A stretch of DNA of 64,000 bases from Betaproteobacteria bacterium (GTDB lineage Bacteria; Pseudomonadota; Gammaproteobacteria; Burkholderiales; SG8-41), in assembly GCA_021732605.1 (NCBI GenBank), contig JAKFUS010000029.1, positions 89,300 to 153,299 on the forward strand. Reading direction: 5' to 3'. This document shows, one piece after another, positions 1-64,000 of this stretch. Position numbers and translations under genes: made by a program. The notes under the pieces were generated by a model that saw nothing but the letters and a program-made list of their open reading frames with translations, searched no databases and was not told the DNA's origin. How positions within the stretch are numbered: the first letter of the stretch is position 1; every line of letters begins with the position of its first letter.

Positions 1-853
1 CTTCCTGGCCGAGGGTATCCATGAAGGGCAGCAGCACTTCTGACTCATAGTTCTCCGGCAAGCCGCCGGCACGTTTTGCCGCTTCTGCTTCTTCCGCGGA
101 AAGACCGAATTTGTTCTGAATTTCCTGGGTGAGCTGTACACCGCCGAAGGGCTGTTCACGCATGTAGACCGACTGGTCATTGCGGATCACGTTGACATTC
201 ATGGTCGAGGCGCCGATATCGACGACCGCGATGTTGAGATCGCGACCGCGCTCCGGCAGCGAGGCCTCAATCAGTTCGAATGCGGACTGGGCGGCGAAAA
301 GGTCAACGTCCATTACGATCGCCTTCAGGCCAGCGCCTTCGGCGACTGCCACGCGATCCTCGATTTTGTCCTTGCGCGAAGCCGCGATCAGCACTTCAAC
401 GTCTTCTGGACTGTTCGGCGCGGGGCCCAGAACCTGATAGTCGAGGTTGACCTCGTCAATAGAGAACGGAATGTATTCGTTGGCAGCCCGCTCGACTTCA
501 AGACCGAGGTCGTCATCCGATTGCCCGGCCGGCACCAGCACTTTTTTGCTGATGACCGCCGCGTTGGGCAGGGCGAGCGCGAGATTCTTGAAATTGCTGC
601 CGAGCCTTTTGTGGCAGCGCTTGACGGCTTCGATCACGGCGTCGAGGTTGTTGATATTGCCTTCAACAACGGATTCCGTGGGCAGTGGCTCAATGGCATA
701 ACGCTCAAGGCGATAGACGCCTTTGCCAGCGTCCGCGATCTCGACCATTTTCACCGCCGAGGAACTGATATCGGCGCCGATCAGTGGCGGCATCTTGGGC
801 TTGAACAAACCCTCGATGGCGTCAAAGTTAAGGCTGAATTTTCCTTTAGCCAT
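1..853 (-). CDS. pilM: Type IV pilus assembly protein PilM, N-terminal ~284 codons; the 3' end runs off the left window edge
   Basis: Absent from the ORF track because it is open at the window edge. My reverse-strand translation from the ATG at complement(851..853) reads MAKGKFSLNFDAIEGLFKPKMPPLIGADISSSAVKMVEIADAGKGVYRLERYAIEPLP... and is still open at base 2 (...GGLPENYESEVLLPFMDTLGQE). This is actin-like PilM family. It is divergent from mrcA, as in the Pseudomonas pilMNOPQ/ponA layout. Confidence 0.85.
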   Translation of the reverse strand, partial: MAKGKFSLNFDAIEGLFKPKMPPLIGADISSSAVKMVEIADAGKGVYRLERYAIEPLPTESVVEGNINNLDAVIEAVKRCHKRLGSNFKNLALALPNAAVISKKVLVPAGQSDDDLGLEVERAANEYIPFSIDEVNLDYQVLGPAPNSPEDVEVLIAASRKDKIEDRVAVAEGAGLKAIVMDVDLFAAQSAFELIEASLPERGRDLNIAVVDIGASTMNVNVIRNDQSVYMREQPFGGVQLTQEIQNKFGLSAEEAEAAKRAGGLPENYESEVLLPFMDTLGQE

Positions 854-1083
854 ATGTTTTTAGCGCGAACTCCCCACAATTCACTTTAGACATTAGCAGC
901 AAGCTTTTATTACGTAAAGACTTTTAGCTGCGTTCCCTTTGCGGTTCGATCCGCCTATAATGCAGCCGCTACAGGTCATACTCTGCAGGATTTTCGGCTT
1001 ACAGGCAATAAGATTTTGCATTAGGTGTGGCGCGTAACCCACAGATTAATTTGACTTTTCTCACGAAATTTTTTTTCCACTAG

Positions 1084-3393
1084 ATGTCTGTTCGTTGGTG
1101 GGCCTTCCCACTATTACTGGTATTTTTGCTGACTGCAGCTGCAAGTCTGGTCATCGGCTTTGCCGCGGTAATGGTCGTACCGACCCTTCCGTCTCTGGAA
1201 TCGCTGACAGATTACCGCCCCAAAATCCCTCTACGAGTCTACAGTGCGGACGCTCAGCTGATCGGCGAGTTTGGTGAGGAACGTCGTGCGGTGATCAAGC
1301 TGGCACAGGTGCCGAAAAGCCTGGTCGATGCCATCGTTGCCGCCGAAGACGAGCGTTTTTACCAGCACGGTGGCGTCGATTATCTGGGGGTTGCCCGCGC
1401 CGCACTGTCGAATTTCGCATCCGGCGGTGTAAAACAAGGCGCCTCAACCATCACCATGCAGGTGGCGCGGAATTTTTTCCTGTCCAAGGAAAAGACGCTG
1501 ACCCGCAAATTCAATGAAATGCTGCTGGCTTTCAAGATTGAATCCAGTCTCAGCAAGCAGCAGATCCTTGAGCTCTATATCAATCAGATCTACCTCGGAC
1601 AGCGGGCCTACGGCTTTGCAGCGGCTGCGCAGATCTACTATGGAAAACCCCTGGATCGGCTGACCATCGCGGAACACGCGATGCTGGCCGGGCTGCCGAA
1701 GGCGCCGTCACGCTTCAATCCTGTGGCTAACCCCGCCCGCGCAAAACTGCGCCAGCAATATGTGCTCAGGCGCATGCGTGAGTTGGACATGATCACACCC
1801 CAGGAATTGGCCGCGGCCGACAAGGAGGGGCCGCCGGTCAAACAGGTGATGAACGAATACGGGGTACGTGCGGATTATTTTGCGGAGATGGTGCGTGCCC
1901 AGATGTTTGAGCGCTATGGAGAAGAAGCCTACACCCGTGGACTGAAGGTCTATACCACGCTGAATGTCGAACACCAGCGGGCGGCATACCAGGCCTTGCG
2001 TAAAGGCGTACTCGAGTACGACAGGCGACACGGCTACCGCGGCCCGGAAGCTTATGTTGAACTAACGGGTCAATTGACCGATGAGCGCCTTGAAGACGCA
2101 CTGCAGGATGTGGCTGACAGCGACGAGCTCCATGCGGCCATTGTGCTCGAAGCCACGACAAAGCAGGTTCGCGTTTATATCGCCGGCGGCGAGTACATCA
2201 CGATTGCCGAGGACGGGCTGAAATTTGCCACCCGCATGCTCGGCGACAATGCGGCGCCCAACCAGCGTATCCGCCGCGGCGCGATCATCCGCCTCTCGCG
2301 CGATGAAAAAAACCGCTGGCAGATCGTTCAGTTGCCGGTTGTTGAATCGGCGTTCGTTGCCGCGGATCCACGCAGCGGCGCAATCCGGGCTCTGGTCGGC
2401 GGTTTTGATTTCAACCGCAACCAGTTCAACCATGTCACTCAGGCATTGCGCCAGCCCGGCTCAAGCTTTAAACCGTTTGTCTATTCCGCGGCACTGGAAA
2501 AAGGGTTTACCCCAGCCACCATCATCAATGATGCGCCGCTGACCTTTAGCGCGGCGCAAACCGGCTCTGAGCCCTGGGAGCCGAAAAACTACGATGGCAA
2601 GTTCGACGGGCCGCTGCGTCTACGTGCCGCCCTGGCCAAATCAAAAAACCTGGTGTCGGTACGCTTAATCCAGGCGATCAGCCCGCAATATGCGCAGGAC
2701 TACATCACGCGGTTCGGCTTTGATCCTAAAATGCATCCACCATACCTGACGATGGCGCTGGGTGCCGGCAACACAACGCCAATGCAAATGCTGGGCGCCT
2801 ATTCAGTCTTTGCCAACGGCGGCTATCGCGTAACACCTTATTTTGTCGAGCGCGTAGAAGATGACAAGGGCAACAAGATGATGGTCAACCAGCCGCAGAT
2901 TGCCGGAGAGTCCGCGGAGCGCGTCATTGATGCGCGCAATGCGTTCATCATGACCAGCCTGATGCGCGATGTGGTGCGCGCCGGGACCGCAACCCGCGCC
3001 ATGCGCCTCAAGCGGGGAGATCTTGCCGGCAAGACTGGGACCACCAACGAGTTTGTCGATGCCTGGTTCGGCGGTTTTCAGCCGACCTTGGTGGCGATAG
3101 CGTGGGTGGGTTTTGACCAACCGAAAACACTGGGGCGCAACGAAACCGGCGGCAGTGCGGCGTTGCCGATCTGGATTGATTACATGGCTGTGGCGCTGAA
3201 GAATGTGCCCGAAGAACCATTTAATCCGCCTGCCGGGGTCATGGTGATGCAGATCGATCCGCAAACCGGGGTTCGCTCCAGCAGTGGCGGCATCAGCGAA
3301 TTTTTTTACCAGGAATTTCCCGCGCCTGATCATGGCGCCGAATCATCTGGCGCGGAAAAACTGCCGGACGACGCCAAAAACCAGCTGTTTTAG
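1084..3393 (+). CDS. mrcA: Penicillin-binding protein 1A (bifunctional glycosyltransferase/transpeptidase)
   Basis: 769-aa ORF with an N-terminal membrane anchor. GT51 motifs EDERFYQHGGVD, GASTITMQ and RKFNE are present. Transpeptidase motifs are SSFKP (SxxK), SKN (SxN) and KTGTT (KTG). Confidence 0.95.
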   Translation: MSVRWWAFPLLLVFLLTAAASLVIGFAAVMVVPTLPSLESLTDYRPKIPLRVYSADAQLIGEFGEERRAVIKLAQVPKSLVDAIVAAEDERFYQHGGVDYLGVARAALSNFASGGVKQGASTITMQVARNFFLSKEKTLTRKFNEMLLAFKIESSLSKQQILELYINQIYLGQRAYGFAAAAQIYYGKPLDRLTIAEHAMLAGLPKAPSRFNPVANPARAKLRQQYVLRRMRELDMITPQELAAADKEGPPVKQVMNEYGVRADYFAEMVRAQMFERYGEEAYTRGLKVYTTLNVEHQRAAYQALRKGVLEYDRRHGYRGPEAYVELTGQLTDERLEDALQDVADSDELHAAIVLEATTKQVRVYIAGGEYITIAEDGLKFATRMLGDNAAPNQRIRRGAIIRLSRDEKNRWQIVQLPVVESAFVAADPRSGAIRALVGGFDFNRNQFNHVTQALRQPGSSFKPFVYSAALEKGFTPATIINDAPLTFSAAQTGSEPWEPKNYDGKFDGPLRLRAALAKSKNLVSVRLIQAISPQYAQDYITRFGFDPKMHPPYLTMALGAGNTTPMQMLGAYSVFANGGYRVTPYFVERVEDDKGNKMMVNQPQIAGESAERVIDARNAFIMTSLMRDVVRAGTATRAMRLKRGDLAGKTGTTNEFVDAWFGGFQPTLVAIAWVGFDQPKTLGRNETGGSAALPIWIDYMAVALKNVPEEPFNPPAGVMVMQIDPQTGVRSSSGGISEFFYQEFPAPDHGAESSGAEKLPDDAKNQLF

Positions 3394-3402
3394 GAGTGCG
3401 GA

Positions 3403-3999
3403 ATGGCCAGAGAGCGGGGCCGCGACGACACACGCAGCGCGATCGCCGTGCATGCTGCACGGCTGATGACGCAGGACGGCATCGAAGATTACGGTCTGGC
3501 CAAACGCAAGGCGGCGAAACAGCTGGGCCTTCCCGATTCAAGCCGGCTTCCGAACAACGATGAAATCGATGCCGCACTGCGCGAATACCAGGACATTTAC
3601 CGCAGTGATGACCAGGACCAGCGCATTCGGGCGTTGCGCGAACAGGCGGTTCGTGCAATGCGTGAACTGTCCACTTTCGATCCGCATCTGACGGGATCGG
3701 TGCTGTCCGGCATGGCGGGGCCGTACGCAGTCATTCACCTGCAGTTGTTTACCGATAACGCGAAAGCCGTCGAACTGTTCCTGATCGACCGCAAGATGCC
3801 GTACAAGACCGGACAGAGCCGCCTGTATGCAGGCCATGAACCGCGGGTGCTGCCGGTGTTCAGCATTGTCGTGGAAGGCGCGGACATTGAACTGACGGTG
3901 TTTGACAGCCGCGATTTGCGTGCGCCGGTGCGGGCAACCGCGGAAGGCCGGGTGATCGAACGCGCCAGGTTGCCGGCGGTTGAAGCGCTGCTCGCTTAG
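3403..3999 (+). CDS. Conserved hypothetical protein, possibly a degenerate minimal-nucleotidyltransferase fold
   Basis: 198-aa ORF packed tightly, 9 nt after mrcA. The segment GSVLSGMAGPYAVIHLQLF resembles the GS-x(10-11)-DxD nucleotidyltransferase signature but has H and Q where the two Asp residues would sit (by-eye alignment only). Confidence 0.6.
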   Translation: MARERGRDDTRSAIAVHAARLMTQDGIEDYGLAKRKAAKQLGLPDSSRLPNNDEIDAALREYQDIYRSDDQDQRIRALREQAVRAMRELSTFDPHLTGSVLSGMAGPYAVIHLQLFTDNAKAVELFLIDRKMPYKTGQSRLYAGHEPRVLPVFSIVVEGADIELTVFDSRDLRAPVRATAEGRVIERARLPAVEALLA

Positions 4000-4024
4000 A
4001 GCGGTTTTTGCATACTTACCGCGC

Positions 4025-5038
<1,014 letters not shown>

Positions 5039-5186
5039 CTAACACCTTGGAAATACGGGAAGTTTTCCGCTGCCCGCGACGGTGGGAACTAATCCTGATT
5101 ATAGTCGTCTGATATTACAGATGACTTCGGTTGTCTCCCGCTTCCCTCCCTGAGCGGGTGCCTTAAACCTAATTTAAGGCTCTTCG

Positions 5187-5220
5187 CCCCCGGTTTACTC
5201 CCCTTAACCGGGGGCTTTTT
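5187..5220 (+). terminator. GC-rich hairpin with a T-run only on the + strand, abutting the engB stop codon
   Basis: Stem CCCCCGGTT (5187-5195) pairs with AACCGGGGG (5206-5214) and is followed by CTTTTT. On the minus strand, the sense of both flanking genes, no U-run follows the hairpin. Confidence 0.4.
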
Positions 5221-5812
5221 ATTGTTTCAGCCACCGTGCGATCACGGCCTGCGCCTGCTTTACACCGGTCTTGCTGGTGCCGGAAAAAATCTGTGCCGTG
5301 GCTTCACCGGGATGGCGTGCAAGATCAGCCGTGGTCTGTTTCAGCATCGCGTCAGCCTGCTGCCGGTTCAGCTTGTCGGACTTGGTCAGCAGCACATGCA
5401 CCGCTTTGTTGGTGGGCGCCAGCCAGTCCAGCATCTGCCAGTCCAGGGGGGTCAGCCCACGCCGAATATCGACGATAATAATCAATAAAATCAAAGAGTT
5501 ACGATTTGAGATGTAAGTGCCAATTAACTCATCCCAGCGCTCCTGCTCTTGGCGCGGCACCTTGGCATAACCATAACCCGGCAGATCGACCAGAGAGCAA
5601 TGGTTGCCCATGTCGAAAAAATTGATGGCCTGAGTGCGCCCGGGGGTTTTGCTGACAAACGCCAGCTTGCGGCGATTGGCCAGCGCGTTGATCGCCGTGG
5701 ATTTACCGGCGTTGGAGCGGCCGGCAAAAGCCACCTCGGCGCCCTGATCCGGCGGCATGTCGGGTAGCTGGTGTACGGCGTAGCGAAATTCGAGTTGCGA
5801 AAACAGGGACAC
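5219..5812 (-). CDS. engB: Ribosome-biogenesis GTPase EngB/YihA
   Basis: 197 aa. GTPase motifs are G1 GRSNAGKST, G3 DLPGYG and G4 TKSDK. Confidence 0.9.
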   Translation of the reverse strand: MSLFSQLEFRYAVHQLPDMPPDQGAEVAFAGRSNAGKSTAINALANRRKLAFVSKTPGRTQAINFFDMGNHCSLVDLPGYGYAKVPRQEQERWDELIGTYISNRNSLILLIIIVDIRRGLTPLDWQMLDWLAPTNKAVHVLLTKSDKLNRQQADAMLKQTTADLARHPGEATAQIFSGTSKTGVKQAQAVIARWLKQ

Positions 5813-5911
5813 GGTTGTTGATCCTTGGGGCGCGGGGAGTGAGGGGAATGCGCCGTATGGAATGTTATAGAATACAAACCTTTTTTACGACCGCATGATC
5901 AAGGAGTATGC

Positions 5912-6574
5912 ATGGAACACCGCCTTTCGAACCGCGACCTGAAATCCTGGCGGCTGCTGGCCGTTGTGGTGGGAGCGCTGGCGGCACACAGTGTGCTGGC
6001 TCAAGGGGTTATAAAAGGTGATCCGTCCAAAGCCCAGCAGATTGTCACTCAGGTTTGCGCGGCCTGCCATGCGGCTGACGGCAACAGCGCGATCCCGGTC
6101 AATCCCAGTCTCGCCGGTCAGCATCCTGAATATACCTACAAGCAACTGATGAATTTCAAAGCGCAAGGTGGCAAACCGGCGGAACGAAATAACGCCATCA
6201 TGGCCGGCATGGTCGCGAATCTGTCGGATGACGACATGAAAAACCTGGCAACCTATTTTTCATCGCAGAAAGCCAAGCCGGGTGTAGCACGTGATGCTGT
6301 GTTGGTGAAACAGGGCGAAGCCATTTATCGCGGAGGTGTTGCAGCCAAGGGTGTTCCGGCCTGTGCCTCCTGCCACTCACCCAATGGCGCCGGTATGCCA
6401 GCGCAGTTTCCGCGGCTGGCCGGTCAGCATGCCGACTACACCTCGGGCCAGCTAAAGGCCTTCCGCGTTGGACAACGCGCCAATGACGCCGCGCAGATGA
6501 TGCGGGGCGTGGCGGCAAAAATGAGCGACCAGGAAATCGCTGCGGTGTCCGAGTACATCGCGGGCCTGCGCTGA
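5912..6574 (+). CDS. Di-haem cytochrome c4
   Basis: 220 aa with a signal peptide. Two CxxCH haem-binding motifs (CAACH, CASCH) sit in two repeated cytochrome c domains. Confidence 0.9.
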   Translation: MEHRLSNRDLKSWRLLAVVVGALAAHSVLAQGVIKGDPSKAQQIVTQVCAACHAADGNSAIPVNPSLAGQHPEYTYKQLMNFKAQGGKPAERNNAIMAGMVANLSDDDMKNLATYFSSQKAKPGVARDAVLVKQGEAIYRGGVAAKGVPACASCHSPNGAGMPAQFPRLAGQHADYTSGQLKAFRVGQRANDAAQMMRGVAAKMSDQEIAAVSEYIAGLR

Positions 6575-6603
6575 TATTTTCCCTGTCGTTACAACTTTAA
6601 AAA

Positions 6604-6630
6604 GGGAGACTGCTGCAGTCTCCCTTTTTT
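6604..6630 (+). terminator. Rho-independent terminator after cytochrome c4
   Basis: Stem GGGAGACTG / CAGTCTCCC with a 3-nt loop, followed by TTTTTT. It lies 30 nt after the stop codon. Confidence 0.75.
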
Positions 6631-6672
6631 GTCCGCGTTTTGTAGCCTAACTGGTTGGCTAACTGAATTTTA

Positions 6673-8727
6673 ATGGCCCAGCACACCCGATCCCGCGCTG
6701 CTTACGACCTGCTGTCGTCAATGCGTTTTGCCATCAGCCTGCTGACCGTGCTGGCGATCGCGTCGGTGGTCGGCACGGTACTGAAACAGGCCGAGCCCTA
6801 TCCCAATTACATTTCGCAGTTCGGCCAGTTCTGGTTTCCGGTATTCGAAGCGCTGGGTTTGTACGACGTTTATCACGCCGCGTGGTTTCTCGCGATTCTC
6901 AGTTTCCTCGTGCTGTCGACCAGTCTGTGCATTTATCGCAATGGCCCGGGCATGCTGCGCGAGATGCGCAATTTCCGTGAGCTGGCGACCGAGCGTTCAC
7001 TGCAGCACATCCAGCAGCGTGCAGAATTTGAACTCGCCGTGCCAGCGGCGGCAGCACTCAGTCGCGCAACGCAGTACCTGACGGCCAGCGGTTTCCGCTT
7101 TCGTTCTGTGCCGCGCGGCGAAGACGGCGCCGACACGCTGATTGCCGCCAAGGCCGGCAGTTACCACCGCACCGGTTACCTGCTGACCCACTGCGGCATC
7201 GTGGTGATCTGTTTCGGCGGTTTGCTCGACGGCAACATCCCGCTCAAAGCGCTGCAACTGAGCGGGCAGAAAGTCATCGAAACCCGCGACATCCCGCAAA
7301 GCCAGGTGCCGCCGCAGAGCCGCTTGTCGCCGGCCAATCTGTCGTTTCGTGGCAACGTCAACATCCCCGAAGGCACCAGCGCCAGCGTTGTGTTCCAGAA
7401 CGTAGCCGACGGTTATCTGGTGCAGGACCTGCCGTTCACGGTAGCGCTGAAAAAATTTCATATCGATCATTACTCGACCGGGCAGCCGCGCGATTTCGCC
7501 AGCGACATCGTGGTCACCGACAACGAAACCGGCGAACGATTCGAACGCACCATCCGCGTCAACTATCCGTTCATCCACAAGGGCATCGCCATTTACCAGG
7601 CGAGTTTCGCCGATGGCGGCACGCGCATGCAGTTGAAGGGCTGGCCGCTGCTGTCACCGCGGGTAGCCCCTTTCGATGTGGCGGGCGCTGTCAATCAATC
7701 CACGCGCATCACCAGCGGTGACACCGAGATCCGCGTCGAGCTGTCGGATTTCCGTCCGTTCAACATCGAGGATCTGGCATCGAATACCGGGGCCAGTTCG
7801 CGCGTGGAAGTGGCCAGCGTGTCGAAAAAAGTGCTCGATCAGCTCGGTTCAGGTGCTGCCGACAACACTAAAAAAGATCTGCGCAACGTCGGACCGAGTT
7901 TCCAGTACCGCTTGCGCGACACACAGGGCCAGGCCCGCGAATTCAGCAATTACATGCTGCCGCTGCAGCTCGACGGTGCCTGGTACCTGATGACCGGTGT
8001 GCGCGGCAATCCCAACGAAGGCTTCCGTTTCCTGCGTTTGCCGCTGGATATCGACGGCCGCATCGACGGCCACATGCAGTTGCGCGCGACGCTGCTCGAT
8101 GAAAAATCGCGCGCCGAGATCGGTCGGCGTTTTGCGCGCAACGCCGTCAGCGGGTCCGCGGTGTCGGAAACCATGCGCGAGCGCCTCGCCGAAAGCGCGG
8201 AGAAGGTGCTGCAGTTGTTTGCCTTGCGCGGTTTTGAATCCGTCGGCCAGTTCATCGAAAAGGGCATCCCGCAGGCCGAGCAGGAAAAAGCCGCCGATGT
8301 CTATGTCAAAGTACTGGAGGGCGCGGCGCTGGAAGCGCTGCAACTGGCGCGCGAACGCGTCAAGCTGCCGCCGGCGCCGTTTGAGCCGCAGACCCTGCGC
8401 TTTGTCCGCGACAGCCTGACCTCGGTCAGTGACAGCTTCGCCTATGGCGCGCCGATCTACCTGCAACTGGTGCAGTACGAGGAAATCAAGGCGTCCGGCC
8501 TGCAGCTGACGCGCTCACCCGGTAAAAATATCGTCTATACCGGATCGCTACTGCTGGTGCTGGGCATTTTTGCGATGCTCTATATCCGCGAACGGCGGAT
8601 CTGGTTGCTGGTCAAACCGGCGCAGGGCAAGATGCTGCTGGCGATGGCCACCAACCGGCATACGCTGGAAAATGAACATGAATTCGAACGCCACAAGGCT
8701 GCGCTGGCTGCGGCCGCGAGAGACTAA
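6673..8727 (+). CDS. ccsB: System II cytochrome c biogenesis protein ResB/Ccs1 family
   Basis: 684 aa. It has N-terminal transmembrane helices, a large periplasmic domain and a C-terminal TM helix. It lies immediately upstream of ccsA and downstream of a c-type cytochrome. Confidence 0.88.
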   Translation: MAQHTRSRAAYDLLSSMRFAISLLTVLAIASVVGTVLKQAEPYPNYISQFGQFWFPVFEALGLYDVYHAAWFLAILSFLVLSTSLCIYRNGPGMLREMRNFRELATERSLQHIQQRAEFELAVPAAAALSRATQYLTASGFRFRSVPRGEDGADTLIAAKAGSYHRTGYLLTHCGIVVICFGGLLDGNIPLKALQLSGQKVIETRDIPQSQVPPQSRLSPANLSFRGNVNIPEGTSASVVFQNVADGYLVQDLPFTVALKKFHIDHYSTGQPRDFASDIVVTDNETGERFERTIRVNYPFIHKGIAIYQASFADGGTRMQLKGWPLLSPRVAPFDVAGAVNQSTRITSGDTEIRVELSDFRPFNIEDLASNTGASSRVEVASVSKKVLDQLGSGAADNTKKDLRNVGPSFQYRLRDTQGQAREFSNYMLPLQLDGAWYLMTGVRGNPNEGFRFLRLPLDIDGRIDGHMQLRATLLDEKSRAEIGRRFARNAVSGSAVSETMRERLAESAEKVLQLFALRGFESVGQFIEKGIPQAEQEKAADVYVKVLEGAALEALQLARERVKLPPAPFEPQTLRFVRDSLTSVSDSFAYGAPIYLQLVQYEEIKASGLQLTRSPGKNIVYTGSLLLVLGIFAMLYIRERRIWLLVKPAQGKMLLAMATNRHTLENEHEFERHKAALAAAARD

Positions 8728-8730
8728 TCC

Positions 8731-9891
8731 ATGGAACTGACGCAAACCCAAACGCAGACCCTGCCGCAACAACCGCAGTCCTGGCTGCGCCGCCTGTCCT
8801 GGTTTGACTGGGCCTACGCCGCCGCATTGCTGATTGGCGCCGGAGTGGCGCTGCAACTCTACGGCGGTTACATGGACGGTTATGAAAAAGCCATCCTCAC
8901 CGGCGCAGCATTGTCCGTCGCCGGCCTCGGCTGGCACTGGAAACCGGTGCGGGTGCTGATGATCGTGCTGGTGGGTGTCAGCCTGTGGAGTATTTCGCTG
9001 TACCAGGGCGAACTCGCACGCGCCGACAAGGCGTTTTTCCTGAAATACATGATTTCCAGCCAGACCGCGATCATGTGGATGTGTTTTCTCTACGCGATGT
9101 CCGGTGTGTCGTACTGGGCAGGCTTGCTGGCACGCGCCGACGGCCTCACCCGGACCGGCAGCGGCTTCTTGTGGAGCGCGACCACGATGGGCCTGATTGG
9201 GTTGATGGTGCGCTGGTACGAGTCGTACCTGATCGGCACCGACGTCGGCCATATTCCCATCAGCAATCTCTACGAAGTGTTTGTGCTGTTCTGCATCATC
9301 ACGTCGCTACTCTATTTATATTACGAGGGCCGCTACGCCACGCGCAAACTCGGTGCGTTTGTAATGCTGATCATTCTTGCCGCAGTGTGGTTCATCCTCT
9401 GGTACACCTTCGACCGCGGCGCGCATGAAATTCAGCCGCTGGTGCCGGCCCTGCAGTCGTGGTGGATGAAAATCCACGTGCCGGCGAATTTCATCGGCTA
9501 CGGCGCATTTTCGATTGCGGCGATGGTGGGTGTCGCCTACCTGCTGGCGAGCAAAGGGGTGATGACGCGCCTGCTGCCGCCGGCAGAAGTCATGGATGAC
9601 GTGATGTACAAGGCCATCGCCATCGGCTTTGCTTTTTTCACTATCGCCACCATCCTCGGCGCGATGTGGGCGGCGGAAGCCTGGGGCGGTTACTGGTCCT
9701 GGGATCCGAAGGAAACCTGGGCGCTGATCGTATGGCTGAACTATGCCGCCTGGCTGCACATGCGCCTGATCAAGGGGCTGCGTGGTCCCTTGCTCGCCTG
9801 GTGGGCAGTCGTCGGTTTGCTGGTGACTACTTTCGCTTTCATCGGCGTCAACATGTTCCTGTCAGGGCTGCATTCCTACGGCACGCTGTAA
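8731..9891 (+). CDS. ccsA: System II cytochrome c biogenesis protein CcsA/ResC
   Basis: 386 aa, polytopic. It carries the tryptophan-rich WWD motif WGGYWSWDPKETW. Confidence 0.9.
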   Translation: MELTQTQTQTLPQQPQSWLRRLSWFDWAYAAALLIGAGVALQLYGGYMDGYEKAILTGAALSVAGLGWHWKPVRVLMIVLVGVSLWSISLYQGELARADKAFFLKYMISSQTAIMWMCFLYAMSGVSYWAGLLARADGLTRTGSGFLWSATTMGLIGLMVRWYESYLIGTDVGHIPISNLYEVFVLFCIITSLLYLYYEGRYATRKLGAFVMLIILAAVWFILWYTFDRGAHEIQPLVPALQSWWMKIHVPANFIGYGAFSIAAMVGVAYLLASKGVMTRLLPPAEVMDDVMYKAIAIGFAFFTIATILGAMWAAEAWGGYWSWDPKETWALIVWLNYAAWLHMRLIKGLRGPLLAWWAVVGLLVTTFAFIGVNMFLSGLHSYGTL

Positions 9892-9896
9892 CCGGT

Positions 9897-10889
9897 TCAG
9901 GGCTGGACGGGTGTCACCGGCGGCAACGGCAGACCGCGTTCCGCGGCTATGCGCCGCAGCCGGTCGGGATAATCCGAAATGATGCCGTCGACGCCGAAAT
10001 CGATCATGAGCGTGATGTCGCGCGGCTCGTTCACCGTCCATACCACCACTTTTAATCCGGCCTGCTGCGCCTCGCGCACGGTTTCGCGGGTGACATCGCC
10101 GAAATAAGGCGACCATACCGCGCCGCCTGCGGCCTTGATCATCCGCGGCACCGAGCCGGCATAACGGCTGACATGAAAATCCGCGGTCCACGGTGACGAG
10201 ACTTCACCCGCGCGGATATTGTCCTGCCAGGATTGCTGTGCGCTCAGGTACACCGTCGCAATCTGCGGCGCCTCCTGCTGCATCACCTGCAAGGTGCGCC
10301 AGTCGAAGGACTGGATGGTCACTCGCGATTCCAGTTTCTCGCTGCGGATCAGCGCAATCAGCACGCGCGCGAATTCCGCCGGGGCCAGCGTGAGTTGCGA
10401 TTGCTCCGGCGAAATCTTGGTTTCGATGCTGAAGCGCACGGTGCTGTTGCCGGCACGGCGCGCCAGGGCGAATACGTCGGTCAATCGCGGTATGCGGGTG
10501 CCGTCGACCGGCAGCTGTGCAGGGAAACGCTGCGCGTAAGCCGTTTGTGGCCGGATGCGCCCGACGTCGTATTGCTGGAGTTGTGCGAAGGTCAGGCTGT
10601 GGATGGCGATGTTGCTGCGATCCAGCCACTGCCCATCGGGCCCGCGCGTGATGGCCGGATTCAACGTCGCGTCGTGGCTGACCACCACCACACCGTCCTG
10701 GGTGACTGTGGTATCCAGTTCCAGCGTGGTGACGCCGATGCTCAAGGCCTGCGCGAAGGACGGCAAGGTGTTTTCCGGCAGCAGGCCGCGCGCGCCGCGA
10801 TGGCCCTGAAGATCAATGGCCTGCGCGATGCCTGCCATCACCAGCAGCGCTGCAGCAAAAAATATCGGGCAGATGACGATCGGGCGCAT
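9897..10889 (-). CDS. Secreted glycerophosphodiester phosphodiesterase family protein
   Basis: 330 aa with a signal peptide. The GDPD N-terminal signature HRGARGLLPENT is present. Confidence 0.85.
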   Translation of the reverse strand: MRPIVICPIFFAAALLVMAGIAQAIDLQGHRGARGLLPENTLPSFAQALSIGVTTLELDTTVTQDGVVVVSHDATLNPAITRGPDGQWLDRSNIAIHSLTFAQLQQYDVGRIRPQTAYAQRFPAQLPVDGTRIPRLTDVFALARRAGNSTVRFSIETKISPEQSQLTLAPAEFARVLIALIRSEKLESRVTIQSFDWRTLQVMQQEAPQIATVYLSAQQSWQDNIRAGEVSSPWTADFHVSRYAGSVPRMIKAAGGAVWSPYFGDVTRETVREAQQAGLKVVVWTVNEPRDITLMIDFGVDGIISDYPDRLRRIAAERGLPLPPVTPVQP

Positions 10890-10901
10890 GACGTAAACAT
10901 G

Positions 10902-11606
10902 CTACTCGCCGGCGGCGAGAAATGATGTCAGGCGCCAGCCGGCTTCGTATTTGCGGAAACAGGCGAGGTGTTCGAGCGGGCTGCGGATGTGTTCTTCCGG
11001 AATAAATCCGTCGCGCTCATTCGCGCTGATTTTCACCCACTTCTGTTTGATGTCGGCATCGCTGTCGGCGATCTCCCAGTCGATGACACGGACGATGGAC
11101 TGGCTGAGGCTGGCGAGAATGGTTGCACTGCCCGAGGGTGCGGCGCGCAGCGCGGTTTCCCGCGCGGTGATCGCGCCGTTGCCGTGCGGATCGGTGTTTT
11201 TCGGCCAGCGCGGCAACACGTAGGGGGCGCACAGGCTGCGCGGCATTTTTTCGTGGCTGTAATACGCCGCACCCAGGTGCAGTGCGCGCGGCAGTTCGCG
11301 CCACAGGGGGCTGTCTTCGGCATCCGGGTCCCACTGGCGGATGAATTCCTCGTGGCCGTTGGGCTGGCCGATGCCGTTGCGCACATTGCGATCGACAACG
11401 CCCAACACGAATTTTTTGTCACGCTGCTGCGTGGCGGTGAGCAGCCGGTCGCGGAAACGCGTCCAGGATTGGTCACCTGCGGCTTCATCACGCGGCGCGA
11501 ACACGCCATCCTGCGTTTTGGCCACGGGATTTTGCTGTCCCAGCGCCGGCACCGACAGCATCATGGCCAGCAGCAGTGCGTAACGCGTGTGGTGCGATCT
11601 GTTCAT
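10902..11606 (-). CDS. Secreted hypothetical protein with a C-terminal bacterial SH3-like segment
   Basis: 234 aa with a signal peptide (ALLLAMMLSVPALGQQ). The C-terminal stretch AITARETALRAAPSGSATILASLSQSIVRVIDWE...WVKISANERDGFIPEEHI looks SH3_3-like. Its ATG overlaps the upstream crotonase stop by 1 nt (TGATG). Confidence 0.6.
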   Translation of the reverse strand: MNRSHHTRYALLLAMMLSVPALGQQNPVAKTQDGVFAPRDEAAGDQSWTRFRDRLLTATQQRDKKFVLGVVDRNVRNGIGQPNGHEEFIRQWDPDAEDSPLWRELPRALHLGAAYYSHEKMPRSLCAPYVLPRWPKNTDPHGNGAITARETALRAAPSGSATILASLSQSIVRVIDWEIADSDADIKQKWVKISANERDGFIPEEHIRSPLEHLACFRKYEAGWRLTSFLAAGE

Positions 11607-12412
11607 CAGCGGCCCTTGAAATCGCCTTTGCGTTTGTCGAAAAACGCCTGCAGCGCTTCCTGATGGTCTTCGGTCTTGTGGCAGATCGCCTGGAATGCCG
11701 AACAGGTATCGAGGTGTTCGCTGAGGTGTTGGCGTTGCGCGAGCTTCAGCAAACGTTTTGCATAACGAATGGTCTGCGGTGGTTTGGCGGCAATTTTACC
11801 GGCCATTTTTTTCGCGGCGGCCATCAACTTCCCGGGTTCCGTGACTTCGAGCAGGATGCCCAGCTCTTTGGCTTCATCGGCTTTCAGCACACGGCCAGTG
11901 AGTGTCAGTTCCGCGGCGCGCTGGTAACCGAGCAACTGATTGAGGAACCAGGCACCGCCGTCGCCGGGAATAATGCCGAGATTGACGAAGGTTTCGCCGA
12001 ATTGCGCCTCGGTGGAGCCGATGCGGATGTCGCACATATTGGCAAGATCGAAGCCGGCACCGATCGCCGGGCCATTGACCGCAGCAATGATCGGAATATC
12101 GGTGTCCTGCATCGCCAATGGGATGCGCTGGATGCCGGTGCGGTAGGCGCGCTGCAGTTCATGGGCAGGTGCCTTGGAACGCTCACCCATGGTTTTGATA
12201 TTGCCGCCGGCCGAAAACGCGCTGCCGGCACCGGTCATGATCAGCACCGATGCGTCCATGCAGCTGTTCGCCCATTGCAGCGTGTTGACGATGTCCGACA
12301 CCAGGTCGGTACTGGTCAGCGCATTGCGCACGTCATCGCGATTGAAAGTGAGTGTGGCGACGCGACCGTCGAGTTCCAGCGTGGCATCGGTCAGTTTGGG
12401 CAAAGCGGTCAT
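11606..12412 (-). CDS. Enoyl-CoA hydratase/isomerase (crotonase) family protein
   Basis: 268 aa. The crotonase-fold pattern is present (LTFNRDDVRNAL, GAGSAFSAGGNI, AAVNGPAIGAGFDLA). Confidence 0.85.
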   Translation of the reverse strand: MTALPKLTDATLELDGRVATLTFNRDDVRNALTSTDLVSDIVNTLQWANSCMDASVLIMTGAGSAFSAGGNIKTMGERSKAPAHELQRAYRTGIQRIPLAMQDTDIPIIAAVNGPAIGAGFDLANMCDIRIGSTEAQFGETFVNLGIIPGDGGAWFLNQLLGYQRAAELTLTGRVLKADEAKELGILLEVTEPGKLMAAAKKMAGKIAAKPPQTIRYAKRLLKLAQRQHLSEHLDTCSAFQAICHKTEDHQEALQAFFDKRKGDFKGR

Positions 12413-12512
12413 CGTGGGATTTCCGGTTGTGGAGTTACAAAAAAACGAAAAGCATGGATATCGAAGAGGCCGCTATCTTAAGCGGCGGTCCGGGGACGGC
12501 ACAACCGACGGT

Positions 12513-13226
12513 TCAGGCGGCGGCCTGAGCGCGCAGGTGCTCGACTGCGGCGTTGCGTGAATCGATCACGCGCTGGCGCGCAATGCGTTCCGCGGTATCG
12601 CCGTCGCCATCATGAATGGCGCGTAACAGGGTTTGCCAGCTTTGCGCTGATTGGCGGCGGCGCTGCGGTGTCGACAGGCCGAGACGGGTATAACGAACGG
12701 TCTGCACCGCGAGTGAACCGAGGATGGCCTGCAGCCGCTGGTTGCCGGCGGCCTGGGTCAGTAGCCGGTTCAGCCGCAAGACAATCTCGATGTACTCGTC
12801 ACCGGGTCCAGGAACGGCAGCAATTTGCGCCAAGCGGGCAATATCCTTTTCCAGCACCGGGATCAGCTGTTCACGCTGCTTGCCTTCGGCGATCAGCCGG
12901 TCGCGCAGGCCGTTCAGCATCGCGCGGATATCGAAAATCTCGTTCACTTCCTCGATGGTCGGATTGGTGACCTGTGCGCCGCGCCGCGGCAGAATCATCA
13001 CCAGGCCTTCTTTTTCCAGCAGCCGCAGGGCTTCACGCACCGGTCCGCGGCTGACTTCGAATTCTTCGGCGACCGCCTGTTCCATCACGCGCTGGCCCGG
13101 AGTGTAGGCGCCGGACACGATGCGTTCCGATAATTTTGTGGCGATCTGTTCGGGCAGTGACTGGGTCAGCGATGCGCCACTGCGCAGCGGGGTCAACATG
13201 TCAGACAAGGCGTTGGTGAGATCCAT
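12513..13226 (-). CDS. GntR-family transcriptional regulator (FadR/FCD-type C-terminal domain)
   Basis: 237 aa. The N-terminal winged HTH is PGQRVMEQAVAEEFEVSRGPVREALRLLEKEGLV, and the C-terminal domain is all-helical. It is divergent from the carboxylase operon. Confidence 0.9.
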   Translation of the reverse strand: MDLTNALSDMLTPLRSGASLTQSLPEQIATKLSERIVSGAYTPGQRVMEQAVAEEFEVSRGPVREALRLLEKEGLVMILPRRGAQVTNPTIEEVNEIFDIRAMLNGLRDRLIAEGKQREQLIPVLEKDIARLAQIAAVPGPGDEYIEIVLRLNRLLTQAAGNQRLQAILGSLAVQTVRYTRLGLSTPQRRRQSAQSWQTLLRAIHDGDGDTAERIARQRVIDSRNAAVEHLRAQAAA

Positions 13227-13257
13227 GGGTGTTTCGCAGGTTGGTCAGTGTTGGAAC

Positions 13258-13323
13258 ACCATACGGAGGCTTTGTAATATTGTCAACAATCTTCTTGACA
13301 ACAATATGGCTCAAGAATAGCAT
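13258..13323. promoter_or_regulatory. Divergent promoter pair plus inverted repeat; candidate GntR operator
   Basis: TTGTCAA (13280-13286) and TTGACAA (13295-13301) form a 7-bp inverted repeat with an 8-nt spacer. The right arm is a perfect -35 TTGACA, with TAGCAT 17 nt downstream on the + strand. The left arm read on the minus strand is TTGACA, with TATGGT 17 nt downstream (13263-13258). A 12-bp palindrome ATTGTcaACAAT lies at 13279-13290. Confidence 0.45.
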
Positions 13324-13373
13324 CCTGCCACCTTTCCGATTCTTTTAGATGCCTACTCTCCAGGAGCTCTGTC

Positions 13374-13595
13374 ATGGCCCGTATTGAAGTCAAATCCGAA
13401 ATTACCGGCACCGTCTGGCAGCTCAAGGCCAAGCCCGGCGACAAAGTCGAGGCTGGCGACATACTGATCGTCATCGAGTCGATGAAAATGGAAATACCCG
13501 TGATCACCGAAGATGGTGGCACGGTGAAGGAAATCCTGGTCAAGGAAAAAGACCCGGTGGCTGAAGGTCAGGTGGTCGCCATTCTCGAAGAATAA
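13374..13595 (+). CDS. Biotin carboxyl carrier protein, bare biotinyl domain only (73 aa)
   Basis: Biotinylation motif ESMKME (canonical E-A-M-K-M). A GGAG Shine-Dalgarno (caGGAGctctgtcATG) precedes the start. Confidence 0.85.
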   Translation: MARIEVKSEITGTVWQLKAKPGDKVEAGDILIVIESMKMEIPVITEDGGTVKEILVKEKDPVAEGQVVAILEE

Positions 13596-13635
13596 GCAGC
13601 CGTGCCCGTTTTAAAAGCGAGCACACGCTTACAGC

Positions 13636-13667
13636 ATAACTAATTGTTTTTATTTATATTTTATAAG
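13636..13667 (+). repeat. AT-rich intergenic block, copy A (ATAACTAATTGTTTTTATTTATATTTTATAAG)
   Basis: The first 17 nt are identical to complement(45107..45123). It lies 11 nt upstream of the carboxyltransferase-1 ATG. Confidence 0.7.
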
Positions 13668-13678
13668 ACTCTGCGCCT

Positions 13679-15247
13679 ATGAGCTGGCAGCCTGAAATCG
13701 ATGAGCTGCACCACCGGCGCAAGCTGGCGGAGGCCTGCGGTGGCCCGGAGGCGGTGGCCAAACACCATGCCCAGGGCAAGCTCACGGTACGCGAGCGCAT
13801 CGTAACCCTGGTGGATTCCGGGTCCTTTCGCGAAGTCGGCAAACTCGCCGGCAAGGCCACTTATGACGCGACCGGAAAACTGACCGGCTTTGAACCCGCG
13901 CCGTATGTGATGGGCGTGGCCCGCATAGCCGGCCGTCCAGTGGCGATCGGCGGCGAGGATTACACCATCCGCGCCGGCACCGGATTCGGCAGCGACCGGC
14001 GCAAGGGCGGGCAGGGCGGCTTCATCGAAGACCTTGCCTGGGAGTACCGCATTCCGCTGGTCAATCTGATCGACGGCACCGGCGGCACGGTCAACACCGC
14101 CAAGCGCAAGGGTTACACCGTGGTGCCGGGTTACGGCCAGGACGGCGTCGAACGGTCGGTCGATCTGCTTGGCATCGTGCCTGTCGTATCCGCCGTCATG
14201 GGTACCACGGCGGGCGGTCCATCGATGCGCGCGATCCTGTCGCACTGGTCAATCATGGTCAAAGGCACCGGACAGATTTTTGCTGCAGGTCCGCCGGTGG
14301 TCGAACGCGCCTTCGGCGAAAAGCTGCACAAGGATGAATTGGGCGGCACCGCGGTCGCGGTCGATACCGCCGGCACCATCGATAACGTCGCGGAAAACGA
14401 ACAGGACTGTTTTGAGCAGATCCGCCGTTTCCTGTCGTACATGCCGCAAAACGTGTGGGAACTGCCGCCGGTGGTAAACAGCGGCGACCCGGTGGACCGT
14501 TGCGAAGACGCGCTGGCGAGCATCGTGCCGCGCTCCAATCGTCAGGCCTACAACATGAAAAAGCTGGTCGGCATGATCGTCGATTGCGACAGCCTGTTTG
14601 AAATCCAGCCGACTTTCGGCCGCGCCATCATCACCGCGCTGGCACGCATGAACGGCAAGGTCGTCGGCATCATCGCCAGCAATCCGATGGTCGGCGGCAT
14701 CATGGATGTCAAAGCGGCGCGCAAGCAGGGGCACTTCACGGAGCTCTGCGACATGTTCAATATCCCGGTAATTCTGTTCGCCGACATCCCGGGCCTGATG
14801 GTCGGCCGTGAATCCGAAGCCGACGCGATCCTGCGCGAAGGCGTGCGCGCGCGTTACATTGCGCTGCAGTCGCGGGTGCCGATGTTCTCGGTCATCGTGC
14901 GCAAATGTTACGGCGTCGCCGGTGGCGGCTTCATCGACCGCGGCGGACTCAATTTCAAGATTGCCTGGCCTTCCGCCGAATGGGGTTCACTGCCGGTCGA
15001 AGGCGGCGTCAAGGCGGCCTATCGCCGCGAAATCGAAAGTGCTGCGGATCCGGTGGCGCGCGAACGTGAAATCGAAACCGAACTGAAACAGCTCGCCTCA
15101 CCATTCCGCACCGCTGAAGCCTTTGCGGTGGAAGACGTCATCGACCCGCGCGAGACGCGACCTTATCTGTGCCAGTTCATTGACTCTTTGCAAGGTCGGC
15201 TCAGTAGCCAGCTCGGTCCCAAGCTGCGTGCCGGTGTGCGGCCTTAG
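13679..15247 (+). CDS. Acyl-CoA carboxylase carboxyltransferase subunit, paralogue 1 (PccB/AccD5-like, N and C halves both present)
   Basis: 522 aa. The layout follows the carboxyl_transferase family (KLTVRERIVTLVDSGSFREVG..., GGEDYTIRAGT, later GIIASNP). Confidence 0.9.
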   Translation: MSWQPEIDELHHRRKLAEACGGPEAVAKHHAQGKLTVRERIVTLVDSGSFREVGKLAGKATYDATGKLTGFEPAPYVMGVARIAGRPVAIGGEDYTIRAGTGFGSDRRKGGQGGFIEDLAWEYRIPLVNLIDGTGGTVNTAKRKGYTVVPGYGQDGVERSVDLLGIVPVVSAVMGTTAGGPSMRAILSHWSIMVKGTGQIFAAGPPVVERAFGEKLHKDELGGTAVAVDTAGTIDNVAENEQDCFEQIRRFLSYMPQNVWELPPVVNSGDPVDRCEDALASIVPRSNRQAYNMKKLVGMIVDCDSLFEIQPTFGRAIITALARMNGKVVGIIASNPMVGGIMDVKAARKQGHFTELCDMFNIPVILFADIPGLMVGRESEADAILREGVRARYIALQSRVPMFSVIVRKCYGVAGGGFIDRGGLNFKIAWPSAEWGSLPVEGGVKAAYRREIESAADPVAREREIETELKQLASPFRTAEAFAVEDVIDPRETRPYLCQFIDSLQGRLSSQLGPKLRAGVRP

Positions 15248-15251
15248 TGGG

Positions 15252-15289
15252 AAAATTTAATAACTATTTGATTTAATTGGATATTTTAT
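15252..15289 (+). repeat. AT-rich intergenic block, copy B (contains ATAACTATTTGATTTAATTG)
   Basis: The 20-nt core at 15260-15279 is identical to complement(34004..34023). It ends 10 nt before the carboxyltransferase-2 ATG. Confidence 0.75.
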
Positions 15290-16825
15290 ATGGCATTCGA
15301 AGCATTGCTGCAGGAATACGAAGCCCGTCGCGCCAAGGCGCTGGCCGGTGGTGGCGAAGAAAAATACGCCAAGCGCACGGCGAAGGGCATCTGGAACGCG
15401 CGCCAGCGGATCGACTATCTGATGGACAAAGGTTCGTTCATCGAATCCGGGCTGTTTGGTTCTTCCGGTGTGTATGCCGAGCAGGAAGATGAAACCCAGA
15501 CCGACGGCAAACTCGCCGGTTTTGGCCGGATCAATGACCGCGATGTGTGTCTGGTGGTCAATGACTTCACGGTGAAGGGTGCATCGACCTCGGCGACCAA
15601 CGGCAAAAAAATTGCGCACATGAAACGCGCCGCCACCGAACGCGGCATGCCGCTGGTGCTGATCGGCGAATCCACTGGCGCGCGTCTGCCCGATGCGATG
15701 GGCTCGCGTGGCATGGGTTTGCTGCTGGGTAACGACAACACGCAATTCCGTCGCTTGCGCGAAGTGCCGATGGCAGCCGCAGCATTTGGTCCGTCCTTCG
15801 GTTCCTCGACTTGGCTGATGTGCCAATCCGATTTTGCAGTGATGCACAAAAGCGCAATCATGGCGGTGTCCAGCCCGGGGCTGGTGTCGATGGCGCTGGG
15901 TGAAAAAGTCGCCGCAGAAGATCTGGGCGGCTGGCGTCTGCATGCCGAAACCACCGGCCTGATCGATCAGTTTGCCGACACCGAGGAAGAGGTGTTCGAC
16001 CTGATCAAACAATTCCTCGCCTACATGCCCAGCCACCACAAGGAAGCGCCGCCCGATGCACCGGTGCCCGCGGGTTCCGGCGCCGACATGGCCAAGGTGT
16101 TCGACATCCTGCCCGAAAGCCGAACGCAGGTGTATGACATGAAGCGCGTGATCAAATGCATTATCGACAAGGATTCGCTGCTCGAACTGAAACCGCGTTT
16201 CGGCAAAAGTGCAGTCACCGGTCTCGCGCGCCTCGGTGGCAAGACCGTCGGCATCATCGCCAACAACCCGCTGCACCGCGGCGGCGCGCTGGACGCTGAT
16301 GCCTGCCGCAAGCTCGTCGATTTCATTGTGTTGTGTGATTCCTTCAATATTCCCTTCGTGATGCTGGTCGACACGCCCGGTTTCCAGATCGGTACCGAAG
16401 CCGAACGCGCCGGTGCGCCGGGCAAGATCATGAACTTCATGAATGCGATGACCCTGGTCACCGTGCCGCATCTGACGGTGATCGTGCGCAAGAGTTATGG
16501 CCGCGCTTATGTCTGCATGGGCGGCGGTCGCCACTCCGACGAAGTCGCGGCATGGCCGACGGCAGAAATCAGTTTCATGAGCCCCGATTTCGCCACCAAG
16601 ATCGTACACGGCGTCGGTGTCGGCGAACCCGGCTTTGAAGAGGCGCTGGCCAACATCCGCAAGGGGGCTGACGTTTGGGGCCTGGCCGCAGTGTATGCCG
16701 CGCAGTCAGTGATCAAGCCGCAGGATACCCGCGAGTACCTGATTCGTATGTTCGATGTTTACAAATTGCGCATGACCAAGGGTGTGGGGCAGCACCTGAT
16801 GCGCTCCTGGCCTACCAGTTATTAG
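15290..16825 (+). CDS. Acyl-CoA carboxylase carboxyltransferase subunit, paralogue 2
   Basis: 511 aa and the same family as the preceding gene (RQRIDYLMDKGSFIESG, VVNDFTVKGAST, GIIANNP), but clearly divergent from it. Confidence 0.9.
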   Translation: MAFEALLQEYEARRAKALAGGGEEKYAKRTAKGIWNARQRIDYLMDKGSFIESGLFGSSGVYAEQEDETQTDGKLAGFGRINDRDVCLVVNDFTVKGASTSATNGKKIAHMKRAATERGMPLVLIGESTGARLPDAMGSRGMGLLLGNDNTQFRRLREVPMAAAAFGPSFGSSTWLMCQSDFAVMHKSAIMAVSSPGLVSMALGEKVAAEDLGGWRLHAETTGLIDQFADTEEEVFDLIKQFLAYMPSHHKEAPPDAPVPAGSGADMAKVFDILPESRTQVYDMKRVIKCIIDKDSLLELKPRFGKSAVTGLARLGGKTVGIIANNPLHRGGALDADACRKLVDFIVLCDSFNIPFVMLVDTPGFQIGTEAERAGAPGKIMNFMNAMTLVTVPHLTVIVRKSYGRAYVCMGGGRHSDEVAAWPTAEISFMSPDFATKIVHGVGVGEPGFEEALANIRKGADVWGLAAVYAAQSVIKPQDTREYLIRMFDVYKLRMTKGVGQHLMRSWPTSY

Positions 16826-16827
16826 AA

Positions 16828-16916
16828 GCGGTGATTGGTGACTGGTAATTGGTAAATGGGAAACCCCCACCACCAATTACCAGTTACCAGTTACCAGTTA
16901 CCAGTCACCCATCAAC
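16828..16916. repeat. Opposed heptamer arrays forming an imperfect hairpin (YTGGTRA x3-4 facing TYACCAR x6)
   Basis: The left arm is TTGGTGA CTGGTAA TTGGTAA (16835-16855). The right arm is CCACCAA followed by TTACCAG x4 (16877-16904) and then TCACCCA. The arms are reverse complements, and the right arm carries extra units. Confidence 0.8.
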
Positions 16917-16930
16917 AAAGCCTGACTCCA

Positions 16931-18280
16931 ATGTTCAACAAAGTCCTAGTCGCCAATCGCGGCGCCGTTGCCGCCCGTGTTCTGCGTGCGTTGAACGCGA
17001 TGAAAATTCCGGCGGTCGCCGTGTATTCCGAAGCCGATGCCGGTGCGCCTTACCTGGAAATGGCCAGTGAGACCTACGCCATTGGCCCGGCACCTGCGCG
17101 CGAGAGTTATCTCAATCAGGAGCTGATCGTTGATGTGCTGCGCAAATCGAAAGCTGACGGCTTGCATCCCGGTTACGGTTTTCTGTCGGAGAATTCAGCG
17201 TTCGCACAAAAAGTGATCGATGCAGGTTCGCATTTCATCGGCCCGTCGCCGAAATGGATCGATGCCATGGGCCATAAGACCCGCGCCCGCGACATTGCCG
17301 CGCAGTACGGCATGCCGATGTCAGAGGGCTCCGCTGTATTGCCCGATGACAATGACGCCATTCTCGCTGCAGCACGAAAAATCGGCTTTCCGGTGCTGGT
17401 GAAGCCGGCCGGTGGCGGTGGCGGTATTGGCATGTTGCCGGCCAAGGATGAAAGCGAACTGCTGGGCGCTGTAGAGCGTTCGCGCTCCATGGCCAGCCGC
17501 GGTTTCGGTACAGCCGAAGTCTATCTCGAAAAACTGATCGAACGCCCGCGCCATGTCGAATTCCAGATCCTCGGCGACACTCATGGAAGCGCCATGCATT
17601 TGTTCGAGCGTGACTGTTCGACCCAGCGCCGCAACCAGAAGGTCATCGAAGAAGCCCCGGGGCCGCTGATTCCGCGCGACAAGGCGGTGGCCGTCGCCGA
17701 TCAGATCGCCGGGATTATGCGCAGCATGGGTTACGACAACATCGGCACTGTCGAAATGCTGCTCGGCGCTGACGGCACCTTCAGCTTCCTTGAAATGAAC
17801 ACCCGCCTGCAGGTGGAACACGGCGTGACCGAGGAAGTCACTGGTGTGGATCTGGTGCGCGCGCAGATCCGTTCTGCCGCTGGCGAAAAACTCGCCGACA
17901 TCCTGCCGGGCAAACCAGAAATCAAGGGCCATGCCATACAGGCGCGGGTGTATGCCGAAGATCCGAAAAACTTTTTCCCCTCGCCGGGAAAACTGACGGT
18001 GTTCCGGCCACCGCAAGGTGAGGGCATTCGCGTCGATACCGGCTATGCCGAAGGCCGCGATGTGACGCCGCATTACGATCCGATGATTGCCAAGGTCATC
18101 GTGCGCGGTGCGACACGCGAGGCGGCGATTGATCAATTGATTACAGCGCTGGAAGCCTTCGAAATCCAGGGCCTGAAAAACAACATCCCGGCTGTCATCA
18201 ACATCCTGCGTTCCGAGCCGTTCCGGGCAGGACGTGTGCACACCGGCATCATCAGCGAAGTCACCGGCAGAAAAGCATGA
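16931..18280 (+). CDS. Biotin carboxylase, stand-alone (AccC-like)
   Basis: I use the internal ATG at 16931 (MFNKVLVANRGAVAARVLRAL...), which is the canonical biotin carboxylase N-terminus. The track ORF from 16856 would read through the heptamer repeat. The glycine-rich loop GGGGGIGM is present. Confidence 0.9.
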   Translation: MFNKVLVANRGAVAARVLRALNAMKIPAVAVYSEADAGAPYLEMASETYAIGPAPARESYLNQELIVDVLRKSKADGLHPGYGFLSENSAFAQKVIDAGSHFIGPSPKWIDAMGHKTRARDIAAQYGMPMSEGSAVLPDDNDAILAAARKIGFPVLVKPAGGGGGIGMLPAKDESELLGAVERSRSMASRGFGTAEVYLEKLIERPRHVEFQILGDTHGSAMHLFERDCSTQRRNQKVIEEAPGPLIPRDKAVAVADQIAGIMRSMGYDNIGTVEMLLGADGTFSFLEMNTRLQVEHGVTEEVTGVDLVRAQIRSAAGEKLADILPGKPEIKGHAIQARVYAEDPKNFFPSPGKLTVFRPPQGEGIRVDTGYAEGRDVTPHYDPMIAKVIVRGATREAAIDQLITALEAFEIQGLKNNIPAVINILRSEPFRAGRVHTGIISEVTGRKA

Positions 18281-18299
18281 AAACGAGTGTAAAAACAGC

Positions 18300-19004
18300 A
18301 TGAACAAACCCAATGAAAACCCGGTGGCTGCTGCGCGCAGCGCCGGGCGCAATGCGCTCGATGAAAGTGCCGGCAAACAATTGTTGTCCAGCTACGGCAT
18401 CAGCGTACCGCAGTCGCGCGTGGCTAAAGGCGTCGCCGAAGTCGATGCAGTGATGAACGGCCTGAAGACGCCAGTCGTGGTCAAAGTCATGTCGCCCGAC
18501 ATCCTGCATAAAAGCGATGCCGGCGGTGTAAAGATAAATTTGCGTTCTGCGGCTGAAGTCAAAGCCGCAATCGAAGGCATGCTCAATGCGCCGAAGATCA
18601 AAGGAGCGCGCATCGACGGCTTTCTGATCGAGGAAATGGCGCCGACAGGTCATGAACTGGTGATCGGTGGTTTGCGCGATCCGCAGTTTGGCCCGCTGGT
18701 GATGGTGGGACTGGGCGGCATCTTTGTCGAAATACTCAAAGACGTTTCGTTCCGGCTGTGCCCGATTACCCGCATCGATGCCGAGGAAATGCTCGCCGAA
18801 CTCAAAGGCGCGGCCATCCTCAAGGGTGCGCGTGGCACCAAGCCGGCGTCGATCGAAGCGATCATTGATGTGCTGCTGAAAGTGGGCGGTGACAATGGTT
18901 TGCTGATGCAGCACGCGGCCGACATCAGCGAAGCCGACATCAACCCGCTGATCGTGTCCGATACCGCGGCGGTTGCCGTCGATGCACGTTTTATTCTGGG
19001 CTGA
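18300..19004 (+). CDS. ADP-forming acyl-CoA synthetase, ATP-grasp (beta-like) subunit
   Basis: I use the internal ATG at 18300 (MNKPNENP...). The pattern AGKQLLSSYGISVPQS...VVVKVMSPDILHKSDAGGVKINL is typical of the ATP-grasp_5 domain of NDP-forming acetate/acyl-CoA ligases. Confidence 0.8.
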   Translation: MNKPNENPVAAARSAGRNALDESAGKQLLSSYGISVPQSRVAKGVAEVDAVMNGLKTPVVVKVMSPDILHKSDAGGVKINLRSAAEVKAAIEGMLNAPKIKGARIDGFLIEEMAPTGHELVIGGLRDPQFGPLVMVGLGGIFVEILKDVSFRLCPITRIDAEEMLAELKGAAILKGARGTKPASIEAIIDVLLKVGGDNGLLMQHAADISEADINPLIVSDTAAVAVDARFILG

Positions 19005-19006
19005 GC

Positions 19007-20461
19007 ATGACCACGAAAATAAGAATGACCATCCTCGAAGAATTCACTCCCCTGTTCGCGCCGAAAACCGTAGCCGTGGTCGGCGCCTCGACCAAGGGCA
19101 ATGCGCTGCCCAATGTCTTCATCCGCCGCATTCGCGAATTTGGTTTCACCGGCGACATTTATCCGATTCATCCCGCGGCTGCGGAAATCGATGGTCTGAA
19201 GGCGTACAAAAGCCTCGCCGATACGCCGAAGCCCGTGGATTACGCCTATATCGCCGTGTCCGGCGCGCAGATTCCAGCAATGCTGTCGGCGGCGAAAGGC
19301 CATGTGCGTTTTGCGCAGGTGGTATCCAGCGGTTTCGGTGAAGTCGAAGAAGGCAAAAACCTGCAGGCTGAACTGGCGGATGCCGCGCGCGCCGGCGGCA
19401 TGCGTCTGCTCGGCCCCAACTGTCTGGGTATTTACACGCCGCGCGGCCATGTGACCTTTACTGAAATCGGTCCCAAGGAAGTCGGCCCGGTCGGCATCGT
19501 GTCGCAAAGCGGCGGTCTCGGCACCGACATCATCCGACGCGGTATGTCGCGCGGACTGAAGTTCTCCGGACTGGTTACCGTCGGCAACTGCGCCGATGTC
19601 ACGCCCTCAGATTTGCTGGAGTTCTACCTTGCTGACCCGCAGACCAAGGTGATCGGCATGTACATCGAAACCGCCAAAGACGGTCGCCGCTTGTTCGACA
19701 TCCTGCGTAACGCCCGCGCGGTGAAACCGGTAGTGATCCTCAAGGGCGGACGTACTCAGCAGGGCCTCGCAGCCGCAGCGTCGCATACCGGTTCGCTGGC
19801 AGGGGATGATCGCGTGTGGGTCGCACTGGCACGGCAGACCGGTTGCATGCTGGTCGATACGCTGGATAATTTCATCGACACGCTGCTGATATTCCAGACC
19901 CTGACGCCGCGCCCGCAACGCGCGACCAAAAAAGTCGTGCTGTTCGGCAATGGTGGCGGCACCAGCGTGCTGGCCACCGACTATTACTCGCGGCTGGACC
20001 TCGACGTCACGCCGTTCGCGCAAAACGTGATTGACGCGCTGGCAGAACTCAAACTGCCGCCGGGCACCAGCATCACCAATCCGGTCGATTGCCCCGTGGG
20101 TACGCTGCAGCAGGACGATGGCCGCGTCGCCGAAAAAATCCTCGATATCATCTACAGTAAGGGCAAACCCGAAGCCCTGGTGATGCATCTGAATCTGTCG
20201 GCCTTTGTCGGCCGCACCAAACCCGAGGTGCTGGACAACCTGGTCGCAGCCGCGATGCGTGTGCAGGAAAAGTATCCCGACCAGTCGCATTTCATCCTGG
20301 TGCTGCGTTCTGATGGTGAACCGACACTGGAAGCGCGCAAGCGAGAATTCCGCGACAAGGCGGTGGCGCTGGGCGTGCCGGTGTACGACGAGATGGCCAA
20401 TGCCGGACACGCCGTTGCGGCGCTGGCGACCTTCGAGCGCTTCAAGGCCGCGCGCGCTTGA
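19007..20461 (+). CDS. ADP-forming acyl-CoA synthetase, CoA-binding/ligase (alpha-like) subunit
   Basis: 484 aa. The CoA-binding Rossmann start is PKTVAVVGAS, followed by a succinyl-CoA-ligase-like flavodoxin domain (GIVSQSGGLG). The gap to the upstream gene is 2 nt. Confidence 0.8.
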   Translation: MTTKIRMTILEEFTPLFAPKTVAVVGASTKGNALPNVFIRRIREFGFTGDIYPIHPAAAEIDGLKAYKSLADTPKPVDYAYIAVSGAQIPAMLSAAKGHVRFAQVVSSGFGEVEEGKNLQAELADAARAGGMRLLGPNCLGIYTPRGHVTFTEIGPKEVGPVGIVSQSGGLGTDIIRRGMSRGLKFSGLVTVGNCADVTPSDLLEFYLADPQTKVIGMYIETAKDGRRLFDILRNARAVKPVVILKGGRTQQGLAAAASHTGSLAGDDRVWVALARQTGCMLVDTLDNFIDTLLIFQTLTPRPQRATKKVVLFGNGGGTSVLATDYYSRLDLDVTPFAQNVIDALAELKLPPGTSITNPVDCPVGTLQQDDGRVAEKILDIIYSKGKPEALVMHLNLSAFVGRTKPEVLDNLVAAAMRVQEKYPDQSHFILVLRSDGEPTLEARKREFRDKAVALGVPVYDEMANAGHAVAALATFERFKAARA

Positions 20462-20470
20462 TTTTCAACA

Positions 20471-21670
20471 ATGGCCTACCAGCATCAGTTCCGTGCCATC
20501 GCTTATCCGCTACGGCTTTACAGCGGCAAAGACGCGCTGAAAAACCTGCAGGCGGAACTGAAGCGCTTGAAGTCGCAAAAAGCATTCATTGTTTGCGGGC
20601 GCAGCGTATCGCGTAAAACAAATCTGATCGACCGCATCGCCAAAATCCTCGGCCCGGCCTACGCCGGCCGTTATGACGAAATCGAAAAAGACACCACGGT
20701 GGCCTCGGTGCAGGCTGCAGCAACGGCTGCGCGCGCAGCGCAGGCCGACCTGCTGATCGGTGTAGGCGCCGGCAGCGTGATTCAGGGCACACGCGTCGTT
20801 GCGGTGCTGCTCGCCGAAAAGGCGCCGGTCGATCAACTCATTACCCAATACCCGGAACACGGCGCAGCGATCAGTCCCAGGCTGCTGGCACCCAAGCTGC
20901 CGATCATTAATGTGCTGACCGCGGCAACCACGGCGCAGAATCGTGCGGGCTCGGCGGTGAAGGATCCGGCGCGACCCCACCGCATGGAGTTTTTTGATCC
21001 CAAAACCCGGCCTGTTGCGCTGTTCTGGGATGAAGAAGCACTGCTCACCGCGCCCGTGTCTCTGGCGCGCACGACAGGAACGTCGGTGTTCTGGCGCTCG
21101 CTGATGAACCTCGGCGCGCCAAACATGACACCGTTATCTGAAGGCGACCGGCTGCAGGCCTTCCGTCTTGCACGCGGTGCGCTGACCCGCATGAGTGATC
21201 CGCTGGATGCGGGCGCCCGCGTCGAAATGTGCGCCGCCGCCTTCCTGCAGAACCGCGATGCCGATGACGGCGGCGCGCTGACTGAAAAACACTGGCCGGC
21301 ACGCGTGACCTATGCGCTGGCCACGGCCTTATTCAATTTGCACGGCCATGTCGGGCAGGGTGAAGCCAACTCGGCGCTGACCGCCACGGTAATCCGCCAT
21401 TTCGGCGCGCGCGATCCCGAGGCGATGGCTCTGATCGCGCAGGCGTTTGACATCACCGACAGCCGTCCCGCGTATATACGGGCCGCCGACGCCGTCGAAC
21501 GGGCTTTCCTGCAGGCTGGTATGCCGGTGAAACTGCGAGAACTCAATATCCCCCGCGACAGCCTCGCGACGGTCCTCGAAAACTCGCTGAAGAATTTCAA
21601 CGCCGATCCCAGTCGCGAATTCCTGCACGAGCGGGATGCGCTGATGGCGGCGCTGGACGCCGCCTGGTAA
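20471..21670 (+). CDS. Iron-containing alcohol dehydrogenase / maleylacetate reductase family protein
   Basis: 399 aa. The N-terminal Fe-ADH pattern is present (FIVCGRSVS...ADLLIGVGAGSVIQGTR). Confidence 0.75.
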   Translation: MAYQHQFRAIAYPLRLYSGKDALKNLQAELKRLKSQKAFIVCGRSVSRKTNLIDRIAKILGPAYAGRYDEIEKDTTVASVQAAATAARAAQADLLIGVGAGSVIQGTRVVAVLLAEKAPVDQLITQYPEHGAAISPRLLAPKLPIINVLTAATTAQNRAGSAVKDPARPHRMEFFDPKTRPVALFWDEEALLTAPVSLARTTGTSVFWRSLMNLGAPNMTPLSEGDRLQAFRLARGALTRMSDPLDAGARVEMCAAAFLQNRDADDGGALTEKHWPARVTYALATALFNLHGHVGQGEANSALTATVIRHFGARDPEAMALIAQAFDITDSRPAYIRAADAVERAFLQAGMPVKLRELNIPRDSLATVLENSLKNFNADPSREFLHERDALMAALDAAW

Positions 21671-21737
21671 TTTCCCAGACGGTCGGAACCGCGATCAGTG
21701 TCGCAAAGGATGAAGATCGGCTAATCTGTCGTTTCCC

Positions 21738-22070
21738 ATGAAATATCTGTTCCTGATCGCGCTTCTTCTGTTCTCCGGCAGCATCCGCGCCGAGCTTGCT
21801 GCCAAACCGTTGCAGCTTGCGGCGATGGCCGACTTTGATGCAGAGCAAAAGGTCGTGATGTACGCCACCAGCTGGTGCCCGTATTGCCAGCAGGCGCGCA
21901 ATTATTTCAGCCAACAGGGCATCGCCTACACCGAATACGACATTGAACGTGACGCCGAAGCAAAGCGCAGGTATCAGGCTTTCGGTGGCCGGGGTATCCC
22001 GGTGATTTTTGTCGGCAAGCGCCGGATGAACGGGTTCAGTGTTTCCGGGTTCAACAAGATTTATCAATAG
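21738..22070 (+). CDS. Secreted glutaredoxin-like protein (CPYC)
   Basis: 110 aa. A signal peptide (MKYLFLIALLLFSGSIRA) is followed by VVMYATSWCPYCQQARNYF and GIPVIFVG. Confidence 0.75.
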   Translation: MKYLFLIALLLFSGSIRAELAAKPLQLAAMADFDAEQKVVMYATSWCPYCQQARNYFSQQGIAYTEYDIERDAEAKRRYQAFGGRGIPVIFVGKRRMNGFSVSGFNKIYQ

Positions 22071-22212
22071 CGCAGGTCTAAAAACCCCAATCAATCCGTT
22101 AGTTACAAGATCTAAAAGACCCCGGCCCCCTTGTCGCAGGTTCTATGATAAAAATCCGCAAACAGCAGGGCTGAAAAAGCAGGGTTGTAGTTTTTGCACA
22201 GGGGGCCAGAAC

Positions 22213-22452
22213 ATGTTTGCAATCGTCAGCAAATCGGATGGTTATCCAGTCAGTCGCAGCACCGGCAGCGGGCAACCCGATCTCGTCGTGACCTGGACTT
22301 CCGGCGACAAGGCCAAGGCCTTCCTCACCGCCAAGGGCATCGATGCCGATTACGCGGTGGTCGCGCTTACCGAAGACGCGCTCAACACCATGGCCAAGTC
22401 GCTGGGCTGTGATGCGGATGCCATTGCGTTCGATTCCTATCCCGAGAAATAG
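22213..22452 (+). CDS. Small hypothetical protein (79 aa)
   Basis: Internal ATG preceded by cAGGGGGccagaac. No motif recognised. The upstream part of the track ORF looks non-coding. Confidence 0.45.
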   Translation: MFAIVSKSDGYPVSRSTGSGQPDLVVTWTSGDKAKAFLTAKGIDADYAVVALTEDALNTMAKSLGCDADAIAFDSYPEK

Positions 22453-22625
22453 AAGTTTAGAAGCACTAGCGCTGCTGATCGCGGCGTCGGCCCTGCTCTG
22501 GTAAGGTCAGCCCTGCCGCTTACAAAGCCTTACACATTGTTACCGGAATGCGGTCGATTCTGCAGGGAGCCCGGCGTTAGTCTGCAGGTGGGAATTGCCC
22601 CACCATTCATCCAGGGAGATTTAAC

Positions 22626-22958
22626 ATGAACATCAAGGCCATCATTGCTGCTGCGGTCATTGCCGCCGTGCCCGCGCTTTCTTATGCGCAGACCAAGGAT
22701 CCCGCTGCCACCCCCGGCATCGACAAGCGTCAGGAAATCCAGCAGAAGCGCATCGATCAGGGCGTGCAGTCGGGTGAGCTGAACAAGCGCGAAGCGGCCC
22801 GCCTGGAACGGCATCAGGCCGGTATCAACAAAATGGAAGACAAGGCAAAAGCCGACGGCACCGTGACCAAAAAAGAGCGCGCGAAAATCCACCATGCCCA
22901 GAACAATGAAAGCCAGCGCATCCATCGCCAGAAACACGATCGTCAGAAAGCGAAATAA
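22626..22958 (+). CDS. Secreted K/Q/R-rich helical hypothetical protein
   Basis: 110 aa with a signal peptide ending AVPALSYAQ. It has repeated charged heptad-like segments, a GGAG Shine-Dalgarno and a strong terminator downstream. Confidence 0.65.
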   Translation: MNIKAIIAAAVIAAVPALSYAQTKDPAATPGIDKRQEIQQKRIDQGVQSGELNKREAARLERHQAGINKMEDKAKADGTVTKKERAKIHHAQNNESQRIHRQKHDRQKAK

Positions 22959-22980
22959 ATCCCGCCGCTGATCAACCGCA

Positions 22981-23007
22981 ACCGCCCCGCGAGGGGCGGT
23001 TTTTTTG
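22981..23007 (+). terminator. Rho-independent terminator
   Basis: Stem ACCGCCCC / GGGGCGGT with loop GCGA, followed by TTTTTTT. Confidence 0.8.
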
Positions 23008-23062
23008 CGTCTGCAGTGTCGGCTACAATGCCCGCGGTTCACAAACAACAGCGGATGACATC

Positions 23063-23449
23063 ATGGATACCCTGCAGGCCGGCATGACCCTTAGCGTCGA
23101 ACGCGAAGTCAGCGAAGCGATGACCACACAGCGCGGCGACTACAAGGTGTTTTCGACACCGTCGATGGTGCAGTTCTGCGAAAGCGCAGCAGGACAGCTG
23201 GTCGCACCGCACCTGAAGCCGGGACAGGGTCAGGTTGGCATGATCGTCACCATCCGCCACCTGGGGCCGACGCCGATGGGCAAGCGGGTGCGCGCCGAGG
23301 TTGAGCTGACCGGCATCGACCGCCGCCGGCTGAGCTTCAAGATCAAGGTGTTTGACGATGTGGAGCAGGTCGGCGAATGTGATCACGACCGCTTCATCGT
23401 CGACCTCGACAAGTACCAGGCCAAATTGAAGAAAAAAATCGAAGGCTGA
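23063..23449 (+). CDS. Hotdog-fold acyl-CoA thioesterase (FlK-like family)
   Basis: 128 aa. The pattern VFSTPSMVQFCESAA followed by a long central-helix region is typical of this small thioesterase family. Confidence 0.75.
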   Translation: MDTLQAGMTLSVEREVSEAMTTQRGDYKVFSTPSMVQFCESAAGQLVAPHLKPGQGQVGMIVTIRHLGPTPMGKRVRAEVELTGIDRRRLSFKIKVFDDVEQVGECDHDRFIVDLDKYQAKLKKKIEG

Positions 23450-23467
23450 TCTTCGCCCGCGAATATA

Positions 23468-23498
23468 CTGTAACAATTTGTTTTTATTAATTATTTTG
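23468..23498 (+). repeat. AT-rich intergenic block, degenerate copy G (GTAACAATTTGTTTTTATTAATTATTTTGTC)
   Basis: It shares the ...ATTTGTTTTTATT... core with copies A and F. It lies between two convergent stop codons. Confidence 0.4.
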
Positions 23499-24342
23499 TC
23501 GTAACCTGCAGTCGCCATCGCCGCGATTCAACCAGCGTCAGAAATTCATCGGTGATGCGGTTGAAGTGCGCCGGTTCCTCCAGATTGACTACATGGCCGG
23601 TCGCCGGCACCACGCTGAGGCGCGCTGCCGGGCAAGTGCGCTTGATGAACAGCCCGGCGTCGAGTGCGCTTTCATCCTCATCACCAACCACCACATGCAG
23701 CGGTACTGTCAGCTGACGCAGGCCGCGCTCCAGGCTCTGGATCGCCGGGCGGCGCATTTGTATGCCACGCAGCGTGTTGGCGTGGCCGAGACCGGAATGC
23801 TCGCAGAAACGCAGCCAGAATTCACGCCAGGCGCGCGGATTTTTGTGCAGCAACTGCACGCGGTTGGGCGCATTGCGATAACTTTTTGCGATGTCCTGCA
23901 ATGGCAGAGTTTCAAACTCGCTGGCCCGGATCGCGGTGTTGCGTAAAAACTCTTTCCTTTTTTGCGGATCGGAACCGGACCCCGCGCCGATCAGCGTCAG
24001 TGACTGCGCCATGCGCGGGTAATGCAGGCCGAAATGCAGTGTGGCGGCAGCACCCATCGAACAGCCGATGATGTGCGCCTTGCGCAGGCCGAGGTGGCGC
24101 ATCACCGCGGCGATGTCGTCGGTGGCGATGGCCTGTGAATAGTTTGTCCAGGATTTCGGCACGCCCGACGGCGGATAGCCACGCGCATTAAACGCGATGC
24201 AGCGGTAGCGGCGGCTGAAGTGCCGGATCTGGTCTTCCCAGCTGCGCAGATCGCCTGAAAATTCATGGACGAAAACGATGGGCGTGCCGCGGCCGGTGTC
24301 CTCGTAGTAAAGCCGTACATTCTTTGATTCGGCATAGGGCAT
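23491..24342 (-). CDS. Alpha/beta-fold hydrolase
   Basis: 283 aa. It has the oxyanion-hole motif VFVHEF and the nucleophile elbow GCSMG. Confidence 0.85.
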   Translation of the reverse strand: MPYAESKNVRLYYEDTGRGTPIVFVHEFSGDLRSWEDQIRHFSRRYRCIAFNARGYPPSGVPKSWTNYSQAIATDDIAAVMRHLGLRKAHIIGCSMGAAATLHFGLHYPRMAQSLTLIGAGSGSDPQKRKEFLRNTAIRASEFETLPLQDIAKSYRNAPNRVQLLHKNPRAWREFWLRFCEHSGLGHANTLRGIQMRRPAIQSLERGLRQLTVPLHVVVGDEDESALDAGLFIKRTCPAARLSVVPATGHVVNLEEPAHFNRITDEFLTLVESRRWRLQVTTK

Positions 24343-24366
24343 GGGGTGCTCCCGCAGCGGGTTCGT

Positions 24367-24648
24367 TTAAGGCGCGACCTGCACGCCCCTCCAGAACGCA
24401 ACCCGGCCGCGGATTTCCTTTGCGGCTTCTTCGGGCTCGGCGTAATACCACACCGCGTCCGTGTTGCTGCTGCCGTTGACATCCAGCGTGTAGTAATTGG
24501 CGGTGCCTTTCCAGGAACACACCGTCCTCGTGGTGCTGGGTCTGAGGAAAGCGGCGTTGACGGAGGCCAGCGGGAAATAGTGATTGCCCTCGACGACCAC
24601 GGTGTCTGCGGATTCGGCGATGACGGCATTGTTCCAGATGGCTTTCAT
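24367..24648 (-). CDS. DUF427 domain protein
   Basis: 93 aa. The pattern AIWNNAVIAESADTVVVEGNHYFP...CSWKGTANYYTL...AVWYY is characteristic of DUF427. Confidence 0.8.
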   Translation of the reverse strand: MKAIWNNAVIAESADTVVVEGNHYFPLASVNAAFLRPSTTRTVCSWKGTANYYTLDVNGSSNTDAVWYYAEPEEAAKEIRGRVAFWRGVQVAP

Positions 24649-24663
24649 GGGGACCTCCCGGCG

Positions 24664-25440
24664 CTATCGGCCTTCGAACTTCGGTTTACGCTTCTCGATG
24701 AAGGCGGCCATGCCTTCCTTCTGGTCTTTCGACGCAAACAGCATCTGCAATGTGCGCGTTTCCAGCGTCAGGCCGGTTTCCAGCGAGGCATCCATGCCGC
24801 GGATCACCGATTCCTTGGTCTGCTGGATCGCCAGCGGTGCCAGCTCCGCGATTTGTACCGCCATCGCGATGGCGCGTTTTTCGACATCGGCGTCGGGCAC
24901 GATTTCGCTGATCAGGCCCATCGCATCGGCTTCTTTTGCGCCGAACAGGTCGCCGGTCAGCACATAACGCATGGCCTTGTATTTGCCGACGGTGCGCGGG
25001 AAGCGCTGAGTGCCGCCGCCGCCGGGGATGATGCCGATTTTGACTTCAGGCTGACCGAATTTGGCGGACTCGCCGGCGATGATGATGTCGCAGGTCATCG
25101 CCAGTTCGCAGCCGCCGCCGAGTGCAAAGCCGCTGACCGCGGCAATCACCGGTTTCGGGCAGGCGTAGATGGTGCGCCACATTTTCTGCGTGCCGCGCAG
25201 CAGCATGTCGATGGTGCTGGCGTTGGCCATTTCCTTGATGTCGGCGCCGGCCGCAAATGCCTTGTCATTGCCGGTCAGCACAATGCAGCGCACCGAGTCG
25301 TCGTCGGTCATTTCGGTCAGGTACTGGCCGATCAGCCGCCGCACTTCCAGATTCAGTGCGTTGCGTGCTTCGGGGCGGTTGATGCGGATCAGGCCGACGC
25401 CCTCGGCAGGGCGTTCGGTGATGACGACAGGAGCGGTCAT
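24664..25440 (-). CDS. Enoyl-CoA hydratase (crotonase family)
   Basis: I use the internal ATG at 25440 (MTAPVVITERPAEGVGLIRINRPEARNALN). The track start at 25518 would overlap the upstream Bug gene. Motifs GNDKAFAAGADI and AAVSGFALGGGCELA are present. Confidence 0.9.
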   Translation of the reverse strand: MTAPVVITERPAEGVGLIRINRPEARNALNLEVRRLIGQYLTEMTDDDSVRCIVLTGNDKAFAAGADIKEMANASTIDMLLRGTQKMWRTIYACPKPVIAAVSGFALGGGCELAMTCDIIIAGESAKFGQPEVKIGIIPGGGGTQRFPRTVGKYKAMRYVLTGDLFGAKEADAMGLISEIVPDADVEKRAIAMAVQIAELAPLAIQQTKESVIRGMDASLETGLTLETRTLQMLFASKDQKEGMAAFIEKRKPKFEGR

Positions 25441-25468
25441 GGCAAATCCTTGATGAAGTTCAACAGGT

Positions 25469-26446
25469 TCAGGGTCTGGCGAGGCCGATGTCGACCAGCA
25501 CGGCTTTGATATCCGCATAATCTTTTACAAGGTCTTTCCGGAACTGCACGCTGCCAACGAAATCATCGGACCAGAAGTTTTTGTCGAGGTCTTCCTTCCA
25601 TTCCGGCGTCGCCGTGACCTTGCGCAGCACACCTTCCCAGTAGGCAATCTGCGCCGGGGTTATTTCACGCGGCGCCATGATCGCGCGCCAGCCACCGTAG
25701 ACCAGATTCGCGCCCTGTTCCTTCCAGGTCGGCACATTGGCGAATGCACCGGGAAAACGTTTGGCAGACGACACGCCGATCACGCGCAGGCGACCTTCGG
25801 CGACATGGTTGGCGACATTGCCCGCCGCTGTGGTCACCATGTCGATGTGGCCGCCGAGCACCTGGGTCACGGCTTCTGCAGAGCCCTTGAACGCGATGGC
25901 TTTCAGGTTGCGCGCGTTGACACCGACACTTTTGGCGAGGAGTCCTGCGGCGATATGGTTGTGACTGCCCAGCGCGGTGGCGAATCCGATGGATACCGAT
26001 TGCGGATTTTCCTTGAGCTTCGCAATCAGATCGCGGCCGGTCTTGATCGGTGAGTTGACATTGACTGCGAACACTACATAGTCGTTGAACAGTGAGGCAA
26101 TCGGCGTGAAGTCCTCGTAGCTGACCGTGCTGGAGCCGACGATCTGGTTGGTGAGGAGGGCCGTGGTGCCGATCAGCAGGGTGTGCGGATCGGCCTTTTT
26201 CTGCCGTACATAGGCGAACGCGATGGTGCTGCCGCCGCCCGGCTTGTTGACCACCGACAGCGAAACCGGGACCAGCTTGGCTTCGACAATGGCTTTCTCG
26301 ACCGCACGCGCGGTCTTGTCATTGCTGCCGCCTGGCGCTGAGCCGACGACGATTTCTACGTTGCGGGTCGGTGACCAGGCCTGGGCCAGTGCGGCCGGAG
26401 CCGCGGCCAGCAGTGTTGCGGCCAGCAGTGCGATCAGGGATTTCAT
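25469..26446 (-). CDS. Bug/TctC-family tripartite tricarboxylate transporter substrate-binding protein
   Basis: 325 aa with a signal peptide. The N-terminus (SPTRNVEIVVGSAPGGSND) and the overall length fit the Bug family. Confidence 0.88.
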   Translation of the reverse strand: MKSLIALLAATLLAAAPAALAQAWSPTRNVEIVVGSAPGGSNDKTARAVEKAIVEAKLVPVSLSVVNKPGGGSTIAFAYVRQKKADPHTLLIGTTALLTNQIVGSSTVSYEDFTPIASLFNDYVVFAVNVNSPIKTGRDLIAKLKENPQSVSIGFATALGSHNHIAAGLLAKSVGVNARNLKAIAFKGSAEAVTQVLGGHIDMVTTAAGNVANHVAEGRLRVIGVSSAKRFPGAFANVPTWKEQGANLVYGGWRAIMAPREITPAQIAYWEGVLRKVTATPEWKEDLDKNFWSDDFVGSVQFRKDLVKDYADIKAVLVDIGLARP

Positions 26447-26472
26447 GGGGTATTCCTCGGTGGATGGTTTAT

Positions 26473-27438
26473 TTACTGCAATTCAATCTTGGCTTTTTTG
26501 ATGACTTGCTCGTATTTGACGATTTCCGAGCGGATAAATTTATCGAAGGATTCCGTGCTGCCGCCCTTGGGTACCACGCCTTCGCTTTCGAAGCGGTTTT
26601 TGATTTCGCTGCTGGCCAGCACCTTGTTGCCGTCGGTGTTGATGCGGGCGATCACTTCCTTCGGCACCTTGATCGGCGCCATCAGCCCGAACCAGTTGCT
26701 GACTTCATAGCCCTTGACGCCGGATTCATCAAAGGTCGGCACATCGGGCACAGCGGCGAAACGTTCGAGGCTGCTGATCGCGATCGCTCGCAGGCGGCCG
26801 GATTTGATATGCGGCATCAGTGCCGGCACGCCGCTGAACACCATTTCCACATTGCCCGAGATGGCGTCGGTGATCGACGGCGGATTGCCTTTGTACGGTA
26901 CGTGGGTAATGTTAATGCCCGCCATGACTTTCAGCAGTTCGCCGGCCATGTGGTTGGAGCTGCCGAGCCCGGCATGGCCGTAGTTGAGCTGCCCGGGCCG
27001 GGATTTGGCCAAGGCGATCAGTTCCCTGGCATTTTTTGCCGGCAGGGAGGGATGCGCCGCCAGCAGTGCTGCGCCCTGCACGCACCACAGCACCGGCGCG
27101 AAATCACGCAATGTGTTGTAGGGCGGCTTGGTGTACAGCGTCATGTTCACTGCGTTGGACGCGCCGCCCATGAACAGCGTGTAGCCGTCGGGCACGGCCT
27201 TGGCGCCGAGTTCCGAGCCGATGTTGGTGCCGCCGCCGGGACGGTTATCGATGATGACCTGCTGGCCCCACATTTCGCCGAGCTTGGCGCCGACAGTACG
27301 CGCAGTGAAGTCGGTGTTACCGCCCGCGGTGTAGGGCACGATGATGCGCACGGTACGCGTCGGCCAGGTCTGCGCAATGGCCGGGGCGGCGCTGAGCACA
27401 GCCGCAGCGATAATCACTAAATTATTGATTTTATTCAC
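26473..27438 (-). CDS. Bug/TctC-family substrate-binding protein
   Basis: I use the GTG at 27438, preceded by GGAGGAG (VNKINNLVIIAAAVLSAAPAIAQTWPTRTVRIIVPYTAGGNTD). The longer track ORF overlaps the upstream gene. Confidence 0.85.
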   Translation of the reverse strand: MNKINNLVIIAAAVLSAAPAIAQTWPTRTVRIIVPYTAGGNTDFTARTVGAKLGEMWGQQVIIDNRPGGGTNIGSELGAKAVPDGYTLFMGGASNAVNMTLYTKPPYNTLRDFAPVLWCVQGAALLAAHPSLPAKNARELIALAKSRPGQLNYGHAGLGSSNHMAGELLKVMAGINITHVPYKGNPPSITDAISGNVEMVFSGVPALMPHIKSGRLRAIAISSLERFAAVPDVPTFDESGVKGYEVSNWFGLMAPIKVPKEVIARINTDGNKVLASSEIKNRFESEGVVPKGGSTESFDKFIRSEIVKYEQVIKKAKIELQ

Positions 27439-27463
27439 TATTTTCTCCTCCAGCTTTTTATAA

Positions 27464-28450
27464 TCAGGCGCTGACGGTGTTGCGCAGCGCCTTGCCTTGA
27501 TGCCACATTTCCAGATTGGCGATGAACAGTTGATAAACGCGTTCATCGTTGCCCACGGCCGCGGCTGAATTATGCGGCGTGATCAGCACATTGGGCATAT
27601 CCCACAGCGGCGACTCCTCCAGCGGTTCTTTTGCGAAGACATCGAGATAGGCACCGCCGAGCTGTCCCTCGCGCAGCGCCGCGATCATCGCAGTTTCGTC
27701 GATGATTTCGCCGCGTGCAATATTGATGATGCAGGAACCTTTGCGCAGTCGCGCCAGCATGCCGGCATCGATCAGGCCGCGGGTCTCGCTGGTCAGCGGG
27801 CAGGCGATGATCAACCAGTCGCAATGAGGCAACAATTGCGGCAGCTTGTCTACGGTATGCAGTTCGTCGACCGGATCACCGGGCTTTTTCGGGCTGCGGC
27901 GGATGCCGATGACTTTCAATCCCAGCGCCTGCGCCAGGCGCGCGATTTCACTGCCGATACTGCCGAGGCCCAGCACGACTGCGGTCTGGCCGACGAGGTC
28001 ACGCGGGAAATCCGCCGGCCGCATCGGATCCCAGCGCCGCTCGCGTTGAGCGGTCAGCCAGCGCGGGAAATTGCGTGCCAGCATCAGCAGCCCGGCGATC
28101 GCCGTCTGCGCGATGGGTACCGCGGTGGAACCTGCCGACGTTGTCAGGCGCACTCCGCGCTGAAGCATCTCGGTGTAAATCGGATGGTCGACGCCGGCGT
28201 TGAACACATGCAGCCATTGCAGTGCGGGCGCCTTGCGCAGCGTCGAAAAAAACTGCCGCGAGTACTTCGGAAAAATGTCGTTGGAAAAAAACGCCAGGTC
28301 GAGCCGGGCGCAATCGGCGTCGGACAGCCGGCCTTCAGGATCGGCTGGCAGCACCACCAGTTCCAGCGCCATACCGAGGCGCTGCGCATGGGCGGCGATG
28401 TCGGCGCCACGTTCGGCGTGCAGGCGTGAGGATACGAGCAAGGTGGTCAT
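27464..28450 (-). CDS. D-isomer-specific 2-hydroxyacid dehydrogenase family protein
   Basis: 328 aa. The NAD-binding motif [10 protein letters not shown] and the catalytic region [10 protein letters not shown]...ITPHNS are present. Confidence 0.88.
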
Positions 28451-28576
28451 TGCAGAAGAATCATGCGAGGTGCTGCCACGGAAGAGGGGGAGATTTTACC
28501 CGCTCTTTGCTACCATGCGGCACTGGCCACAACTGCACCGCAACATTCACGAAAAAACCTGTGGAAAATTCGTTCA

Positions 28577-29713
28577 ATGGAAATTAACACCCTGGAACTG
28601 ACCCGGCAACTGATCGCGCGCCGCTCGGTGTCCCCCGACGATGCCGGTTGCCTCGATCTGGTGATGGAACAACTGAAGCCGCTGGGCTTCGAGTGCGAAA
28701 TCATCGCCATGAACGGCGTCACCAATCTGTGGGCGCGCCGCGGCAAGGCAGCACCCTTGGTGTGTTTCGCCGGCCACACCGATGTGGTGCCCACCGGTCC
28801 GCTGGACAGCTGGCAGATTGACCCCTTCACGCCGACGATCAAGGACGGCGTGTTGTACGGCCGTGGCGCCTCCGACATGAAAACCTCGATCGCGGCCTTT
28901 GTCGTTGCGCTGCGCGATTTCATCAAAGCCAACCCCGACCATCCGGGTTCGCTGGCGGTGCTGTTCACCTCCGACGAGGAAGGCCCGGCCACCGACGGGA
29001 CGGTGCGCGTGGTTGAAGCACTGGCCAAGCGTGGTGAAAAACTCGACTATTGCATTGTCGGTGAACCGACCTGCGTCAAACAGTTGGGCGACACCATCAA
29101 AAACGGTCGCCGCGGTTCACTGACCGGCATCCTTACCGTCAACGGCGTGCAGGGCCATGTCGCCTATCCGCATCTGGCGCGCAACCCGATCCACGAAGTC
29201 GCCGGTGCGATTGCCGAGCTGGCCGCCACCGAATGGGATCGCGGCAATGAATATTTTCCGCCGACCACCTGGCAGGTGTCGAATTTCACCTCCGGCACCG
29301 GCGTCAACAATGTGATTCCCGGCACCGCGCGCGTGCAGTTCAATTTCCGCTTTTCGACGGCGAGTACGGTCGAGTCGCTACAGACGCAGGTGCAGGGCAT
29401 ACTCAACAAACACGATGTGAAATACGACATCGAGTGGCGGCAGGACGGCCGGCCGTTCCTGACGCCCAAGGGTGATCTGGTGGCGGCGATGACGCAGGCG
29501 ATCCAGGAAGTCACGGGCGTGACCACTGAACTGTCGACCACCGGCGGCACGTCTGATGGCCGCTTCATCGCCGACATCTGTCCGCAGGTGGTCGAGTTTG
29601 GCCCCAGCAACGCCACCATCCACAAGGTCAACGAAAGCGTGCCGGTGGCAGAAATAGAGTCGCTGCAGAAAATCTATTTGCGCATCCTGGAGTTGTTGCT
29701 GCCGCAGCGTTAG
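28577..29713 (+). CDS. dapE: Succinyl-diaminopimelate desuccinylase
   Basis: I use the internal ATG at 28577 ([25 protein letters not shown]), the canonical DapE N-terminus. M20 peptidase motifs HTDVVP and SDEEG are present. Confidence 0.9.
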
Positions 29714-30948
29714 CGTCTGGCGGCAAGCCAATCCAGCGCACCCAGTCCAGCGGCACGACCACTGGCAAAACAAGCCGTCAGCAGATAACCACCGGTCGGC
29801 GCTTCCCAGTCGAGCATTTCGCCGGCACAGAACACGCCCGGCAGTTCGCGCAGCATCAGGCGTTCATCGAGTGCTTCAAACGGCACACCACCGGCGCTGC
29901 TGATGGCTTCATCCAGGGGCCGTGTCGCAGTCAGCCGTAAGGGCAGGGCCTTGATGGTTGCGGCGAGAAGTTGCGGGTCGTGCATTTCCGCTGCACTCAG
30001 CGCTTCGCGCAACAGGCCCGCCTTGACGCCCTTGATGCCGAGGCGACCCTGTAAATGGCTGGACAGTGAACGCGAACCACGCGGGTGTGCGACTTCAGCG
30101 GTCACGCGTACCAGATCCTTGTCCGGCACGAGATCGAGGTGCAGCATGACATCGCCCTGAGCGGCGATGCTGTCGCGCAGCGGCGCTGACACTGCATAAA
30201 CCAGACTGCCTTCGATGCCGTAATCGGCGATGACAAATTCACCTTGCCGGCGATGGGTGACGCCCAGTGCGTCGATCAGCGTTGCGGCAACGGCCTTGAC
30301 GGGTTGTCCGGCAAAGCGCTCACGTAAATGCGCACTCCAGGCGATTTCAAACCCACAGTTGGAAGGCACCAACGGCGCCACCGGCACACCGCGCGCCGCC
30401 AGCAGCGGCACCCAGGCGCCATCCGAGCCCAGCCTTGCCCAACTGCCGCCGCCCAGCGCGAGCACGGTGCAGTCGGCCTGGACGATTTTCTCTCTGGCGG
30501 GTGTTGCAAAACGTAGCCCACCATCACGCAGCCCATCGACATTATTCCAGCCGCTCCAGCGGTGGCGCACATGAATGCGCAGTCCGGCGGCGCGCAGCCG
30601 GTGCAGCCAGGCACGCAGCAGGGGTGCAGCTTTCATTTCTTTCGGGAACACGCGCTGCGAAGTGCCGACGAAGGTGTCTATGCCGAGATCGTAGACCCAG
30701 GCGCGCAGCGCATCGGCGCCGAATGTTTCGAGCAGCGGTGTAATCTGTGCCCGGCGTGCGCCATAACGCAGCAGAAATTTTTCCGCGGGCTCGGCATGGG
30801 TGATGTTCAGACCGCCCTTACCGGCGAGCAGGAATTTGCGGCCGACAGAGGGCATCGCATCGTAGAGGTCGACTTGCACACCACCTGCAAGCAGCACCTC
30901 GGCGGCCATCAGCCCGGAGGGGCCGCCGCCGATGATGGCTACAACCAC
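29710..30948 (-). CDS. YhiN/BaiN-family FAD-dependent oxidoreductase
   Basis: 412 aa. It has the N-terminal FAD motif [12 protein letters not shown] and the family C-terminus [18 protein letters not shown]. It overlaps dapE tail-to-tail by 4 nt. Confidence 0.8.
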
Positions 30949-31904
30949 TTGGCTTTACGGAATCGGTAGAACAGGTAGCCATCGATGACCGCCATCGTCA
31001 CGAGCGACAGCGGATAACCCCAGACCCATTTCAATTCCGGCATGTGATCGAAGTTCATGCCGTAAATGCCGGCAATCATGGTCGGTACCGCGACCAGCGC
31101 GGCGTAACCCGCGAGTCGCTTGGTGACTTCGCTTTCCTGCAGCGTGATCAGCGACAGGTTGACCGAGATCGCGGTGGTCACCATCTCGCGCGCGGCATCA
31201 ATGCTCTGATTGATACGTCCAAGGTGATCCGCGACGTCGCGAAAATATTCACCCAGCCCGGAGCAGATCACCGGTACGCGGCCACCGTAGAGCTTGCCGA
31301 CACCCTCCAGCAGTGGCGCAGTGGAGTGCTTGAGGGTCATCAGATCCTGCTTGATACCGTACAGCGCTTCAATGTTGGTGCGGGGCGAAGTGCCGGCAAA
31401 GATGTTGTCCTCGATATTCTCGAGCTGGGTCTCGATATGGTCGAGAATCGGGAAATATCGGTCGACCACAGCGTCCATCAAGGCGTAAAGGATATAGCCG
31501 GTGCCGTTTTGCATCAGTTCCGGCTCGCGTTCGCAGCGGGCGCGCACATCCTGAAAATTGCGCTCGCTGCGCATGCGCACCGACAGCACGTAATTGCGAC
31601 CGACAAAAATATCAACCTCGCCAACCCGCAGTTCATCGCCAACGAGCTCGATCATGTGCATCACGAGGAACAGCGAATCGCCGTATTCCTCGAATTTCGG
31701 GCGCTGGTGGCCGTTGCGCGCATCTTCGACAGCCAGCGGATGCAGGTCGAACTCTTCTTCCAGCTGTTCAAGTTCATGCGGCTCCGGATCGCGCACGGCC
31801 ACCCACACGACGCAGTCGTTCCGCGCGAGGTATTCGTGGATTTCCTCGCGCCCGATATCCGCGATTTTTTTGCCGTCTTTGTATGCGACGCTGTTGACCA
31901 GCAT
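30939..31904 (-). CDS. corA: CorA-family magnesium/cobalt transporter
   Basis: 321 aa. The YGMNF signature lies between two C-terminal TM helices. Confidence 0.9.
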   Translation of the reverse strand: MLVNSVAYKDGKKIADIGREEIHEYLARNDCVVWVAVRDPEPHELEQLEEEFDLHPLAVEDARNGHQRPKFEEYGDSLFLVMHMIELVGDELRVGEVDIFVGRNYVLSVRMRSERNFQDVRARCEREPELMQNGTGYILYALMDAVVDRYFPILDHIETQLENIEDNIFAGTSPRTNIEALYGIKQDLMTLKHSTAPLLEGVGKLYGGRVPVICSGLGEYFRDVADHLGRINQSIDAAREMVTTAISVNLSLITLQESEVTKRLAGYAALVAVPTMIAGIYGMNFDHMPELKWVWGYPLSLVTMAVIDGYLFYRFRKAKWL

Positions 31905-31957
31905 GGGTATTCCCCTTCGCGCCGATGATAACGCAGCGCCGTCCCGGATTGCCGGCC

Positions 31958-32572
31958 TCAGGCCAGCCAGGGCCGCTCGGCGTGGTAGTTGTTTTCGAAG
32001 GACTCTATGCCGGGGAGTTGCTCCAGCACCAGCCCGATGTCGTCGAGCCCCTTCAGCAGGCGTTCCTTGTACACCGGGTCAATGGTGAAGGGATGCGCCG
32101 TGCCCTCGGTGTCGGTGACAGTCTGCGTTGGCAGGTCGATGGCCAGTGTTGCGCCCGGATTGGACTGCAGCTGGTCGCGCAGTCCGCGGCAGATTTCCTC
32201 GGGCAGGGTCACCGGCAGCATGCCGTTCTGCAGTTCATTGGCGTAATGGATGTCGCCGAATGATGGCGCGATCACCGCCCGGATACCGTAGTCGAGCAGC
32301 GCGTAGACCGCGCCTTCACGCGACGAGCCGCAGCCGAAGTTGGCGCCGGCGACGATGATGCCAGCATGGCGGAACGCAGGTTTGTTCAGCACGAAGTCGG
32401 GTTTTTCCTGTCCGGCATTGTCGAAACGCACGTCATGAAACAGGTAGCCCTGATACCCGGCTTCGGCGCTGCGCAGTTTGCGCAGGAAACGCACGGGGAT
32501 GATGCGGTCGGTGTCGATATTGGCCATGTCGATCGGTGCGGCAATGGCGGTCAGTGTCGTGAACGGTTTCAT
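31958..32572 (-). CDS. Aconitase-family dehydratase small subunit (LeuD-like)
   Basis: 204 aa with GANFGCGSSREGAV. It lies 4 nt downstream of the large subunit. Confidence 0.85.
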   Translation of the reverse strand: MKPFTTLTAIAAPIDMANIDTDRIIPVRFLRKLRSAEAGYQGYLFHDVRFDNAGQEKPDFVLNKPAFRHAGIIVAGANFGCGSSREGAVYALLDYGIRAVIAPSFGDIHYANELQNGMLPVTLPEEICRGLRDQLQSNPGATLAIDLPTQTVTDTEGTAHPFTIDPVYKERLLKGLDDIGLVLEQLPGIESFENNYHAERPWLA

Positions 32573-32576
32573 GGAT

Positions 32577-33995
32577 TCAGACTCCTCCCGCCAGCAGTTT
32601 GCGCACGTCAGTGACGTGGCCGGTGATCATCGCCGCGGCGGCCATCGCCGGGCTCATCAGGTGGGTGCGCGCGCCCTTGCCCTGGCGGCCTTCAAAATTG
32701 CGGTTCGACGTTGACGCACAGCGCAGGCCCGCAGGCACGGTGTCGCCGTTCATCGCGGCACAACTCGAGCAGCCGGAAGCGCGCCACTCGACCCCCGCGT
32801 CGAGGAAGATGCGGTCGAGGCCTTCCGCTTCGGCTTGCGCCTTAAGCGCGGTGGAGCCCGGCGATACCCAGGCCGGGATCATCGATTTGCGGCCTTTCAG
32901 CACGGCGGCAGCGGCGCGCAGGTCTTCAATGCGGCCGTTGGTGCAACTGCCGATGAAGGCGCGGTCTATGCGGATGTCGGTCAGCGCCATGCCGGGTTTC
33001 AAGTCCATGTAGGCGAGGGCCTGTATGGCATGCGCGCGTTGATTCGGGTCGCCCAGCGTTTTCGGATCAGGGATGTGGCCCGAAACCGGCAGCGCTTCCT
33101 CAGGACTGGTACCCCAGGTCAGCATCGGTTCGAGTTTGGTGGCGTCGAGAGTGACGCTGCGATCAAAACGCGCGCCGTCGTCGGTCGGCAGTGTGCGCCA
33201 TTGCGCCAGCGCGCGATCCCAGTCCGCGTCCTTGGGTGCGTATTCACGGCCGTGCAGATATTGGTACACCGCATCGTCAGGCGCGATCATGCCGGCGCGA
33301 CCGCCGGCTTCAATCGCCATGTTGCACACGGTGAGCCGGCCTTCGACCGTCAGCCCGCGAATCGCCGAACCGGCGAACTCGATGACGTGGCCAGTGGCGC
33401 CTGCTGTGCCGATTTTGGCGATGATCGCCAGCACGATGTCCTTGCCGGTGACCTGCGAGCCCAACGCGCCGTTGACCACCACCTGCAGCGTTTTCGGCCG
33501 CTTCAGCCACAGGCATTGCGTGGCGAGGATTTGTTTCAATTGTGATGCGCCGGTGCCGAAGGCGTAGGCGCCCAATGCACCGTGCGTGGAGGTATGCGAG
33601 TCGCCGCAGGTGATGGTCAGTCCCGGTTGCGTGATGCCGAGTTCGGGTCCGATGACGTGCACGATGCCCTGGCGCGCGTCGTCGATACCGAAATGCGCGA
33701 CCTGGTTGACGCGGCAGTTCTCCTCAAGTAAACGAATCATGTGCCGCGCATCGGCATCCTCGGCGCCGTCCACGCCACGTTCGCGGCCGACGGTGGGCAC
33801 GTAATGGTCGGCGACGGCAAAAGTCTGCCGCGGCTTGCGCACGCTGCGCCCCTCCTTGGCCAGCGCGCCGAAGGCGTGGAACGAACCCTCATGGACAAAA
33901 TTGCGGTCGATGTGCAGCAGCGCATCGCCACCCGGTTTTTCGAGGATGACGTGGCTGTCCCAGATCTTGTCGAACAGGGTGCGCGGCTTGGTCAT
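32577..33995 (-). CDS. Aconitase-family dehydratase large subunit (LeuC-like)
   Basis: 472 aa. The Fe-S ligand regions GSCTNGR and GCSSCAAMNG are present. The genomic context is catabolic, not leucine biosynthesis. Confidence 0.88.
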   Translation of the reverse strand: MTKPRTLFDKIWDSHVILEKPGGDALLHIDRNFVHEGSFHAFGALAKEGRSVRKPRQTFAVADHYVPTVGRERGVDGAEDADARHMIRLLEENCRVNQVAHFGIDDARQGIVHVIGPELGITQPGLTITCGDSHTSTHGALGAYAFGTGASQLKQILATQCLWLKRPKTLQVVVNGALGSQVTGKDIVLAIIAKIGTAGATGHVIEFAGSAIRGLTVEGRLTVCNMAIEAGGRAGMIAPDDAVYQYLHGREYAPKDADWDRALAQWRTLPTDDGARFDRSVTLDATKLEPMLTWGTSPEEALPVSGHIPDPKTLGDPNQRAHAIQALAYMDLKPGMALTDIRIDRAFIGSCTNGRIEDLRAAAAVLKGRKSMIPAWVSPGSTALKAQAEAEGLDRIFLDAGVEWRASGCSSCAAMNGDTVPAGLRCASTSNRNFEGRQGKGARTHLMSPAMAAAAMITGHVTDVRKLLAGGV

Positions 33996-34031
33996 TAATT
34001 TATCAATTAAATCAAATAGTTATAAATGATC
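33996..34031 (-). repeat. AT-rich intergenic block, copy C
   Basis: complement(34004..34023) is ATAACTATTTGATTTAATTG, identical to 15260-15279. It ends 8 nt before the LeuC-like ATG. Confidence 0.75.
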
Positions 34032-34036
34032 GCCGG

Positions 34037-34942
34037 TTACAGCCCGGCGCGCTGGTCTTCCGGCAGGCCGTAGCGGTTTTCCAGTTCCTGGATCTCGGGC
34101 AGGCCGGCGATGTCGGTGAACTGTTTGAAATTCGCCACCTTGTCGCGCATGTGCGCAATCGAGCCGGTTTTTTTCAGTTCGCGCAGCAGGTTCTGCATCG
34201 CCGGGATCGCCGCGAGCATGACCCAGTTCGGATAAATCGCAATTTTGAAACCGAGTTTGCCCAGTTCATCCGCGGGCAGGTCCGGCGTTTTGCCGCTGGA
34301 GGCCATGTTGTAGAGCAGGGGCACACCCTTGAAGCGTTTTGATACGACCTCGACCTGCTCACGGCCGACGGGCGCCTCAATAAACAACACATCGGCCCCC
34401 GCTTCGCGGTAACGCTCGCCGCGCTCCAGTGCCGCCTCCATGCCCTCGATGGCAATGGCATCGGTGCGGGTGATGATGACGAAATCGTCGTCGCGTCGCG
34501 CATCGCAGGCGGCCTTGATCTTGGCGACCATTTCCGCAGTCGGGATCACGCGTTTGCCGGCGAGATGGCCGCAGCGCTTGGGCCAAGCCTGGTCTTCGAT
34601 GTGCACGCCGGCGACACCGGCCTTTTCATAGTCGCGGATGGTGCGCCGGGTGTTGATCGGATTGCCGTAACCGGTGTCGGCATCGGCGATCACCGGCAGA
34701 CCGGATGCGTCAGCGATGCGCCCGGCGTTGTCGATCATTTCATTGGCGGTGAGCAGACCGACGTCGGGCATGCCGAGGCGCGTCAGGCTGGTGCCGAAGC
34801 CGGTCATGTAGACCGCTTCGAAGCCCTCCATTTTCACCATGCGTGCGGCGAAGGCGTCGGCGACGCCCGGTACGACCAGGCAGCCGGGGCGTGCCAGCAG
34901 CGCGCGCATGCGGGCGGTCAGACGTTCATCGGGTTTGGCCAT
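34037..34942 (-). CDS. Isocitrate lyase / PEP mutase superfamily enzyme (methylisocitrate-lyase / carboxyvinyl-carboxyphosphonate-phosphorylmutase-like)
   Basis: 301 aa. Motifs DADTGYGN and HIEDQAWPKRCGH are present. Confidence 0.85.
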   Translation of the reverse strand: MAKPDERLTARMRALLARPGCLVVPGVADAFAARMVKMEGFEAVYMTGFGTSLTRLGMPDVGLLTANEMIDNAGRIADASGLPVIADADTGYGNPINTRRTIRDYEKAGVAGVHIEDQAWPKRCGHLAGKRVIPTAEMVAKIKAACDARRDDDFVIITRTDAIAIEGMEAALERGERYREAGADVLFIEAPVGREQVEVVSKRFKGVPLLYNMASSGKTPDLPADELGKLGFKIAIYPNWVMLAAIPAMQNLLRELKKTGSIAHMRDKVANFKQFTDIAGLPEIQELENRYGLPEDQRAGL

Positions 34943-34977
34943 CAGATATTCCAGTCAGTAAAGTAATACGAATTGTT

Positions 34978-35955
34978 TTATTCAAACTTCAAATCAAGTT
35001 TTTTCACCAGCGCCTGCCACTGCACCAGTTCTTCGCGGATGCGTTTGCTGAATTCTTCGGGTGAACTGGCGCCGGGCTCGGTGCCGAGGCCGCGAAAGCG
35101 GTCGCTGACCACGGTGTTGCCCATCACTTTGCGGATCGCTGCATTGAGCTTGTCGATCACCGGTTTGGGGGTGCCCGTCGGCGCCAGCAGGCCGAGCAGC
35201 GTGGCCGCCTGATAACCCTTGTAGCCGAGCTCATCCAGCGTCGGCACGTTGGGCAGTGCGCCTGACCGCTGTGTGGTGGTGACTGCCAGCACTTTCAGCC
35301 GTCCGTCCTTGATGTGGCCGATGGATGCCGCGAGCTGGTCGACCATGGTTTCAACCTGGCCGCCGAGCAGCTCCGACAGTGCCGGCCCACTGCCCTTGTA
35401 CGGCACATGCAGCACCTTGACGCCGGCCATCTGCGCAAAGAGTTCAATCGCAAAATGATTGGTGGTGCCTGCGCCCGCCGAAGCCATGGTCACCTTGCCC
35501 GGCCGCGATTTGGCCGCGGCAATCACGTCGGCGACCGAATTGAAACCGGATTTCGGGCTGGCCAGCAGCACCAGCGGCACCGCCTGTACCGTGGAGATCG
35601 GCGCGAAATCCTTCAGTGAATCGTAGGGCAGGGATTTGAAAATGACCGGGTTCACCGACAGCGGTCCGCTGGAGCCCACCAGCAGCGTGTAACCGTCGGG
35701 CGTGGATTTCGTCACCAGCGACGCACCGAGATTGCCGCCGGCCCCTGGCCGGTTGTCGACCACCACGGTCTGTCCCAGCGCTTCACCCAGCGGCGGGGCG
35801 ACGATGCGCGCGGAAATATCGACGTTGCCGCCGGGCGCGTAAGGCACAACGATGCGGATCGGGCGGGTCGGAAACTGATCTGCAGCGCCAACGGGTGTTG
35901 TGAATGTGGCAAATACCATTGTGGCAAACACCAGCATGACCTTGATTTTTTTCAT
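34978..35955 (-). CDS. Bug/TctC-family substrate-binding protein
   Basis: 325 aa with a signal peptide, then FPTRPIRIVVPYAPGGNVD. A GGAGGAG Shine-Dalgarno precedes the start. Confidence 0.9.
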   Translation of the reverse strand: MKKIKVMLVFATMVFATFTTPVGAADQFPTRPIRIVVPYAPGGNVDISARIVAPPLGEALGQTVVVDNRPGAGGNLGASLVTKSTPDGYTLLVGSSGPLSVNPVIFKSLPYDSLKDFAPISTVQAVPLVLLASPKSGFNSVADVIAAAKSRPGKVTMASAGAGTTNHFAIELFAQMAGVKVLHVPYKGSGPALSELLGGQVETMVDQLAASIGHIKDGRLKVLAVTTTQRSGALPNVPTLDELGYKGYQAATLLGLLAPTGTPKPVIDKLNAAIRKVMGNTVVSDRFRGLGTEPGASSPEEFSKRIREELVQWQALVKKLDLKFE

Positions 35956-35980
35956 GCGACTCCTCCGTGCTGCGTGTTTT

Positions 35981-36036
35981 ATGTGCGGCTCATTCTGTGC
36001 GGCTCATTTTGCGCGACGCATTTTGCGCGGCTCAAC
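35981..36036. repeat. Four tandem degenerate 14-mers (ATGTGCGGCTCATT / CTGTGCGGCTCATT / TTGCGCGACGCATT / TTGCGCGGCTCAAC)
   Basis: Read directly in the 76-nt spacer between the PrpD-family stop and the Bug start. The last unit overlaps the stop codon. Confidence 0.7.
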
Positions 36037-37417
36037 CTGCTGCACCCTCCAGGAGGACTTCCTTTGGGGCGCGTTTTGCTCCGGCGCCAGTATCGTAATC
36101 GACATTGGCGAGTTTTTCGGTGCTCCACAACTGTTTCAGCAGCGAGGCCGCGGCAGCCTTGCCCAGCACCGGCTCGGCGAGTTCCGTGAATTTGTCGTTC
36201 AGTTCCTCGTCGCTCAGTGGCAGCTCCGGATCGCCTTTGCGGTACGGCTGGAAGTACTCGAGCTTGCGGCCGTCGGTGAGTTCGATTTGCACGCGCGATT
36301 CGCGGCGCTTGGGATAACCCGCGGAGATTTCCGGGTCGGCGATCGGCTCAATCTTTTTGAGCAGCGTGCGTATGTCGGGATCACTCAGGTGGTCGGGGTC
36401 GAAAGCGTTCAGGCGCACGCTGCCGCGCACCAGCGCGTGCGCGACGGTGTACTGGATGCTGAACTTGGCCTGGTATTCGCCCTCGGGATTGTTGTTGTCG
36501 ATGATGTTGAGGCCGGCTTTATAGGTGTGCAGCTTGATGTGCTTGATGTCCTGGTGGCTGAACTTGTGCTCTTTCTGCAGATGCAGCGCGCCATCGATCG
36601 ACGGGAAGGTGTGGCCGCAGCAGCCGTGGTTTTTGAAGGTCATCTGCTTGATGTGGTAGTCAATACCGAGGCCTTTTGTGGCTTTGCTCCAGTCCGGGTT
36701 CACACTCATCGCGTTGCCGAAGCCGACTTCACCTTCGATGATGTCCAGCGCGCCGGTAACCCCTTTGACCGCCATCATCGCCGCCCAGCAGCCGGCATCG
36801 GCCGCGTGGCCGCCGTGCAGCGGCTTGGTCATCGCCTGTGAACGGAAGGCCTGCTGCAGGCCGGAGGCAAAACTGCCGACGGTCGCCAGCGCGTGCATGA
36901 ACTGTTCCTTGTTTGCGCCGAGGATGGTGGCCGCCGCGGCCGCCGCGCCGAAGGAGCCGACGGTGCCGGTGGTGTGCCAGTAATTGTAATGCGAAGGCAT
37001 GATGGCCTCACCGATGCGGGTGGAGATTTCATAACCGACAATCACGCCGCGCAGGAATTGGTCGCCCGAGGCGCCGCTGGACTGTGCCGCAGCCAGCGCC
37101 GCGGAAATCACCGGGCTGCCCGGGTGGTAACCGGCATCGCGGTAGATGTCGTCGAATTCCACTGAATGCGAAGCGGCGCCGTTGATCAAGGCGGCTGCGC
37201 GCAATGTGGCGCGACGGCCGGTGGCCAGACGGGCGCGGCCGCGGTCGAGGTCCTCGGCAAACGCCTGCTCCATCAAGGTCGCGGGAGCGACGATGCTGCC
37301 GGGCAACAGCGCCGCGTACCAGTCGATCACCGCGCGTTTGGCGTGGTGGATGACCTCAGGCGGCAGCTTGGAGGTTTGTTCCTTGATTGCGTAATCGGCC
37401 AGTTGTTGCATCAGCAT
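36032..37417 (-). CDS. MmgE/PrpD-family protein, paralogue 1
   Basis: 461 aa. It has the family-typical N-terminus (ADYAIKEQTSKLPPEVIHHAKRAVIDWYAA) and length. Confidence 0.85.
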   Translation of the reverse strand: MLMQQLADYAIKEQTSKLPPEVIHHAKRAVIDWYAALLPGSIVAPATLMEQAFAEDLDRGRARLATGRRATLRAAALINGAASHSVEFDDIYRDAGYHPGSPVISAALAAAQSSGASGDQFLRGVIVGYEISTRIGEAIMPSHYNYWHTTGTVGSFGAAAAAATILGANKEQFMHALATVGSFASGLQQAFRSQAMTKPLHGGHAADAGCWAAMMAVKGVTGALDIIEGEVGFGNAMSVNPDWSKATKGLGIDYHIKQMTFKNHGCCGHTFPSIDGALHLQKEHKFSHQDIKHIKLHTYKAGLNIIDNNNPEGEYQAKFSIQYTVAHALVRGSVRLNAFDPDHLSDPDIRTLLKKIEPIADPEISAGYPKRRESRVQIELTDGRKLEYFQPYRKGDPELPLSDEELNDKFTELAEPVLGKAAAASLLKQLWSTEKLANVDYDTGAGAKRAPKEVLLEGAAG

Positions 37418-37465
37418 GATGGAATCTCCTCGTGAGTGCGCTACATACTTTCCTGATGGTTTCGT

Positions 37466-39541
37466 TCAGCGGCGAACGATCAGGCCGTCAACGGCAACCA
37501 CGCCTTCATTTTCCTTTTTCACGATCAGCGGGTTGATTTCCGCCTCGGCAATGTCATCAAACGCGGCCAGTTGCGAAAACGCCGCCACAGCCTGCGCCAG
37601 CGCTGCGCAATCGCCGCGGGTCATGCCGCGATAACCGCGGATCACTGCCAGTCCTTTGACTTCCTCGATCATCTGCGCCGCCGCTTCCGGGGTCACCGGG
37701 GCCAGGCGCATGGTGAAGTCATGATAAATCTCCGCCAGCACGCCGCCAACGCCGATCACCACCAAGGGACCCACCTGCGGATCGCGCTTGTAACCGACGA
37801 TGACTTCAGCCAGGCCACGCTCCATGCGCTGCACCAGGATGCCGTTCAATTTGGCCAGCGGGTGTTTGGATTTGACGCGGCTGTAAATGTCCTCGGCGGC
37901 TTTTTTCAATTGCGGCGCGTCACCGACATTCAACACCACGCCGCCGGCGTCGGTTTTGTGCGCGATGTCCGGCGACAGTATCTTGGCGACCACCGGGTAA
38001 CCGATATCGACCTTGCTGTCGGCATCTGCCATCACCGCGGTCTGTGCCTGCGGCACACCCAGCGCGCCGAATACCGCGCAGGCCTGCTGTTCATTCAATT
38101 GTTTGCCTGTTGCAGTTTTCAACAATTCTCCGGCGGCGGCCGTGCGTTTGGCATCCGCTGCAGGTATCACCGCAGGCGCCTTCCACTCACGCCAGGCGCG
38201 GATCGAGTCAGCACAGGATTCCGGTGTGCGGAAACCGGCAACACCTGCAGCCGCCAGCAGTTTAAGCGAGGCTTCGGCATGTGGCGCGAGGAACACCGCC
38301 AGCGCCTTGTCGCCGCGATCGGCTTCCAGCAGCGGTTCGACGGCGATCTGCGGCTGGAACTGCGCCGAACTGCCGGCGACGGCCAGCACCAGATCGCAGT
38401 GGTCGGAGGCCAGCAGCGCATTCAGCACGCCACCGTAGATTTCTTTTTTCGCACCGGCCAGCGTCAGGTCGGTAATTCTTGATCTATTGATGCTGATGTT
38501 CTTTGCCGCCAGTGTGGCGACCAGCGCATCGGTGGGGCCGACAACGTCAACGCCGTAAGTGCCGATGCGATCGACGACGCAGGCTGCGCCGCCGCCGGTG
38601 GTGGTCATCGCTGCGACGCGGTGTTGTTTGTTCGGCTTGCGACCTTGCACCAGGGCAGGCAGTTCAAACAGCGCTTCCAGCGTATCGACGCGCAGCATGG
38701 CGTGCGCCTTGAAAAAAGCATCGACGGCTTCGTCGGTGCCGGCCATGGCGCCGGTGTGCGAGGCGGCCAGGTCCTGGCCGACTTCGGAGCGGCCCAGCTT
38801 GTACACGATGACGGGTTTATTGACTTCATAGGCGCGACGCGCGGCATCCGCCAGATGCGGGGCGTCGCGGATGGTTTCCATAAACAACAAAATAGCCTGG
38901 GTGTGCGGATCATCGACCAGCAGGCCGGCGAGTTCGCCGACGCCCAAGTCGGCTTCGTTGCCCACCGAAATCAGTTTCGAGAATCCGACACCGCGACCGA
39001 GCCCGCGCGACATCAGGCCACCCATCATGCTGCCGGACTGCGAAACGATCGCCAGTCCGCCGGGGGTGATTTCGAGTTTTTCCAATACCGCATTGACCGA
39101 TAGCGCGAGATGGGTCTGCGTGCTCATCAGGCCGATGCAGTTCGGGCCGACCAGCCGCGTGTTGCTGCCGCGGATGATGTCATTGAGTTTCTGCTGTTTG
39201 ACGCGGCCTTCGGCACCGGTCTCGGCGAAACCGTCGCTGTAGACGGTGACCACCGGGATTTTTTTCGCAACACACTGCTTAACGGCTTCCGGCACCGCTT
39301 TCGCCGGCACCATCACAAAAGCGTGATCGACTTCATCCGGGATGGAGGCGACATCGGAGTAAGCCTTGTCACCGAAAATTTCGGCGCGCGCCGGATTTAC
39401 CGGAATGATTTTTCCGGTGTAACCGTGGCGGCGCAGATAACGCTGCGGGCGTGAAGTGTTTTTCTTTTCATCGCTCGATGCGCCGATCAGCGCGATGGAG
39501 CGGGGATCAAATACGGCTTGATAGAGTTTGTTGTTGGACAT
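37466..39541 (-). CDS. ADP-forming acyl-CoA synthetase, fused alpha-beta (CoA-binding + ligase + ATP-grasp)
   Basis: I use the ATG at 39541 (MSNNKLYQAVFDPRSIALIGAS). The track start at 39556 is a TTG. The N-terminal CoA-binding region (IAIVSQSGSMMG) is followed by a C-terminal ATP-grasp_5 domain (VVAKILSPDIAHKTDAGGVVLNV). Confidence 0.85.
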   Translation of the reverse strand: MSNNKLYQAVFDPRSIALIGASSDEKKNTSRPQRYLRRHGYTGKIIPVNPARAEIFGDKAYSDVASIPDEVDHAFVMVPAKAVPEAVKQCVAKKIPVVTVYSDGFAETGAEGRVKQQKLNDIIRGSNTRLVGPNCIGLMSTQTHLALSVNAVLEKLEITPGGLAIVSQSGSMMGGLMSRGLGRGVGFSKLISVGNEADLGVGELAGLLVDDPHTQAILLFMETIRDAPHLADAARRAYEVNKPVIVYKLGRSEVGQDLAASHTGAMAGTDEAVDAFFKAHAMLRVDTLEALFELPALVQGRKPNKQHRVAAMTTTGGGAACVVDRIGTYGVDVVGPTDALVATLAAKNISINRSRITDLTLAGAKKEIYGGVLNALLASDHCDLVLAVAGSSAQFQPQIAVEPLLEADRGDKALAVFLAPHAEASLKLLAAAGVAGFRTPESCADSIRAWREWKAPAVIPAADAKRTAAAGELLKTATGKQLNEQQACAVFGALGVPQAQTAVMADADSKVDIGYPVVAKILSPDIAHKTDAGGVVLNVGDAPQLKKAAEDIYSRVKSKHPLAKLNGILVQRMERGLAEVIVGYKRDPQVGPLVVIGVGGVLAEIYHDFTMRLAPVTPEAAAQMIEEVKGLAVIRGYRGMTRGDCAALAQAVAAFSQLAAFDDIAEAEINPLIVKKENEGVVAVDGLIVRR

Positions 39542-39564
39542 GAAGGTCAAGGTCAAAAGCGTTT

Positions 39565-39667
39565 GCCACAGAGGACACAGAGAGCACAGAGAACTTCAAA
39601 AACAAGAGAACGCGAACGGCATTTGAGCTTTTCGGGTTTTCTCTGTGAACTCTGTGTCCTCTGTGGC
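39565..39667. repeat. Long imperfect inverted repeat built from 9-nt-period CACAGAG units (about 29-bp arms, about 43-nt loop)
   Basis: The left arm GCCACAGAGGACACAGAGAGCACAGAGAAC (39565-39594) pairs with the right arm TTCTCTGTGAACTCTGTGTCCTCTGTGGC (39639-39667), with 27 of 29 positions complementary. It lies between the ACAD stop and the CoA-ligase start. Confidence 0.85.
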
Positions 39668-39681
39668 TAGGGTTTAGGGTT

Positions 39682-40836
39682 TTAGCTCTTCGGAGGGCGC
39701 TGTGAAAAGCTGCGTTCAAACACGCCTTCGGCAATGCGGTTTTTGAGGATTTCGATCGAGCCGCCGGCGATCATCCAGCCGCGGCATTTGCGGAAGCAGT
39801 ATTCAACCAGCGTCTCATCGGTGTAACCCATGCCGCCCATGATCTGCATCGCTTCATTGCAGATGTCGAAGCCGGCCTGGTTGCAGAAGGCCTTGGCGAC
39901 GGCAGTGTCGTCGGCCGACGGAATGCCGTTGTCGGCGTTCACGGCGGCCTTGTAGAGCAGCAACTGGCCGGCGTCGAGTTTCATTTTCATGTCGGCGAAT
40001 TTCCACTGGATGCCCTGGAATTCACACAGCAGCCGCCCGAACTGCTTGCGCTGCATCGCCCATTCACGCGCGATGTTGTAGGCGTAACGACCGAAGGCCA
40101 GCGAACGCGCGGTGTTGCCGATGCGCTCGACGTTGAAGCCGGCGATCTGTTTTTTGAAACCGCCTTCCTTCAGCATCACGTTCTCGGGACCAACGTAGAC
40201 GTTGTCGAGATAGGTCTGCACCCAGTCTTCGCCATTGAGGAATTTCGACGGCGCACCCTGCTTGAAACCCTGCGCGTCGCGCGGAATCAATACCGAGCCG
40301 ATGCCGCCGACACCGGGACCGAAACGCACATAGGTCAACATTACCGAGGCGTACGAGGCGTGGGTCTGGAATACTTTGACGCCGTTGATGCGGTAACCGT
40401 CGCCGTCGGGCGTGGCGCTGGTTTTGAGGTCGGTCACCGCCGAGCCCGCTTCCGGCTCGGTCATGCCGACGGTGATCAGCGATTCACCGGCGAGGATCTT
40501 GTCGAGGTAGCGTTTTTTCTGATCAGGCGTGCCGTACTCGGCGAGCACGCGCACCGGGCCGAAGTTGCCGGCCTGAATCACGTCGGCGCTGCGCGGGCAC
40601 ACCGAAGCGATGGTTTCGATGGCGATGATGGCATCCATCAGCGAGCCGCCCTGGCCGCCGTCTTCTTCCTTCATGGTGATGCCCATCAGACCCTGTTCGG
40701 CCATCAGCTTGCCGACATCCCAGGGATGTTCTTCCTGGTGTGCGCGGGCGAGCGCGCCGTCGCGCAAATGGCGCTCGGCAAAACCGCGCACGGCGTCGCG
40801 GAACTGTTCCTGCTCGGGGGTAAATTTGAAATCCAT
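39682..40836 (-). CDS. Acyl-CoA dehydrogenase
   Basis: I use the internal ATG at 40836 (MDFKFTPEQEQFRDAVRGFAE). The ACAD N, middle and C domain pattern is present, with C-terminal GGSIEILKNRIAEG. Confidence 0.9.
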   Translation of the reverse strand: MDFKFTPEQEQFRDAVRGFAERHLRDGALARAHQEEHPWDVGKLMAEQGLMGITMKEEDGGQGGSLMDAIIAIETIASVCPRSADVIQAGNFGPVRVLAEYGTPDQKKRYLDKILAGESLITVGMTEPEAGSAVTDLKTSATPDGDGYRINGVKVFQTHASYASVMLTYVRFGPGVGGIGSVLIPRDAQGFKQGAPSKFLNGEDWVQTYLDNVYVGPENVMLKEGGFKKQIAGFNVERIGNTARSLAFGRYAYNIAREWAMQRKQFGRLLCEFQGIQWKFADMKMKLDAGQLLLYKAAVNADNGIPSADDTAVAKAFCNQAGFDICNEAMQIMGGMGYTDETLVEYCFRKCRGWMIAGGSIEILKNRIAEGVFERSFSQRPPKS

Positions 40837-40969
40837 GATATGAAACTTTGGCAAAAACTGCGGGTTGGAGAGTCGTGTATTTTACCGCGTGCTGCTCAGT
40901 GGGTCAGCCTTTCAGCCTCATCCGCATGCTGGAGCAAATGCGGGCATGGCCTGTGGCAGAACGCCGGTA

Positions 40970-41944
40970 TTACTGCGCCTGCAGGCCTGCTGCCTTGACC
41001 ACTTTGCCCCATTTCGTGACTTCCTCTTTGAGGAAGCGGGCGAATTCTTCCGGCGTTCCCGTCACCTGTTCGGCACCTGAGCGAACGAGCAGGTCCTGCA
41101 CGCGGGGCGAAGCCAGCGCGGTGTGGATGGCCTGGTTGATTTTGAGCACGGTGTCGCGTGGCGTTCCTGCCGGTGCAAACATGGCGTTCCATCCGCCGGC
41201 TTCGTAGCCCGCAACGCCGGCTTCGTCGATCGTCGGTACATTCGGCAATGTCTTTGAACGTTTCAGCGAACTGATGCCGAGCGCGCGCAGCTTGCCTGAT
41301 TCGGCCGGCGGAACGGCCGCGGCCACCGGAGCGAAGGTCATGTGCACATGCCCGCCCATGGTTTCCGCGACGGCGGGTGCTGCGCCTTTGTAGGGAATGT
41401 GGCCGATTTTTGCGCCGGACAGCATGTTGAACAGCACCAGCGCCAGGTGATTCGAGCTGCCGATACCGGCGGATGCCGAGTTCAGCGTGCTTGGATGCGA
41501 ACGGTCCAGTGCGATCAGGTCTTTGACCGATTTTGCCGGCAGCGAGGGATGCACCACCAGCACGTTGGCCTGGTTGACGATCAGGCAGACCGGTGCGAGG
41601 TCGGTCAGCACGTTGTAACCCAGCTTGGGATACACCGCCGGACTGCTCGATATGGCGGTGGTGCCGTAGAGCAAGGTGTAACCGTCTGCTGCTGCGCGCA
41701 CGACGGATTCAGTGCCGATATTGCCGCTGGCGCCCGGGCGGTTGGCCACCAGCACGTTCTGTTTCCACGCCCCGGTCATGTGCTCGGCGACGGCGCGAGC
41801 GATGAGGTCTGCAGATCCGCCGGCCGGGAACGGCACGATCATCGTAATGGGTTTCTCGGGGTAGCCCTGGGCGCCGGCGGCGCCGATCCACGCGCAAAGC
41901 AGCAACGGAACAAGCAAAGTGCGAAGCAGGGTGCGAAACGGCAT
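40970..41944 (-). CDS. Bug/TctC-family substrate-binding protein
   Basis: I use the internal ATG at 41944, preceded by GAGGAA (MPFRTLLRTLLVPLLLCAWIGAAGAQGYPEKPITMIVPFPAGGSAD). Confidence 0.88.
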   Translation of the reverse strand: MPFRTLLRTLLVPLLLCAWIGAAGAQGYPEKPITMIVPFPAGGSADLIARAVAEHMTGAWKQNVLVANRPGASGNIGTESVVRAAADGYTLLYGTTAISSSPAVYPKLGYNVLTDLAPVCLIVNQANVLVVHPSLPAKSVKDLIALDRSHPSTLNSASAGIGSSNHLALVLFNMLSGAKIGHIPYKGAAPAVAETMGGHVHMTFAPVAAAVPPAESGKLRALGISSLKRSKTLPNVPTIDEAGVAGYEAGGWNAMFAPAGTPRDTVLKINQAIHTALASPRVQDLLVRSGAEQVTGTPEEFARFLKEEVTKWGKVVKAAGLQAQ

Positions 41945-41978
41945 GGATTCCTCGCCGGGGTTTTGGTCGGCAGCGCGA

Positions 41979-42881
41979 TCAGGGATACATCGCCCAGCCG
42001 ACACGACTGGTTTCTGCCTTGAAGAAATGGCCATCGGTGCTGGTGACAAACAGCGTGGTCATGTCCGGCCCGCCGAAACAGCAATTGGTCGGACGGTTAG
42101 CGGCGACCGGATGCGTTTCGAGCACCCGCCCCGTTGGCGTGAATACATAAATCATCGGTCCCGCACCGGCGACTTCCCAGCCGGCGGTGGCGACGATGTT
42201 GCCTTCCGCATCGAGGCACATGCCGTCGATGCCGCGGTGGATGTCGCGATGGTCTTCACCCCAGGTAAACAGCGTTTGGTACGGACCGAGGCTGCCGTCG
42301 TCCTTGATCGGATAGGCGCGCAGCTCGCGTGCTACGCCGCGGGTGAAACTGCTTTCCGCGACATACAAGGTGCTTTGATCCTGAGATATCAGGATGCCGT
42401 TGGGCTGGGTGGTGTCGGACAAGACCTGGGTGATTGAATAGCTGCCGTCTTTTTGTGGATCGAGCCGATACACCAGGCGTTTGTCGAGTGTCTGCTTTTC
42501 GGTTTTGTCGACGTTGCCGTCGTTCCACGGATTGGTGAACCAGATGCGGCCCTTGCGATCGATCGCGAGGTCGTTCGGGGTGTTCAGCCGTTTGCCATCG
42601 ACCTTGTCGGCGATCACCACGTTTTTTCCGTCCGGATCAAAGCGCATCACGCTGCGTCCACCCTGGCAGCAGCCGAACAGCCGGCCCTGCGCGTCAAAAG
42701 CGAGGCCGTTGACGCGGTTGAGGCCGGTGCGCCACGGCGTGATTGCGTTGGTCTTCGGGTCGCAGCGGAAAATCGTGTTGGCGTGGATGTGGGTGAAATA
42801 CAGGTATTCGCCGTCCCACACCGGGCCTTCGGTGATCGGAATCCCTGCGGGCTTTTTCAGCAGTTCGAATTTCCACGCCAT
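41979..42881 (-). CDS. SMP-30/gluconolactonase/LRE-family lactonase-like protein
   Basis: I use the internal ATG at 42881 (MAWKFELLKKPAGIPITEGPVWDGEYLYF). Beta-propeller repeats carry NGLAF, PNDL, PNGI and GIDGMC motifs. Confidence 0.82.
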   Translation of the reverse strand: MAWKFELLKKPAGIPITEGPVWDGEYLYFTHIHANTIFRCDPKTNAITPWRTGLNRVNGLAFDAQGRLFGCCQGGRSVMRFDPDGKNVVIADKVDGKRLNTPNDLAIDRKGRIWFTNPWNDGNVDKTEKQTLDKRLVYRLDPQKDGSYSITQVLSDTTQPNGILISQDQSTLYVAESSFTRGVARELRAYPIKDDGSLGPYQTLFTWGEDHRDIHRGIDGMCLDAEGNIVATAGWEVAGAGPMIYVFTPTGRVLETHPVAANRPTNCCFGGPDMTTLFVTSTDGHFFKAETSRVGWAMYP

Positions 42882-42903
42882 GATGTTTTCCTTCCGTGCC
42901 TGC

Positions 42904-44322
42904 TTATGCTTTGAGCAGCGTGCGGAGCTTGGTGATGTTGCCCACTTTCTCCAGCCCCCACACTGCATCGCAGAGTTTGCGCGCGCGCGACTTGCCGAGG
43001 ATCGGTTCCATCAGGTGGTAGCACTTCTCGTCCACCTGGGCGCGGGTCATCGGGTTTTGCGCCGTGCCGAGCACCGCCTTGACGTGGTTGCGCAGCACGC
43101 GGCCGTCCTTCAGCTTCAGTTCGATGATGCCCTGACGCGACGGCATGGCGGCCGTCAGCGCGTCGTCGCCGTAGAGCGTGATGCGGCGGCGCAGGGCGAG
43201 TACCTTCTTGTCGGTCATGCGCTTCTCGTCGTGCGAGGACTTGAAGGTGACAATGCCGTCGATCAGCATCACTGCGCACATATGCTGCATGCAGATGTCG
43301 GGCATGTTGCGGTTGTCGGTGGTGTTTGCGGCCTGGTGCGCGACGCGGATCGTCAGCTTGTCGACGTCAGCGGCCTTCAGCTTGTGCATGCGGATCAGTT
43401 CGAGCAGGCCGTCGAGCGGGGCCTGGATCGGAGAGCCGACCGACCAGCGCTTGATGTTGGTGTTCATGATCTCCCAGGTCTTGCCGAGATCCTTGATCAG
43501 GCGCTCGGGCATCGGTTTTTTGCCGATGCGGCGGGTCTCGTCATAGGCGACGAAGAAATTGCGCTCGCCGGAGAACACGTCTTCAACCGCGCTGAAACCC
43601 GAGGCCACCATCGCCGCGGCTGCGGTGCCGTTACGCGCCGGCATGCCGCCGAAGTCGAAGGCTTTTTCAATGTGTTCTTCGTCGCGCATCCAGCACGAAA
43701 TACCCGAACACTGCTGCGCGGTGTACGACAGCGCATGGCGCATGCCGGTGTAATCGAGGCCGGCGAGCATTGAAGCCGCAGCGGCTGCGCCGAAGCTCGG
43801 GCCGAAGCTGTGCGTCGAATGTCCGGCCTGGCGGAAATCATAGGGATGCAGCGCCAGGTTCAGGCGTGCGCAGAGGTCATAGCCCAGGGCCACAGCGCGC
43901 AGCAGCTGCGTGCCGTTCGATTTCTCGCGTTCGCCCATGGCCAGAGCGGCGGGGACAATCGCACAACCCGGATGCGACAGCGAAGGCGCGTGCGAATCGT
44001 CGGTCTCGTCGGCGTGCGCCAGCATGCCGTTGATGTGGGCCGCTTGTTCAGCATTGGTCAGGACATTCGAGCCGATGACGATGGCCTGCGGTTTACCGCC
44101 CAGAGTTTTGGCATAAGCAATGGCTTTTTGGCCGGGCAAGAGGCGCGAACCGGAGACCATCGCAGCGATGGTGTCGAGCAGATGGTGCTTGGTTTTTTCA
44201 GCGACGGCTTTCGGCAGCGGCTGCTTGGCTGCGCCGGCCATGTAAGTGGCCAGCGTTTTCATCAGCGGCGACACCGCCGTTTTGGCATTGGATTTGGATG
44301 ATTTCGATTTTTTGCTGCTCAT
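42904..44322 (-). CDS. MmgE/PrpD-family protein, paralogue 2
   Basis: I use the internal ATG at 44322, which forms an ATGA overlap with the SDR stop (MSSKKSKSSKSNAKTAVSPLMKTLATYMAG...). The lysine/serine-rich N-terminal tail is unusual for the family. Confidence 0.82.
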   Translation of the reverse strand: MSSKKSKSSKSNAKTAVSPLMKTLATYMAGAAKQPLPKAVAEKTKHHLLDTIAAMVSGSRLLPGQKAIAYAKTLGGKPQAIVIGSNVLTNAEQAAHINGMLAHADETDDSHAPSLSHPGCAIVPAALAMGEREKSNGTQLLRAVALGYDLCARLNLALHPYDFRQAGHSTHSFGPSFGAAAAASMLAGLDYTGMRHALSYTAQQCSGISCWMRDEEHIEKAFDFGGMPARNGTAAAAMVASGFSAVEDVFSGERNFFVAYDETRRIGKKPMPERLIKDLGKTWEIMNTNIKRWSVGSPIQAPLDGLLELIRMHKLKAADVDKLTIRVAHQAANTTDNRNMPDICMQHMCAVMLIDGIVTFKSSHDEKRMTDKKVLALRRRITLYGDDALTAAMPSRQGIIELKLKDGRVLRNHVKAVLGTAQNPMTRAQVDEKCYHLMEPILGKSRARKLCDAVWGLEKVGNITKLRTLLKA

Positions 44323-45095
44323 GGCATCAAGCCTCCGCCGTTGATATGGATGGATTGTCCGGTGATGTAACGCGCGTCGGGTCCGCACAACACGCGCACC
44401 ATCGCGGCGATTTCTTCAGGCGCGCCGCGCCGGCCCGCGGGCGGCAGCGTCACACGGTGATCGGGGCGGGGTGGTGCGCCGGGCAGGCCGCGCACGGTTT
44501 CCACGGTGCCGGGCACCACGCAGTTCACCGTGATGTTGCTCGCGGCGAGATCCAGCGCCACCGCCTTGGTCATCGCGGCGAGGCCACCCTTGGCCGCCAC
44601 CACATGCGAACGATTCAATGCGCCCTTGTGACCGGTGAGGCCACCGATGTTGACCACGGCGCCGCCACCGGCCTTGACCAGATGCGGCAGCGCGGCCTGT
44701 GTCGTCAGGAACGCGCCGTCGAGCACGATCGAGGTCACGCGCTTCCATTCTTCAAAGGTGATTTTGTCGAACGGCGTCTCGGCGCGGATCGCCGCGTTGT
44801 TGACCACCATGTCGATGCGGCCGAACTGCTTCACGGTTTCGGCAACGAGTTGCGCAACCTGTTTCGGATCGGTGACGTCGGCGATGTACAGCGCAGCCTT
44901 GCCGCCGGCTTTTTTGATCATCGCCATGGTTTCCTCGCCGGCTTCACGCGAGGTGTTGGCGTTGACCATGACGGTCGCGCCGCCTGCGGCCAGCGACAGT
45001 GAAATACAGCGCCCGATATTGCGCGCGCCGCCGGTGACCAGCGCGACCTTGCCGGCGAGTTCATCGCCGGGCCGCATGCCTGCTGAGTGAGTCAT
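44319..45095 (-). CDS. Short-chain dehydrogenase/reductase-fold protein with a non-canonical catalytic region
   Basis: 258 aa. TGGARNIG and NNAA motifs are present. Where S...YxxxK is expected, the sequence reads VVNIGGLTG...NRSHVVAAK (by-eye alignment). Confidence 0.85.
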   Translation of the reverse strand: MTHSAGMRPGDELAGKVALVTGGARNIGRCISLSLAAGGATVMVNANTSREAGEETMAMIKKAGGKAALYIADVTDPKQVAQLVAETVKQFGRIDMVVNNAAIRAETPFDKITFEEWKRVTSIVLDGAFLTTQAALPHLVKAGGGAVVNIGGLTGHKGALNRSHVVAAKGGLAAMTKAVALDLAASNITVNCVVPGTVETVRGLPGAPPRPDHRVTLPPAGRRGAPEEIAAMVRVLCGPDARYITGQSIHINGGGLMP

Positions 45096-45128
45096 TAAAT
45101 TCCCTTTAAAAACAATTAGTTATTGGAT
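45096..45128 (-). repeat. AT-rich intergenic block, copy D
   Basis: complement(45107..45123) is ATAACTAATTGTTTTTA, identical to 13636-13652. complement(45103..45117) is AATTGTTTTTAAAGG, identical to 54738-54752. The block fills the whole 20-nt Bug-SDR spacer. Confidence 0.7.
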
Positions 45129-46087
45129 AATCCCGATTCGCGCACCAGCTTGCCCCATTTCGCCACCTGAACATTCAGATAGGTCGTGAATTCCTGCGGC
45201 GTGGTCCAGGTCAGTTCCGCGCCCTGTGCCGCGGCGCGGTCTTTCATGTCGGCGAGCGAGATCACGCGCTGCATCTCGCGGCCGAGGCGTTCGATCACCG
45301 CGCCCGGGGTGGAGCGCGGCACCATCACGCCGTTCCAGGCATTGACATCAAAGCCGGGCAGTCCGGATTCGGCGACGGTCGGAATATCGGGCAGCGCGGC
45401 CGAACGTTTGAGCGAACCGACCGCGATGGGGCGCGCCCGGCCGCCTTTGACAAAAGGCAATGCCGCCGGCAGCGAAGCGAAGGTGAACTGGGTTTCTCCG
45501 GCGACGACGGAGGTCAGCTGCCCGCCGGTGCCCTTGTACGGCACATGCACAATATTGATTTTGGCCATCGACTTCAGCAGCTCGCCCGACAGATGCGCCG
45601 TGGCGCCGGTGGTACCCGCGGCGTAATTGACTTTGCCCGGGCGTGCCTTGGCGTAGGCGATCAGCTCCTGCACGTTTTTCACCGGCAGGTTGTTGTTGAC
45701 CAGCAGCACGCCCGGAAACAGCGCGAACAGGCTGACGCGTTCGAAACTCTTCACCGTATCGTATGGCAGTTTTTTGTGCAGGCTGGGCATCACCGAAAAA
45801 CTGGTGTGCGTATAAAGAATGGTATGGCCGTCGGGCACGGACTGCGAGACGATTTCCGCGGAAATCAGTCCGCCGCCGCCGGGCCGGTTGTCGATGACCA
45901 CTTGCTGGCCGAGACCCTCGCCCATCGCCTGCGCAAGCAGGCGCGACATGATGTCGGTGGTGCCGCCGGGTGCCGAGATGACCACCATGCGGATAGGCCG
46001 GTCAGGATAGGCCGCCGCGACCGGCAGCGCGACACTCGCGGCCAGTGCGCAGGCAATGCTGCGCACAACATGCAGGGGCTTGATCAT
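45116..46087 (-). CDS. Bug/TctC-family substrate-binding protein
   Basis: I use the internal ATG at 46087, preceded by GAGGAG (MIKPLHVVRSIACALAASVALPVAAAYPDRPIRMVVISAPGGTTD). Confidence 0.88.
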   Translation of the reverse strand: MIKPLHVVRSIACALAASVALPVAAAYPDRPIRMVVISAPGGTTDIMSRLLAQAMGEGLGQQVVIDNRPGGGGLISAEIVSQSVPDGHTILYTHTSFSVMPSLHKKLPYDTVKSFERVSLFALFPGVLLVNNNLPVKNVQELIAYAKARPGKVNYAAGTTGATAHLSGELLKSMAKINIVHVPYKGTGGQLTSVVAGETQFTFASLPAALPFVKGGRARPIAVGSLKRSAALPDIPTVAESGLPGFDVNAWNGVMVPRSTPGAVIERLGREMQRVISLADMKDRAAAQGAELTWTTPQEFTTYLNVQVAKWGKLVRESGLSNN

Positions 46088-46423
46088 CTGGGTGTTCTCC
46101 TCGGGTAGACCGGCGCGGCAGGCACAGGCTCTGGCCATGCGGAATAAGGTAAGCGCTGATGCGGGTCGGCCGATTCTAGCAGTCCTTTTATGCGCCCGTA
46201 GCCGCTTGTCCGTACTGTAAAATATCGCTTTACCAGTCTGTCGAAAAGCGAAGGGCGGGCGCGTTGGGAGCCCCCCAAGGGGACTTCCTTCGGGGCGCGC
46301 AGCGACTGAGCGCACACGCCCCCGGACCTTGATAGAAGCGATACCTGAACCACCAGAGTTTTACGATCACCGTACAGCGGGTGAAATTTCAACAAACTGG
46401 CAGGCGGCTCGAAAAGCAAAGGG

Positions 46424-46927
46424 GTGCAAGTGAAAAAACCGCTGGTCGGCATCGTCATGGGCAGTCAGAGCGACTGGGACGTGATGCAACATGCCGTCAA
46501 TATGCTGGGACAATTCGGCGTGCCCTGTGAAGCCCGCGTGGTTTCCGCGCACCGCACGCCTGATGCCCTGTACGAATACGCGGAACAAGCGGCTCCTCGC
46601 GGCCTGCAGTGCATCATCGCCGGTGCCGGCGGCTCGGCGCACCTGCCGGGCATGCTTGCCGCCAAGACCATCGTGCCTGTCCTCGGTGTGCCGGTGACCA
46701 CGCGCAGTCTGCAGGGACTCGATTCATTGTTGTCCATCGTGCAAATGCCCAAGGGCGTGCCGGTGGGCACCTTCGCCATCGGTGAAGCGGGCGCGGCCAA
46801 CGCCGGTCTGTTCGCGGTGGCGATGCTGGCGCGCAGCGATACGAAGCTCGCCAAAAAACTTGCCGCCTTCCGCAAGCAGCAGACCGCGAAGGTCCGCGCG
46901 ATGAAGCTGCCGCAAAAGAAAAAATGA
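46424..46927 (+). CDS. purE: N5-carboxyaminoimidazole ribonucleotide mutase
   Basis: 167 aa with GSQSDW and SAHRTP motifs. The start is GTG at 46424 or GTG at 46430; the latter has the better AAGGGG spacing. Confidence 0.93.
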
Positions 46928-46966
46928 AGTTCAAAAAGCCTTTGTGGCTGAACCGGCGTTTTTAGA

Positions 46967-48103
46967 ATGATATTTCCAGACGCGATGCTCGGCATGCTGG
47001 GCGGCGGCCAGCTCGGCCGCATGTTCACGCTTGCTGCGCACAGCATGGGCTACCGCGTCACCGTGCTCGATCCGGATCCGCTGAGCCCCGCCGGCGCCAT
47101 CGCCGACGTCCATCTCAAAGCCGCTTACCAGGATCGCGAAGCGCTGCAGCAGTTGGCCGACACCTGCGCCGCCGTGACCACCGAATTCGAAAACGTGCCC
47201 GCCGAAAGCCTGCGCTGGCTGGCCAGCCATTGCGCGGTGCGGCCTGCGGGTGATGCGGTCGCCATCGCGCAGGACCGCATCCGCGAAAAAGCCTTTGTGC
47301 GTTCCTGCGGTATCGAAGTGGCACCCTATGCAGTCATTGAAAACATCTCCGACATCGACAGCGCCGATGCCAAACTCTTCCCCGGCATCTTGAAGCGCGC
47401 ACGCTTTGGTTACGACGGCAAAGGCCAAACCCGCGTCAGCAATGCCGCCGAGGCGCGCAAGGCCTTCAAGGACATGGGTGCTGAATCCTGTGTGCTCGAA
47501 CAACGCATTGCATTGAAATGCGAAATCTCTGCGGTGGTCGCGCGTGGCGCCGACGGCATTGGGCGCGGCTTTCCGGTCGCCGAGAACCGCCACCGCAACG
47601 GCATCCTCGATGTCAGCATCGTGCCGGCACGAGTAGCACCTCAACACGCACAAAATGCAACGGACTGGGCGCTGGCCATCGCCGAAAAACTCGATTACTG
47701 CGGTGTGCTCGCGGTGGAATTTTTTGTCACGGAAACCGGCGAGTTGCTGGTCAATGAAATGGCGCCGCGGCCGCACAACAGTGGCCACTACACCATCGAT
47801 GCCTGCGCTACCTCGCAGTTCGAACAGCAGGTCCGTACATTGTGTGGGCTTACTCTTGGCGATACGCGCTTGCTCGCCCCGGTGGTGATGGTGAATCTGC
47901 TGGGTGAGGCCTGGCAACATGGCCAGCCGCAGTGGGAGCGCGTGTTCGTAGCTCCCGAAGCCAAGCTGCACCTCTACGGCAAACACGAAGCCCGCGACGG
48001 CCGCAAAATGGGTCATTACACGATACTCGGCGCCACCGCCGATGCGGCGCTGCAAAAGGCCTTGATCGTGCGCAGCGCTTTGTATCCTGAATGGAAAGAC
48101 TAG
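46967..48103 (+). CDS. purK: N5-carboxyaminoimidazole ribonucleotide synthase
   Basis: 378 aa. It has the N-terminus [12 protein letters not shown] and the ATP-grasp pattern, and it lies directly after purE. Confidence 0.92.
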
Positions 48104-48120
48104 TTTGTAATGAGCTTGAA

Positions 48121-49008
48121 ATGAGCGATAGCCCCCTGTACCAATCCGATCTCAAAAGCCTGCCTTTCCTGCATCGCGGCAAGGTGCGCGATCTGTATGC
48201 CATCGGCGACGACAAACTGCTGGTGGTGCAGAGCGACCGGTTGTCGGCTTTTGATGTGATCCTCGACGATCCGATTCCCGGCAAAGGCCGCGTGCTGACG
48301 GAAGTGTCGTACTTCTGGTTCGACAAACTGAAACACATCGTCCCCAATCACCTGACCGGCATTGATCCGGCCTCGGTGGTGGCGCCGGAAGAACGCGCGC
48401 AGATCGCGGGCCGTGCGATGGTGGTGCACAAGTACAAGCCGTTGATGGTCGAGGCTGTGGTGCGCGGCTACATCATCGGTTCGGGCTGGAGCGATTATCA
48501 GAAAACCGGCGCGATCTGCGGCATCAAACTCCCGGCCGGACTGAAGCAGGCGGAAAAACTGGCGGAGCCGATTTTCACGCCGGCCTCCAAAGCCCCCGCC
48601 GGGCACCACGACGAAAACATCACTTACGACGATGTCGTTGCAACCGTCGGCTCTGCCCATGCCGTGAAAGTGCGTGAGCTGTCGATCAGGCTCTATACCG
48701 AAGCCGCAGCCTTTGCCGCGACGCGCGGCATCATCATCGCCGACACCAAATTCGAATTCGGCAGCGATGCTGCCGGCAACATTGTGCTGATCGACGAAGC
48801 GCTGACCCCCGATTCCTCGCGTTTCTGGCCCGCCGCCGAATACCGCACCGGCATCAGCCCGCCGAGCTTTGACAAACAATTCGTCCGCGACTGGCTGGAA
48901 ACGCAGCCCTGGGGCAAAAAAGCCCCGGCGCCGCGGCTGCCTGCTGATGTGCTGGCAAAAACCGCCGCGAAGTACCGCGAAGCGCAGCGTATGCTCCTTG
49001 GAACATGA
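48121..49008 (+). CDS. purC: Phosphoribosylaminoimidazole-succinocarboxamide synthase
   Basis: I use the internal ATG at 48121 ([28 protein letters not shown]), a long-form SAICAR synthase N-terminus. Confidence 0.9.
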
Positions 49009-50183
49009 CCATGAAAAACGATGCCGGCAAACTGTTCAATGAACCGGAAACCAAATCGTCCGTTGACGGCGTGACCACCGGCATCCTGCCCGATCGCGAC
49101 ATCGCCAAGCTGATCGAAGGCGGGCGCATCAGCGCCGAAGGCGGTGTTGATCAGTCGCAGATCCAGCCGGCGAGCCTCGACCTGCGCCTGGGTGCAACGG
49201 CATGGCGCGTGCGCGCGAGTTTCCTGCCGGGCAAGGCCTCGACAGTGCAGGCGAAAATTGACCGCCTGAAAATGCACCAGATTGACTTGACTAAACCCGT
49301 CGTGCTCGAGAAGGGCTGTGTCTATATTGCCGAGCTGATGGAAGAGCTGAAGCTGCCCGCCGACATAGCGGGCTACGCCAACCCGAAAAGCTCCACCGGG
49401 CGGCTGGATATCTTCACGCGGCTGATCACCGACTGCGGCGCCGAATTCGAAGGTGTGGCTGCCGGTTACAAGGGCAAGCTCTACGTGGAAATCATGCCGC
49501 ACACCTTCAGCGTGCTGGCGCAGCAGGGCACACGGCTGAACCAGATCCGTTTTGTCCGCGGCAATCCGCCGCCCTCCGACACCAAGCTCACCGAACTCGA
49601 CCAGGCGTTGCAACTGGTCTATTCCGACAGCGACGGCCCGCTGCCGGCGATCATCAAAAACGGCCTGTGGATTTCGGTCGACCTCGAAGGTGATGCCAGC
49701 AACGGCATCATCGGTTACCGCGCCAAACACCACGCACCATTGATTGATTTATCAAAACTCAATCATTACGACCCGCTGGATTTCTGGGAGCCGATCGCGC
49801 GCAATGCCGAACGCAGCCTGGTGCTGAGCCCGGATGATTTCTACATCCTGGTGTCGCGCGAACGCGTGCGCATCCCCAACAGCCACGCCGCGTCGATGGT
49901 GCCTTACGATCCCTCGGTCGGCGAATTCCGCATCCACTACGCTGGCTTTTTTGATCCCGGTTTCGGTTACGGCGCCAACAACCTCAAGGGCGCTCGCGCG
50001 GTGCTCGAAGTGCGCTCGCACGACGTGCCCTTCATGATCGAACACGGCCAGGACGTCGGCCGCCTGATCTACGAACGCCTGCTCGGCGAACCGGAAAAAA
50101 TCTACGGCGTGAACATAGGCTCGAACTATCAGTCGCAGGGCTTGAAGCTGAGCAAGCAATTCAAACCTTTGGCTCCGATCTAG
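49005..50183 (+). CDS. 2'-deoxycytidine 5'-triphosphate deaminase family protein (long, about 390-aa form)
   Basis: 392 aa. It appears to be duplicated dUTPase-like beta-barrel halves (LDLRLG..., [17 protein letters not shown]). It overlaps the purC stop with ATGA. Confidence 0.72.
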
Positions 50184-50200
50184 ACTGCTCCAAGATAATT

Positions 50201-50320
50201 TCCCTCCCCTTCAAGGGGAGGGCGAGGGTGGGGATGGGTTACTCACGTGCCATAACCCATCCCTCTGCTCCGCTCCAAGTGTTCCCTTGTCCCAACCTCC
50301 CCCTTGAAGGGGGAGGGGTT
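50201..50320. repeat. REP-like cluster of three GC-rich hairpins
   Basis: Hairpin 1 is CCCTCCCC-ttcaa-GGGGAGGG (50202-50222). Hairpin 2 is GGGATGGGTTA-ctcacgtgcca-TAACCCATCCC (50231-50263). Hairpin 3 is CCTCCCCC-ttgaa-GGGGGAGG (50296-50316). Confidence 0.8.
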
Positions 50321-50333
50321 CCTCGGGGAAATC

Positions 50334-50366
50334 TATAAACCATTGTTTTTATTGATATATTTATCA
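50334..50366 (+). repeat. AT-rich intergenic block, degenerate copy F (ATAAACCATTGTTTTTATTGATATATTTATCAG)
   Basis: About 26 of 32 positions match copy A by eye. It lies 20 nt upstream of the tsaC ATG. Confidence 0.5.
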
Positions 50367-50386
50367 GTTTGCGCCATACTACCGAG

Positions 50387-51364
50387 ATGACGCATTTCGT
50401 CCCACAAGTCGACATCACCCACGCCGTAGCCGTGCTCAAGGCCGGCAAACTCGTCGCATTCCCCACCGAAACCGTCTACGGCCTCGGTGCCGATGCCTCG
50501 AATGCCGATGCCGTGCAGAAGATCTACGCCGCCAAGGGCCGGCCCTCCAGCCATCCGCTGATCGTGCATGTCGCCGACGCGGTGCAGCTCGCCAACTGGG
50601 CACGCGATATTCCGCCGGCCGCGCATGTACTCGCCAAAAAATTCTGGCCCGGCCCGCTGACGCTGGTACTCAAACGCAATCCGCGTGTGCCCGATGCCGT
50701 CACCGGCGGCCAGGACACCGTTGCAATCCGCGTACCGTCACATCCGGTGGCGCAAGCGCTGCTGCGTGAATTCGGCGGTGGTGTTGCTGCCCCTTCAGCG
50801 AATCGTTTTGGCCGCGTATCGGCAACCACAGCCGCGCATGTGCGCGAGGAATTTGGCGACAGCGTTGCCTGCGTACTTGACGGCGGCGCAGCCGATGTCG
50901 GCATCGAATCCACCATCGTCGACTGCTCGCGCGCGACACCAAGCCTGCTACGTCCGGGCTGGATCACGCCACAGCAACTCGAAGCCGCGCTCGGCGCGCC
51001 GCTGGCCGCACCCGATGCCGATGCACCACGCGTTTCCGGCACGCTGGAAAAACATTATTCACCGCAGACCCCGGTGATGCTGATGGAAGGTGACCTGATC
51101 ATCGAACTCGCGCACAGCCTGACACGCCAGGGCAAACGCGTTGCGGTGCTGGCGCGGACTGCGCTGCGGCCCTTACTGGAAGGACTGGTGTGGGTGGCTG
51201 CGCCGGCGGATGTGGCCGGGTATGCGCATGAGCTTTATGCCAATCTGCGTGAACTGGATCAGGCTGGCTGTGATGCGATTCTGGTGGAGCAGCCGCCGGA
51301 GGTGGCGGAATGGTTTGCGATTCGGGATCGGTTGAATCGTGCGGCCGCGGGGTCTGGTGTATGA
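50387..51364 (+). CDS. tsaC: L-threonylcarbamoyladenylate synthase (long Sua5/YwlC-type TsaC)
   Basis: The ATG at 50387 gives MTHFVPQVDITHAVAVLKAGKLVAFPTETVYGLGAD. The track start at 50369 is a TTG. A YrdC domain is followed by a C-terminal Sua5 domain. Confidence 0.88.
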   Translation: MTHFVPQVDITHAVAVLKAGKLVAFPTETVYGLGADASNADAVQKIYAAKGRPSSHPLIVHVADAVQLANWARDIPPAAHVLAKKFWPGPLTLVLKRNPRVPDAVTGGQDTVAIRVPSHPVAQALLREFGGGVAAPSANRFGRVSATTAAHVREEFGDSVACVLDGGAADVGIESTIVDCSRATPSLLRPGWITPQQLEAALGAPLAAPDADAPRVSGTLEKHYSPQTPVMLMEGDLIIELAHSLTRQGKRVAVLARTALRPLLEGLVWVAAPADVAGYAHELYANLRELDQAGCDAILVEQPPEVAEWFAIRDRLNRAAAGSGV

Positions 51365-51552
51365 GCCAATTAACTCGCAAAAGCCGGCGGGTGAAAGTTC
51401 TATTAAATCAGTTTGTTATGGGTGTATTTCTGAGCCAATTGATAGCAGAAACTGGCACTAGAATCGTTGTCATTCCACGTGTACTATACTGAACAAATAG
51501 ACAGTTGTGAGCAGTAACTAACTTTTCGAACCAGCCGCCTGCCGAGGACTAC

Positions 51553-52680
51553 ATGCCTTATGAACTAACGGATGAGCAACGGGATCGATATCGCGAAACC
51601 TCCATACGTTCCCAGTTGAGAAAACGGGAGCTATTACGCAGGCACATTGAGGGGGGAGACACAGATACGGTTGAGTTGGGGCAGCGCTTTGATCCTAATG
51701 ATTTAATGCCGCAGCTTGAATCTAATGGTCTTACATGCCTTTCCCTCTTTTCCGGCGGTGGTGGATTGGATTTGGGCTTCGAGCGTGCTGGCTTCGAGCA
51801 CGGATCTGCTTTTGAAATTCTTGATATTTGCGGCAAAACCCTTCAAGCCAATCGTCCGGAGTGGGATGTCAGGTATGGCGCCGCTGGTGATGTTTGCATT
51901 GCTCCGTTTACGCCATTTCGTGGAGTAGACATAGTCCACGGCGGCCCACCATGTCAGCCATTCTCTACAGCGGGTAAACAGGCTGGCGCCAATGACGCTC
52001 GCAACATGTGGCCAGACTTTGTACGCTGCATTCAGCAAACACGGCCGCGCGCTTTTATCGCAGAAAATGTGCCTGGCATACTGGATCGTAAGTTCGCCAC
52101 TGTTGTGAACAAAAATATCCTCGCCCCGTTATCAGAGAATTACATTATTTTTAAATTTAAGTTGGCGGCACACGACTTTGGCGTGCCACAGGCTCGGCGC
52201 AGAGTGTTTTTTGTCGGGTTCCGTGCGGCGCGAGATGCAGCACGTTGGGTTGCGCCGCTTCCAACACACGGTGACGTAGGCGACTTACTTGGCCCCATAT
52301 TTTCTCGAAATACTACGCGCAGAAGCCTTGGCCTCCCAGATCAAGGTTTCGATGTGGTAGCTCCTACGCTTCGATCCGGATTTACCGGGCCTCGCAATAC
52401 AACCGGCGTAGTCAATAGCAAGGCATCACTTAAGATCTGGAATGAACTTCACATTTGGCCCAATGGTGTCCAGCCGACCCGTGCTTTGGCTGCAGCGTAC
52501 AAACCAGAAAATGGGGACTTTCGACTGTCTGTGGATGATTGCGCTTTGCTCCAAGGATTTCCTTCAGATTGGCGTTTCTGTGGAGCTGTTTATCAAGCAC
52601 TTGGGCAGATCGGAAATAGTGTTTGTCCGCCAGTGGCATATGTTGTTGCCCGGCAGGTGGCGCGAGCTCTTAGGGGATAG
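51553..52680 (+). CDS. DNA (cytosine-5)-methyltransferase
   Basis: 375 aa. m5C motifs present are I FSGGGGLDLGF, IV GGPPCQPFS, VI ENV, VIII QARRRVFFVGF and X GQIGNSV. About 60 charged residues precede motif I. Composition is AT-richer than the flanks. Confidence 0.93.
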   Translation: MPYELTDEQRDRYRETSIRSQLRKRELLRRHIEGGDTDTVELGQRFDPNDLMPQLESNGLTCLSLFSGGGGLDLGFERAGFEHGSAFEILDICGKTLQANRPEWDVRYGAAGDVCIAPFTPFRGVDIVHGGPPCQPFSTAGKQAGANDARNMWPDFVRCIQQTRPRAFIAENVPGILDRKFATVVNKNILAPLSENYIIFKFKLAAHDFGVPQARRRVFFVGFRAARDAARWVAPLPTHGDVGDLLGPIFSRNTTRRSLGLPDQGFDVVAPTLRSGFTGPRNTTGVVNSKASLKIWNELHIWPNGVQPTRALAAAYKPENGDFRLSVDDCALLQGFPSDWRFCGAVYQALGQIGNSVCPPVAYVVARQVARALRG

Positions 52681-52684
52681 GTGT

Positions 52685-53437
52685 ATGACGGTTCAGGATG
52701 ACGAACGTGAGCGCGAGCTTGTTCGGATGTTTAACCTGCATTGGGATTCTTCCCATCAGCGGGGAGGCGTTGACGCCAATCTGAATATTGAAGTGGATGG
52801 GCGGCCTTACCTTTTGGAAGTCGAGGTCAAGTCGTCTACAAAAGATTCTGTTTCTACTGCCCGAGACGTTGGCATGGAACACATTCAGAAGTGGCGAAGA
52901 AAACTCTTCGTTATTGGTTTTTATTCAAGAGAGAGAGGGCGGCCGGAGCTTAAGCGTTGCTTGTGCCTTACGCCGATTGATATGGAGCCCTGGATAAGTC
53001 AGATCGAAACCAAAATCAGTTTGGATTTTGCTTTGGCGGCCACTGCTTCTCGAAAACTTGAACTGAACGACCTCTATAAAATTTGCGGGGAAAAAACCAT
53101 GTACTCATTGGGGGATGCAAAGCGCCTCCACAAACAGCAGTGGTCCGCGAAACAATATAAAGACGAACTGGATATGAAAGAGGGCCGCATAAGCGGCTAC
53201 TCACAGATCAAGATGCTTGAAATTTTAAGACTTCGGTCTAAATACATCTCTGAGCGAGGTGCGACCTTAAACAATCCACATATAACAAAGACTCACTTAG
53301 CGAAATTTTCTGGTACGTCTAGTGAAGTTGACATGACAAATTGTGCCGCGTCGATACGTGAGATTGCCGTTTTTTTTGTAAAAAACAATCCTAATCATAT
53401 TGCTGTACCTACTCTTCCGGCTAAATCCGAAACTTGA
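52685..53437 (+). CDS. Putative type II restriction endonuclease partner (PD-(D/E)xK-like); family not recognised
   Basis: 250 aa from the ATG at 52685, which is 4 nt after the methyltransferase stop and has an AGGGGA Shine-Dalgarno. A candidate nuclease core reads GGVDANLNIEVDGRPYLLEVEVKSS (D...ExK). It has the same AT-rich composition as the methyltransferase. The track ORF start at 52442 lies inside the methyltransferase gene. Confidence 0.6.
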   Translation: MTVQDDERERELVRMFNLHWDSSHQRGGVDANLNIEVDGRPYLLEVEVKSSTKDSVSTARDVGMEHIQKWRRKLFVIGFYSRERGRPELKRCLCLTPIDMEPWISQIETKISLDFALAATASRKLELNDLYKICGEKTMYSLGDAKRLHKQQWSAKQYKDELDMKEGRISGYSQIKMLEILRLRSKYISERGATLNNPHITKTHLAKFSGTSSEVDMTNCAASIREIAVFFVKNNPNHIAVPTLPAKSET

Positions 53438-53566
53438 GTTGAGAAGAGTGATGCTGAATTTATATATAGGATCGACCGTGTTGCACCAAGCCCGAATTAG
53501 AAAACCCTAGTTCTCTGGATGGCCGATGCAAATTAAAGAGGCCAGGCTCGCTGCCTTGACGTGCAG

Positions 53567-54268
53567 CTACTGCGTTTTCGCAAACCGAAACTGAAAACTC
53601 TCCCCCAGTTCCCGCTGCCAGATTGCCCGATCCTGTGTGATCGTCAGAAACCAGCTCTCCGGATTGCCGACCGGGCCGCTTAACGGTTTTGGTGCCAGCA
53701 CTGCAACTGCGCCGCCGTGTTCCGGATCGCGCACGGATTCATACACAATCGCTTCGACGTCCTGTTCCCTTGCCTTGCGCGCCAGCGCCTGGGTTTCCGC
53801 ATAGCTGTCGGGATTGGTCCATGCCTTGCGCTGGCGGGATAAGGGCGGTTTCCGCAGGTCGATGGCAGCCGCAGTCTTCACGTCCGCGGCAAACAGGCTC
53901 ATCGGTTTGGCTTCGAGCAGCGACAGGCCTTCACTGTCCTGCACAAAACGCCATCGCCAGTAGCCGATTTCCGCGCATGCCGTTCGCGGCTCAAAGGCGC
54001 CATAGAACACGCCCGGATCGTCGGGCGCGCGAAAGCGGCTGCCGGGCGGGCGCGGGGTATAACGAAACGGCGTGAAGATCAGCCAGTGTTTGTCGCGGGC
54101 CTCCGCCGGCACCGGCGGTTTGGCCTCTTCGAGAATTTTTTCGAGGATATTCTGGTCATCAAGGTTGTGGTCCACCAGGCGCATCGTGGCAACCTTGTGC
54201 TGTGCCTCCACCGCACGCCAGATTTTGGCGCGCAGCCTTTGCGTGCTAAATGCGCGCGCGGGCGGCAT
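53567..54268 (-). CDS. RES-domain toxin (NAD+-degrading RES family)
   Basis: 233 aa. The R-E-S signature regions are PGSRFRAPDDPGVFYGAFEPRTACAEIGYW and AIVYESVRDPEHGGAVAVLAP. It lies immediately downstream of an Xre/DUF2384-type gene. Confidence 0.85.
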   Translation of the reverse strand: MPPARAFSTQRLRAKIWRAVEAQHKVATMRLVDHNLDDQNILEKILEEAKPPVPAEARDKHWLIFTPFRYTPRPPGSRFRAPDDPGVFYGAFEPRTACAEIGYWRWRFVQDSEGLSLLEAKPMSLFAADVKTAAAIDLRKPPLSRQRKAWTNPDSYAETQALARKAREQDVEAIVYESVRDPEHGGAVAVLAPKPLSGPVGNPESWFLTITQDRAIWQRELGESFQFRFAKTQ

Positions 54269-54635
54269 CGAGGTAATCGACGACGCGCACCAGACCCGCA
54301 GCAGAGGCGATCAAGGCGACGGGTTTTTCGCCACCGAGCCCGCGGTTGCGGCTGTTGAGCCACGCCCGGGCCTCATCAAAACTGTTGACGGTGATTGAAT
54401 CCAGGGCGCGATACAGGAGCACGAACAATGCCGCCAGTTCCCATTCCTTGCGTTTTTCATCGAGCAGGTAGGTGCCCTGGCGCATGCGGCTGACCTGCGC
54501 CGTGCTGACACCCAGCAGTTTGGCGAGGACGGCCTGCTGGATTTCCAGCAGATCGGCCGCTTTCAGCGTTGCACCGGTCAGTACGCGCCGGCGATCGGTG
54601 TCGGCAATGGTTTCTGCTGCAGGGGCGGTGGTCAT
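54246..54635 (-). CDS. Xre/MbcA/ParS-type antitoxin (HTH plus DUF2384-like toxin-binding domain)
   Basis: 129 aa. The HTH region is LEIQQAVLAKLLGVSTAQVSRMRQG. The C-terminus ARAWLNSRNRGLGGEKPVALI is typical of DUF2384. A GGAGG Shine-Dalgarno is present. It overlaps the RES ORF by 23 nt. Confidence 0.85.
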   Translation of the reverse strand: MTTAPAAETIADTDRRRVLTGATLKAADLLEIQQAVLAKLLGVSTAQVSRMRQGTYLLDEKRKEWELAALFVLLYRALDSITVNSFDEARAWLNSRNRGLGGEKPVALIASAAGLVRVVDYLDAARARI

Positions 54636-54650
54636 GAAGCCTCCGATCCG

Positions 54651-54698
54651 GAATTTCTATTGAAATTAGTGTATTACTAAATTCATACTGAAATCAAG
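54651..54698 (-). promoter_or_regulatory. Nested palindromes plus a candidate promoter upstream of the antitoxin
   Basis: AATTTC-tatt-GAAATT lies at 54652-54667. GAAATTAGT-gtatt-ACTAAATTC lies at 54662-54684, with 8 of 9 bp arms matching. On the minus strand, TTGATT (54697-54692) is followed by an 18-nt spacer and TACACT. Confidence 0.4.
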
Positions 54699-54733
54699 GG
54701 ACCGGTGTTGTCATGGAGCCAGGAAGATACATT

Positions 54734-54766
54734 AAATAATTGTTTTTAAAGGTATTTTTAAATATG
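54734..54766 (+). repeat. AT-rich intergenic block, copy E (AAATAATTGTTTTTAAAGGTATTTTTAAATATG)
   Basis: The 15 nt at 54738-54752 are identical to copy D. It sits in the Bug-to-antitoxin spacer, oriented against both genes. Confidence 0.6.
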
Positions 54767-54800
54767 CGCGCGACGGTCTCGCTAAAAACAACACGATTGT

Positions 54801-55763
54801 TCAGCGTTCGAAGCTCAGGTTCGCGGACTTCACCACCTTGCGCCATTTCTCGATGTCCTGGCGGATGTAGTCGGTGAATTCCTCGATCGACATGGTCAGC
54901 GGGTCGGCGCCGACGGACAGCAGGCGATCGCGCACCGCCGGGGTATTCACCGTCTTGATGATCGCGTCGTGCAGCTTGAGCGCGATGTCGCGCGGCACTT
55001 TGGCCTGGGTGAGCAGGCCGTAGTAATTGAGCATGTCGACATCGGCGAAGCCGGCTTCCTTCGCCGACGGAATGTCAGGGAAGTGCGGCGAACGCTGCTG
55101 CGCCGCCACCGCGATGGCGCGCACGCGACCGGATTTGACGTAGGGCGAAATCACCGGCAGGTCGACGAACATGCCCTGGATCTGGCCGGCGACGACGTCG
55201 CTGACCGCGGGCGCCGCACCTTTGTAGGCGACGTGAGTGATTTTGATTTTGGCCTCGGCCATCAGCATTTCCAGCCCGAGGTGCAGCGTGCCGCCGGTGC
55301 CCGCCGAGCCGAAGGCAATCTGGTTCGGCCGTGATTTGGCGAGGGCGACGAATTCCTTCAGGGTTTTGGCCGGCATTGACGGGTGCAGCACGATCAGGCT
55401 GCCGGTGGTCATCACCGGGGACAGCGGCAGCATGTCACGCAAGGTGTCGTATGGCGGTTTAGCGTAAGTCACCATGTTGATCGAGGTGACGCTGGCGGTG
55501 GTCATCAGCAGCGTGTGGCCGTCGGGTGCGGCGCGGATCACCGCTTCAGCGCCGATGGTGCCATTGGCGCCGGCACGGTTGTCGACGACGATGGGTTGGC
55601 CCAGCAGTTCAGTCAGTCGCGGTCCGATGTTGCGGGTGGTGATGTCGGCGGGGCCGCCCGCGGCAAAGGGCACGACGATGCGGATCGGCCGGTTGGGAAA
55701 GTTCTGCGCCTGCGAGGTGGCGAGGGTCAGCAGCGCGGCTGCGAGCATCAATATGGATTTCAT
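54801..55763 (-). CDS. Bug/TctC-family substrate-binding protein
   Basis: I use the internal ATG at 55763, preceded by GGGAGGG (MKSILMLAAALLTLATSQAQNFPNRPIRIVVPFAAGGPAD). Confidence 0.9.
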   Translation of the reverse strand: MKSILMLAAALLTLATSQAQNFPNRPIRIVVPFAAGGPADITTRNIGPRLTELLGQPIVVDNRAGANGTIGAEAVIRAAPDGHTLLMTTASVTSINMVTYAKPPYDTLRDMLPLSPVMTTGSLIVLHPSMPAKTLKEFVALAKSRPNQIAFGSAGTGGTLHLGLEMLMAEAKIKITHVAYKGAAPAVSDVVAGQIQGMFVDLPVISPYVKSGRVRAIAVAAQQRSPHFPDIPSAKEAGFADVDMLNYYGLLTQAKVPRDIALKLHDAIIKTVNTPAVRDRLLSVGADPLTMSIEEFTDYIRQDIEKWRKVVKSANLSFER

Positions 55764-55860
55764 GAACCCTCCCTTGGAAACTGATTTTGTAGTGACGTTT
55801 TTTTTGGGGATTATAGCCACGCTAATGCAGCAATTTAACTTGGCAACTAAGCGCAGCAAC

Positions 55861-56277
55861 TTAACTCAGTAATACCGCCAGGCCGACCTGCGCCAGCGCC
55901 TCATCCAGATGCCCACCGTCATAACCGCCGACACCGATGCCGCCGAGTAGCACGCCGTCGCGCTTGACCACCAATCCGCCCTGCAGACCGGTTAATTGCA
56001 GGTCGCCCATTTCGCTGATGCTGCGGCCCTGTTCTTTCAGTTTTTTGCCATTCGTTCCGGTATCCGTGGCCATCACCGCCGCGGTGTAGGCCTTGCGGAT
56101 GGCGTGGCGGCGGCTGAAGAGGCGTAGCGCCCCGGTCTGGGCATAGGCCAGCAGGTTGCCGGTGCTATCGACGATGGCGATGGCGACCACATCGTCCGGG
56201 GTTTGCCTGGCCTTGTCGGTCATCGCTTTCATGGCCGCCTGTACCTGTATAAAAGTAAGGGGCGACGGGTCTGACAT
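55861..56277 (-). CDS. GlcG/HbpS-like (DUF336) haem-binding-family protein
   Basis: I use the internal ATG at 56277, preceded by AAGGAGAA. The family motif is near the C-terminus (GGLVVKRDGVLLGGIGVGG). Confidence 0.75.
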   Translation of the reverse strand: MSDPSPLTFIQVQAAMKAMTDKARQTPDDVVAIAIVDSTGNLLAYAQTGALRLFSRRHAIRKAYTAAVMATDTGTNGKKLKEQGRSISEMGDLQLTGLQGGLVVKRDGVLLGGIGVGGYDGGHLDEALAQVGLAVLLS

Positions 56278-56449
56278 CTCAGGTTCTCCTTGGGCGAATA
56301 ACATTCGGATGATGCGTTTATACCTGTAAATCATGTCCCGGGCGACGTCCGCGACTGACTACAATGTCGGGAATATCCGTGAAAAGCAACGCCGCATGGC
56401 GTGGTGGCGCGCCGATTGTTAGACTGCCAGACAGGAAACCCCATAAGCC

Positions 56450-57409
56450 ATGCGCCGCAGCGATTACGACATCACCGACAAGATCCGCACCACCGATCCG
56501 ATTGAGGTTTCCGATCACGTCGCCAGCCTGTTCAATGGCCTGTACCCGGACGCCAATTCGCGTCCCATGCGGCGCGCATTTGAAGACCTGTCGCAGATGT
56601 ATCACGGCAAACATCCGGACTATCACCCCTGTGATACTGAATATCACGACATCCAGCACGTGCTGGATGTGACGCTGGCGATGGCACGGCTGCTGGACGG
56701 TTATCAGCGGGACCGGAAAGATCACGCGCCGTTATCGCCTGAGTTGTTCAATCTCGGCATTGTCACCGCGCTGTTTCACGATGTCGGCTATCTGCGGCGC
56801 CGCAAAGACCATAAACACCGCTTTGGCGCGGAGTACACGCTGACCCATGTCAGTCGAGGATCGAAATTCCTGCGCACTTACCTGCCCCGTATCGGTTTGA
56901 AAAAGCATGCGGCGGACGCATCGGTGCTGGTGCACTTCACCGGCTACGAGCGTGATGCCGACACCATCAACATGGATGATCCGCTACTGCGCCGCGTTGG
57001 CGAGATCCTCGGCACCGCCGACATCATCGCGCAGATGTCCGATCGCTGTTACCTCGAGAAATGCCATGACCGGCTGTATCCGGAGTTTGTGCTTGGCGGC
57101 ATTGCCCGCCGCAAAATGCCCGACGGGCAGATCAAGGTCATCTACAAGTCCGGCAAAGACCTGTTGAGCAAAACCCCGGCGTTCTATCTGAATGCGATCA
57201 AACGACTCGACGAAAAACTGCATCGGGCGTATCGCTACGCTGAAACGCATTTTGGCGGCAAGAACCTGTACATGCTGGAAATGAAAAAGAACGAGGAACA
57301 CGCCGTTGCGGCCACCAGCGCGTCCGGTCGCAGTCAGCTGCGCCGCACAGCGCCCAACACGCTGCTGTCCGATGTGCGTGGCTATCCTGAGACGCTGATT
57401 ATTCCCTGA
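56450..57409 (+). CDS. HD-domain metal-dependent phosphohydrolase family protein
   Basis: 319 aa. The motifs are H...HD (YHDIQHVLDV ... ALFHDVGY) and a later D (GTADIIAQMSD). Confidence 0.75.
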   Translation: MRRSDYDITDKIRTTDPIEVSDHVASLFNGLYPDANSRPMRRAFEDLSQMYHGKHPDYHPCDTEYHDIQHVLDVTLAMARLLDGYQRDRKDHAPLSPELFNLGIVTALFHDVGYLRRRKDHKHRFGAEYTLTHVSRGSKFLRTYLPRIGLKKHAADASVLVHFTGYERDADTINMDDPLLRRVGEILGTADIIAQMSDRCYLEKCHDRLYPEFVLGGIARRKMPDGQIKVIYKSGKDLLSKTPAFYLNAIKRLDEKLHRAYRYAETHFGGKNLYMLEMKKNEEHAVAATSASGRSQLRRTAPNTLLSDVRGYPETLIIP

Positions 57410-57434
57410 GTGGCATCAGGACCTGCAGCGCGGT

Positions 57435-58097
57435 TCAACCCTGGCTTCGCACAAAACTGAACAATCGTCCGCGCGACGCCGGCATGCCCACCGAGGCCGG
57501 CATCGGCATCGGCTGCGCGGTGCGCACATAACCCTGCGCCGCCAGCAGCGAGCTGAACGCACTGACATATCCGCGACCGGGATCGGCGATCAGCACTTGC
57601 GCCGCAGGGTTGGCGTGATGGGCGATGAAGCTGGCGAGCAGCACAGCGTGGTCAGGTTCATACAGCAGGTCGCTGCCGATGATCAGATCGAAGCGGCCGA
57701 GCTGCGGGTTGGGGCCCAGCCATGCTGCGTTGAGGAATTTGATCGGCGCGAGTCCGTTCAGTTCGGCATTCTGGCGCAGGAATTCTTCGGCCAGCGGATG
57801 ATGGTCACAGGCGGTGATGGTGGCGCCGCGGCGCGCGAGCACCAGGCTGGCCAGGCCGAGGCCGCAGCCGAGTTCGAGGATATTTTTACCGGCGATCGGA
57901 AACCGGCTGATGGCCTCAGCCAGCGCCAGACCCGCGGGCCACACCACGCCGAACAAGGGCCATGATGCCGGGGATACACCGGCGCGTTCGGCGGCACCCT
58001 CGGGATCGGAAAACTGTTGCTTGTTGAGCAGGGCGCGAATGCGGAAATCGCTGTCGCCGACATGGAGGGTGACGATTTCGACTTCGTAACCAGGCAT
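57435..58097 (-). CDS. Class I SAM-dependent methyltransferase (Methyltransf_16 / protein-lysine-MTase-like)
   Basis: 220 aa. The pattern is VWPAGLALAEAI...GKNILELGCGLGLASL...GSDLLYE. Confidence 0.75.
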   Translation of the reverse strand: MPGYEVEIVTLHVGDSDFRIRALLNKQQFSDPEGAAERAGVSPASWPLFGVVWPAGLALAEAISRFPIAGKNILELGCGLGLASLVLARRGATITACDHHPLAEEFLRQNAELNGLAPIKFLNAAWLGPNPQLGRFDLIIGSDLLYEPDHAVLLASFIAHHANPAAQVLIADPGRGYVSAFSSLLAAQGYVRTAQPMPMPASVGMPASRGRLFSFVRSQG

Positions 58098-58256
58098 GGC
58101 GTGCTCGCGGTGAAGTCGGGGCCGCCGGAATTGGCAGCGGGACAGCGGTGTGGGCCGCGTGGTTTCAGTTTACGCGCAACAACATTTTGTTGCCCGGAGT
58201 GTCATGCGCGCCCGGAAGCATTACATTAGCCTGCTGTATTTCCATTCGGAGCATCC

Positions 58257-58826
58257 ATGCGTTTCCTGATCCGCACCGGCACTTTTGTACTGCAACTGGC
58301 GACCTTCCTGGTGCTGGTCACCTTGCTGTCCCAGGCGGTGACGTATTTCACCGCCGAGCGTTATGTCGCAGGCAATACGCCGAGCCGGCTGTTCCCGGTG
58401 GTGGTAGTGCGCCCGGCGGCGACCTCAACTGCCACCTCAACCGCCACGCCGGAGTATGAATTGCTGCGCTGGCCGCAGCTGACGCGCAAGGATCCGCCGC
58501 CGCTGCGACCCTGGAATTTGAAGTTGCCGGTGGCAGAAGGCGTGTTTGCTGTCGCGGTGACCGGTGGTTTTGAGCCTCGTGTGCGTTTCAACGCGACCGA
58601 TGCCACAGGCGGCCGCCAGCGGGTGGAGATCAAAGTGACAGACGACGATTACGTGATTTATGCCGCCTATACCACGGACGGCGCGACGGCACAGCCGGAG
58701 TATTTCCGCATCTGGGGCCCGACCTCGGCGCTGATCGCGGTGTTTCCGGCGTTTGTGCTGACTGTTGTGTTCAGCCGCCTCGTCAGACGCTGGCGTGAAC
58801 GCGTGAAGGCCGCTCCGTCCGCCTGA
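58257..58826 (+). CDS. Hypothetical membrane protein (N- and C-terminal TM helices)
   Basis: 189 aa with no recognised motif. It contains an ATSTATSTAT segment encoded by a short tandem DNA repeat. Confidence 0.55.
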   Translation: MRFLIRTGTFVLQLATFLVLVTLLSQAVTYFTAERYVAGNTPSRLFPVVVVRPAATSTATSTATPEYELLRWPQLTRKDPPPLRPWNLKLPVAEGVFAVAVTGGFEPRVRFNATDATGGRQRVEIKVTDDDYVIYAAYTTDGATAQPEYFRIWGPTSALIAVFPAFVLTVVFSRLVRRWRERVKAAPSA

Positions 58827-58838
58827 TCGCGACTGTGT

Positions 58839-60041
58839 TCAGTTAAACGCAGAAATGCCGGTCTGCGCGCGGCCCAGTACCAGCGCATGGATGTCGTGGG
58901 TGCCTTCCAGCGTGTTGACGGTTTCCAGATTTAACATGTGTCGGATCACCGGGTATTCGTCGGAAATGCCGTTGCCGCCGAGCATGTCGCGGGCCTGGCG
59001 TGCGATATCCAGCGCTTTGCCGGTGGAATTGCGTTTAAGCAGTGACACCATTTCAGGTGACGCCAGCCCCTGATCGCGCAGCCGGCTGACATGCAGGCAG
59101 GCGAGCAGCCCGAGCGCGATTTCGGACTGCATGTCGGCGAGTTTTTTCTGAATGATCTGGTTCGCGGCCAGCGGACGGCCGAACTGTTTGCGGTCCATGG
59201 TGTATTGCCGCGCGGTGTACCAGCAGGCTTCCGCCGCACCCAGCGCGCCCCAGCAGATCACGAAACGCGCGTTGTTCAGGCAGCCGAACGGACCCTTCAG
59301 TCCCGACACATTGGGCAGCAGGTTGGCTTCGGGCACAAACACGTGGTCCATGGCGATTTCGCCGGTGGGCGAGGCGCGCACCGAAAATTTGCCTTCGATC
59401 TTGCGCGTTGACAGGCCTTCCATGCCGCGTTCGAGGATGAAACCGCGGATCACGCCGCCGTCATCCTTGGCCCACACGATCATGATGTCGGCGATCGGCG
59501 CATGGGTGATCCACAACTTGGTGCCGCTCAGCCGGTAACCGCCATCGACGCTGCGCGCACGGGTTTTCATGCTGCCGGGATCGGAGCCATGATCGGGTTC
59601 GGTGAGGCCGAAACAGCCGAGCAGCTCGCCGGTGACCATTTTCGGCAAATACTTTTGTCGTTGTTCCTCGGTGCCGTAGGCGTAGATCGGCGTCATCGCC
59701 AAGCCGCTCTGCACGCCGCAGGCGGAACGGAAGGCGGTATCGACGCGCTCGAGTTCACGCATGATCAGACCATAGGCGACATAACCGATGCCGGCGCAGC
59801 CATATCCTTCGAGCGGCGCGCCGAGAAAACCGAGCGCGCCCATTTCGCGCATCACGACGGGATCGAAGGTCTCATTGCGGTTCCAGTCGCGGATGCGTGG
59901 CGCGAGCTTTTCCTGCGCGTATTGGCGCGCAGTGTCGCGGATCATTTTTTCTTCGTCGGTGAGCTGCGTTTCCAGCAGCAGCGGATCATCCCACTGGAAG
60001 TGGCCACCGCTGAGGGTGACTGCGGTGTAGTCGATGGTCAT
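58839..60041 (-). CDS. gcdH: Glutaryl-CoA dehydrogenase
   Basis: I use the internal ATG at 60041 with a GGAG Shine-Dalgarno ([31 protein letters not shown]...). The GCDH-typical C-terminus is [37 protein letters not shown]. Confidence 0.9.
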
Positions 60042-60077
60042 TGGGGCTCCGGGATGGCGTGTCACCATGCACCATGT

Positions 60078-60109
60078 AAATAATTGATTATATTAATATT
60101 TTTATTATC
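60078..60109 (+). repeat. AT-rich intergenic block, degenerate copy H (AAATAATTGATTATATTAATATTTTTATTATC)
   Basis: It shares AAATAATTG with copy E and TTGATT..ATATTT with copy B. It lies in the hydrolase-to-gcdH spacer, oriented against both genes. Confidence 0.4.
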
Positions 60110-60851
60110 GGGTGGCGCGATCCAGAAACAGTTTCACGTTGCGTACCAGTTCATTCTCCATGTTGTTGAAATAATGATCGGCCCCGGCGACGCGGATCTG
60201 CGCCGAGCCGCGGATGTTCTGGATGACAGCGGCGCGCCTGGCGGCGAGTTCAAGCACTTCCGGAAAATCTTTTTCGCCGTAGAGGTCGAGCACCGGTGCC
60301 TTGAGCGTCGCCGGATGGGTGTATTCACCGACAATGCCGATCGACACCCAGGCGGTGATGGCCGGCGCGTCGGGCTGGTTCAACAGCGAATTGGTCATGC
60401 GCGAGCCGAAGCTGTGCGACACGATGGCGATTTTTTTGTGGCCTTTGTCCTGCAGGAATTTCACCGCGACCGCGATTCGCGCCGCGGCCTCCGGAAACAG
60501 CGGCGGATACTGATCGCCACGCAGTTCTGCCGCGAGCACCGGCATCTGCACCGACAGCGTGGCATAACCCTGTTCGGCGAGTTGGCTGCGCAAGGGATTG
60601 ATCAGGCCCCAGTCTGGATGCACGCCAAGGCCATGCACGACGACCACGCCGGCCTGCGCCTTGCTGTTGGGGGTGTAGATGCCGAGAAATTTGCGGCCCG
60701 CAGGCAATGCCAGTTGCACCGGGTCACCTACTAATATGGCCGGCGTGATTTCAGCAGCCCAGCGCTGTTCGCGGGCATAGTCGGCCTGGGCGTACTGGGC
60801 GTAGCAGGGGATACTGGTCAGCGCCAGCAACAGTGTCAAGAATAATCGCAT
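60105..60851 (-). CDS. Secreted alpha/beta-hydrolase-fold protein
   Basis: I use the internal ATG at 60851, a 1-nt TGATG overlap with the upstream crotonase stop (MRLFLTLLLALTSIPCYAQ). The nucleophile elbow is SHSFGS. Confidence 0.75.
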   Translation of the reverse strand: MRLFLTLLLALTSIPCYAQYAQADYAREQRWAAEITPAILVGDPVQLALPAGRKFLGIYTPNSKAQAGVVVVHGLGVHPDWGLINPLRSQLAEQGYATLSVQMPVLAAELRGDQYPPLFPEAAARIAVAVKFLQDKGHKKIAIVSHSFGSRMTNSLLNQPDAPAITAWVSIGIVGEYTHPATLKAPVLDLYGEKDFPEVLELAARRAAVIQNIRGSAQIRVAGADHYFNNMENELVRNVKLFLDRATR

Positions 60852-61633
60852 CAACGCCCTTCGAATTTCGGTTTGGTTTTGTCGAGAAAGGCTTTGACGC
60901 CGCTGCGGTAATCGTCGGTGTCGAAACAAGCGAACCCGACATCCCATTCCTCAGGCGCGATGTTGGCCTGTACCGTCAGACGTTCGATGAACTGCTTGTG
61001 CCAGCGCGCGACCAGTGGCGCGCCGTCGGCGATGCGCTGTGCCAGTGCGTAACTTTCGGTTTCGACCAGCTCATCGGCGACGACGCGGTTGACCAGGCGT
61101 TTGCGATAAGCCTCGGCGGCATCGAACACACGGCCTTCGAGCAGGATTTCCAGCGTCACCGCGCGCCCGGCCAGCGCCAGCAGCCCGGCGAGTTCGCCGT
61201 AGGCCATGGTCAGACCGAGTTTGTTGACGGGCACGCCGAAACGGCTGGAGGTGCCGCACACCCGCATGTCGCACATCGCAGCGATTTCGAGGCCGCCGCC
61301 GATGCAGGCGCCTTCGATCATCGCCACGGTCGGATGGCGGCATTGCGCGACCGCCTGCATCGCGCTGTGGATCAACTCACCATACTGTTTGGCCTGGCGC
61401 GCGTTGGCGCGTTCGGTGGCGAATTCGGCAATGTCCGCGCCCGCAGCGAAGGCCTTGCCGCCGGCGCCGCGCAGCACGATGCAGCGCAGCGCGTCGTTGC
61501 CGGACAGCCGGCGCATGGTCCCGCCGAGCTCTTCCCACATTTCGCGGTTCAGCGCATTGAGCCGGTCCGGGCGGTTCAGCGTGACAGTAGCAATGGCGCC
61601 GTCGCGAGTGGTGAGGATGCCGTGAGTGGTCAT
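60851..61633 (-). CDS. Enoyl-CoA hydratase/isomerase family protein
   Basis: 260 aa. Motifs are LNRPDRLNAL, GAGGKAFAAGADI and MIEGACIGGGLEIA. Confidence 0.88.
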   Translation of the reverse strand: MTTHGILTTRDGAIATVTLNRPDRLNALNREMWEELGGTMRRLSGNDALRCIVLRGAGGKAFAAGADIAEFATERANARQAKQYGELIHSAMQAVAQCRHPTVAMIEGACIGGGLEIAAMCDMRVCGTSSRFGVPVNKLGLTMAYGELAGLLALAGRAVTLEILLEGRVFDAAEAYRKRLVNRVVADELVETESYALAQRIADGAPLVARWHKQFIERLTVQANIAPEEWDVGFACFDTDDYRSGVKAFLDKTKPKFEGR

Positions 61634-62457
61634 GTGCGTACTCCCGCTGCGGCGGCCTGTGCGACGAGGGTATGGCGCGCTGCCAGCATGTCGTCCAGCG
61701 TGCCGAAGGCATTGGTGTAATTGCCGCGGAACCCCTTGCCTTCGATCATCTTGAACATTTCGCCGAAATCAAGGTTGCCCTGACCCGGCATCAGATGCAC
61801 TTCGTGGCCGTTGCGGAAGCAGTCGGCGAGCCGCACTTCACCGACACGGCTGAAATCCAGAGCCTCGACAAATCCGGCAATGCCCTCGGGCACCAGATGG
61901 GCATGATTGGCGGTGAACGACAGTTTGAATGCAGGCGAGGCGATATCCCAGTAGTACTGCCACTCCTCGATCGTGTGCGCGAGGTAATGCACCTCGGCGT
62001 CGGCCGGTTCCTTGTTGAGATTCTCAAGAAGAATCAGCGCTTTTTGTTTTTCGGCATAGTCGGCAATGCGCTGCAGGCGTTCTTTGCCGGCCGCCATGCG
62101 CATGCGCTTGTCAGACGTGAAGTGATAGCCGGCATGCACGACGATCCATTGCGCACCGAGTTTGGCAAAAATATCGACGTAACTGCGCAGGTAGGCATCG
62201 ACGGCATCGCCGACGTAGGGCGAGTATTCGGCGATGTTGACCGCCGACAGCGTATGCAGTGCGAGATGCACGCCGTTTTTTTCCAGCATCCCGCGCACTT
62301 TCGCGCAGCGTGCATCGTCGAAGGTGGTGATGGCGTTTGCTGCGGTGTCGAGCTGGATGTCGATGTGCTTGACGTTGTGCTGCGCCGCCCACCCGATGGC
62401 GTCCTCAATGCTCAGATGGCGTCCGATGTCGATGCCGATGCGGTCCAGCAGACTCAT
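61630..62457 (-). CDS. Xylose-isomerase-like TIM-barrel (sugar phosphate isomerase/epimerase) family protein
   Basis: I use the internal ATG at 62457 (MSLLDRIGIDIGRHLS...). The AP_endonuc_2-type pattern is present (VVHAGYH, LLENL, HAHLVPEG). Confidence 0.75.
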   Translation of the reverse strand: MSLLDRIGIDIGRHLSIEDAIGWAAQHNVKHIDIQLDTAANAITTFDDARCAKVRGMLEKNGVHLALHTLSAVNIAEYSPYVGDAVDAYLRSYVDIFAKLGAQWIVVHAGYHFTSDKRMRMAAGKERLQRIADYAEKQKALILLENLNKEPADAEVHYLAHTIEEWQYYWDIASPAFKLSFTANHAHLVPEGIAGFVEALDFSRVGEVRLADCFRNGHEVHLMPGQGNLDFGEMFKMIEGKGFRGNYTNAFGTLDDMLAARHTLVAQAAAAGVRT

Positions 62458-62503
62458 GTTTTTCGTATCCTTGGTTAAAAACAGCGCGGCTGGTAATGCC
62501 GGT

Positions 62504-63472
62504 TCATTCGGCATTGGCACCAGTGGCCTTGACCACCTTGCCCCATTTTTCAGTCTCGGACTTCAGATAGGCTGTGAACTCCGCCGGCGTGTTGAAGACG
62601 GGGTCGACGCCCTGGCTTTCAAGTTTCTGCTTGATGTCTTCGCGCGTCAGCACCTTGCGGTTGGCTGCGTTGAGCTTGTCGATAATCGTTTTGGCGGTGC
62701 GCGCCGGCGCCAGCAGGCCATACCAGGTGCTGTAGTCGTAGCCGGCAACGCCGCCTTCGATCAGCGTCGGCACGTCCGGTGTCGCGGGAGAACGCTTGGC
62801 TGTGGTGACGCCCAGCGCGCGCATGCGGCCGCTTTTTACATGTGGCAGCGCCGAAGCGAAGGTCGAAACCATCATGTTGATCTGGCCGCCCAACAGGTCG
62901 GTCAACGCCGGTCCCGTGCCTTTGTACGGTACGTGGACGATGTCTATCCTGGTCTGCAGCTTCAACAGCTCTGCAGCGAGGTGGGTGCCGGACCCGGTGC
63001 CTGCTGAGGCATAGTTGAATTTGCCGGGATTGGCGCGCGCGAGCTCAATGAATTCCCTGAGGTTCTTCGCCGGCAGGTTGGGGTGGATGACCAGAATGTT
63101 GGGCTGCACGGCCGACAGCGAGATCGACGCCAGGTCGCGGATCGTGTCGTAGCGCAGTTTTGTATATAGAGTGGCGTTGAAGGCGAGGCTGATGTTGCCG
63201 AAGAGGATGGTGTAACCGTCGGCTGGCGATTTGGCGACGATTTCGGTGCCGAGCGTCGAACCTGCGCCGCCACGATTGTCGACTACAACCGGCTGCCCCA
63301 GGGTTTCGTTCAGTGCCTGGGCGATGATGCGGCCGATGATGTCAGTACCGCCGCCGGGGGCGAACGGCACAACAAATCGGATGGCCTTGTTGGGATAGTC
63401 CTGCGCTTGCGCAAGAGGCACCATGACCAATACGGCAAGGGCCGCCAGCGCGGCAATCAGTCGGCTGAGCAT
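62504..63472 (-). CDS. Bug/TctC-family substrate-binding protein
   Basis: 322 aa with a signal peptide, then YPNKAIRFVVPFAPGGGTD. Confidence 0.9.
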   Translation of the reverse strand: MLSRLIAALAALAVLVMVPLAQAQDYPNKAIRFVVPFAPGGGTDIIGRIIAQALNETLGQPVVVDNRGGAGSTLGTEIVAKSPADGYTILFGNISLAFNATLYTKLRYDTIRDLASISLSAVQPNILVIHPNLPAKNLREFIELARANPGKFNYASAGTGSGTHLAAELLKLQTRIDIVHVPYKGTGPALTDLLGGQINMMVSTFASALPHVKSGRMRALGVTTAKRSPATPDVPTLIEGGVAGYDYSTWYGLLAPARTAKTIIDKLNAANRKVLTREDIKQKLESQGVDPVFNTPAEFTAYLKSETEKWGKVVKATGANAE

Positions 63473-63522
63473 GGGTTCTCCGGGGTTTTATTGAAACTGC
63501 CCCGCCAGTTTACTACTACTGA

Positions 63523-64000
63523 TCAGGCGGCTTTGACCGCCTTCGCCTGCTTGGTGCTCCCGGTCAGGTACGCCATGGCGGCGTCAACGCCGCCTTTTTG
63601 GTGCGGCACGCCAGCGAGTTCCAGTCCCATTTCAACGCCGGCCAGCGTACCCATCAGCGTCAGGTCGTTGAAATCACCGAGGTGGCCGATACGGAACACC
63701 TTGTCGGCGATTTTGCCGAGACCGCTGCCCAGCGACATGTTGAAGCGTTCGAGCACGACTTTGCGGAATGCCACTTCGCTATGGCCCGCGGGCATCAGCA
63801 CCGCAGTCAGCACGCCGGAATATTCTGCCGGGTTCTGGCACAGCACTTCGAGGCCCCAGGCATTGACCGCGCGACGGGTGGCTTCGGCATGGCGCTGATG
63901 GCGCGCGAACACATTATCGAGGCCTTCCTCATCAAGCAGCATTTTCAGCGCCTCGCGCAAACCATAGAGCAGGTTGGTCGCAGGGGTGTACGGGAAAAAA
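63523..64000 (-). CDS. Class V aminotransferase (serine-glyoxylate / alanine-glyoxylate type), C-terminal part; the 5' end is beyond the right window edge
   Basis: The reverse translation is open to base 64000 (FFPYTPATNLLYGLREALKMLLDEEGLDNVFARHQRHAEATRRAV...RIGHLG...), which matches the AGXT/SGAT family C-terminal domain. Confidence 0.8.
   Translation of the reverse strand, partial: FFPYTPATNLLYGLREALKMLLDEEGLDNVFARHQRHAEATRRAVNAWGLEVLCQNPAEYSGVLTAVLMPAGHSEVAFRKVVLERFNMSLGSGLGKIADKVFRIGHLGDFNDLTLMGTLAGVEMGLELAGVPHQKGGVDAAMAYLTGSTKQAKAVKAA

Follow-up and report, generated by a model that had tools for sequence, protein, structure and literature searches.

A conserved Burkholderiales operon encoding two divergent carboxyltransferases, a stand-alone biotin carboxylase and an ADP-forming CoA synthetase

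The window analysed here, a 64-kb stretch of DNA, carries seven plus-strand genes behind a divergent gene for a GntR-family regulator with an FCD ligand domain (Table 1), and ORF calls, Pfam and NCBIfam agree on the gene list given in the original prediction. The seven genes, which include two carboxyltransferases (CT1 and CT2) and a biotin carboxylase (BC), are tightly spaced, with intergenic distances of 83, 42, 105, 19, 2 and 9 nt. About 45 contigs of uncultured Burkholderiales show this gene order, and the cluster is therefore more than a chance arrangement. Neither a description of the order nor its assignment to a pathway was found in the literature searched. All close relatives are MAGs. 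Among the 33 orthologous loci whose downstream sequence is long enough, 32 have both CTs, as neighbours or with only accessory genes in between. The cluster is plastic, since one locus (L033) is complete except for CT2 and another (L058) lacks both BC and the synthetase. We conclude that this is a real, conserved operon of uncultured freshwater Burkholderiales.

Table 1. Features of the operon and its surroundings (positions within the window).
Feature	Position	Strand	Support
Crotonase-family enzyme, possible pathway member	11606..12412	-	PF00378 168.8 bits; downstream of gntR
GntR-family regulator with FCD ligand domain, divergent from operon	12513..13226	-	PF00392 69.9 bits, PF07729 55.9 bits
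Operator-like block TTGTA..ATTGTCAACAATCTTCTTGACAACAA, 33 bp	13272..13304		Invariant in 38 aligned loci
Stand-alone BCCP domain, 73 aa, Lys38 in ESMKME	13374..13595	+	PF00364 59.5 bits
CT1, full-length acyl-CoA-type carboxyltransferase, 522 aa	13679..15247	+	PF01039 304 bits
CT2, second full-length carboxyltransferase, 511 aa	15290..16825	+	PF01039 314 bits
Intercistronic hairpin with TTACCAG heptamer repeats, between CT2 and BC	16826..16927	+	-48.3 kcal/mol, z = -7.5
Biotin carboxylase (BC), 449 aa	16931..18280	+	PF00289, PF02786, PF02785 matches
ATP-grasp (beta) subunit, NDP-forming acyl-CoA synthetase	18300..19004	+	PF13549 (ATP-grasp_5) 238 bits
CoA-binding/phosphohistidine (alpha) subunit of synthetase	19007..20461	+	PF13380 (CoA_binding_2), PF13607 (Succ_CoA_lig)
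Fe-ADH-superfamily protein	20471..21670	+	PF00465 103 bits

The GntR/FCD gene is kept beside the cluster in most loci. The operator-like block is unchanged while the intergenic sequence around it varies, holds two ATTGT-NN-ACAAT-like boxes and overlaps both divergent -35 hexamers (promoter-like sites at 13295-13323 on the plus strand and 13286-13258 on the minus strand). An invariant block lying over both -35 boxes fits GntR control, and the GntR protein would bind there. The crotonase gene, found at about half of the loci, scores 317.7 bits against NF006699, under the NCBIfam cut-off of 354, and a role in the pathway is possible.

In NCBIfam, the BCCP domain lies above the cut-off of NF004547 (81.5 bits against 75) and BC lies under that of NF006367 (507.8 bits against 597). 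The BC reading frame opens at 16856, but we placed the real start at its Met26 (ATG 16931) because of homology and because the hairpin covers 16856; with this start the predicted length is borne out. All 36 loci compared have a strong hairpin at this position, formed by unrelated sequences, and in several of them T-runs come after it. It is possibly an attenuator or an mRNA-stability element, and, as it resembles a terminator in some loci, the seven genes could be transcribed as two units.

The PF01039 match of CT1 spans profile positions 1-477 of 493, so that both halves are present, and that of CT2 spans positions 4-476. The two proteins are 30.6% identical to each other and each is 31-34% identical to the PCC/ACC beta references, which share 52-61% identity among themselves, from bacteria to archaea. 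In the tree, CT1, CT2 and PCC/ACC beta form three separate clades with 100% bootstrap support. These low identities and separate clades argue that neither CT is an orthologue of a known carboxylase, be it PCC, ACC, MCC or GCC; judged from sequence, they are two deep clades outside every characterised enzyme group. NCBIfam contains no specific model for them, the best being TIGR01117 (330 and 316 bits, where the cut-off is 998.8). In CT1 the oxyanion glycines (AGG) are retained, as is the Arg that corresponds to R465 of AccD5, a residue in contact with the CoA ribose. CT2 has an FGSS motif and the CoA-ribose Arg is replaced, which makes its ligand uncertain. CT1-type relatives also occur as BC-BCCP-CT and BCCP-CT fusions, indicating that CT1-type proteins are true partners in biotin enzymes.

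The reading frame of the ATP-grasp subunit extends from 18234, with ATG 18300 as its likely start, and contains an HKSDAGGV histidine motif. The alpha subunit has an SHTGSLAG motif from residue 259, with the His at 260, and scores 319 bits against TIGR02717, under the cut-off of 567 (NCBIfam). The domains and both histidine motifs thus uphold the proposal that the cluster has its own ADP-forming CoA ligase. The last protein had been labelled maleylacetate reductase/Fe-ADH-like; of this, the analysis shows only membership in the Fe-ADH superfamily. In alignments with 9ldl_C and 8zwd_B it has Ser205 in place of Asp, Arg209 in place of His, and Ala and Gly at two later His positions, and thus seems to be without any of the four canonical metal ligands; Ser205 and Arg209 do not vary among 30 orthologues. 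The gene and the cluster are linked in more than 20 loci.

Related modules, with generic annotations only, lie on plasmids of Cupriavidus, Variovorax and Sulfitobacter. Every relative cluster examined contains a CoA-activating enzyme of some class: an ADP-forming synthetase (ACD) in Sulfitobacter and locus L066, as in the window; CaiB in 12 MAG loci, Cupriavidus necator N-1 and Variovorax; AMP-binding ligases in Rhodococcus; and a 3-oxoacid CoA-transferase in a Diaphorobacter relative. This linkage supports activation followed by carboxylation and, together with the PF01039 membership of both CTs, leaves without support the earlier suggestion that the substrate might be something other than a CoA ester. 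Many relatives have TctC genes embedded in them, and such genes are abundant within the window; MaoC hydratases and a CitE-like lyase occur among the relatives. CT1 and CT2 types co-occur in Cupriavidus and Variovorax modules. The Sulfitobacter cluster has only a CT2-type CT, with BC, BCCP and ACD, and a Variovorax GntR-TctC-CaiB-CT1-type arrangement has no adjacent CT2-type gene, its nearest BC and BCCP lying about 6 kb off.

Among solved structures, the top matches are PCC/ACC beta subunits (S. coelicolor PccB, 1XNY; T. maritima, 1VRG; M. tuberculosis AccD5), which score 264-289 bits with CT1 and 244-271 bits with CT2. These resemble the two CTs in PF01039 fold and length, in carrying N and C halves on one chain and in needing BC and BCCP. 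However, their signature NDSGGARIQEG is replaced by IDGTGGTVNTAK in CT1 and GESTGARLPDAMG in CT2, and their GGAYD by GVAGG and GRAYV, respectively, and the window differs in having two CT paralogues, a BC and a minimal BCCP that are each stand-alone, and a dedicated CoA ligase. MCC/GCC beta subunits match far more weakly (129-174 bits for CT1, 128-156 bits for CT2). Their pathways (Liu/Atu) follow the same catabolic course, from acid activation through carboxylation of the CoA ester to hydration and cleavage, to which the crotonase of the window and the hydratases and lyase of the relatives correspond, but the MCC/GCC alpha subunit is a BC-BCCP fusion serving one CT type, and the window cluster is without a lyase. 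The synthetase shares its domains, both histidine motifs and the split into alpha and beta with archaeal ACD and the thaumarchaeal 3HP/4HB-CoA ligases, while the synthetase equivalog models give 187-319 bits, far under their cut-offs of 567-1300 (NCBIfam). In the literature searched, no description was found of an ADP-forming synthetase co-operonic with a biotin carboxylase.

The original prediction held that characterised acyl-CoA carboxylases use one CT type. This is contradicted by the mycobacterial LCC, a structurally proven AccD4(2)AccD5(4) heterohexamer whose two kinds of CT subunit differ in how they bind CoA, one of them tightly (PMC13012033); a two-CT heteromer is thus already known. 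LCC, too, combines two different PF01039 CTs in one system, and CT1 and CT2 are similarly asymmetric at the CoA-ribose Arg. In LCC, however, BC and BCCP are fused in AccA3, AccE is required (the window cluster has no AccE gene), the role is biosynthetic (mycolic acids) and its genes do not come grouped with one for a CoA ligase; a CT1/CT2 heteromer, by contrast with the structurally proven LCC hexamer, is hypothetical. The suggested precedent of a two-carboxyltransferase XccABC was wrong, as Xcc, Hpe and Acv are each built from a single BC, BCCP and CT (PMC9618137), the CT being like the pyruvate-carboxylase subunit PycB and unlike acyl-CoA carboxyltransferases (bioRxiv 10.1101/2022.04.28.489975). 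The hydroxyacetophenone carboxylases XccABC, HpeCBA and AcvCDE do resemble the window cluster: they are catabolic biotin enzymes whose BC, BCCP and CT are encoded by separate genes, and their pathway includes a CoA-activating step. Their substrate is a phosphorylated ketone supplied by a dedicated kinase (PMC9618137), and both this kinase and a PycB-like single CT are absent from the window.

A heteromeric CT1/CT2 core, as originally proposed, is possible but not established, because each CT type also occurs without the other. The chance is only a little short of even that CT1 and CT2 form two independent homo-hexamers that draw on the one BC and BCCP and each work on an intermediate of their own. 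The CT2-less L033 locus, the Sulfitobacter and Variovorax arrangements with one CT type, the single-chain BC-BCCP-CT1-type fusions and the fact that mycobacterial AccA3 serves several CTs all favour separate hexamers; the proximity of the two genes in 32 of 33 loci, their co-occurrence in Cupriavidus and Variovorax modules, and LCC as a precedent for a CT heterohexamer weigh against them. We consider it unlikely that CT1 and CT2 are merely divergent acetyl-/propionyl-CoA CTs of propionate or 3-hydroxypropionate assimilation, to which the neighbours add nothing new. PCC/ACC beta subunits are the top structural matches, 3HP- and 4HB-CoA ligases are among the best NCBIfam matches of the ligase halves, and the thaumarchaeal 3-hydroxypropionate/4-hydroxybutyrate cycle draws on the same enzyme families, namely ADP-forming ligase, crotonase, Fe-ADH family and carboxylase. 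Against this stand the CT identities and separate clades, equivalog scores all far under cut-off, the Fe-ADH-like protein without metal ligands and the absence nearby of a malonyl-CoA/acryloyl-CoA reductase, epimerase or mutase; moreover, the window already has PrpD-like, aconitase-family and isocitrate-lyase/PEP-mutase-family genes, suggestive of a methylcitrate pathway that would handle propionate.

Quite unlikely, too, is the reverse order, in which a non-CoA carbonyl such as a keto acid would be carboxylated to a beta-keto acid and then activated by the ADP-forming ligase, as happens in the acetophenone route of Xcc, Hpe and Acv. Hpe and Acv set a precedent of carboxylase, CoA ligase and cleavage, the Diaphorobacter relative combines a CT1-type CT with its 3-oxoacid CoA-transferase and a thiolase, and the last cluster gene belongs to a superfamily that includes maleylacetate reductases. 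The CTs of Xcc, Acv and Hpe are, however, single and PycB-like, whereas those of the window belong to PF01039, of which, to our knowledge, every characterised member acts on thioesters; CT1 keeps the CoA-contacting Arg, and kinase, phosphatase and thiolase are absent from the cluster. Highly improbable, in our view, is a decarboxylase or transcarboxylase that would strip a malonyl-type CoA ester of CO2, or carry CO2 on biotin from one acyl-CoA to another, while the synthetase conserves energy. Two unlike CTs could serve donor and acceptor, ADP-forming synthetases are reversible and one source labels relatives 'methylmalonyl-CoA decarboxylase alpha', but a complete ATP-dependent BC is encoded, the membrane beta subunit of sodium-pumping decarboxylases is absent, and the genome context, which includes cytochrome c and genes for its biogenesis, is aerobic.

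We are modestly inclined to the view that the cluster is a GntR/FCD-regulated catabolic operon in which an organic acid is converted to its CoA ester and then carboxylated by CT1 and CT2. The analysis itself establishes the gene content, the synteny, the placement of the clades, the invariant operator-like block and the recurring link between CTs and CoA activation; the substrate, step order, reaction direction and subunit composition we infer as follows. The acid would probably be imported by a tripartite tricarboxylate (TctC/Bug) system and converted to its CoA thioester by the split synthetase; many relatives additionally have a family III CoA-transferase. BC, using bicarbonate and ATP, would place CO2 on the 73-aa carrier, from which CT1 and CT2, either together in one hexamer or each in its own, with BC and BCCP in common, would pass it to the acyl-CoA. 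The carboxylated product could then go to the crotonase, and in relatives also to a MaoC hydratase and a CitE-like lyase, with the Fe-ADH-family protein probably acting as a metal-independent reductase.

Several observations weaken the activate-then-carboxylate reading, namely the CT2-BC hairpin, the non-canonical motifs and missing CoA-ribose Arg of CT2, the plasticity of the cluster, the absence of a downstream mutase, epimerase, lyase or thiolase from the window cluster and the fact that every close relative is a MAG. In its favour are the BCCP Lys38, the SHTGS and HKSD histidines and the BC domains, the tight spacing and conserved order, PF01039 membership of both CTs with the AGG glycines and CoA-ribose Arg of CT1, and domain searches that found no membrane decarboxylase subunit or phenol-kinase-type gene in the cluster. 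Taken together, our results support the original view of a dedicated, regulated biotin carboxylase module for some organic acid.

The operon is real and conserved. ORF calls, Pfam and NCBIfam confirmed the gene list of the original prediction, seven plus-strand genes behind a divergent GntR gene, and the intergenic gaps along the seven genes are 83, 42, 105, 19, 2 and 9 nt. Both carboxyltransferases, CT1 and CT2, cover nearly the whole PF01039 profile, so that each contains both the N and the C crotonase-like halves. The first ATG of the biotin carboxylase (BC) ORF, at 16856, lies within a strong hairpin and homology begins only at Met26; the gene is therefore taken to start at 16931, which bears out the size predicted for the protein. 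The split ligase carries SHTGSLAG in its alpha half (SHTGS from residue 259, with His260) and HKSDAGGV in its beta half (HKSD, ORF residue 92), where SHTGS and HKSD are what we take to be the two catalytic His motifs of NDP-forming acyl-CoA synthetases. Together with the CoA-binding, ligase-CoA and ATP-grasp domains, the full set of features of such a synthetase is thus present. The cluster likewise encodes the full-length carboxyltransferases, the three BC domains and the carrier lysine expected of a biotin-dependent acyl-CoA carboxylase of the PF01039 type.

Coordinates of the carboxylase operon and of other features in the window
Feature	Position	Strand	Basis
Crotonase, downstream of gntR	11606-12412	-	
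GntR+FCD regulator	12513-13226	-	ORF calls, Pfam
Invariant block in the gntR-BCCP spacer	13272-13304		Alignment across 38 loci
Biotinyl carrier BCCP, 73 aa, ESMKME with Lys38	13374-13595	+	ORF, Pfam, NCBIfam
CT1, 522 aa	13679-15247	+	PF01039 profile positions 1-477 of 493
CT2, 511 aa	15290-16825	+	PF01039 profile positions 4-476 of 493
CT2-BC spacer with hairpin	16826-16927		
BC, 449 aa	16931-18280	+	PF00289, PF02786, PF02785
ATP-grasp (beta) half of NDP-forming acyl-CoA synthetase	18300 (likely ATG)-19004	+	PF13549
CoA-binding (alpha) half of NDP-forming acyl-CoA synthetase	19007-20461	+	PF13380, PF13607
Fe-ADH-family protein	20471-21670	+	PF00465, 103 bits
Second ADP-forming acyl-CoA synthetase, fused 696-aa chain	37466-39556	-	
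C-5 cytosine DNA methylase	51553-52680		

A genome scan with CT1 yielded 80 loci, all from MAGs and mostly assigned to Burkholderiales or 'Betaproteobacteria'. When the window proteins were compared with these loci by tblastn, the order gntR(-), BCCP, CT1, CT2, BC, ligase beta, ligase alpha, Fe-ADH-like was recovered in about 45 of the 80. CT2 is present in 32 of the 33 orthologous loci with enough downstream sequence, the remaining one (L033) having CT1 directly followed by BC. Where both carboxyltransferase genes were found (47 loci), they are adjacent as in the window in 28 and separated by an insertion in 19, which consists of TctC and a family III CoA-transferase (CaiB) in 12 cases and, in 7, of EtfB/EtfA together with a molybdoenzyme of the sulfite-oxidase family that lacks a Tat signal; in L057, EtfBA is combined with TctC and CaiB. 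Molybdoenzyme/EtfBA insertions were noted in L041 (11008-14227), L060 (11607-16291), L038, L049, L054, L055, L061 and L057, and the pairing of a cytoplasmic SUOX-type enzyme with an ETF is uncommon and could be a clue to the pathway's chemistry. The cluster was found again in numerous metagenome bins from lakes, groundwater and soil. Word-indexed protein searches yielded no relatives below 79% identity, and full-text literature searches for this gene combination gave nothing relevant.

Neither carboxyltransferase appears to be an orthologue of a carboxylase of known substrate. CT1 and CT2 are 30.6% identical to one another and 30-34% identical to each of five references, compared with 52-61% among the references themselves, which range from bacteria to archaea. 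A neighbour-joining tree of 40 sequences (200 bootstraps), with PccB 1XNY, 1VRG, 1X0U, 7W5U and S. meliloti PccB as references, resolved into CT1-type, CT2-type and reference clades, each with 100% bootstrap support; both proteins thus fall outside the PCC/ACC beta clade and below the identity of about 50% or more expected of a PccB orthologue. They score 330 and 316 bits against TIGR01117, for which the cut-off is 998.8, and NCBIfam holds no specific model for either. Searches of solved structures placed PCC/ACC/Mmd-type beta subunits at the top (264-289 bits for CT1, 244-278 bits for CT2), with solved MCC and GCC beta subunits much weaker (129-174 bits for CT1, 128-156 bits for CT2) and glutaconyl-CoA decarboxylase structures at 72-92 bits. 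An identity as MCC or GCC beta subunits was rejected on these bit scores, the closest matches being PCC-type chains instead (264-289 bits for CT1, 244-271 bits for CT2). The outcome that would have refuted the original prediction, namely carboxyltransferases closely orthologous to those of a clade with a known substrate, was accordingly not observed, with MCC, GCC and Gcd judged by bit scores rather than by position in the tree.

When 1.84 billion cluster representatives were searched exhaustively, a family of a few dozen clusters (defined at 50% identity) emerged that share 39-51% identity with CT1, after which scores dropped to the PCC level. CT1-type domains (39-47% identity) also occur within single chains, as BC-BCCP-CT fusions of about 1100 aa (cluster representatives P0243, P0252 and P0265) and a BCCP-CT fusion of 632 aa (P0254), none of which corresponds to 4RCN, a long-chain acyl-CoA carboxylase of solved structure that scores no more than 186 bits against CT1. 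These fusions argue that CT1-type proteins are genuine components of biotin enzymes and can work without a CT2 partner.

Active-site motifs were read from an alignment of 83 CT1-type, 54 CT2-type and 5 reference sequences (PccB numbering). At the N-domain oxyanion pair G182-G183 the references have CAGGA, CT1 TAGG and CT2 SFGSS, and at C-domain G419-A420-Y421-D422 they have GGAYD, GVAGG and GRAYV, respectively; the reference motif NDSGGARIQEG is represented by IDGTGGTVNTAK in CT1 and GESTGARLPDAMG in CT2. These differences could be taken to mean that one carboxyltransferase is a degenerate, catalytically dead paralogue. Since the oxyanion contacts are made by the backbone, however, the variants (AGG with GVAG in CT1, FGS with GRAY in CT2) leave activity undecided, and a dead paralogue is unsupported because each clade conserves its own variants, which indicates that both proteins are under selection and that neither is visibly dead. 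The block aligned with AccD5 F462/R465 reads ..il.rr in the references, AAYRR in CT1, where the Arg is kept, and IVHGV in CT2, where it is lost. In the structure of the mycobacterial AccD4/AccD5 enzyme (LCC), AccD5 binds CoA through Phe462, stacked on the adenine, and Arg465, in contact with the ribose, and the same asymmetry of CoA contacts as between CT1 and CT2 was reported between AccD5 and AccD4 (PMC13012033). With its Arg at the R465 position, CT1 looks like a putative CoA binder, and the ligand contacts of CT2 would differ.

The real precedent for two carboxyltransferases in one enzyme is this mycobacterial LCC, which has the composition AccD4(2)AccD5(4) (PMC13012033), and not Xcc. The LCC type possesses an AccE tether and a fused BC-BCCP alpha subunit, whereas in the window BC and BCCP are separate genes and the cluster contains no extra small gene. 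The original prediction had drawn an analogy to a two-carboxyltransferase XccABC, but this does not hold. HpeCBA and XccBCA each comprise one BCCP, one CT and one BC, and the substrates are 4-phospho-acetophenones produced by the kinase HpeHI, with a phosphatase following (PMC9618137). In SYK-6, the carboxyltransferase AcvE is 26% identical to PycB, the CT subunit of pyruvate carboxylase, and XccA is 55% identical to AcvE (bioRxiv 10.1101/2022.04.28.489975); the xccA and xccC labels are opposite in PMC9618137 Table 1 and in that study, XccC being the CT and XccA the biotin carboxylase in one of the two papers and the reverse in the other. The Xcc/Hpe/Acv family therefore has a single, PycB-related CT, as opposed to the two PF01039 carboxyltransferases of the window, a distinction that follows the statements of those papers rather than direct sequence comparison, and neither a two-subunit kinase nor a HAD phosphatase of the Xcc/Hpe type was found in or beside the cluster. 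The sodium-pumping Mmd/Gcd/Oad enzymes have a membrane beta subunit and lack BC, whereas this cluster has BC and no membrane subunit. The further suggestion that the cluster may not act on a CoA ester found no support, as both carboxyltransferases are of the PF01039 type and all characterised members of that type act, to our knowledge, on thioesters. We know of few biotin carboxylases with known substrates, namely ACC, PCC, MCC, GCC, LCC, PC, urea carboxylase and the Xcc/Hpe type.

Cultured relatives were located by plasmid searches, and the carboxyltransferases in these clusters are annotated as no more than 'carboxyl transferase domain-containing protein'. Cupriavidus necator N-1 pBB2 has the arrangement GntR-TctC-CaiB-BCCP-CT1-type (63%)-MaoC-TctC-CT2-type (54%)-BC. 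Two modules on plasmid 3 of Variovorax sp. PBL-E5 combine CaiB and TctC genes with carboxyltransferases of both the CT1 and the CT2 type; one of them has BC and BCCP and the other BCCP only. The plasmid also holds a GntR-TctC-CaiB-CT1-type (63%) unit. On a Sulfitobacter plasmid, a CT2-type gene (62%) accompanies a CitE-like lyase, a TTT transporter, an enolase-like protein, a fused ADP-forming synthetase, BC, BCCP, BioY and MaoC. The Rhodococcus qingshengii cluster consists of a CT1-type gene (44%), two AMP-binding ligases, a thioesterase, BCCP and BC, and that of Diaphorobacter of DUF35 plus thiolase, 3-oxoacid CoA-transferase A/B, CT, BC, BCCP, SDR and MaoC. Paralogous units (marked by primes) were found in MAG loci as well. 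L062 (7185-13057) and L039 encode an Xsc-like TPP enzyme, resembling sulfoacetaldehyde acetyltransferase at 414 bits, below the cut-off, together with TctC, CT1' (82%) and ligase alpha alone, with no beta subunit, BC or BCCP nearby. In L007 (16768-21566), a second module of LysR(-), SDR, BCCP', ligase alpha' and CT2' (49%) replaces the Fe-ADH gene after the main cluster; L002 matches its BCCP' and ligase alpha', and L019 its BCCP' only. In L066, a CT1-type gene (60%) adjoins a fused synthetase. Every relative cluster examined has a CoA-activating enzyme, although its class differs from cluster to cluster, and this is the strongest evidence that CoA-ester formation is coupled to the carboxyltransferase.

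Control of the cluster by GntR, also part of the original prediction, is well supported by the 147-nt gntR-BCCP spacer. Across 38 aligned loci its flanks vary freely and the block TTGTA..ATTGTCAACAATCTTCTTGACAACAA is invariant, containing the GT-N-AC-type palindrome ATTGT-CA-ACAAT and a second, half-degenerate copy; palindromes of this type are typical of GntR operators. The two divergent promoter-like sites both have their -35 hexamers within the block, and a -10 TAGCAT and the ribosome-binding site AGGAG are likewise conserved. The sequence features expected of a GntR/FadR-type repressor and its operator, a winged helix-turn-helix with an FCD domain and a conserved palindrome at the promoter, are both present, and binding of the regulator to this block is predicted. 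The CT2-BC spacer forms a 26-pair hairpin from TTACCAG heptamer repeats (-48.3 kcal/mol, z = -7.5). A strong hairpin of unrelated sequence occupies the same position in 36 of 36 loci compared, with T-runs after several; the structure is thus kept without sequence conservation and may tune or split transcription.

No other gene accompanies the carboxylase genes as faithfully as the Fe-ADH-like one, which was found in over 20 loci, among them L058, where BC and the ligase are missing. The best solved relative of its product is the C-terminal half of 9ldl, an 886-aa 'aldehyde dehydrogenase family protein' (83 bits, with other Fe-ADHs at 45 bits or below), and a literature search on the code 9LDL gave unrelated matches only. 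In pairwise alignments at low identity with 9ldl_C and 8zwd_B, the Asp-His-His-His ligands and GGGS of iron-dependent alcohol dehydrogenases were not found: Asp is replaced by Ser205, His by Arg209, the two later His by Ala and Gly, and GGGS by GAGS (the AlphaFold2 model, built on a shallow alignment, has a pLDDT of 65). All 30 orthologues compared keep Ser205 and Arg209. The altered ligand positions and GAGS make a classical iron-dependent alcohol dehydrogenase unlikely, and by analogy with maleylacetate reductases the protein may be a metal-independent reductase.

On the other side of the spacer, gntR appears to be co-transcribed with the crotonase, a 234-aa protein and a GDPD-family phosphodiesterase (9897-12412 (-) plus gntR). 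The crotonase stop and the start of the next gene share base 11606, and this odd mix of genes is conserved across MAG loci. The 234-aa protein, which has no family match, and the GDPD-family protein carry signal peptides, gave no informative matches and are probably unrelated to the pathway. A glutaredoxin-like gene after the Fe-ADH gene, also with a signal peptide, was excluded from the cluster, and what was called as ORFs at 22530-23518 (-) seems to be spurious. TctC genes and organic-acid clusters abound elsewhere in the window, among them acyl-CoA dehydrogenases, an isocitrate-lyase/PEP-mutase-family gene, PrpD-like genes and genes for aconitase-family subunits, surroundings typical of Bug-rich Burkholderiales. 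The second, fused synthetase is flanked (36032-37417, 39682-42049) by a PrpD-like protein, an acyl-CoA dehydrogenase and a TctC gene, and looks like part of another cluster that activates an acid. The methylase gene lies in a stretch around 52-54 kb in which G+C falls from about 60% to 51%, and could mark a restriction-modification or mobile island.

The mechanism that we consider most likely, with moderate confidence, is one in which an acid would be imported and activated to its CoA ester, carboxylated in an ATP-dependent step by BC and BCCP with CT1 and/or CT2, and the product hydrated or reduced, the whole route being under a GntR repressor. Whether CT1 and CT2 would form one heteromer or two homomers appears about evenly balanced: their co-occurrence in 32 of 33 loci favors a heteromer, but each type is also found alone, as in L033, the CT2-type gene of Sulfitobacter, the CT1-type unit of Variovorax and the BC-BCCP-CT fusions. 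An obligate CT1/CT2 mixed hexamer that carboxylates a CoA ester new to carboxylases, for example a dicarboxylyl- or sulfur-containing acyl-CoA, seems rather unlikely, although the TctC and CaiB genes, or the cytoplasmic molybdoenzyme with EtfAB, between the CT genes of relatives hint in that direction. Leads to the substrate include dicarboxylates (TctC, CaiB) and enoyl-CoA chemistry (MaoC, CitE-like lyase, crotonase); sulfur-containing acids, with organosulfonates in view of the Xsc-like TPP enzyme, the sulfite-oxidase-family enzyme and a sulfate-exporter gene in relatives, are only a lead.

In summary, two deep, well-populated carboxyltransferase clades accompanied by CoA-activating enzymes, and often by TctC, suggest that organic-acid catabolism includes at least one carboxylation step still to be discovered. 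The recurrence of the cluster in so many lake, groundwater and soil bins suggests that the substrate is likely a common environmental compound, and the existence of cultured carriers, namely Cupriavidus necator N-1 with pBB2, the plasmids of linuron-degrading Variovorax and the Sulfitobacter plasmid, makes the question directly testable. Were an obligate hexamer with a new substrate to prove true, it would define a new catabolic route that consumes CO2 in freshwater Burkholderiales, a group in which relatives of the cluster are widespread. The cluster may also be a second example, outside Mycobacteriales, of two different carboxyltransferases serving one carboxylase.

What the first reader, a model, noticed from the sequence alone, without database searches (positions are those of the whole stretch)
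31958..46087. Regulator-less 12-gene unidirectional catabolic array combining two PrpD-family enzymes, an aconitase-type dehydratase, an ICL/PEP-mutase-family lyase, a CoA ligase/ACAD pair, a lactonase/SDR pair and three Bug binding proteins
Seen: all genes from 46087 down to 31958 are on the minus strand with short or overlapping junctions (ATGA at 44319-44322, a 4-nt LeuC/LeuD gap). No transcription factor, TctA/TctB membrane component or terminator-like hairpin is visible, apart from the long inverted repeat at 39565-39667.

Established, by family:
- MmgE/PrpD proteins dehydrate, decarboxylate or isomerise substituted di- and tricarboxylates.
- LeuCD-like enzymes hydrate the resulting enoates.
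- The ICL/PEPM family cleaves 2-substituted malate or isocitrate analogues.

Inference: this is a methylcitrate-cycle-like route for an unidentified branched or hydroxylated polycarboxylate or its lactone, taken up through TTT systems. The mixture of CoA-dependent and CoA-independent steps does not match any pathway I can name.
Basis: partly seen in the sequence, partly recalled or inferred. Interest (0 to 1): 0.6.

Follow-up and report, generated by a model that had tools for sequence, protein, structure and literature searches.

The report
Modular substituted-dicarboxylate catabolic gene array
Twelve same-strand genes in an uncultured freshwater Burkholderiales bacterium are a patchwork of three reusable enzyme modules plus spare binding proteins, most likely for breaking down branched succinate-type acids; no enzyme is characterised, but the logic resembles the methylsuccinate pathway described in 2025.

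Summary
The array is real. Twelve minus-strand genes span 31958-46087, with junctions from -4 to 125 nt. No regulator or TctA/TctB lies nearby.

Corrections to the observation:
- PrpD2 sits between the SDR and the lactonase.
- CorA and an HI0933-like gene continue the run.
- The inverted repeat is a dispersed REP-like element.

It is not the methylcitrate cycle, and LeuCD is not the housekeeping enzyme. Canonical prpB, prpC-prpD and leuC-leuD-leuB-asd lie on other contigs.

Synteny over about 100 related loci, and in cultured bacteria, resolves three modules that recur independently:
1. An atypical SDR with PrpD2.
2. PrpD1 with an ADP-forming acyl-CoA synthetase and an IVD-type acyl-CoA dehydrogenase.
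3. A PDP/DML/MICL-type lyase with a LeuCD paralogue.

The lactonase and Bug2 are genus-specific additions.

PrpD1 keeps all His/Tyr epimerase residues of iminodisuccinate epimerase and methylsuccinate isomerase. Module 2 therefore parallels Msi-Ict-Mcd (Gonner 2025), which also explains the mix of CoA-dependent and CoA-independent steps. None of the enzymes is orthologous to a characterised one, and the substrate is unknown.

Verdict: a new variant of a known kind, of moderate interest.

The parts
45116..46087 (-). Bug1: TctC-family periplasmic binding protein, first gene of the array
   Evidence: PF03401, 230 bits. ATG at 46087 follows GAGGAG. Orthologues lie at the same place in the genus. 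In other genera a 56-62% relative sits between PrpD2 and ACAD.
44319..45095 (-). Atypical SDR: Ser->Gly and Tyr->Val at the classical catalytic positions, with a conserved His one residue upstream
   Evidence: adh_short_C2, 179 bits. Scores just under the FabG subfamily cut-off. The motif GG(L/M)TGH..R(S/A)HV..AK is conserved in all orthologues. It is also kept in the Pacificitalea homologue that sits next to a PrpD2 homologue.
42904..44322 (-). PrpD2: MmgE/PrpD-family protein of the one-base type (Phe at the epimerase Tyr position), with a Lys/Ser-rich N-terminal tail
   Evidence: Pfam N- and C-terminal domains. The alignment to IDS epimerase keeps His, Glu, His, His, Lys and Lys but has Phe for Tyr145. 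Forms its own clade (100/100) with a C11 paralogue and Pacificitalea and Caballeronia proteins. Its start overlaps the SDR stop.
41979..42881 (-). SMP-30/gluconolactonase-fold protein (putative lactonase); a genus-specific accessory gene
   Evidence: PF08450, 159 bits. Nearest solved structures are gluconolactonases at low score. Present in 9/13 genus-level loci but only 1/26 loci of other genera, and there on the opposite strand.
40970..41944 (-). Bug2: TctC-family binding protein; a variable accessory gene
   Evidence: PF03401. Absent from several congeners: L001, L002, L003, L004, L010.
39682..40854 (-). FAD acyl-CoA dehydrogenase with the catalytic Glu at the IVD/LCAD position (E243). The MCAD Tyr-Glu is replaced by Ala-Gly (362-363).
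   Evidence: Three ACAD domains. Alignments to 5OL2 and 5AF7 show YEG->AGG and E243 in NVERIG. Conserved in the Comamonas and Acinetobacter orthologues, 60-61% identity. IVD base logic is from PMC12369846. The desulfinase Arg84 is Asp here.
39565..39667 (.). REP-like palindromic element: 29-nt arms made of three CACAGAG nonamers, 45-nt loop, in the ACAD-ACS spacer
   Evidence: -59.8 kcal/mol, z = -10, no T-run. At least 6 dispersed copies in the genome. The same spacer in relatives holds unrelated palindromes or none.
37466..39556 (-). Fused alpha-beta ADP-forming acyl-CoA synthetase, with phosphohistidine motif SHTGAMAG (His267)
   Evidence: CoA_binding_2, Succ_CoA_lig and ATP-grasp_5 domains. 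Best solved relative is 4-hydroxybutyrate-CoA ligase [ADP-forming], 8WZU. Motif position. Adjacent to PrpD1 homologues in Comamonas, Acinetobacter, C. necator and C. metallidurans.
36032..37417 (-). PrpD1: MmgE/PrpD-family protein of the two-base (His/Tyr) epimerase type
   Evidence: H84, E87, H98, Y144, H148, K198 and K262 align to IDS epimerase H85, D88, H99, Y145, H150, K198 and K266. All are invariant in orthologues. Forms a clade (99/100) with homologues that in most of the loci examined sit beside an ADP-forming synthetase and/or a matching ACAD, separate from E. coli PrpD, IDS epimerase and the Msi-like protein.
34978..35955 (-). Bug3: TctC-family binding protein, usually paired with the lyase gene
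   Evidence: PF03401, 261 bits. Bug3-PEPM adjacency holds in 14/17 genus-level loci and 8/31 others.
34037..34942 (-). ICL/PEPM-superfamily C-C lyase with the catalytic loop KRCGH (Cys124)
   Evidence: PEP_mutase, 175 bits. Below the PrpB equivalog cut-off: 279.9 against 354.4. Best solved relatives are petal death protein 1ZLP, 2,3-dimethylmalate lyase 3FA3 and methylisocitrate lyases. 36-39% identical to E. coli PrpB (tblastn and blastp), while a 71% PrpB lies on C40.
32577..33995 (-). LeuC paralogue: aconitase-family hydratase large subunit, PRK12466 type
   Evidence: Scores 695 bits on PRK12466 and 651 bits on TIGR00170. The C19 copy scores higher (799 and 768 bits) and sits in leuC-leuD-leuB-asd. 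58-59% homologues lie near PEPM homologues on Rhizobium, Neorhizobium and Sulfitobacter plasmids.
31958..32572 (-). LeuD paralogue: the small subunit
   Evidence: Aconitase_C; TIGR00171 at 204 bits. 44% identical to the C19 LeuD.
29710..31904 (-). CorA Mg2+ channel and HI0933-like flavoprotein. They continue the same-strand run but are probably unrelated.
   Evidence: Pfam. Junctions of 53 nt and -10 nt. Syntenic with LeuCD throughout the genus and in L017.

Best explanation
The array is a vertically inherited, lineage-specific chain of three enzyme modules plus interchangeable orphan Bug (TctC) binding proteins. It handles substituted C4-dicarboxylates or tricarboxylates.

Module 2 (ACAD, ADP-forming acyl-CoA synthetase, PrpD1) is the anchor and works like Msi-Ict-Mcd:
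- PrpD1 inverts the stereocentre of a free 2-substituted succinate-type acid by a His/Tyr two-base mechanism.
- The synthetase makes the CoA thioester of the accepted isomer at the cost of ATP.
- The IVD-type dehydrogenase, whose active site has room at C3, oxidises it to the substituted fumaryl- or maleyl-CoA.

Module 3 (LeuCD paralogue, PDP/DML/MICL-type lyase) works like dimethylmaleate hydratase + dimethylmalate lyase, or like aconitase + PrpB. It hydrates a substituted maleate or aconitate and cleaves the resulting substituted malate into a 2-oxo acid (or glyoxylate) plus a shorter acid.

Module 1 (atypical SDR, PrpD2, and in this genus a lactonase) converts a related precursor, possibly a lactone.

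Shown: the domain families, the catalytic residues and the independent recurrence of each module. Inferred: the reaction order, that the modules share one substrate class, and uptake through Bug proteins docking to one of the five distant TctAB systems. The substrate is unknown.
For: Module 2:
- PrpD1 orthologues keep the synthetase upstream in 25/32 loci of other genera and the ACAD in 24/29.
- In cultured bacteria 50-54% PrpD1 homologues sit beside the same synthetase, with gene order rearranged: Comamonas endophytica, Acinetobacter LoGeW2-3, C. necator C39 and C. metallidurans CH34. Comamonas and Acinetobacter also carry a 60-61% ACAD orthologue.
- These proteins form one clade at 99/100 support.
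- PrpD1 has all seven residues of IDS epimerase and Msi.
- The ACAD has E243 at the IVD base position and AGG for YEG.
- The synthetase keeps its phosphohistidine motif.
- Precedent: the Msi gene always sits next to the Mcd gene, and Msi acts on the free acid only (PMC12290011).

Module 3:
- The lyase has the KRCGH loop, and its best solved relatives are PDP, DML and MICL.
- LeuCD and PEPM homologues are co-located on Rhizobium rhizoryzae, Neorhizobium and Sulfitobacter plasmids.
- 5 of 8 PEPM paralogues in this genome lie within 3 kb of an aconitase-family gene.

Module 1:
- The SDR (45%) and PrpD2 (47%) homologues are adjacent in Pacificitalea, next to TctABC.
- The odd SDR active site is conserved.

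Linkage of the modules:
- In other genera PrpD2 is retained in 17/25 loci, PEPM in 14/25 and LeuC in 11/20. They are always on the same strand, although the genes between them turn over.
Against:
- The flanking housekeeping genes (purEKC, corA) are equally syntenic. Retention of the three modules side by side may therefore reflect a quiet chromosomal neighbourhood, not shared function.
- No distant genome was found that joins all three modules.
- Nothing in the array removes CoA or isomerises trans to cis between module 2 and module 3.
- No enoyl-CoA hydratase or CoA-ester lyase is present.
- C. necator C39 and CH34 have the PrpD1-synthetase pair without an ACAD in the stretch seen.
- Enzyme functions are inferred from residues and neighbours only.
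Confidence: 0.5

Rival explanations
1. One reading: all twelve genes form one operon encoding one dedicated pathway, methylcitrate-cycle-like, for a single branched or hydroxylated polycarboxylate or its lactone.
For: - All twelve genes are co-directional with short junctions, one a 4-nt overlap.
- There is no internal regulator.
- The promoter scan finds fewer sigma-70-like sites than shuffles do.
- The full order is kept in several congeners, for example L018 and L013.
Against: - The lactonase is found in 1/26 loci and the SDR in 7/22 loci outside the genus. Bug2 is missing in several congeners.
- Congeners carry an opposite-strand Bug gene plus MgtC, MBL-fold and histidine-phosphatase genes between PrpD1 and Bug3. 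They carry Bug + GGT between PEPM and LeuC.
- There are 115- and 125-nt gaps, and an AT-rich spacer before LeuC.
- The PrpD proteins are not of the dehydratase clade.
- No citrate-synthase-type condensing enzyme is present.
Confidence: 0.15
2. The modules are functionally unrelated neighbours. Three or more separate 'Bug + enzymes' units for different substrates happen to lie head to tail in a stable chromosomal region of a genome crowded with such units.
For: - The genome holds about 200 Bug, 18 PrpD-family, 8 PEPM, 8 aconitase-family, 9 ADP-forming synthetase and 15 ACAD genes. Chance juxtaposition is therefore easy.
- Each module has its own Bug gene.
- Each module occurs alone in distant bacteria, and no distant locus unites them.
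- The flanking purEKC and corA genes are conserved in the same way.
Against: - Order and strand of PrpD2-ACAD-ACS-PrpD1...PEPM...LeuCD persist into other genera, while the genes in between are replaced.
- PrpD-family + PEPM + aconitase-family triads recur at other loci of this genome (C5, C14) and in R. rhizoryzae. This hints at a functional tie between a PrpD-type enzyme and module 3.
Confidence: 0.3
3. The genes are known housekeeping or described pathways that were mis-read: leucine biosynthesis LeuCD, the methylcitrate cycle (PrpB/PrpD), or the itaconate/methylsuccinate cluster itself.
For: - LeuC and LeuD pass the TIGR00170 and TIGR00171 cut-offs.
- The lyase's best NCBIfam hit is prpB.
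- The PrpD-ACAD neighbourhood is the signature used to call methylsuccinate isomerase.
Against: - leuC-leuD-leuB-asd is on C19 and scores higher.
- prpC-prpD (71% and 70% to E. coli) is on C13, and prpB (71%) is on C40.
- The lyase is below the PrpB cut-off, and both PrpD proteins score 46-58 bits against cut-offs of 458-950.
- No Ict, Ich or Ccl domain is present in the array.
- PrpD1 and the ACAD are only 34% and 29% identical to the ACAD-PrpD-MaoC cluster proteins of C. metallidurans. Closer homologues of those (65% and 79%) lie elsewhere in this genome.
Confidence: 0.03

Closest known systems
Itaconate/methylsuccinate degradation cluster of Pseudomonas aeruginosa (PA0878-PA0883) and Cupriavidus necator: Msi (MmgE/PrpD isomerase), Ict, Mcd (ACAD), Ich, Ccl, and PA0880 2-hydroxyparaconate lactonase (PMC12290011, PMC9875883)
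   Same: - An MmgE/PrpD protein acting on the free acid sits beside a CoA-activating enzyme and an ACAD.
- PrpD1 has the same His/Glu/His/Tyr/His/Lys/Lys set.
- The ACAD base lies at the helix-G position, as in the Mcd-like protein.
- A TctC gene is nearby.
- A lactonase is an optional extra.
   Different: - Activation is by an ADP-forming synthetase instead of a family III CoA transferase.
- There is no itaconyl-CoA hydratase and no citramalyl-CoA lyase.
- PrpD1 and the ACAD fall in clades separate from the Msi-like and Mcd-like proteins (34% and 29% identity).
- The lactonase has an SMP-30 fold, not a glyoxalase fold.
- A second PrpD-type protein, an SDR, a PEPM-type lyase and LeuCD are added.
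Dimethylmaleate hydratase (DmdAB, LeuCD-like) plus 2,3-dimethylmalate lyase (Dml) of nicotinate fermentation in Eubacterium barkeri; Aspergillus niger DML (PDB 3FA3) and carnation petal death protein (1ZLP). The E. barkeri pathway is cited from my own knowledge (Alhapel et al. 2006 PNAS).
   Same: - A two-subunit aconitase-family hydratase is paired with an ICL/PEPM-superfamily lyase carrying the K(R/K)CGH Cys loop.
- PDP and DML are the lyase's best solved relatives.
   Different: - The LeuCD here is of the bacterial LeuC/LeuD type (56% and 44% to the housekeeping pair), not the archaeal/DmdAB type. It scores 74 bits against a cut-off of 109 on TIGR02087.
- No other nicotinate-pathway genes are present.
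- The substrate is unknown.
Methylcitrate cycle (PrpC, PrpD, AcnB/AcnD, PrpB)
   Different: - No PrpC is present in the array.
- The PrpD proteins are about 25% identical to E. coli PrpD and fall outside its clade.
- The lyase is below the PrpB cut-off.
- The genome has canonical prpC-prpD and prpB elsewhere.
Iminodisuccinate epimerase of Agrobacterium tumefaciens BY6 (PDB 2HP0/2HP3)
   Same: It is the best solved relative of both PrpD1 (154 bits) and PrpD2 (106 bits). All seven proposed active-site residues of IDS epimerase are kept in PrpD1.
   Different: - Identity is only about 30%.
- IDS epimerase groups with a different paralogue of this genome (C44) in the tree.
- PrpD2 has Phe at the Tyr145 position.
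Orphan Bug (TctC-family) binding proteins of Bordetella, Cupriavidus and relatives. Their expansion is cited from my own knowledge.
   Same: There are many TctC genes, each next to catabolic enzymes, and far fewer TctAB permeases: about 200 against 5 in this genome.
   Different: In cultured relatives the homologous modules carry a LysR, IclR or GntR regulator. None lies within about 15 kb here.

Membership tests
Methylsuccinate isomerase / methylsuccinyl-CoA dehydrogenase cluster (Msi-Mcd-Ict-Ich-Ccl) | MmgE/PrpD protein with the catalytic set His88, Glu91, His102, Tyr148, His152, Lys202, Lys266 (PA0881 numbering) | tested here: met
   PrpD1 has H84, E87, H98, Y144, H148, K198 and K262, all invariant in orthologues. 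PrpD2 fails this test: it has Phe at the Tyr position.
Methylsuccinate isomerase / methylsuccinyl-CoA dehydrogenase cluster (Msi-Mcd-Ict-Ich-Ccl) | The MmgE/PrpD gene lies next to the ACAD gene | tested here: met
   In the window the order is ACAD-ACS-PrpD1. In other genera PrpD2 directly abuts the ACAD.
Methylsuccinate isomerase / methylsuccinyl-CoA dehydrogenase cluster (Msi-Mcd-Ict-Ich-Ccl) | Family III CoA transferase (Ict), MaoC-type itaconyl-CoA hydratase (Ich) and HpcH/CitE-type citramalyl-CoA lyase (Ccl) | tested here: not met
   None of the 12 products has a CoA_transf_3, MaoC or HpcH/CitE domain. An ADP-forming synthetase takes the place of Ict. A CoA_transf_3 gene does appear in relative L017.
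Methylsuccinate isomerase / methylsuccinyl-CoA dehydrogenase cluster (Msi-Mcd-Ict-Ich-Ccl) | Sequence membership: at least 550 bits with the published Msi HMM, or clustering with PA0881/Q0K3E6 | not testable with these tools
As a proxy, PrpD1 is 34% identical to the PrpD of an ACAD-PrpD-MaoC cluster in C. metallidurans CH34 and lies in a separate clade. A 65% homologue of that protein is on C13.
Methylcitrate cycle (PrpB, PrpC, PrpD) | Scores above the curated equivalog cut-offs for PrpB and PrpD, and a PrpC gene present | tested here: not met
   PrpB model: 279.9 bits against a cut-off of 354.4. PrpD models: 46-58 bits against cut-offs of 458-950. No citrate-synthase-family gene is in the array. 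Canonical prpC-prpD is on C13 and prpB on C40.
3-Isopropylmalate isomerase LeuCD of leucine biosynthesis | Scores above the TIGR00170 and TIGR00171 cut-offs | tested here: met
   651 bits against 560 for LeuC, and 204 bits against 116 for LeuD. An annotation pipeline would therefore name them LeuCD.
3-Isopropylmalate isomerase LeuCD of leucine biosynthesis | Being the genome's best LeuCD and lying in the leuB/asd context | tested here: not met
   The C19 copy scores 799 and 768 bits and lies in leuC-leuD-leuB-asd. The window copy is 56% and 44% identical to it and lies next to a lyase and CorA.
C-C lyase branch of the ICL/PEPM superfamily (MICL, DML, PDP, ICL) | Catalytic Cys in the K(R/K)CGH active-site loop | tested here: met
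   WPKRCGHLAGK with Cys124. It aligns to KKCGH of petal death protein.
Acyl-CoA dehydrogenase (FAD) | Three ACAD domains and a catalytic Glu base | tested here: met
   N-terminal, middle and C-terminal domains are present. The Glu at the MCAD position is absent (AGG for YEG), but E243 sits at the IVD/LCAD helix-G position, 120 residues upstream.
3-Sulfinopropionyl-CoA desulfinase (ACAD fold) | Equivalog score of at least 600 bits, and Arg84 | tested here: not met
   258 bits. Asp aligns with Arg84 of 5AF7, and Glu replaces its Gln at the helix-G position.
Tripartite tricarboxylate transporter (TctABC) | TctC together with TctA and TctB membrane components in the locus | tested here: not met
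   There are three TctC genes, but no TctA on contig C2. The five TctA genes are on C5, C12, C13, C21 and C45.
REP-type repetitive extragenic palindrome | An imperfect palindrome, intergenic, in several dispersed copies | tested here: met
   Arms of 29 nt at 93% complementarity. At least 6 loci in the genome. Presence is variable, and unrelated palindrome families occupy the same spacer in relatives.

The most novel reading that the evidence does not exclude
The conserved core PrpD2-ACAD-ACS-PrpD1...lyase...LeuCD encodes one complete, undescribed oxidative route for alkyl- or carboxyalkyl-succinates. It would be a branched-acid counterpart of succinate -> fumarate -> malate. The steps would be: stereoinversion of the free acid, ATP-dependent thioesterification, and dehydrogenation of the CoA ester. 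CoA would then be released, perhaps by reversal of the ADP-forming synthetase with ATP recovery. A LeuCD paralogue would hydrate the substituted maleate, and retro-aldol cleavage would give a 2-oxo acid or glyoxylate plus a fatty acid. The PrpD1-synthetase pair found in Cupriavidus, Comamonas, Variovorax and Acinetobacter would be its portable entry module.
Probability: 0.2. Interest if true: 0.65.

Novelty: new variant of a known kind. Interest (0 to 1): 0.42.

Why it matters
MmgE/PrpD proteins are abundant: 18 in this 3.5-Mb genome, and present in about 19% of prokaryote species according to PMC12290011. Only four activities are known for the family.

This work defines a distinct, well-supported PrpD1 clade. 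Its members sit next to an ADP-forming acyl-CoA synthetase in most loci examined, and often next to an IVD-type ACAD. The clade occurs in tractable bacteria (C. metallidurans CH34, C. necator, Comamonas, Acinetobacter), so a new substrate for the family is directly testable.

It also shows that 'LeuCD' and 'PrpB-like' annotations in Bug-rich Burkholderiales hide a recurrent catabolic hydratase-lyase pair.

For freshwater carbon cycling, it points to substituted succinates as a nutrient class for abundant uncultured Burkholderiales.

Tried and rejected
2. Loss test in congeners that lack PrpD1 (G010, G023): they also lack CorA and PurK hits. The region is simply missing from those assemblies, so the test is uninformative.
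I used an ACAD-PrpD-MaoC cluster of C. metallidurans CH34 as an unverified proxy.
4. An own-genome candidate itaconate cluster on C7 turned out to be a GCDH-like ACAD plus a separate PrpD-MaoC pair.
5. The desulfinase reading of the ACAD was rejected on Arg84 and the helix-G Glu.
6. The inverted repeat as an operon-specific operator or terminator was rejected: it has dispersed copies, no T-run, and is replaced by unrelated palindromes in relatives.
7. Literature searches for a PrpD + ADP-forming synthetase module, and for dimethylmaleate hydratase, found nothing usable.
8. The promoter/terminator scan was not above shuffles.

Full report
**Observation**

ORF listing and Pfam/NCBIfam scans confirm twelve minus-strand genes between 31958 and 46087. 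In transcription order they are:
- Bug1 (45116-46087)
- SDR (44319-45095)
- PrpD2 (42904-44322)
- SMP-30/gluconolactonase-fold protein (41979-42881)
- Bug2 (40970-41944)
- acyl-CoA dehydrogenase, ACAD (39682-40854)
- fused ADP-forming acyl-CoA synthetase (37466-39556)
- PrpD1 (36032-37417)
- Bug3 (34978-35955)
- ICL/PEPM-family protein (34037-34942)
- LeuC (32577-33995)
- LeuD (31958-32572)

The ATGA overlap and the 4-nt LeuC/LeuD gap are exact. Junctions range from -4 to 125 nt.

- The SDR and the lactonase are separated by PrpD2.
- CorA and an HI0933-like gene continue the same-strand run, with junctions of 53 nt and -10 nt.
- Upstream lies a divergent purE-purK-purC.

No regulator lies nearer than a GntR/FCD gene at 12513-13226. 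The genome (3.48 Mb, 75 contigs) has only five TctA genes, none on this contig, against about 200 Bug paralogues.

**The inverted repeat**

- It is real: 29-nt arms at 93% complementarity, -59.8 kcal/mol, z = -10, and no T-run.
- The genome holds at least six dispersed copies of the same CACAGAG-nonamer palindrome.
- In relatives the same ACAD-synthetase spacer carries unrelated palindromes built of other tandem short units (GTGAACG, GTGAGG, ACAGGAT, GCAAAGGAC and GTGACG types, and a GTCATTCCCGCG...GGGAATGAC type), or nothing.
- 36 of 53 distinct spacers fold at -30 kcal/mol or lower.

It is therefore a REP-like element in an insertion-prone or hairpin-favouring spacer. It is not an operon-specific operator.

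**Known pathways are excluded**

- Leucine biosynthesis: the housekeeping leuC-leuD-leuB-asd cluster is on contig C19. Its LeuC scores higher than the window copy: 799 bits on PRK05478 and 768 bits on TIGR00170, against 673 and 651 bits (the window copy's best hit is PRK12466, 695 bits). The window pair is 56% and 44% identical to it.
- Methylcitrate cycle: canonical prpC-prpD (71% and 70% to E. coli) is on C13, and prpB (71%) on C40. The window lyase is 36-39% identical to PrpB and below the PrpB cut-off. Both PrpD-family proteins score 46-58 bits on PrpD models, against cut-offs of 458-950.
- Desulfinase: the ACAD's best NCBIfam hit is 3-sulfinopropionyl-CoA desulfinase, at 258 bits against a cut-off of 600. 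It has Asp at the Arg84 position of that enzyme.

**Synteny**

The organism belongs to an uncultured freshwater, groundwater and soil Burkholderiales lineage. All relatives are MAGs, and some carry wrong species labels.

PrpD1 orthologues (83-97% identity) occur in 22 of 24 congeners. I mapped the fourteen window proteins onto about 100 related loci.

Within the genus the order is kept but is not fixed:
- Bug2 is often absent.
- Four loci carry a 3.5-kb insert between PrpD1 and Bug3, holding an opposite-strand Bug gene plus MgtC-like, MBL-fold and histidine-phosphatase genes.
- Many loci carry Bug + gamma-glutamyltranspeptidase between the lyase and LeuC.

In other genera (PrpD1 at 65-80% identity), retention near PrpD1 is as follows:

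| Gene | Loci retaining it |
|---|---|
| ADP-forming synthetase | 25/32 |
| ACAD | 24/29 |
| PrpD2 | 17/25 |
| Lyase (PEPM) | 14/25 |
| LeuC | 11/20 |
| SDR | 7/22 |
| Bug3 | 8/31 |
| Lactonase | 1/26 |

At 55-65% identity this arrangement is gone. In L094 and L097, however, an ACAD (61%) and a synthetase (43%) lie downstream of PrpD1 in a different order.

The twelve-gene form is thus genus-specific, built around a stable core. A caveat applies: purEKC and corA are also syntenic in a 76% relative. Retention inside the clade may therefore reflect general chromosomal stability rather than shared function.

**Three modules recur independently in distant, cultured bacteria**

Module 2 (PrpD1, synthetase, ACAD):
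- PrpD1 homologues at 50-54% identity sit beside an 'acetate-CoA ligase family' (ADP-forming) gene in Comamonas endophytica, with a TctC gene, an ACAD at 61% and a LysR regulator.
- The same holds in Acinetobacter sp. LoGeW2-3, with a LysR regulator, two ACADs at 60-61% and an MFS transporter.
- It also holds in C. necator C39 (alpha/beta hydrolase, TctC, IclR-like regulator) and C. metallidurans CH34.
- Gene order differs between these loci.

Module 1 (SDR, PrpD2):
- In Pacificitalea manganoxidans a 47% PrpD2 homologue lies next to a 45% SDR homologue and TctABC, among four other PrpD-family genes.

Module 3 (lyase, LeuCD):
- 58-59% LeuC homologues with LeuD lie within a few kb of 46-60% lyase homologues on Rhizobium rhizoryzae, Neorhizobium sp. 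SOG26 and Sulfitobacter pontiacus plasmids.
- In Sulfitobacter they come with GntR, a TRAP transporter, an isochorismatase-type hydrolase and hydantoinases.

Inside this genome, five of eight PEPM paralogues lie within 3 kb of an aconitase-family gene. Three of nine ADP-forming synthetase hits abut an ACAD.

**Residue-level reading**

PrpD-family proteins:
- Both are closest to iminodisuccinate epimerase among solved structures. 2-Methylcitrate dehydratase is not among the matches at E <= 1e-10.
- PrpD1 keeps H84, E87, H98, Y144, H148, K198 and K262. These align with the seven residues proposed for IDS epimerase and with the set named for methylsuccinate isomerase. All are invariant among orthologues.
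- PrpD2 keeps the His/Glu/His/His/Lys/Lys set but has Phe at the Tyr position. That fits a one-base enzyme (decarboxylase- or dehydratase-like) better than an epimerase.
- In a maximum-likelihood tree, PrpD1 forms a clade (99/100) with the cultured homologues found beside ADP-forming synthetases and/or ACADs. PrpD2 forms a second clade (100/100). Both are separate from E. coli PrpD, IDS epimerase and the PrpD of an ACAD-PrpD-MaoC cluster in C. metallidurans.
- That cluster serves as my unverified proxy for Msi/Mcd. Its proteins are 34% and 29% identical to PrpD1 and the ACAD. Closer homologues of them (65% and 79%) lie elsewhere in this genome.

Other enzymes:
- The ACAD lacks the MCAD-type Glu (AGG for YEG). 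It has E243 in NVERIG, 120 residues upstream. This is the IVD arrangement, which makes room for C3-branched substrates. The feature is conserved in the Comamonas and Acinetobacter orthologues.
- The synthetase keeps its phosphohistidine motif, and its nearest structure is 4-hydroxybutyrate-CoA ligase [ADP-forming].
- The lyase has the KRCGH Cys loop. It is closest to petal death protein, 2,3-dimethylmalate lyase and methylisocitrate lyases.
- The SDR has Gly and Val at the classical Ser and Tyr positions, with a conserved His one residue upstream. The motif is conserved across all orthologues and in Pacificitalea.

**Comparison with the literature**

- Gonner et al. 2025 (PMC12290011) showed that an MmgE/PrpD protein is an (S)-(R)-methylsuccinate isomerase. 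It acts only on the free acid, feeds a stereoselective CoA transferase, and its gene always sits next to that of methylsuccinyl-C4-CoA dehydrogenase.
- De Witt et al. 2023 (PMC9875883) added a lactonase for 2-hydroxyparaconate in the same cluster.

Module 2 reads as the same logic with an ATP-dependent ligase and different, non-orthologous enzymes, and so probably a different 2-substituted succinate. Module 3 parallels dimethylmaleate hydratase + dimethylmalate lyase (my own knowledge of the E. barkeri pathway; tool support), or aconitase + PrpB.

**Verdict**

- The locus is best seen as a modular, uncharacterised substituted-dicarboxylate catabolic array: a new variant of the itaconate/methylsuccinate kind of cluster.
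- Whether all modules serve one route is unresolved. I give about 0.5 to a connected core, 0.3 to unrelated neighbours and 0.15 to a strict single 12-gene pathway.
- No transcript evidence could be obtained.
- Earlier notes of this scan on other genomes describe similar 'substituted succinate' clusters. I treat these as leads only.

Noticed in passing
Related loci only, e.g. L025:9489-9974, L024:9489-9974, L007:7832-8317 (between the synthetase and PrpD1); absent from the window (48-nt spacer at 37418-37465): In 14 related locus entries a roughly 170-aa AhpC/TSA-family ORF fills the synthetase-PrpD1 gap. It has a perfectly conserved in-frame TGA in YRGDW-TGA-RYCRQQL (W-U-x-x-C), so it is probably a selenocysteine peroxiredoxin-like protein. 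The window's genome lacks the gene but has a tRNA-SeC.
   Followed up: partly
window 39557-39681 and the equivalent ACAD-synthetase spacer in L001-L097: The same intergenic spacer is occupied in different species by non-homologous strong palindromes, each built of tandem 7-9-nt units. 36 of 53 distinct spacers fold at -30 kcal/mol or lower. This is either a REP insertion hot spot or selection for a hairpin between the two genes.
   Followed up: partly
window 44319-45095: The SDR lacks the classical Ser and Tyr: it reads GGLTGH...RSHVVAAK. The variant motif is conserved in all orthologues and in the Pacificitalea homologue that neighbours a PrpD2 homologue. It is therefore a functional atypical SDR subfamily tied to PrpD2-type proteins.
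   Followed up: partly
window 33996-34036: The 41-nt PEPM-LeuC spacer is strikingly AT-rich in a 62% GC genome and follows a 6-bp GC hairpin that spans the lyase stop codon. It may be an internal promoter or terminator. It is also the junction where relatives carry insertions.
   Followed up: no
Genome contigs C5:32370-36957, C9:76003-79366, C14:36884-44590: Further PEPM-lyase + aconitase-family pairs occur, on C14 (and more loosely on C5) with a PrpD-family gene nearby. ADP-forming synthetase + ACAD pairs occur on C9 and C10. The genome reuses these two-gene building blocks repeatedly.
   Followed up: partly
window 35981-36036: An earlier first-reader note reports tandem degenerate 14-mers in the PrpD1-Bug3 spacer. 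The spacer folds worse than its shuffles (z = +2.1). It was not studied further.
   Followed up: no
window 53567-54635: A RES-domain protein (53567-54268) with a small upstream partner ORF (54246-54635) looks like a RES-Xre type toxin-antitoxin pair.
   Followed up: no
L018, L046, L056 record titles: Several freshwater MAGs of this lineage are deposited under the name 'Bordetella parapertussis', and others as Streptomyces or Rhodospirillaceae. These look like taxonomic mislabels of uncultured Burkholderiales.
   Followed up: no
L106 (Pacificitalea manganoxidans plasmid pDY25-A, 43318-58571): A 15-kb locus holds five MmgE/PrpD-family genes, TctABC, an SDR, tartrate dehydrogenase and an isocitrate/isopropylmalate-family dehydrogenase. 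This is an unusually dense PrpD-family island in a cultured bacterium.
   Followed up: no
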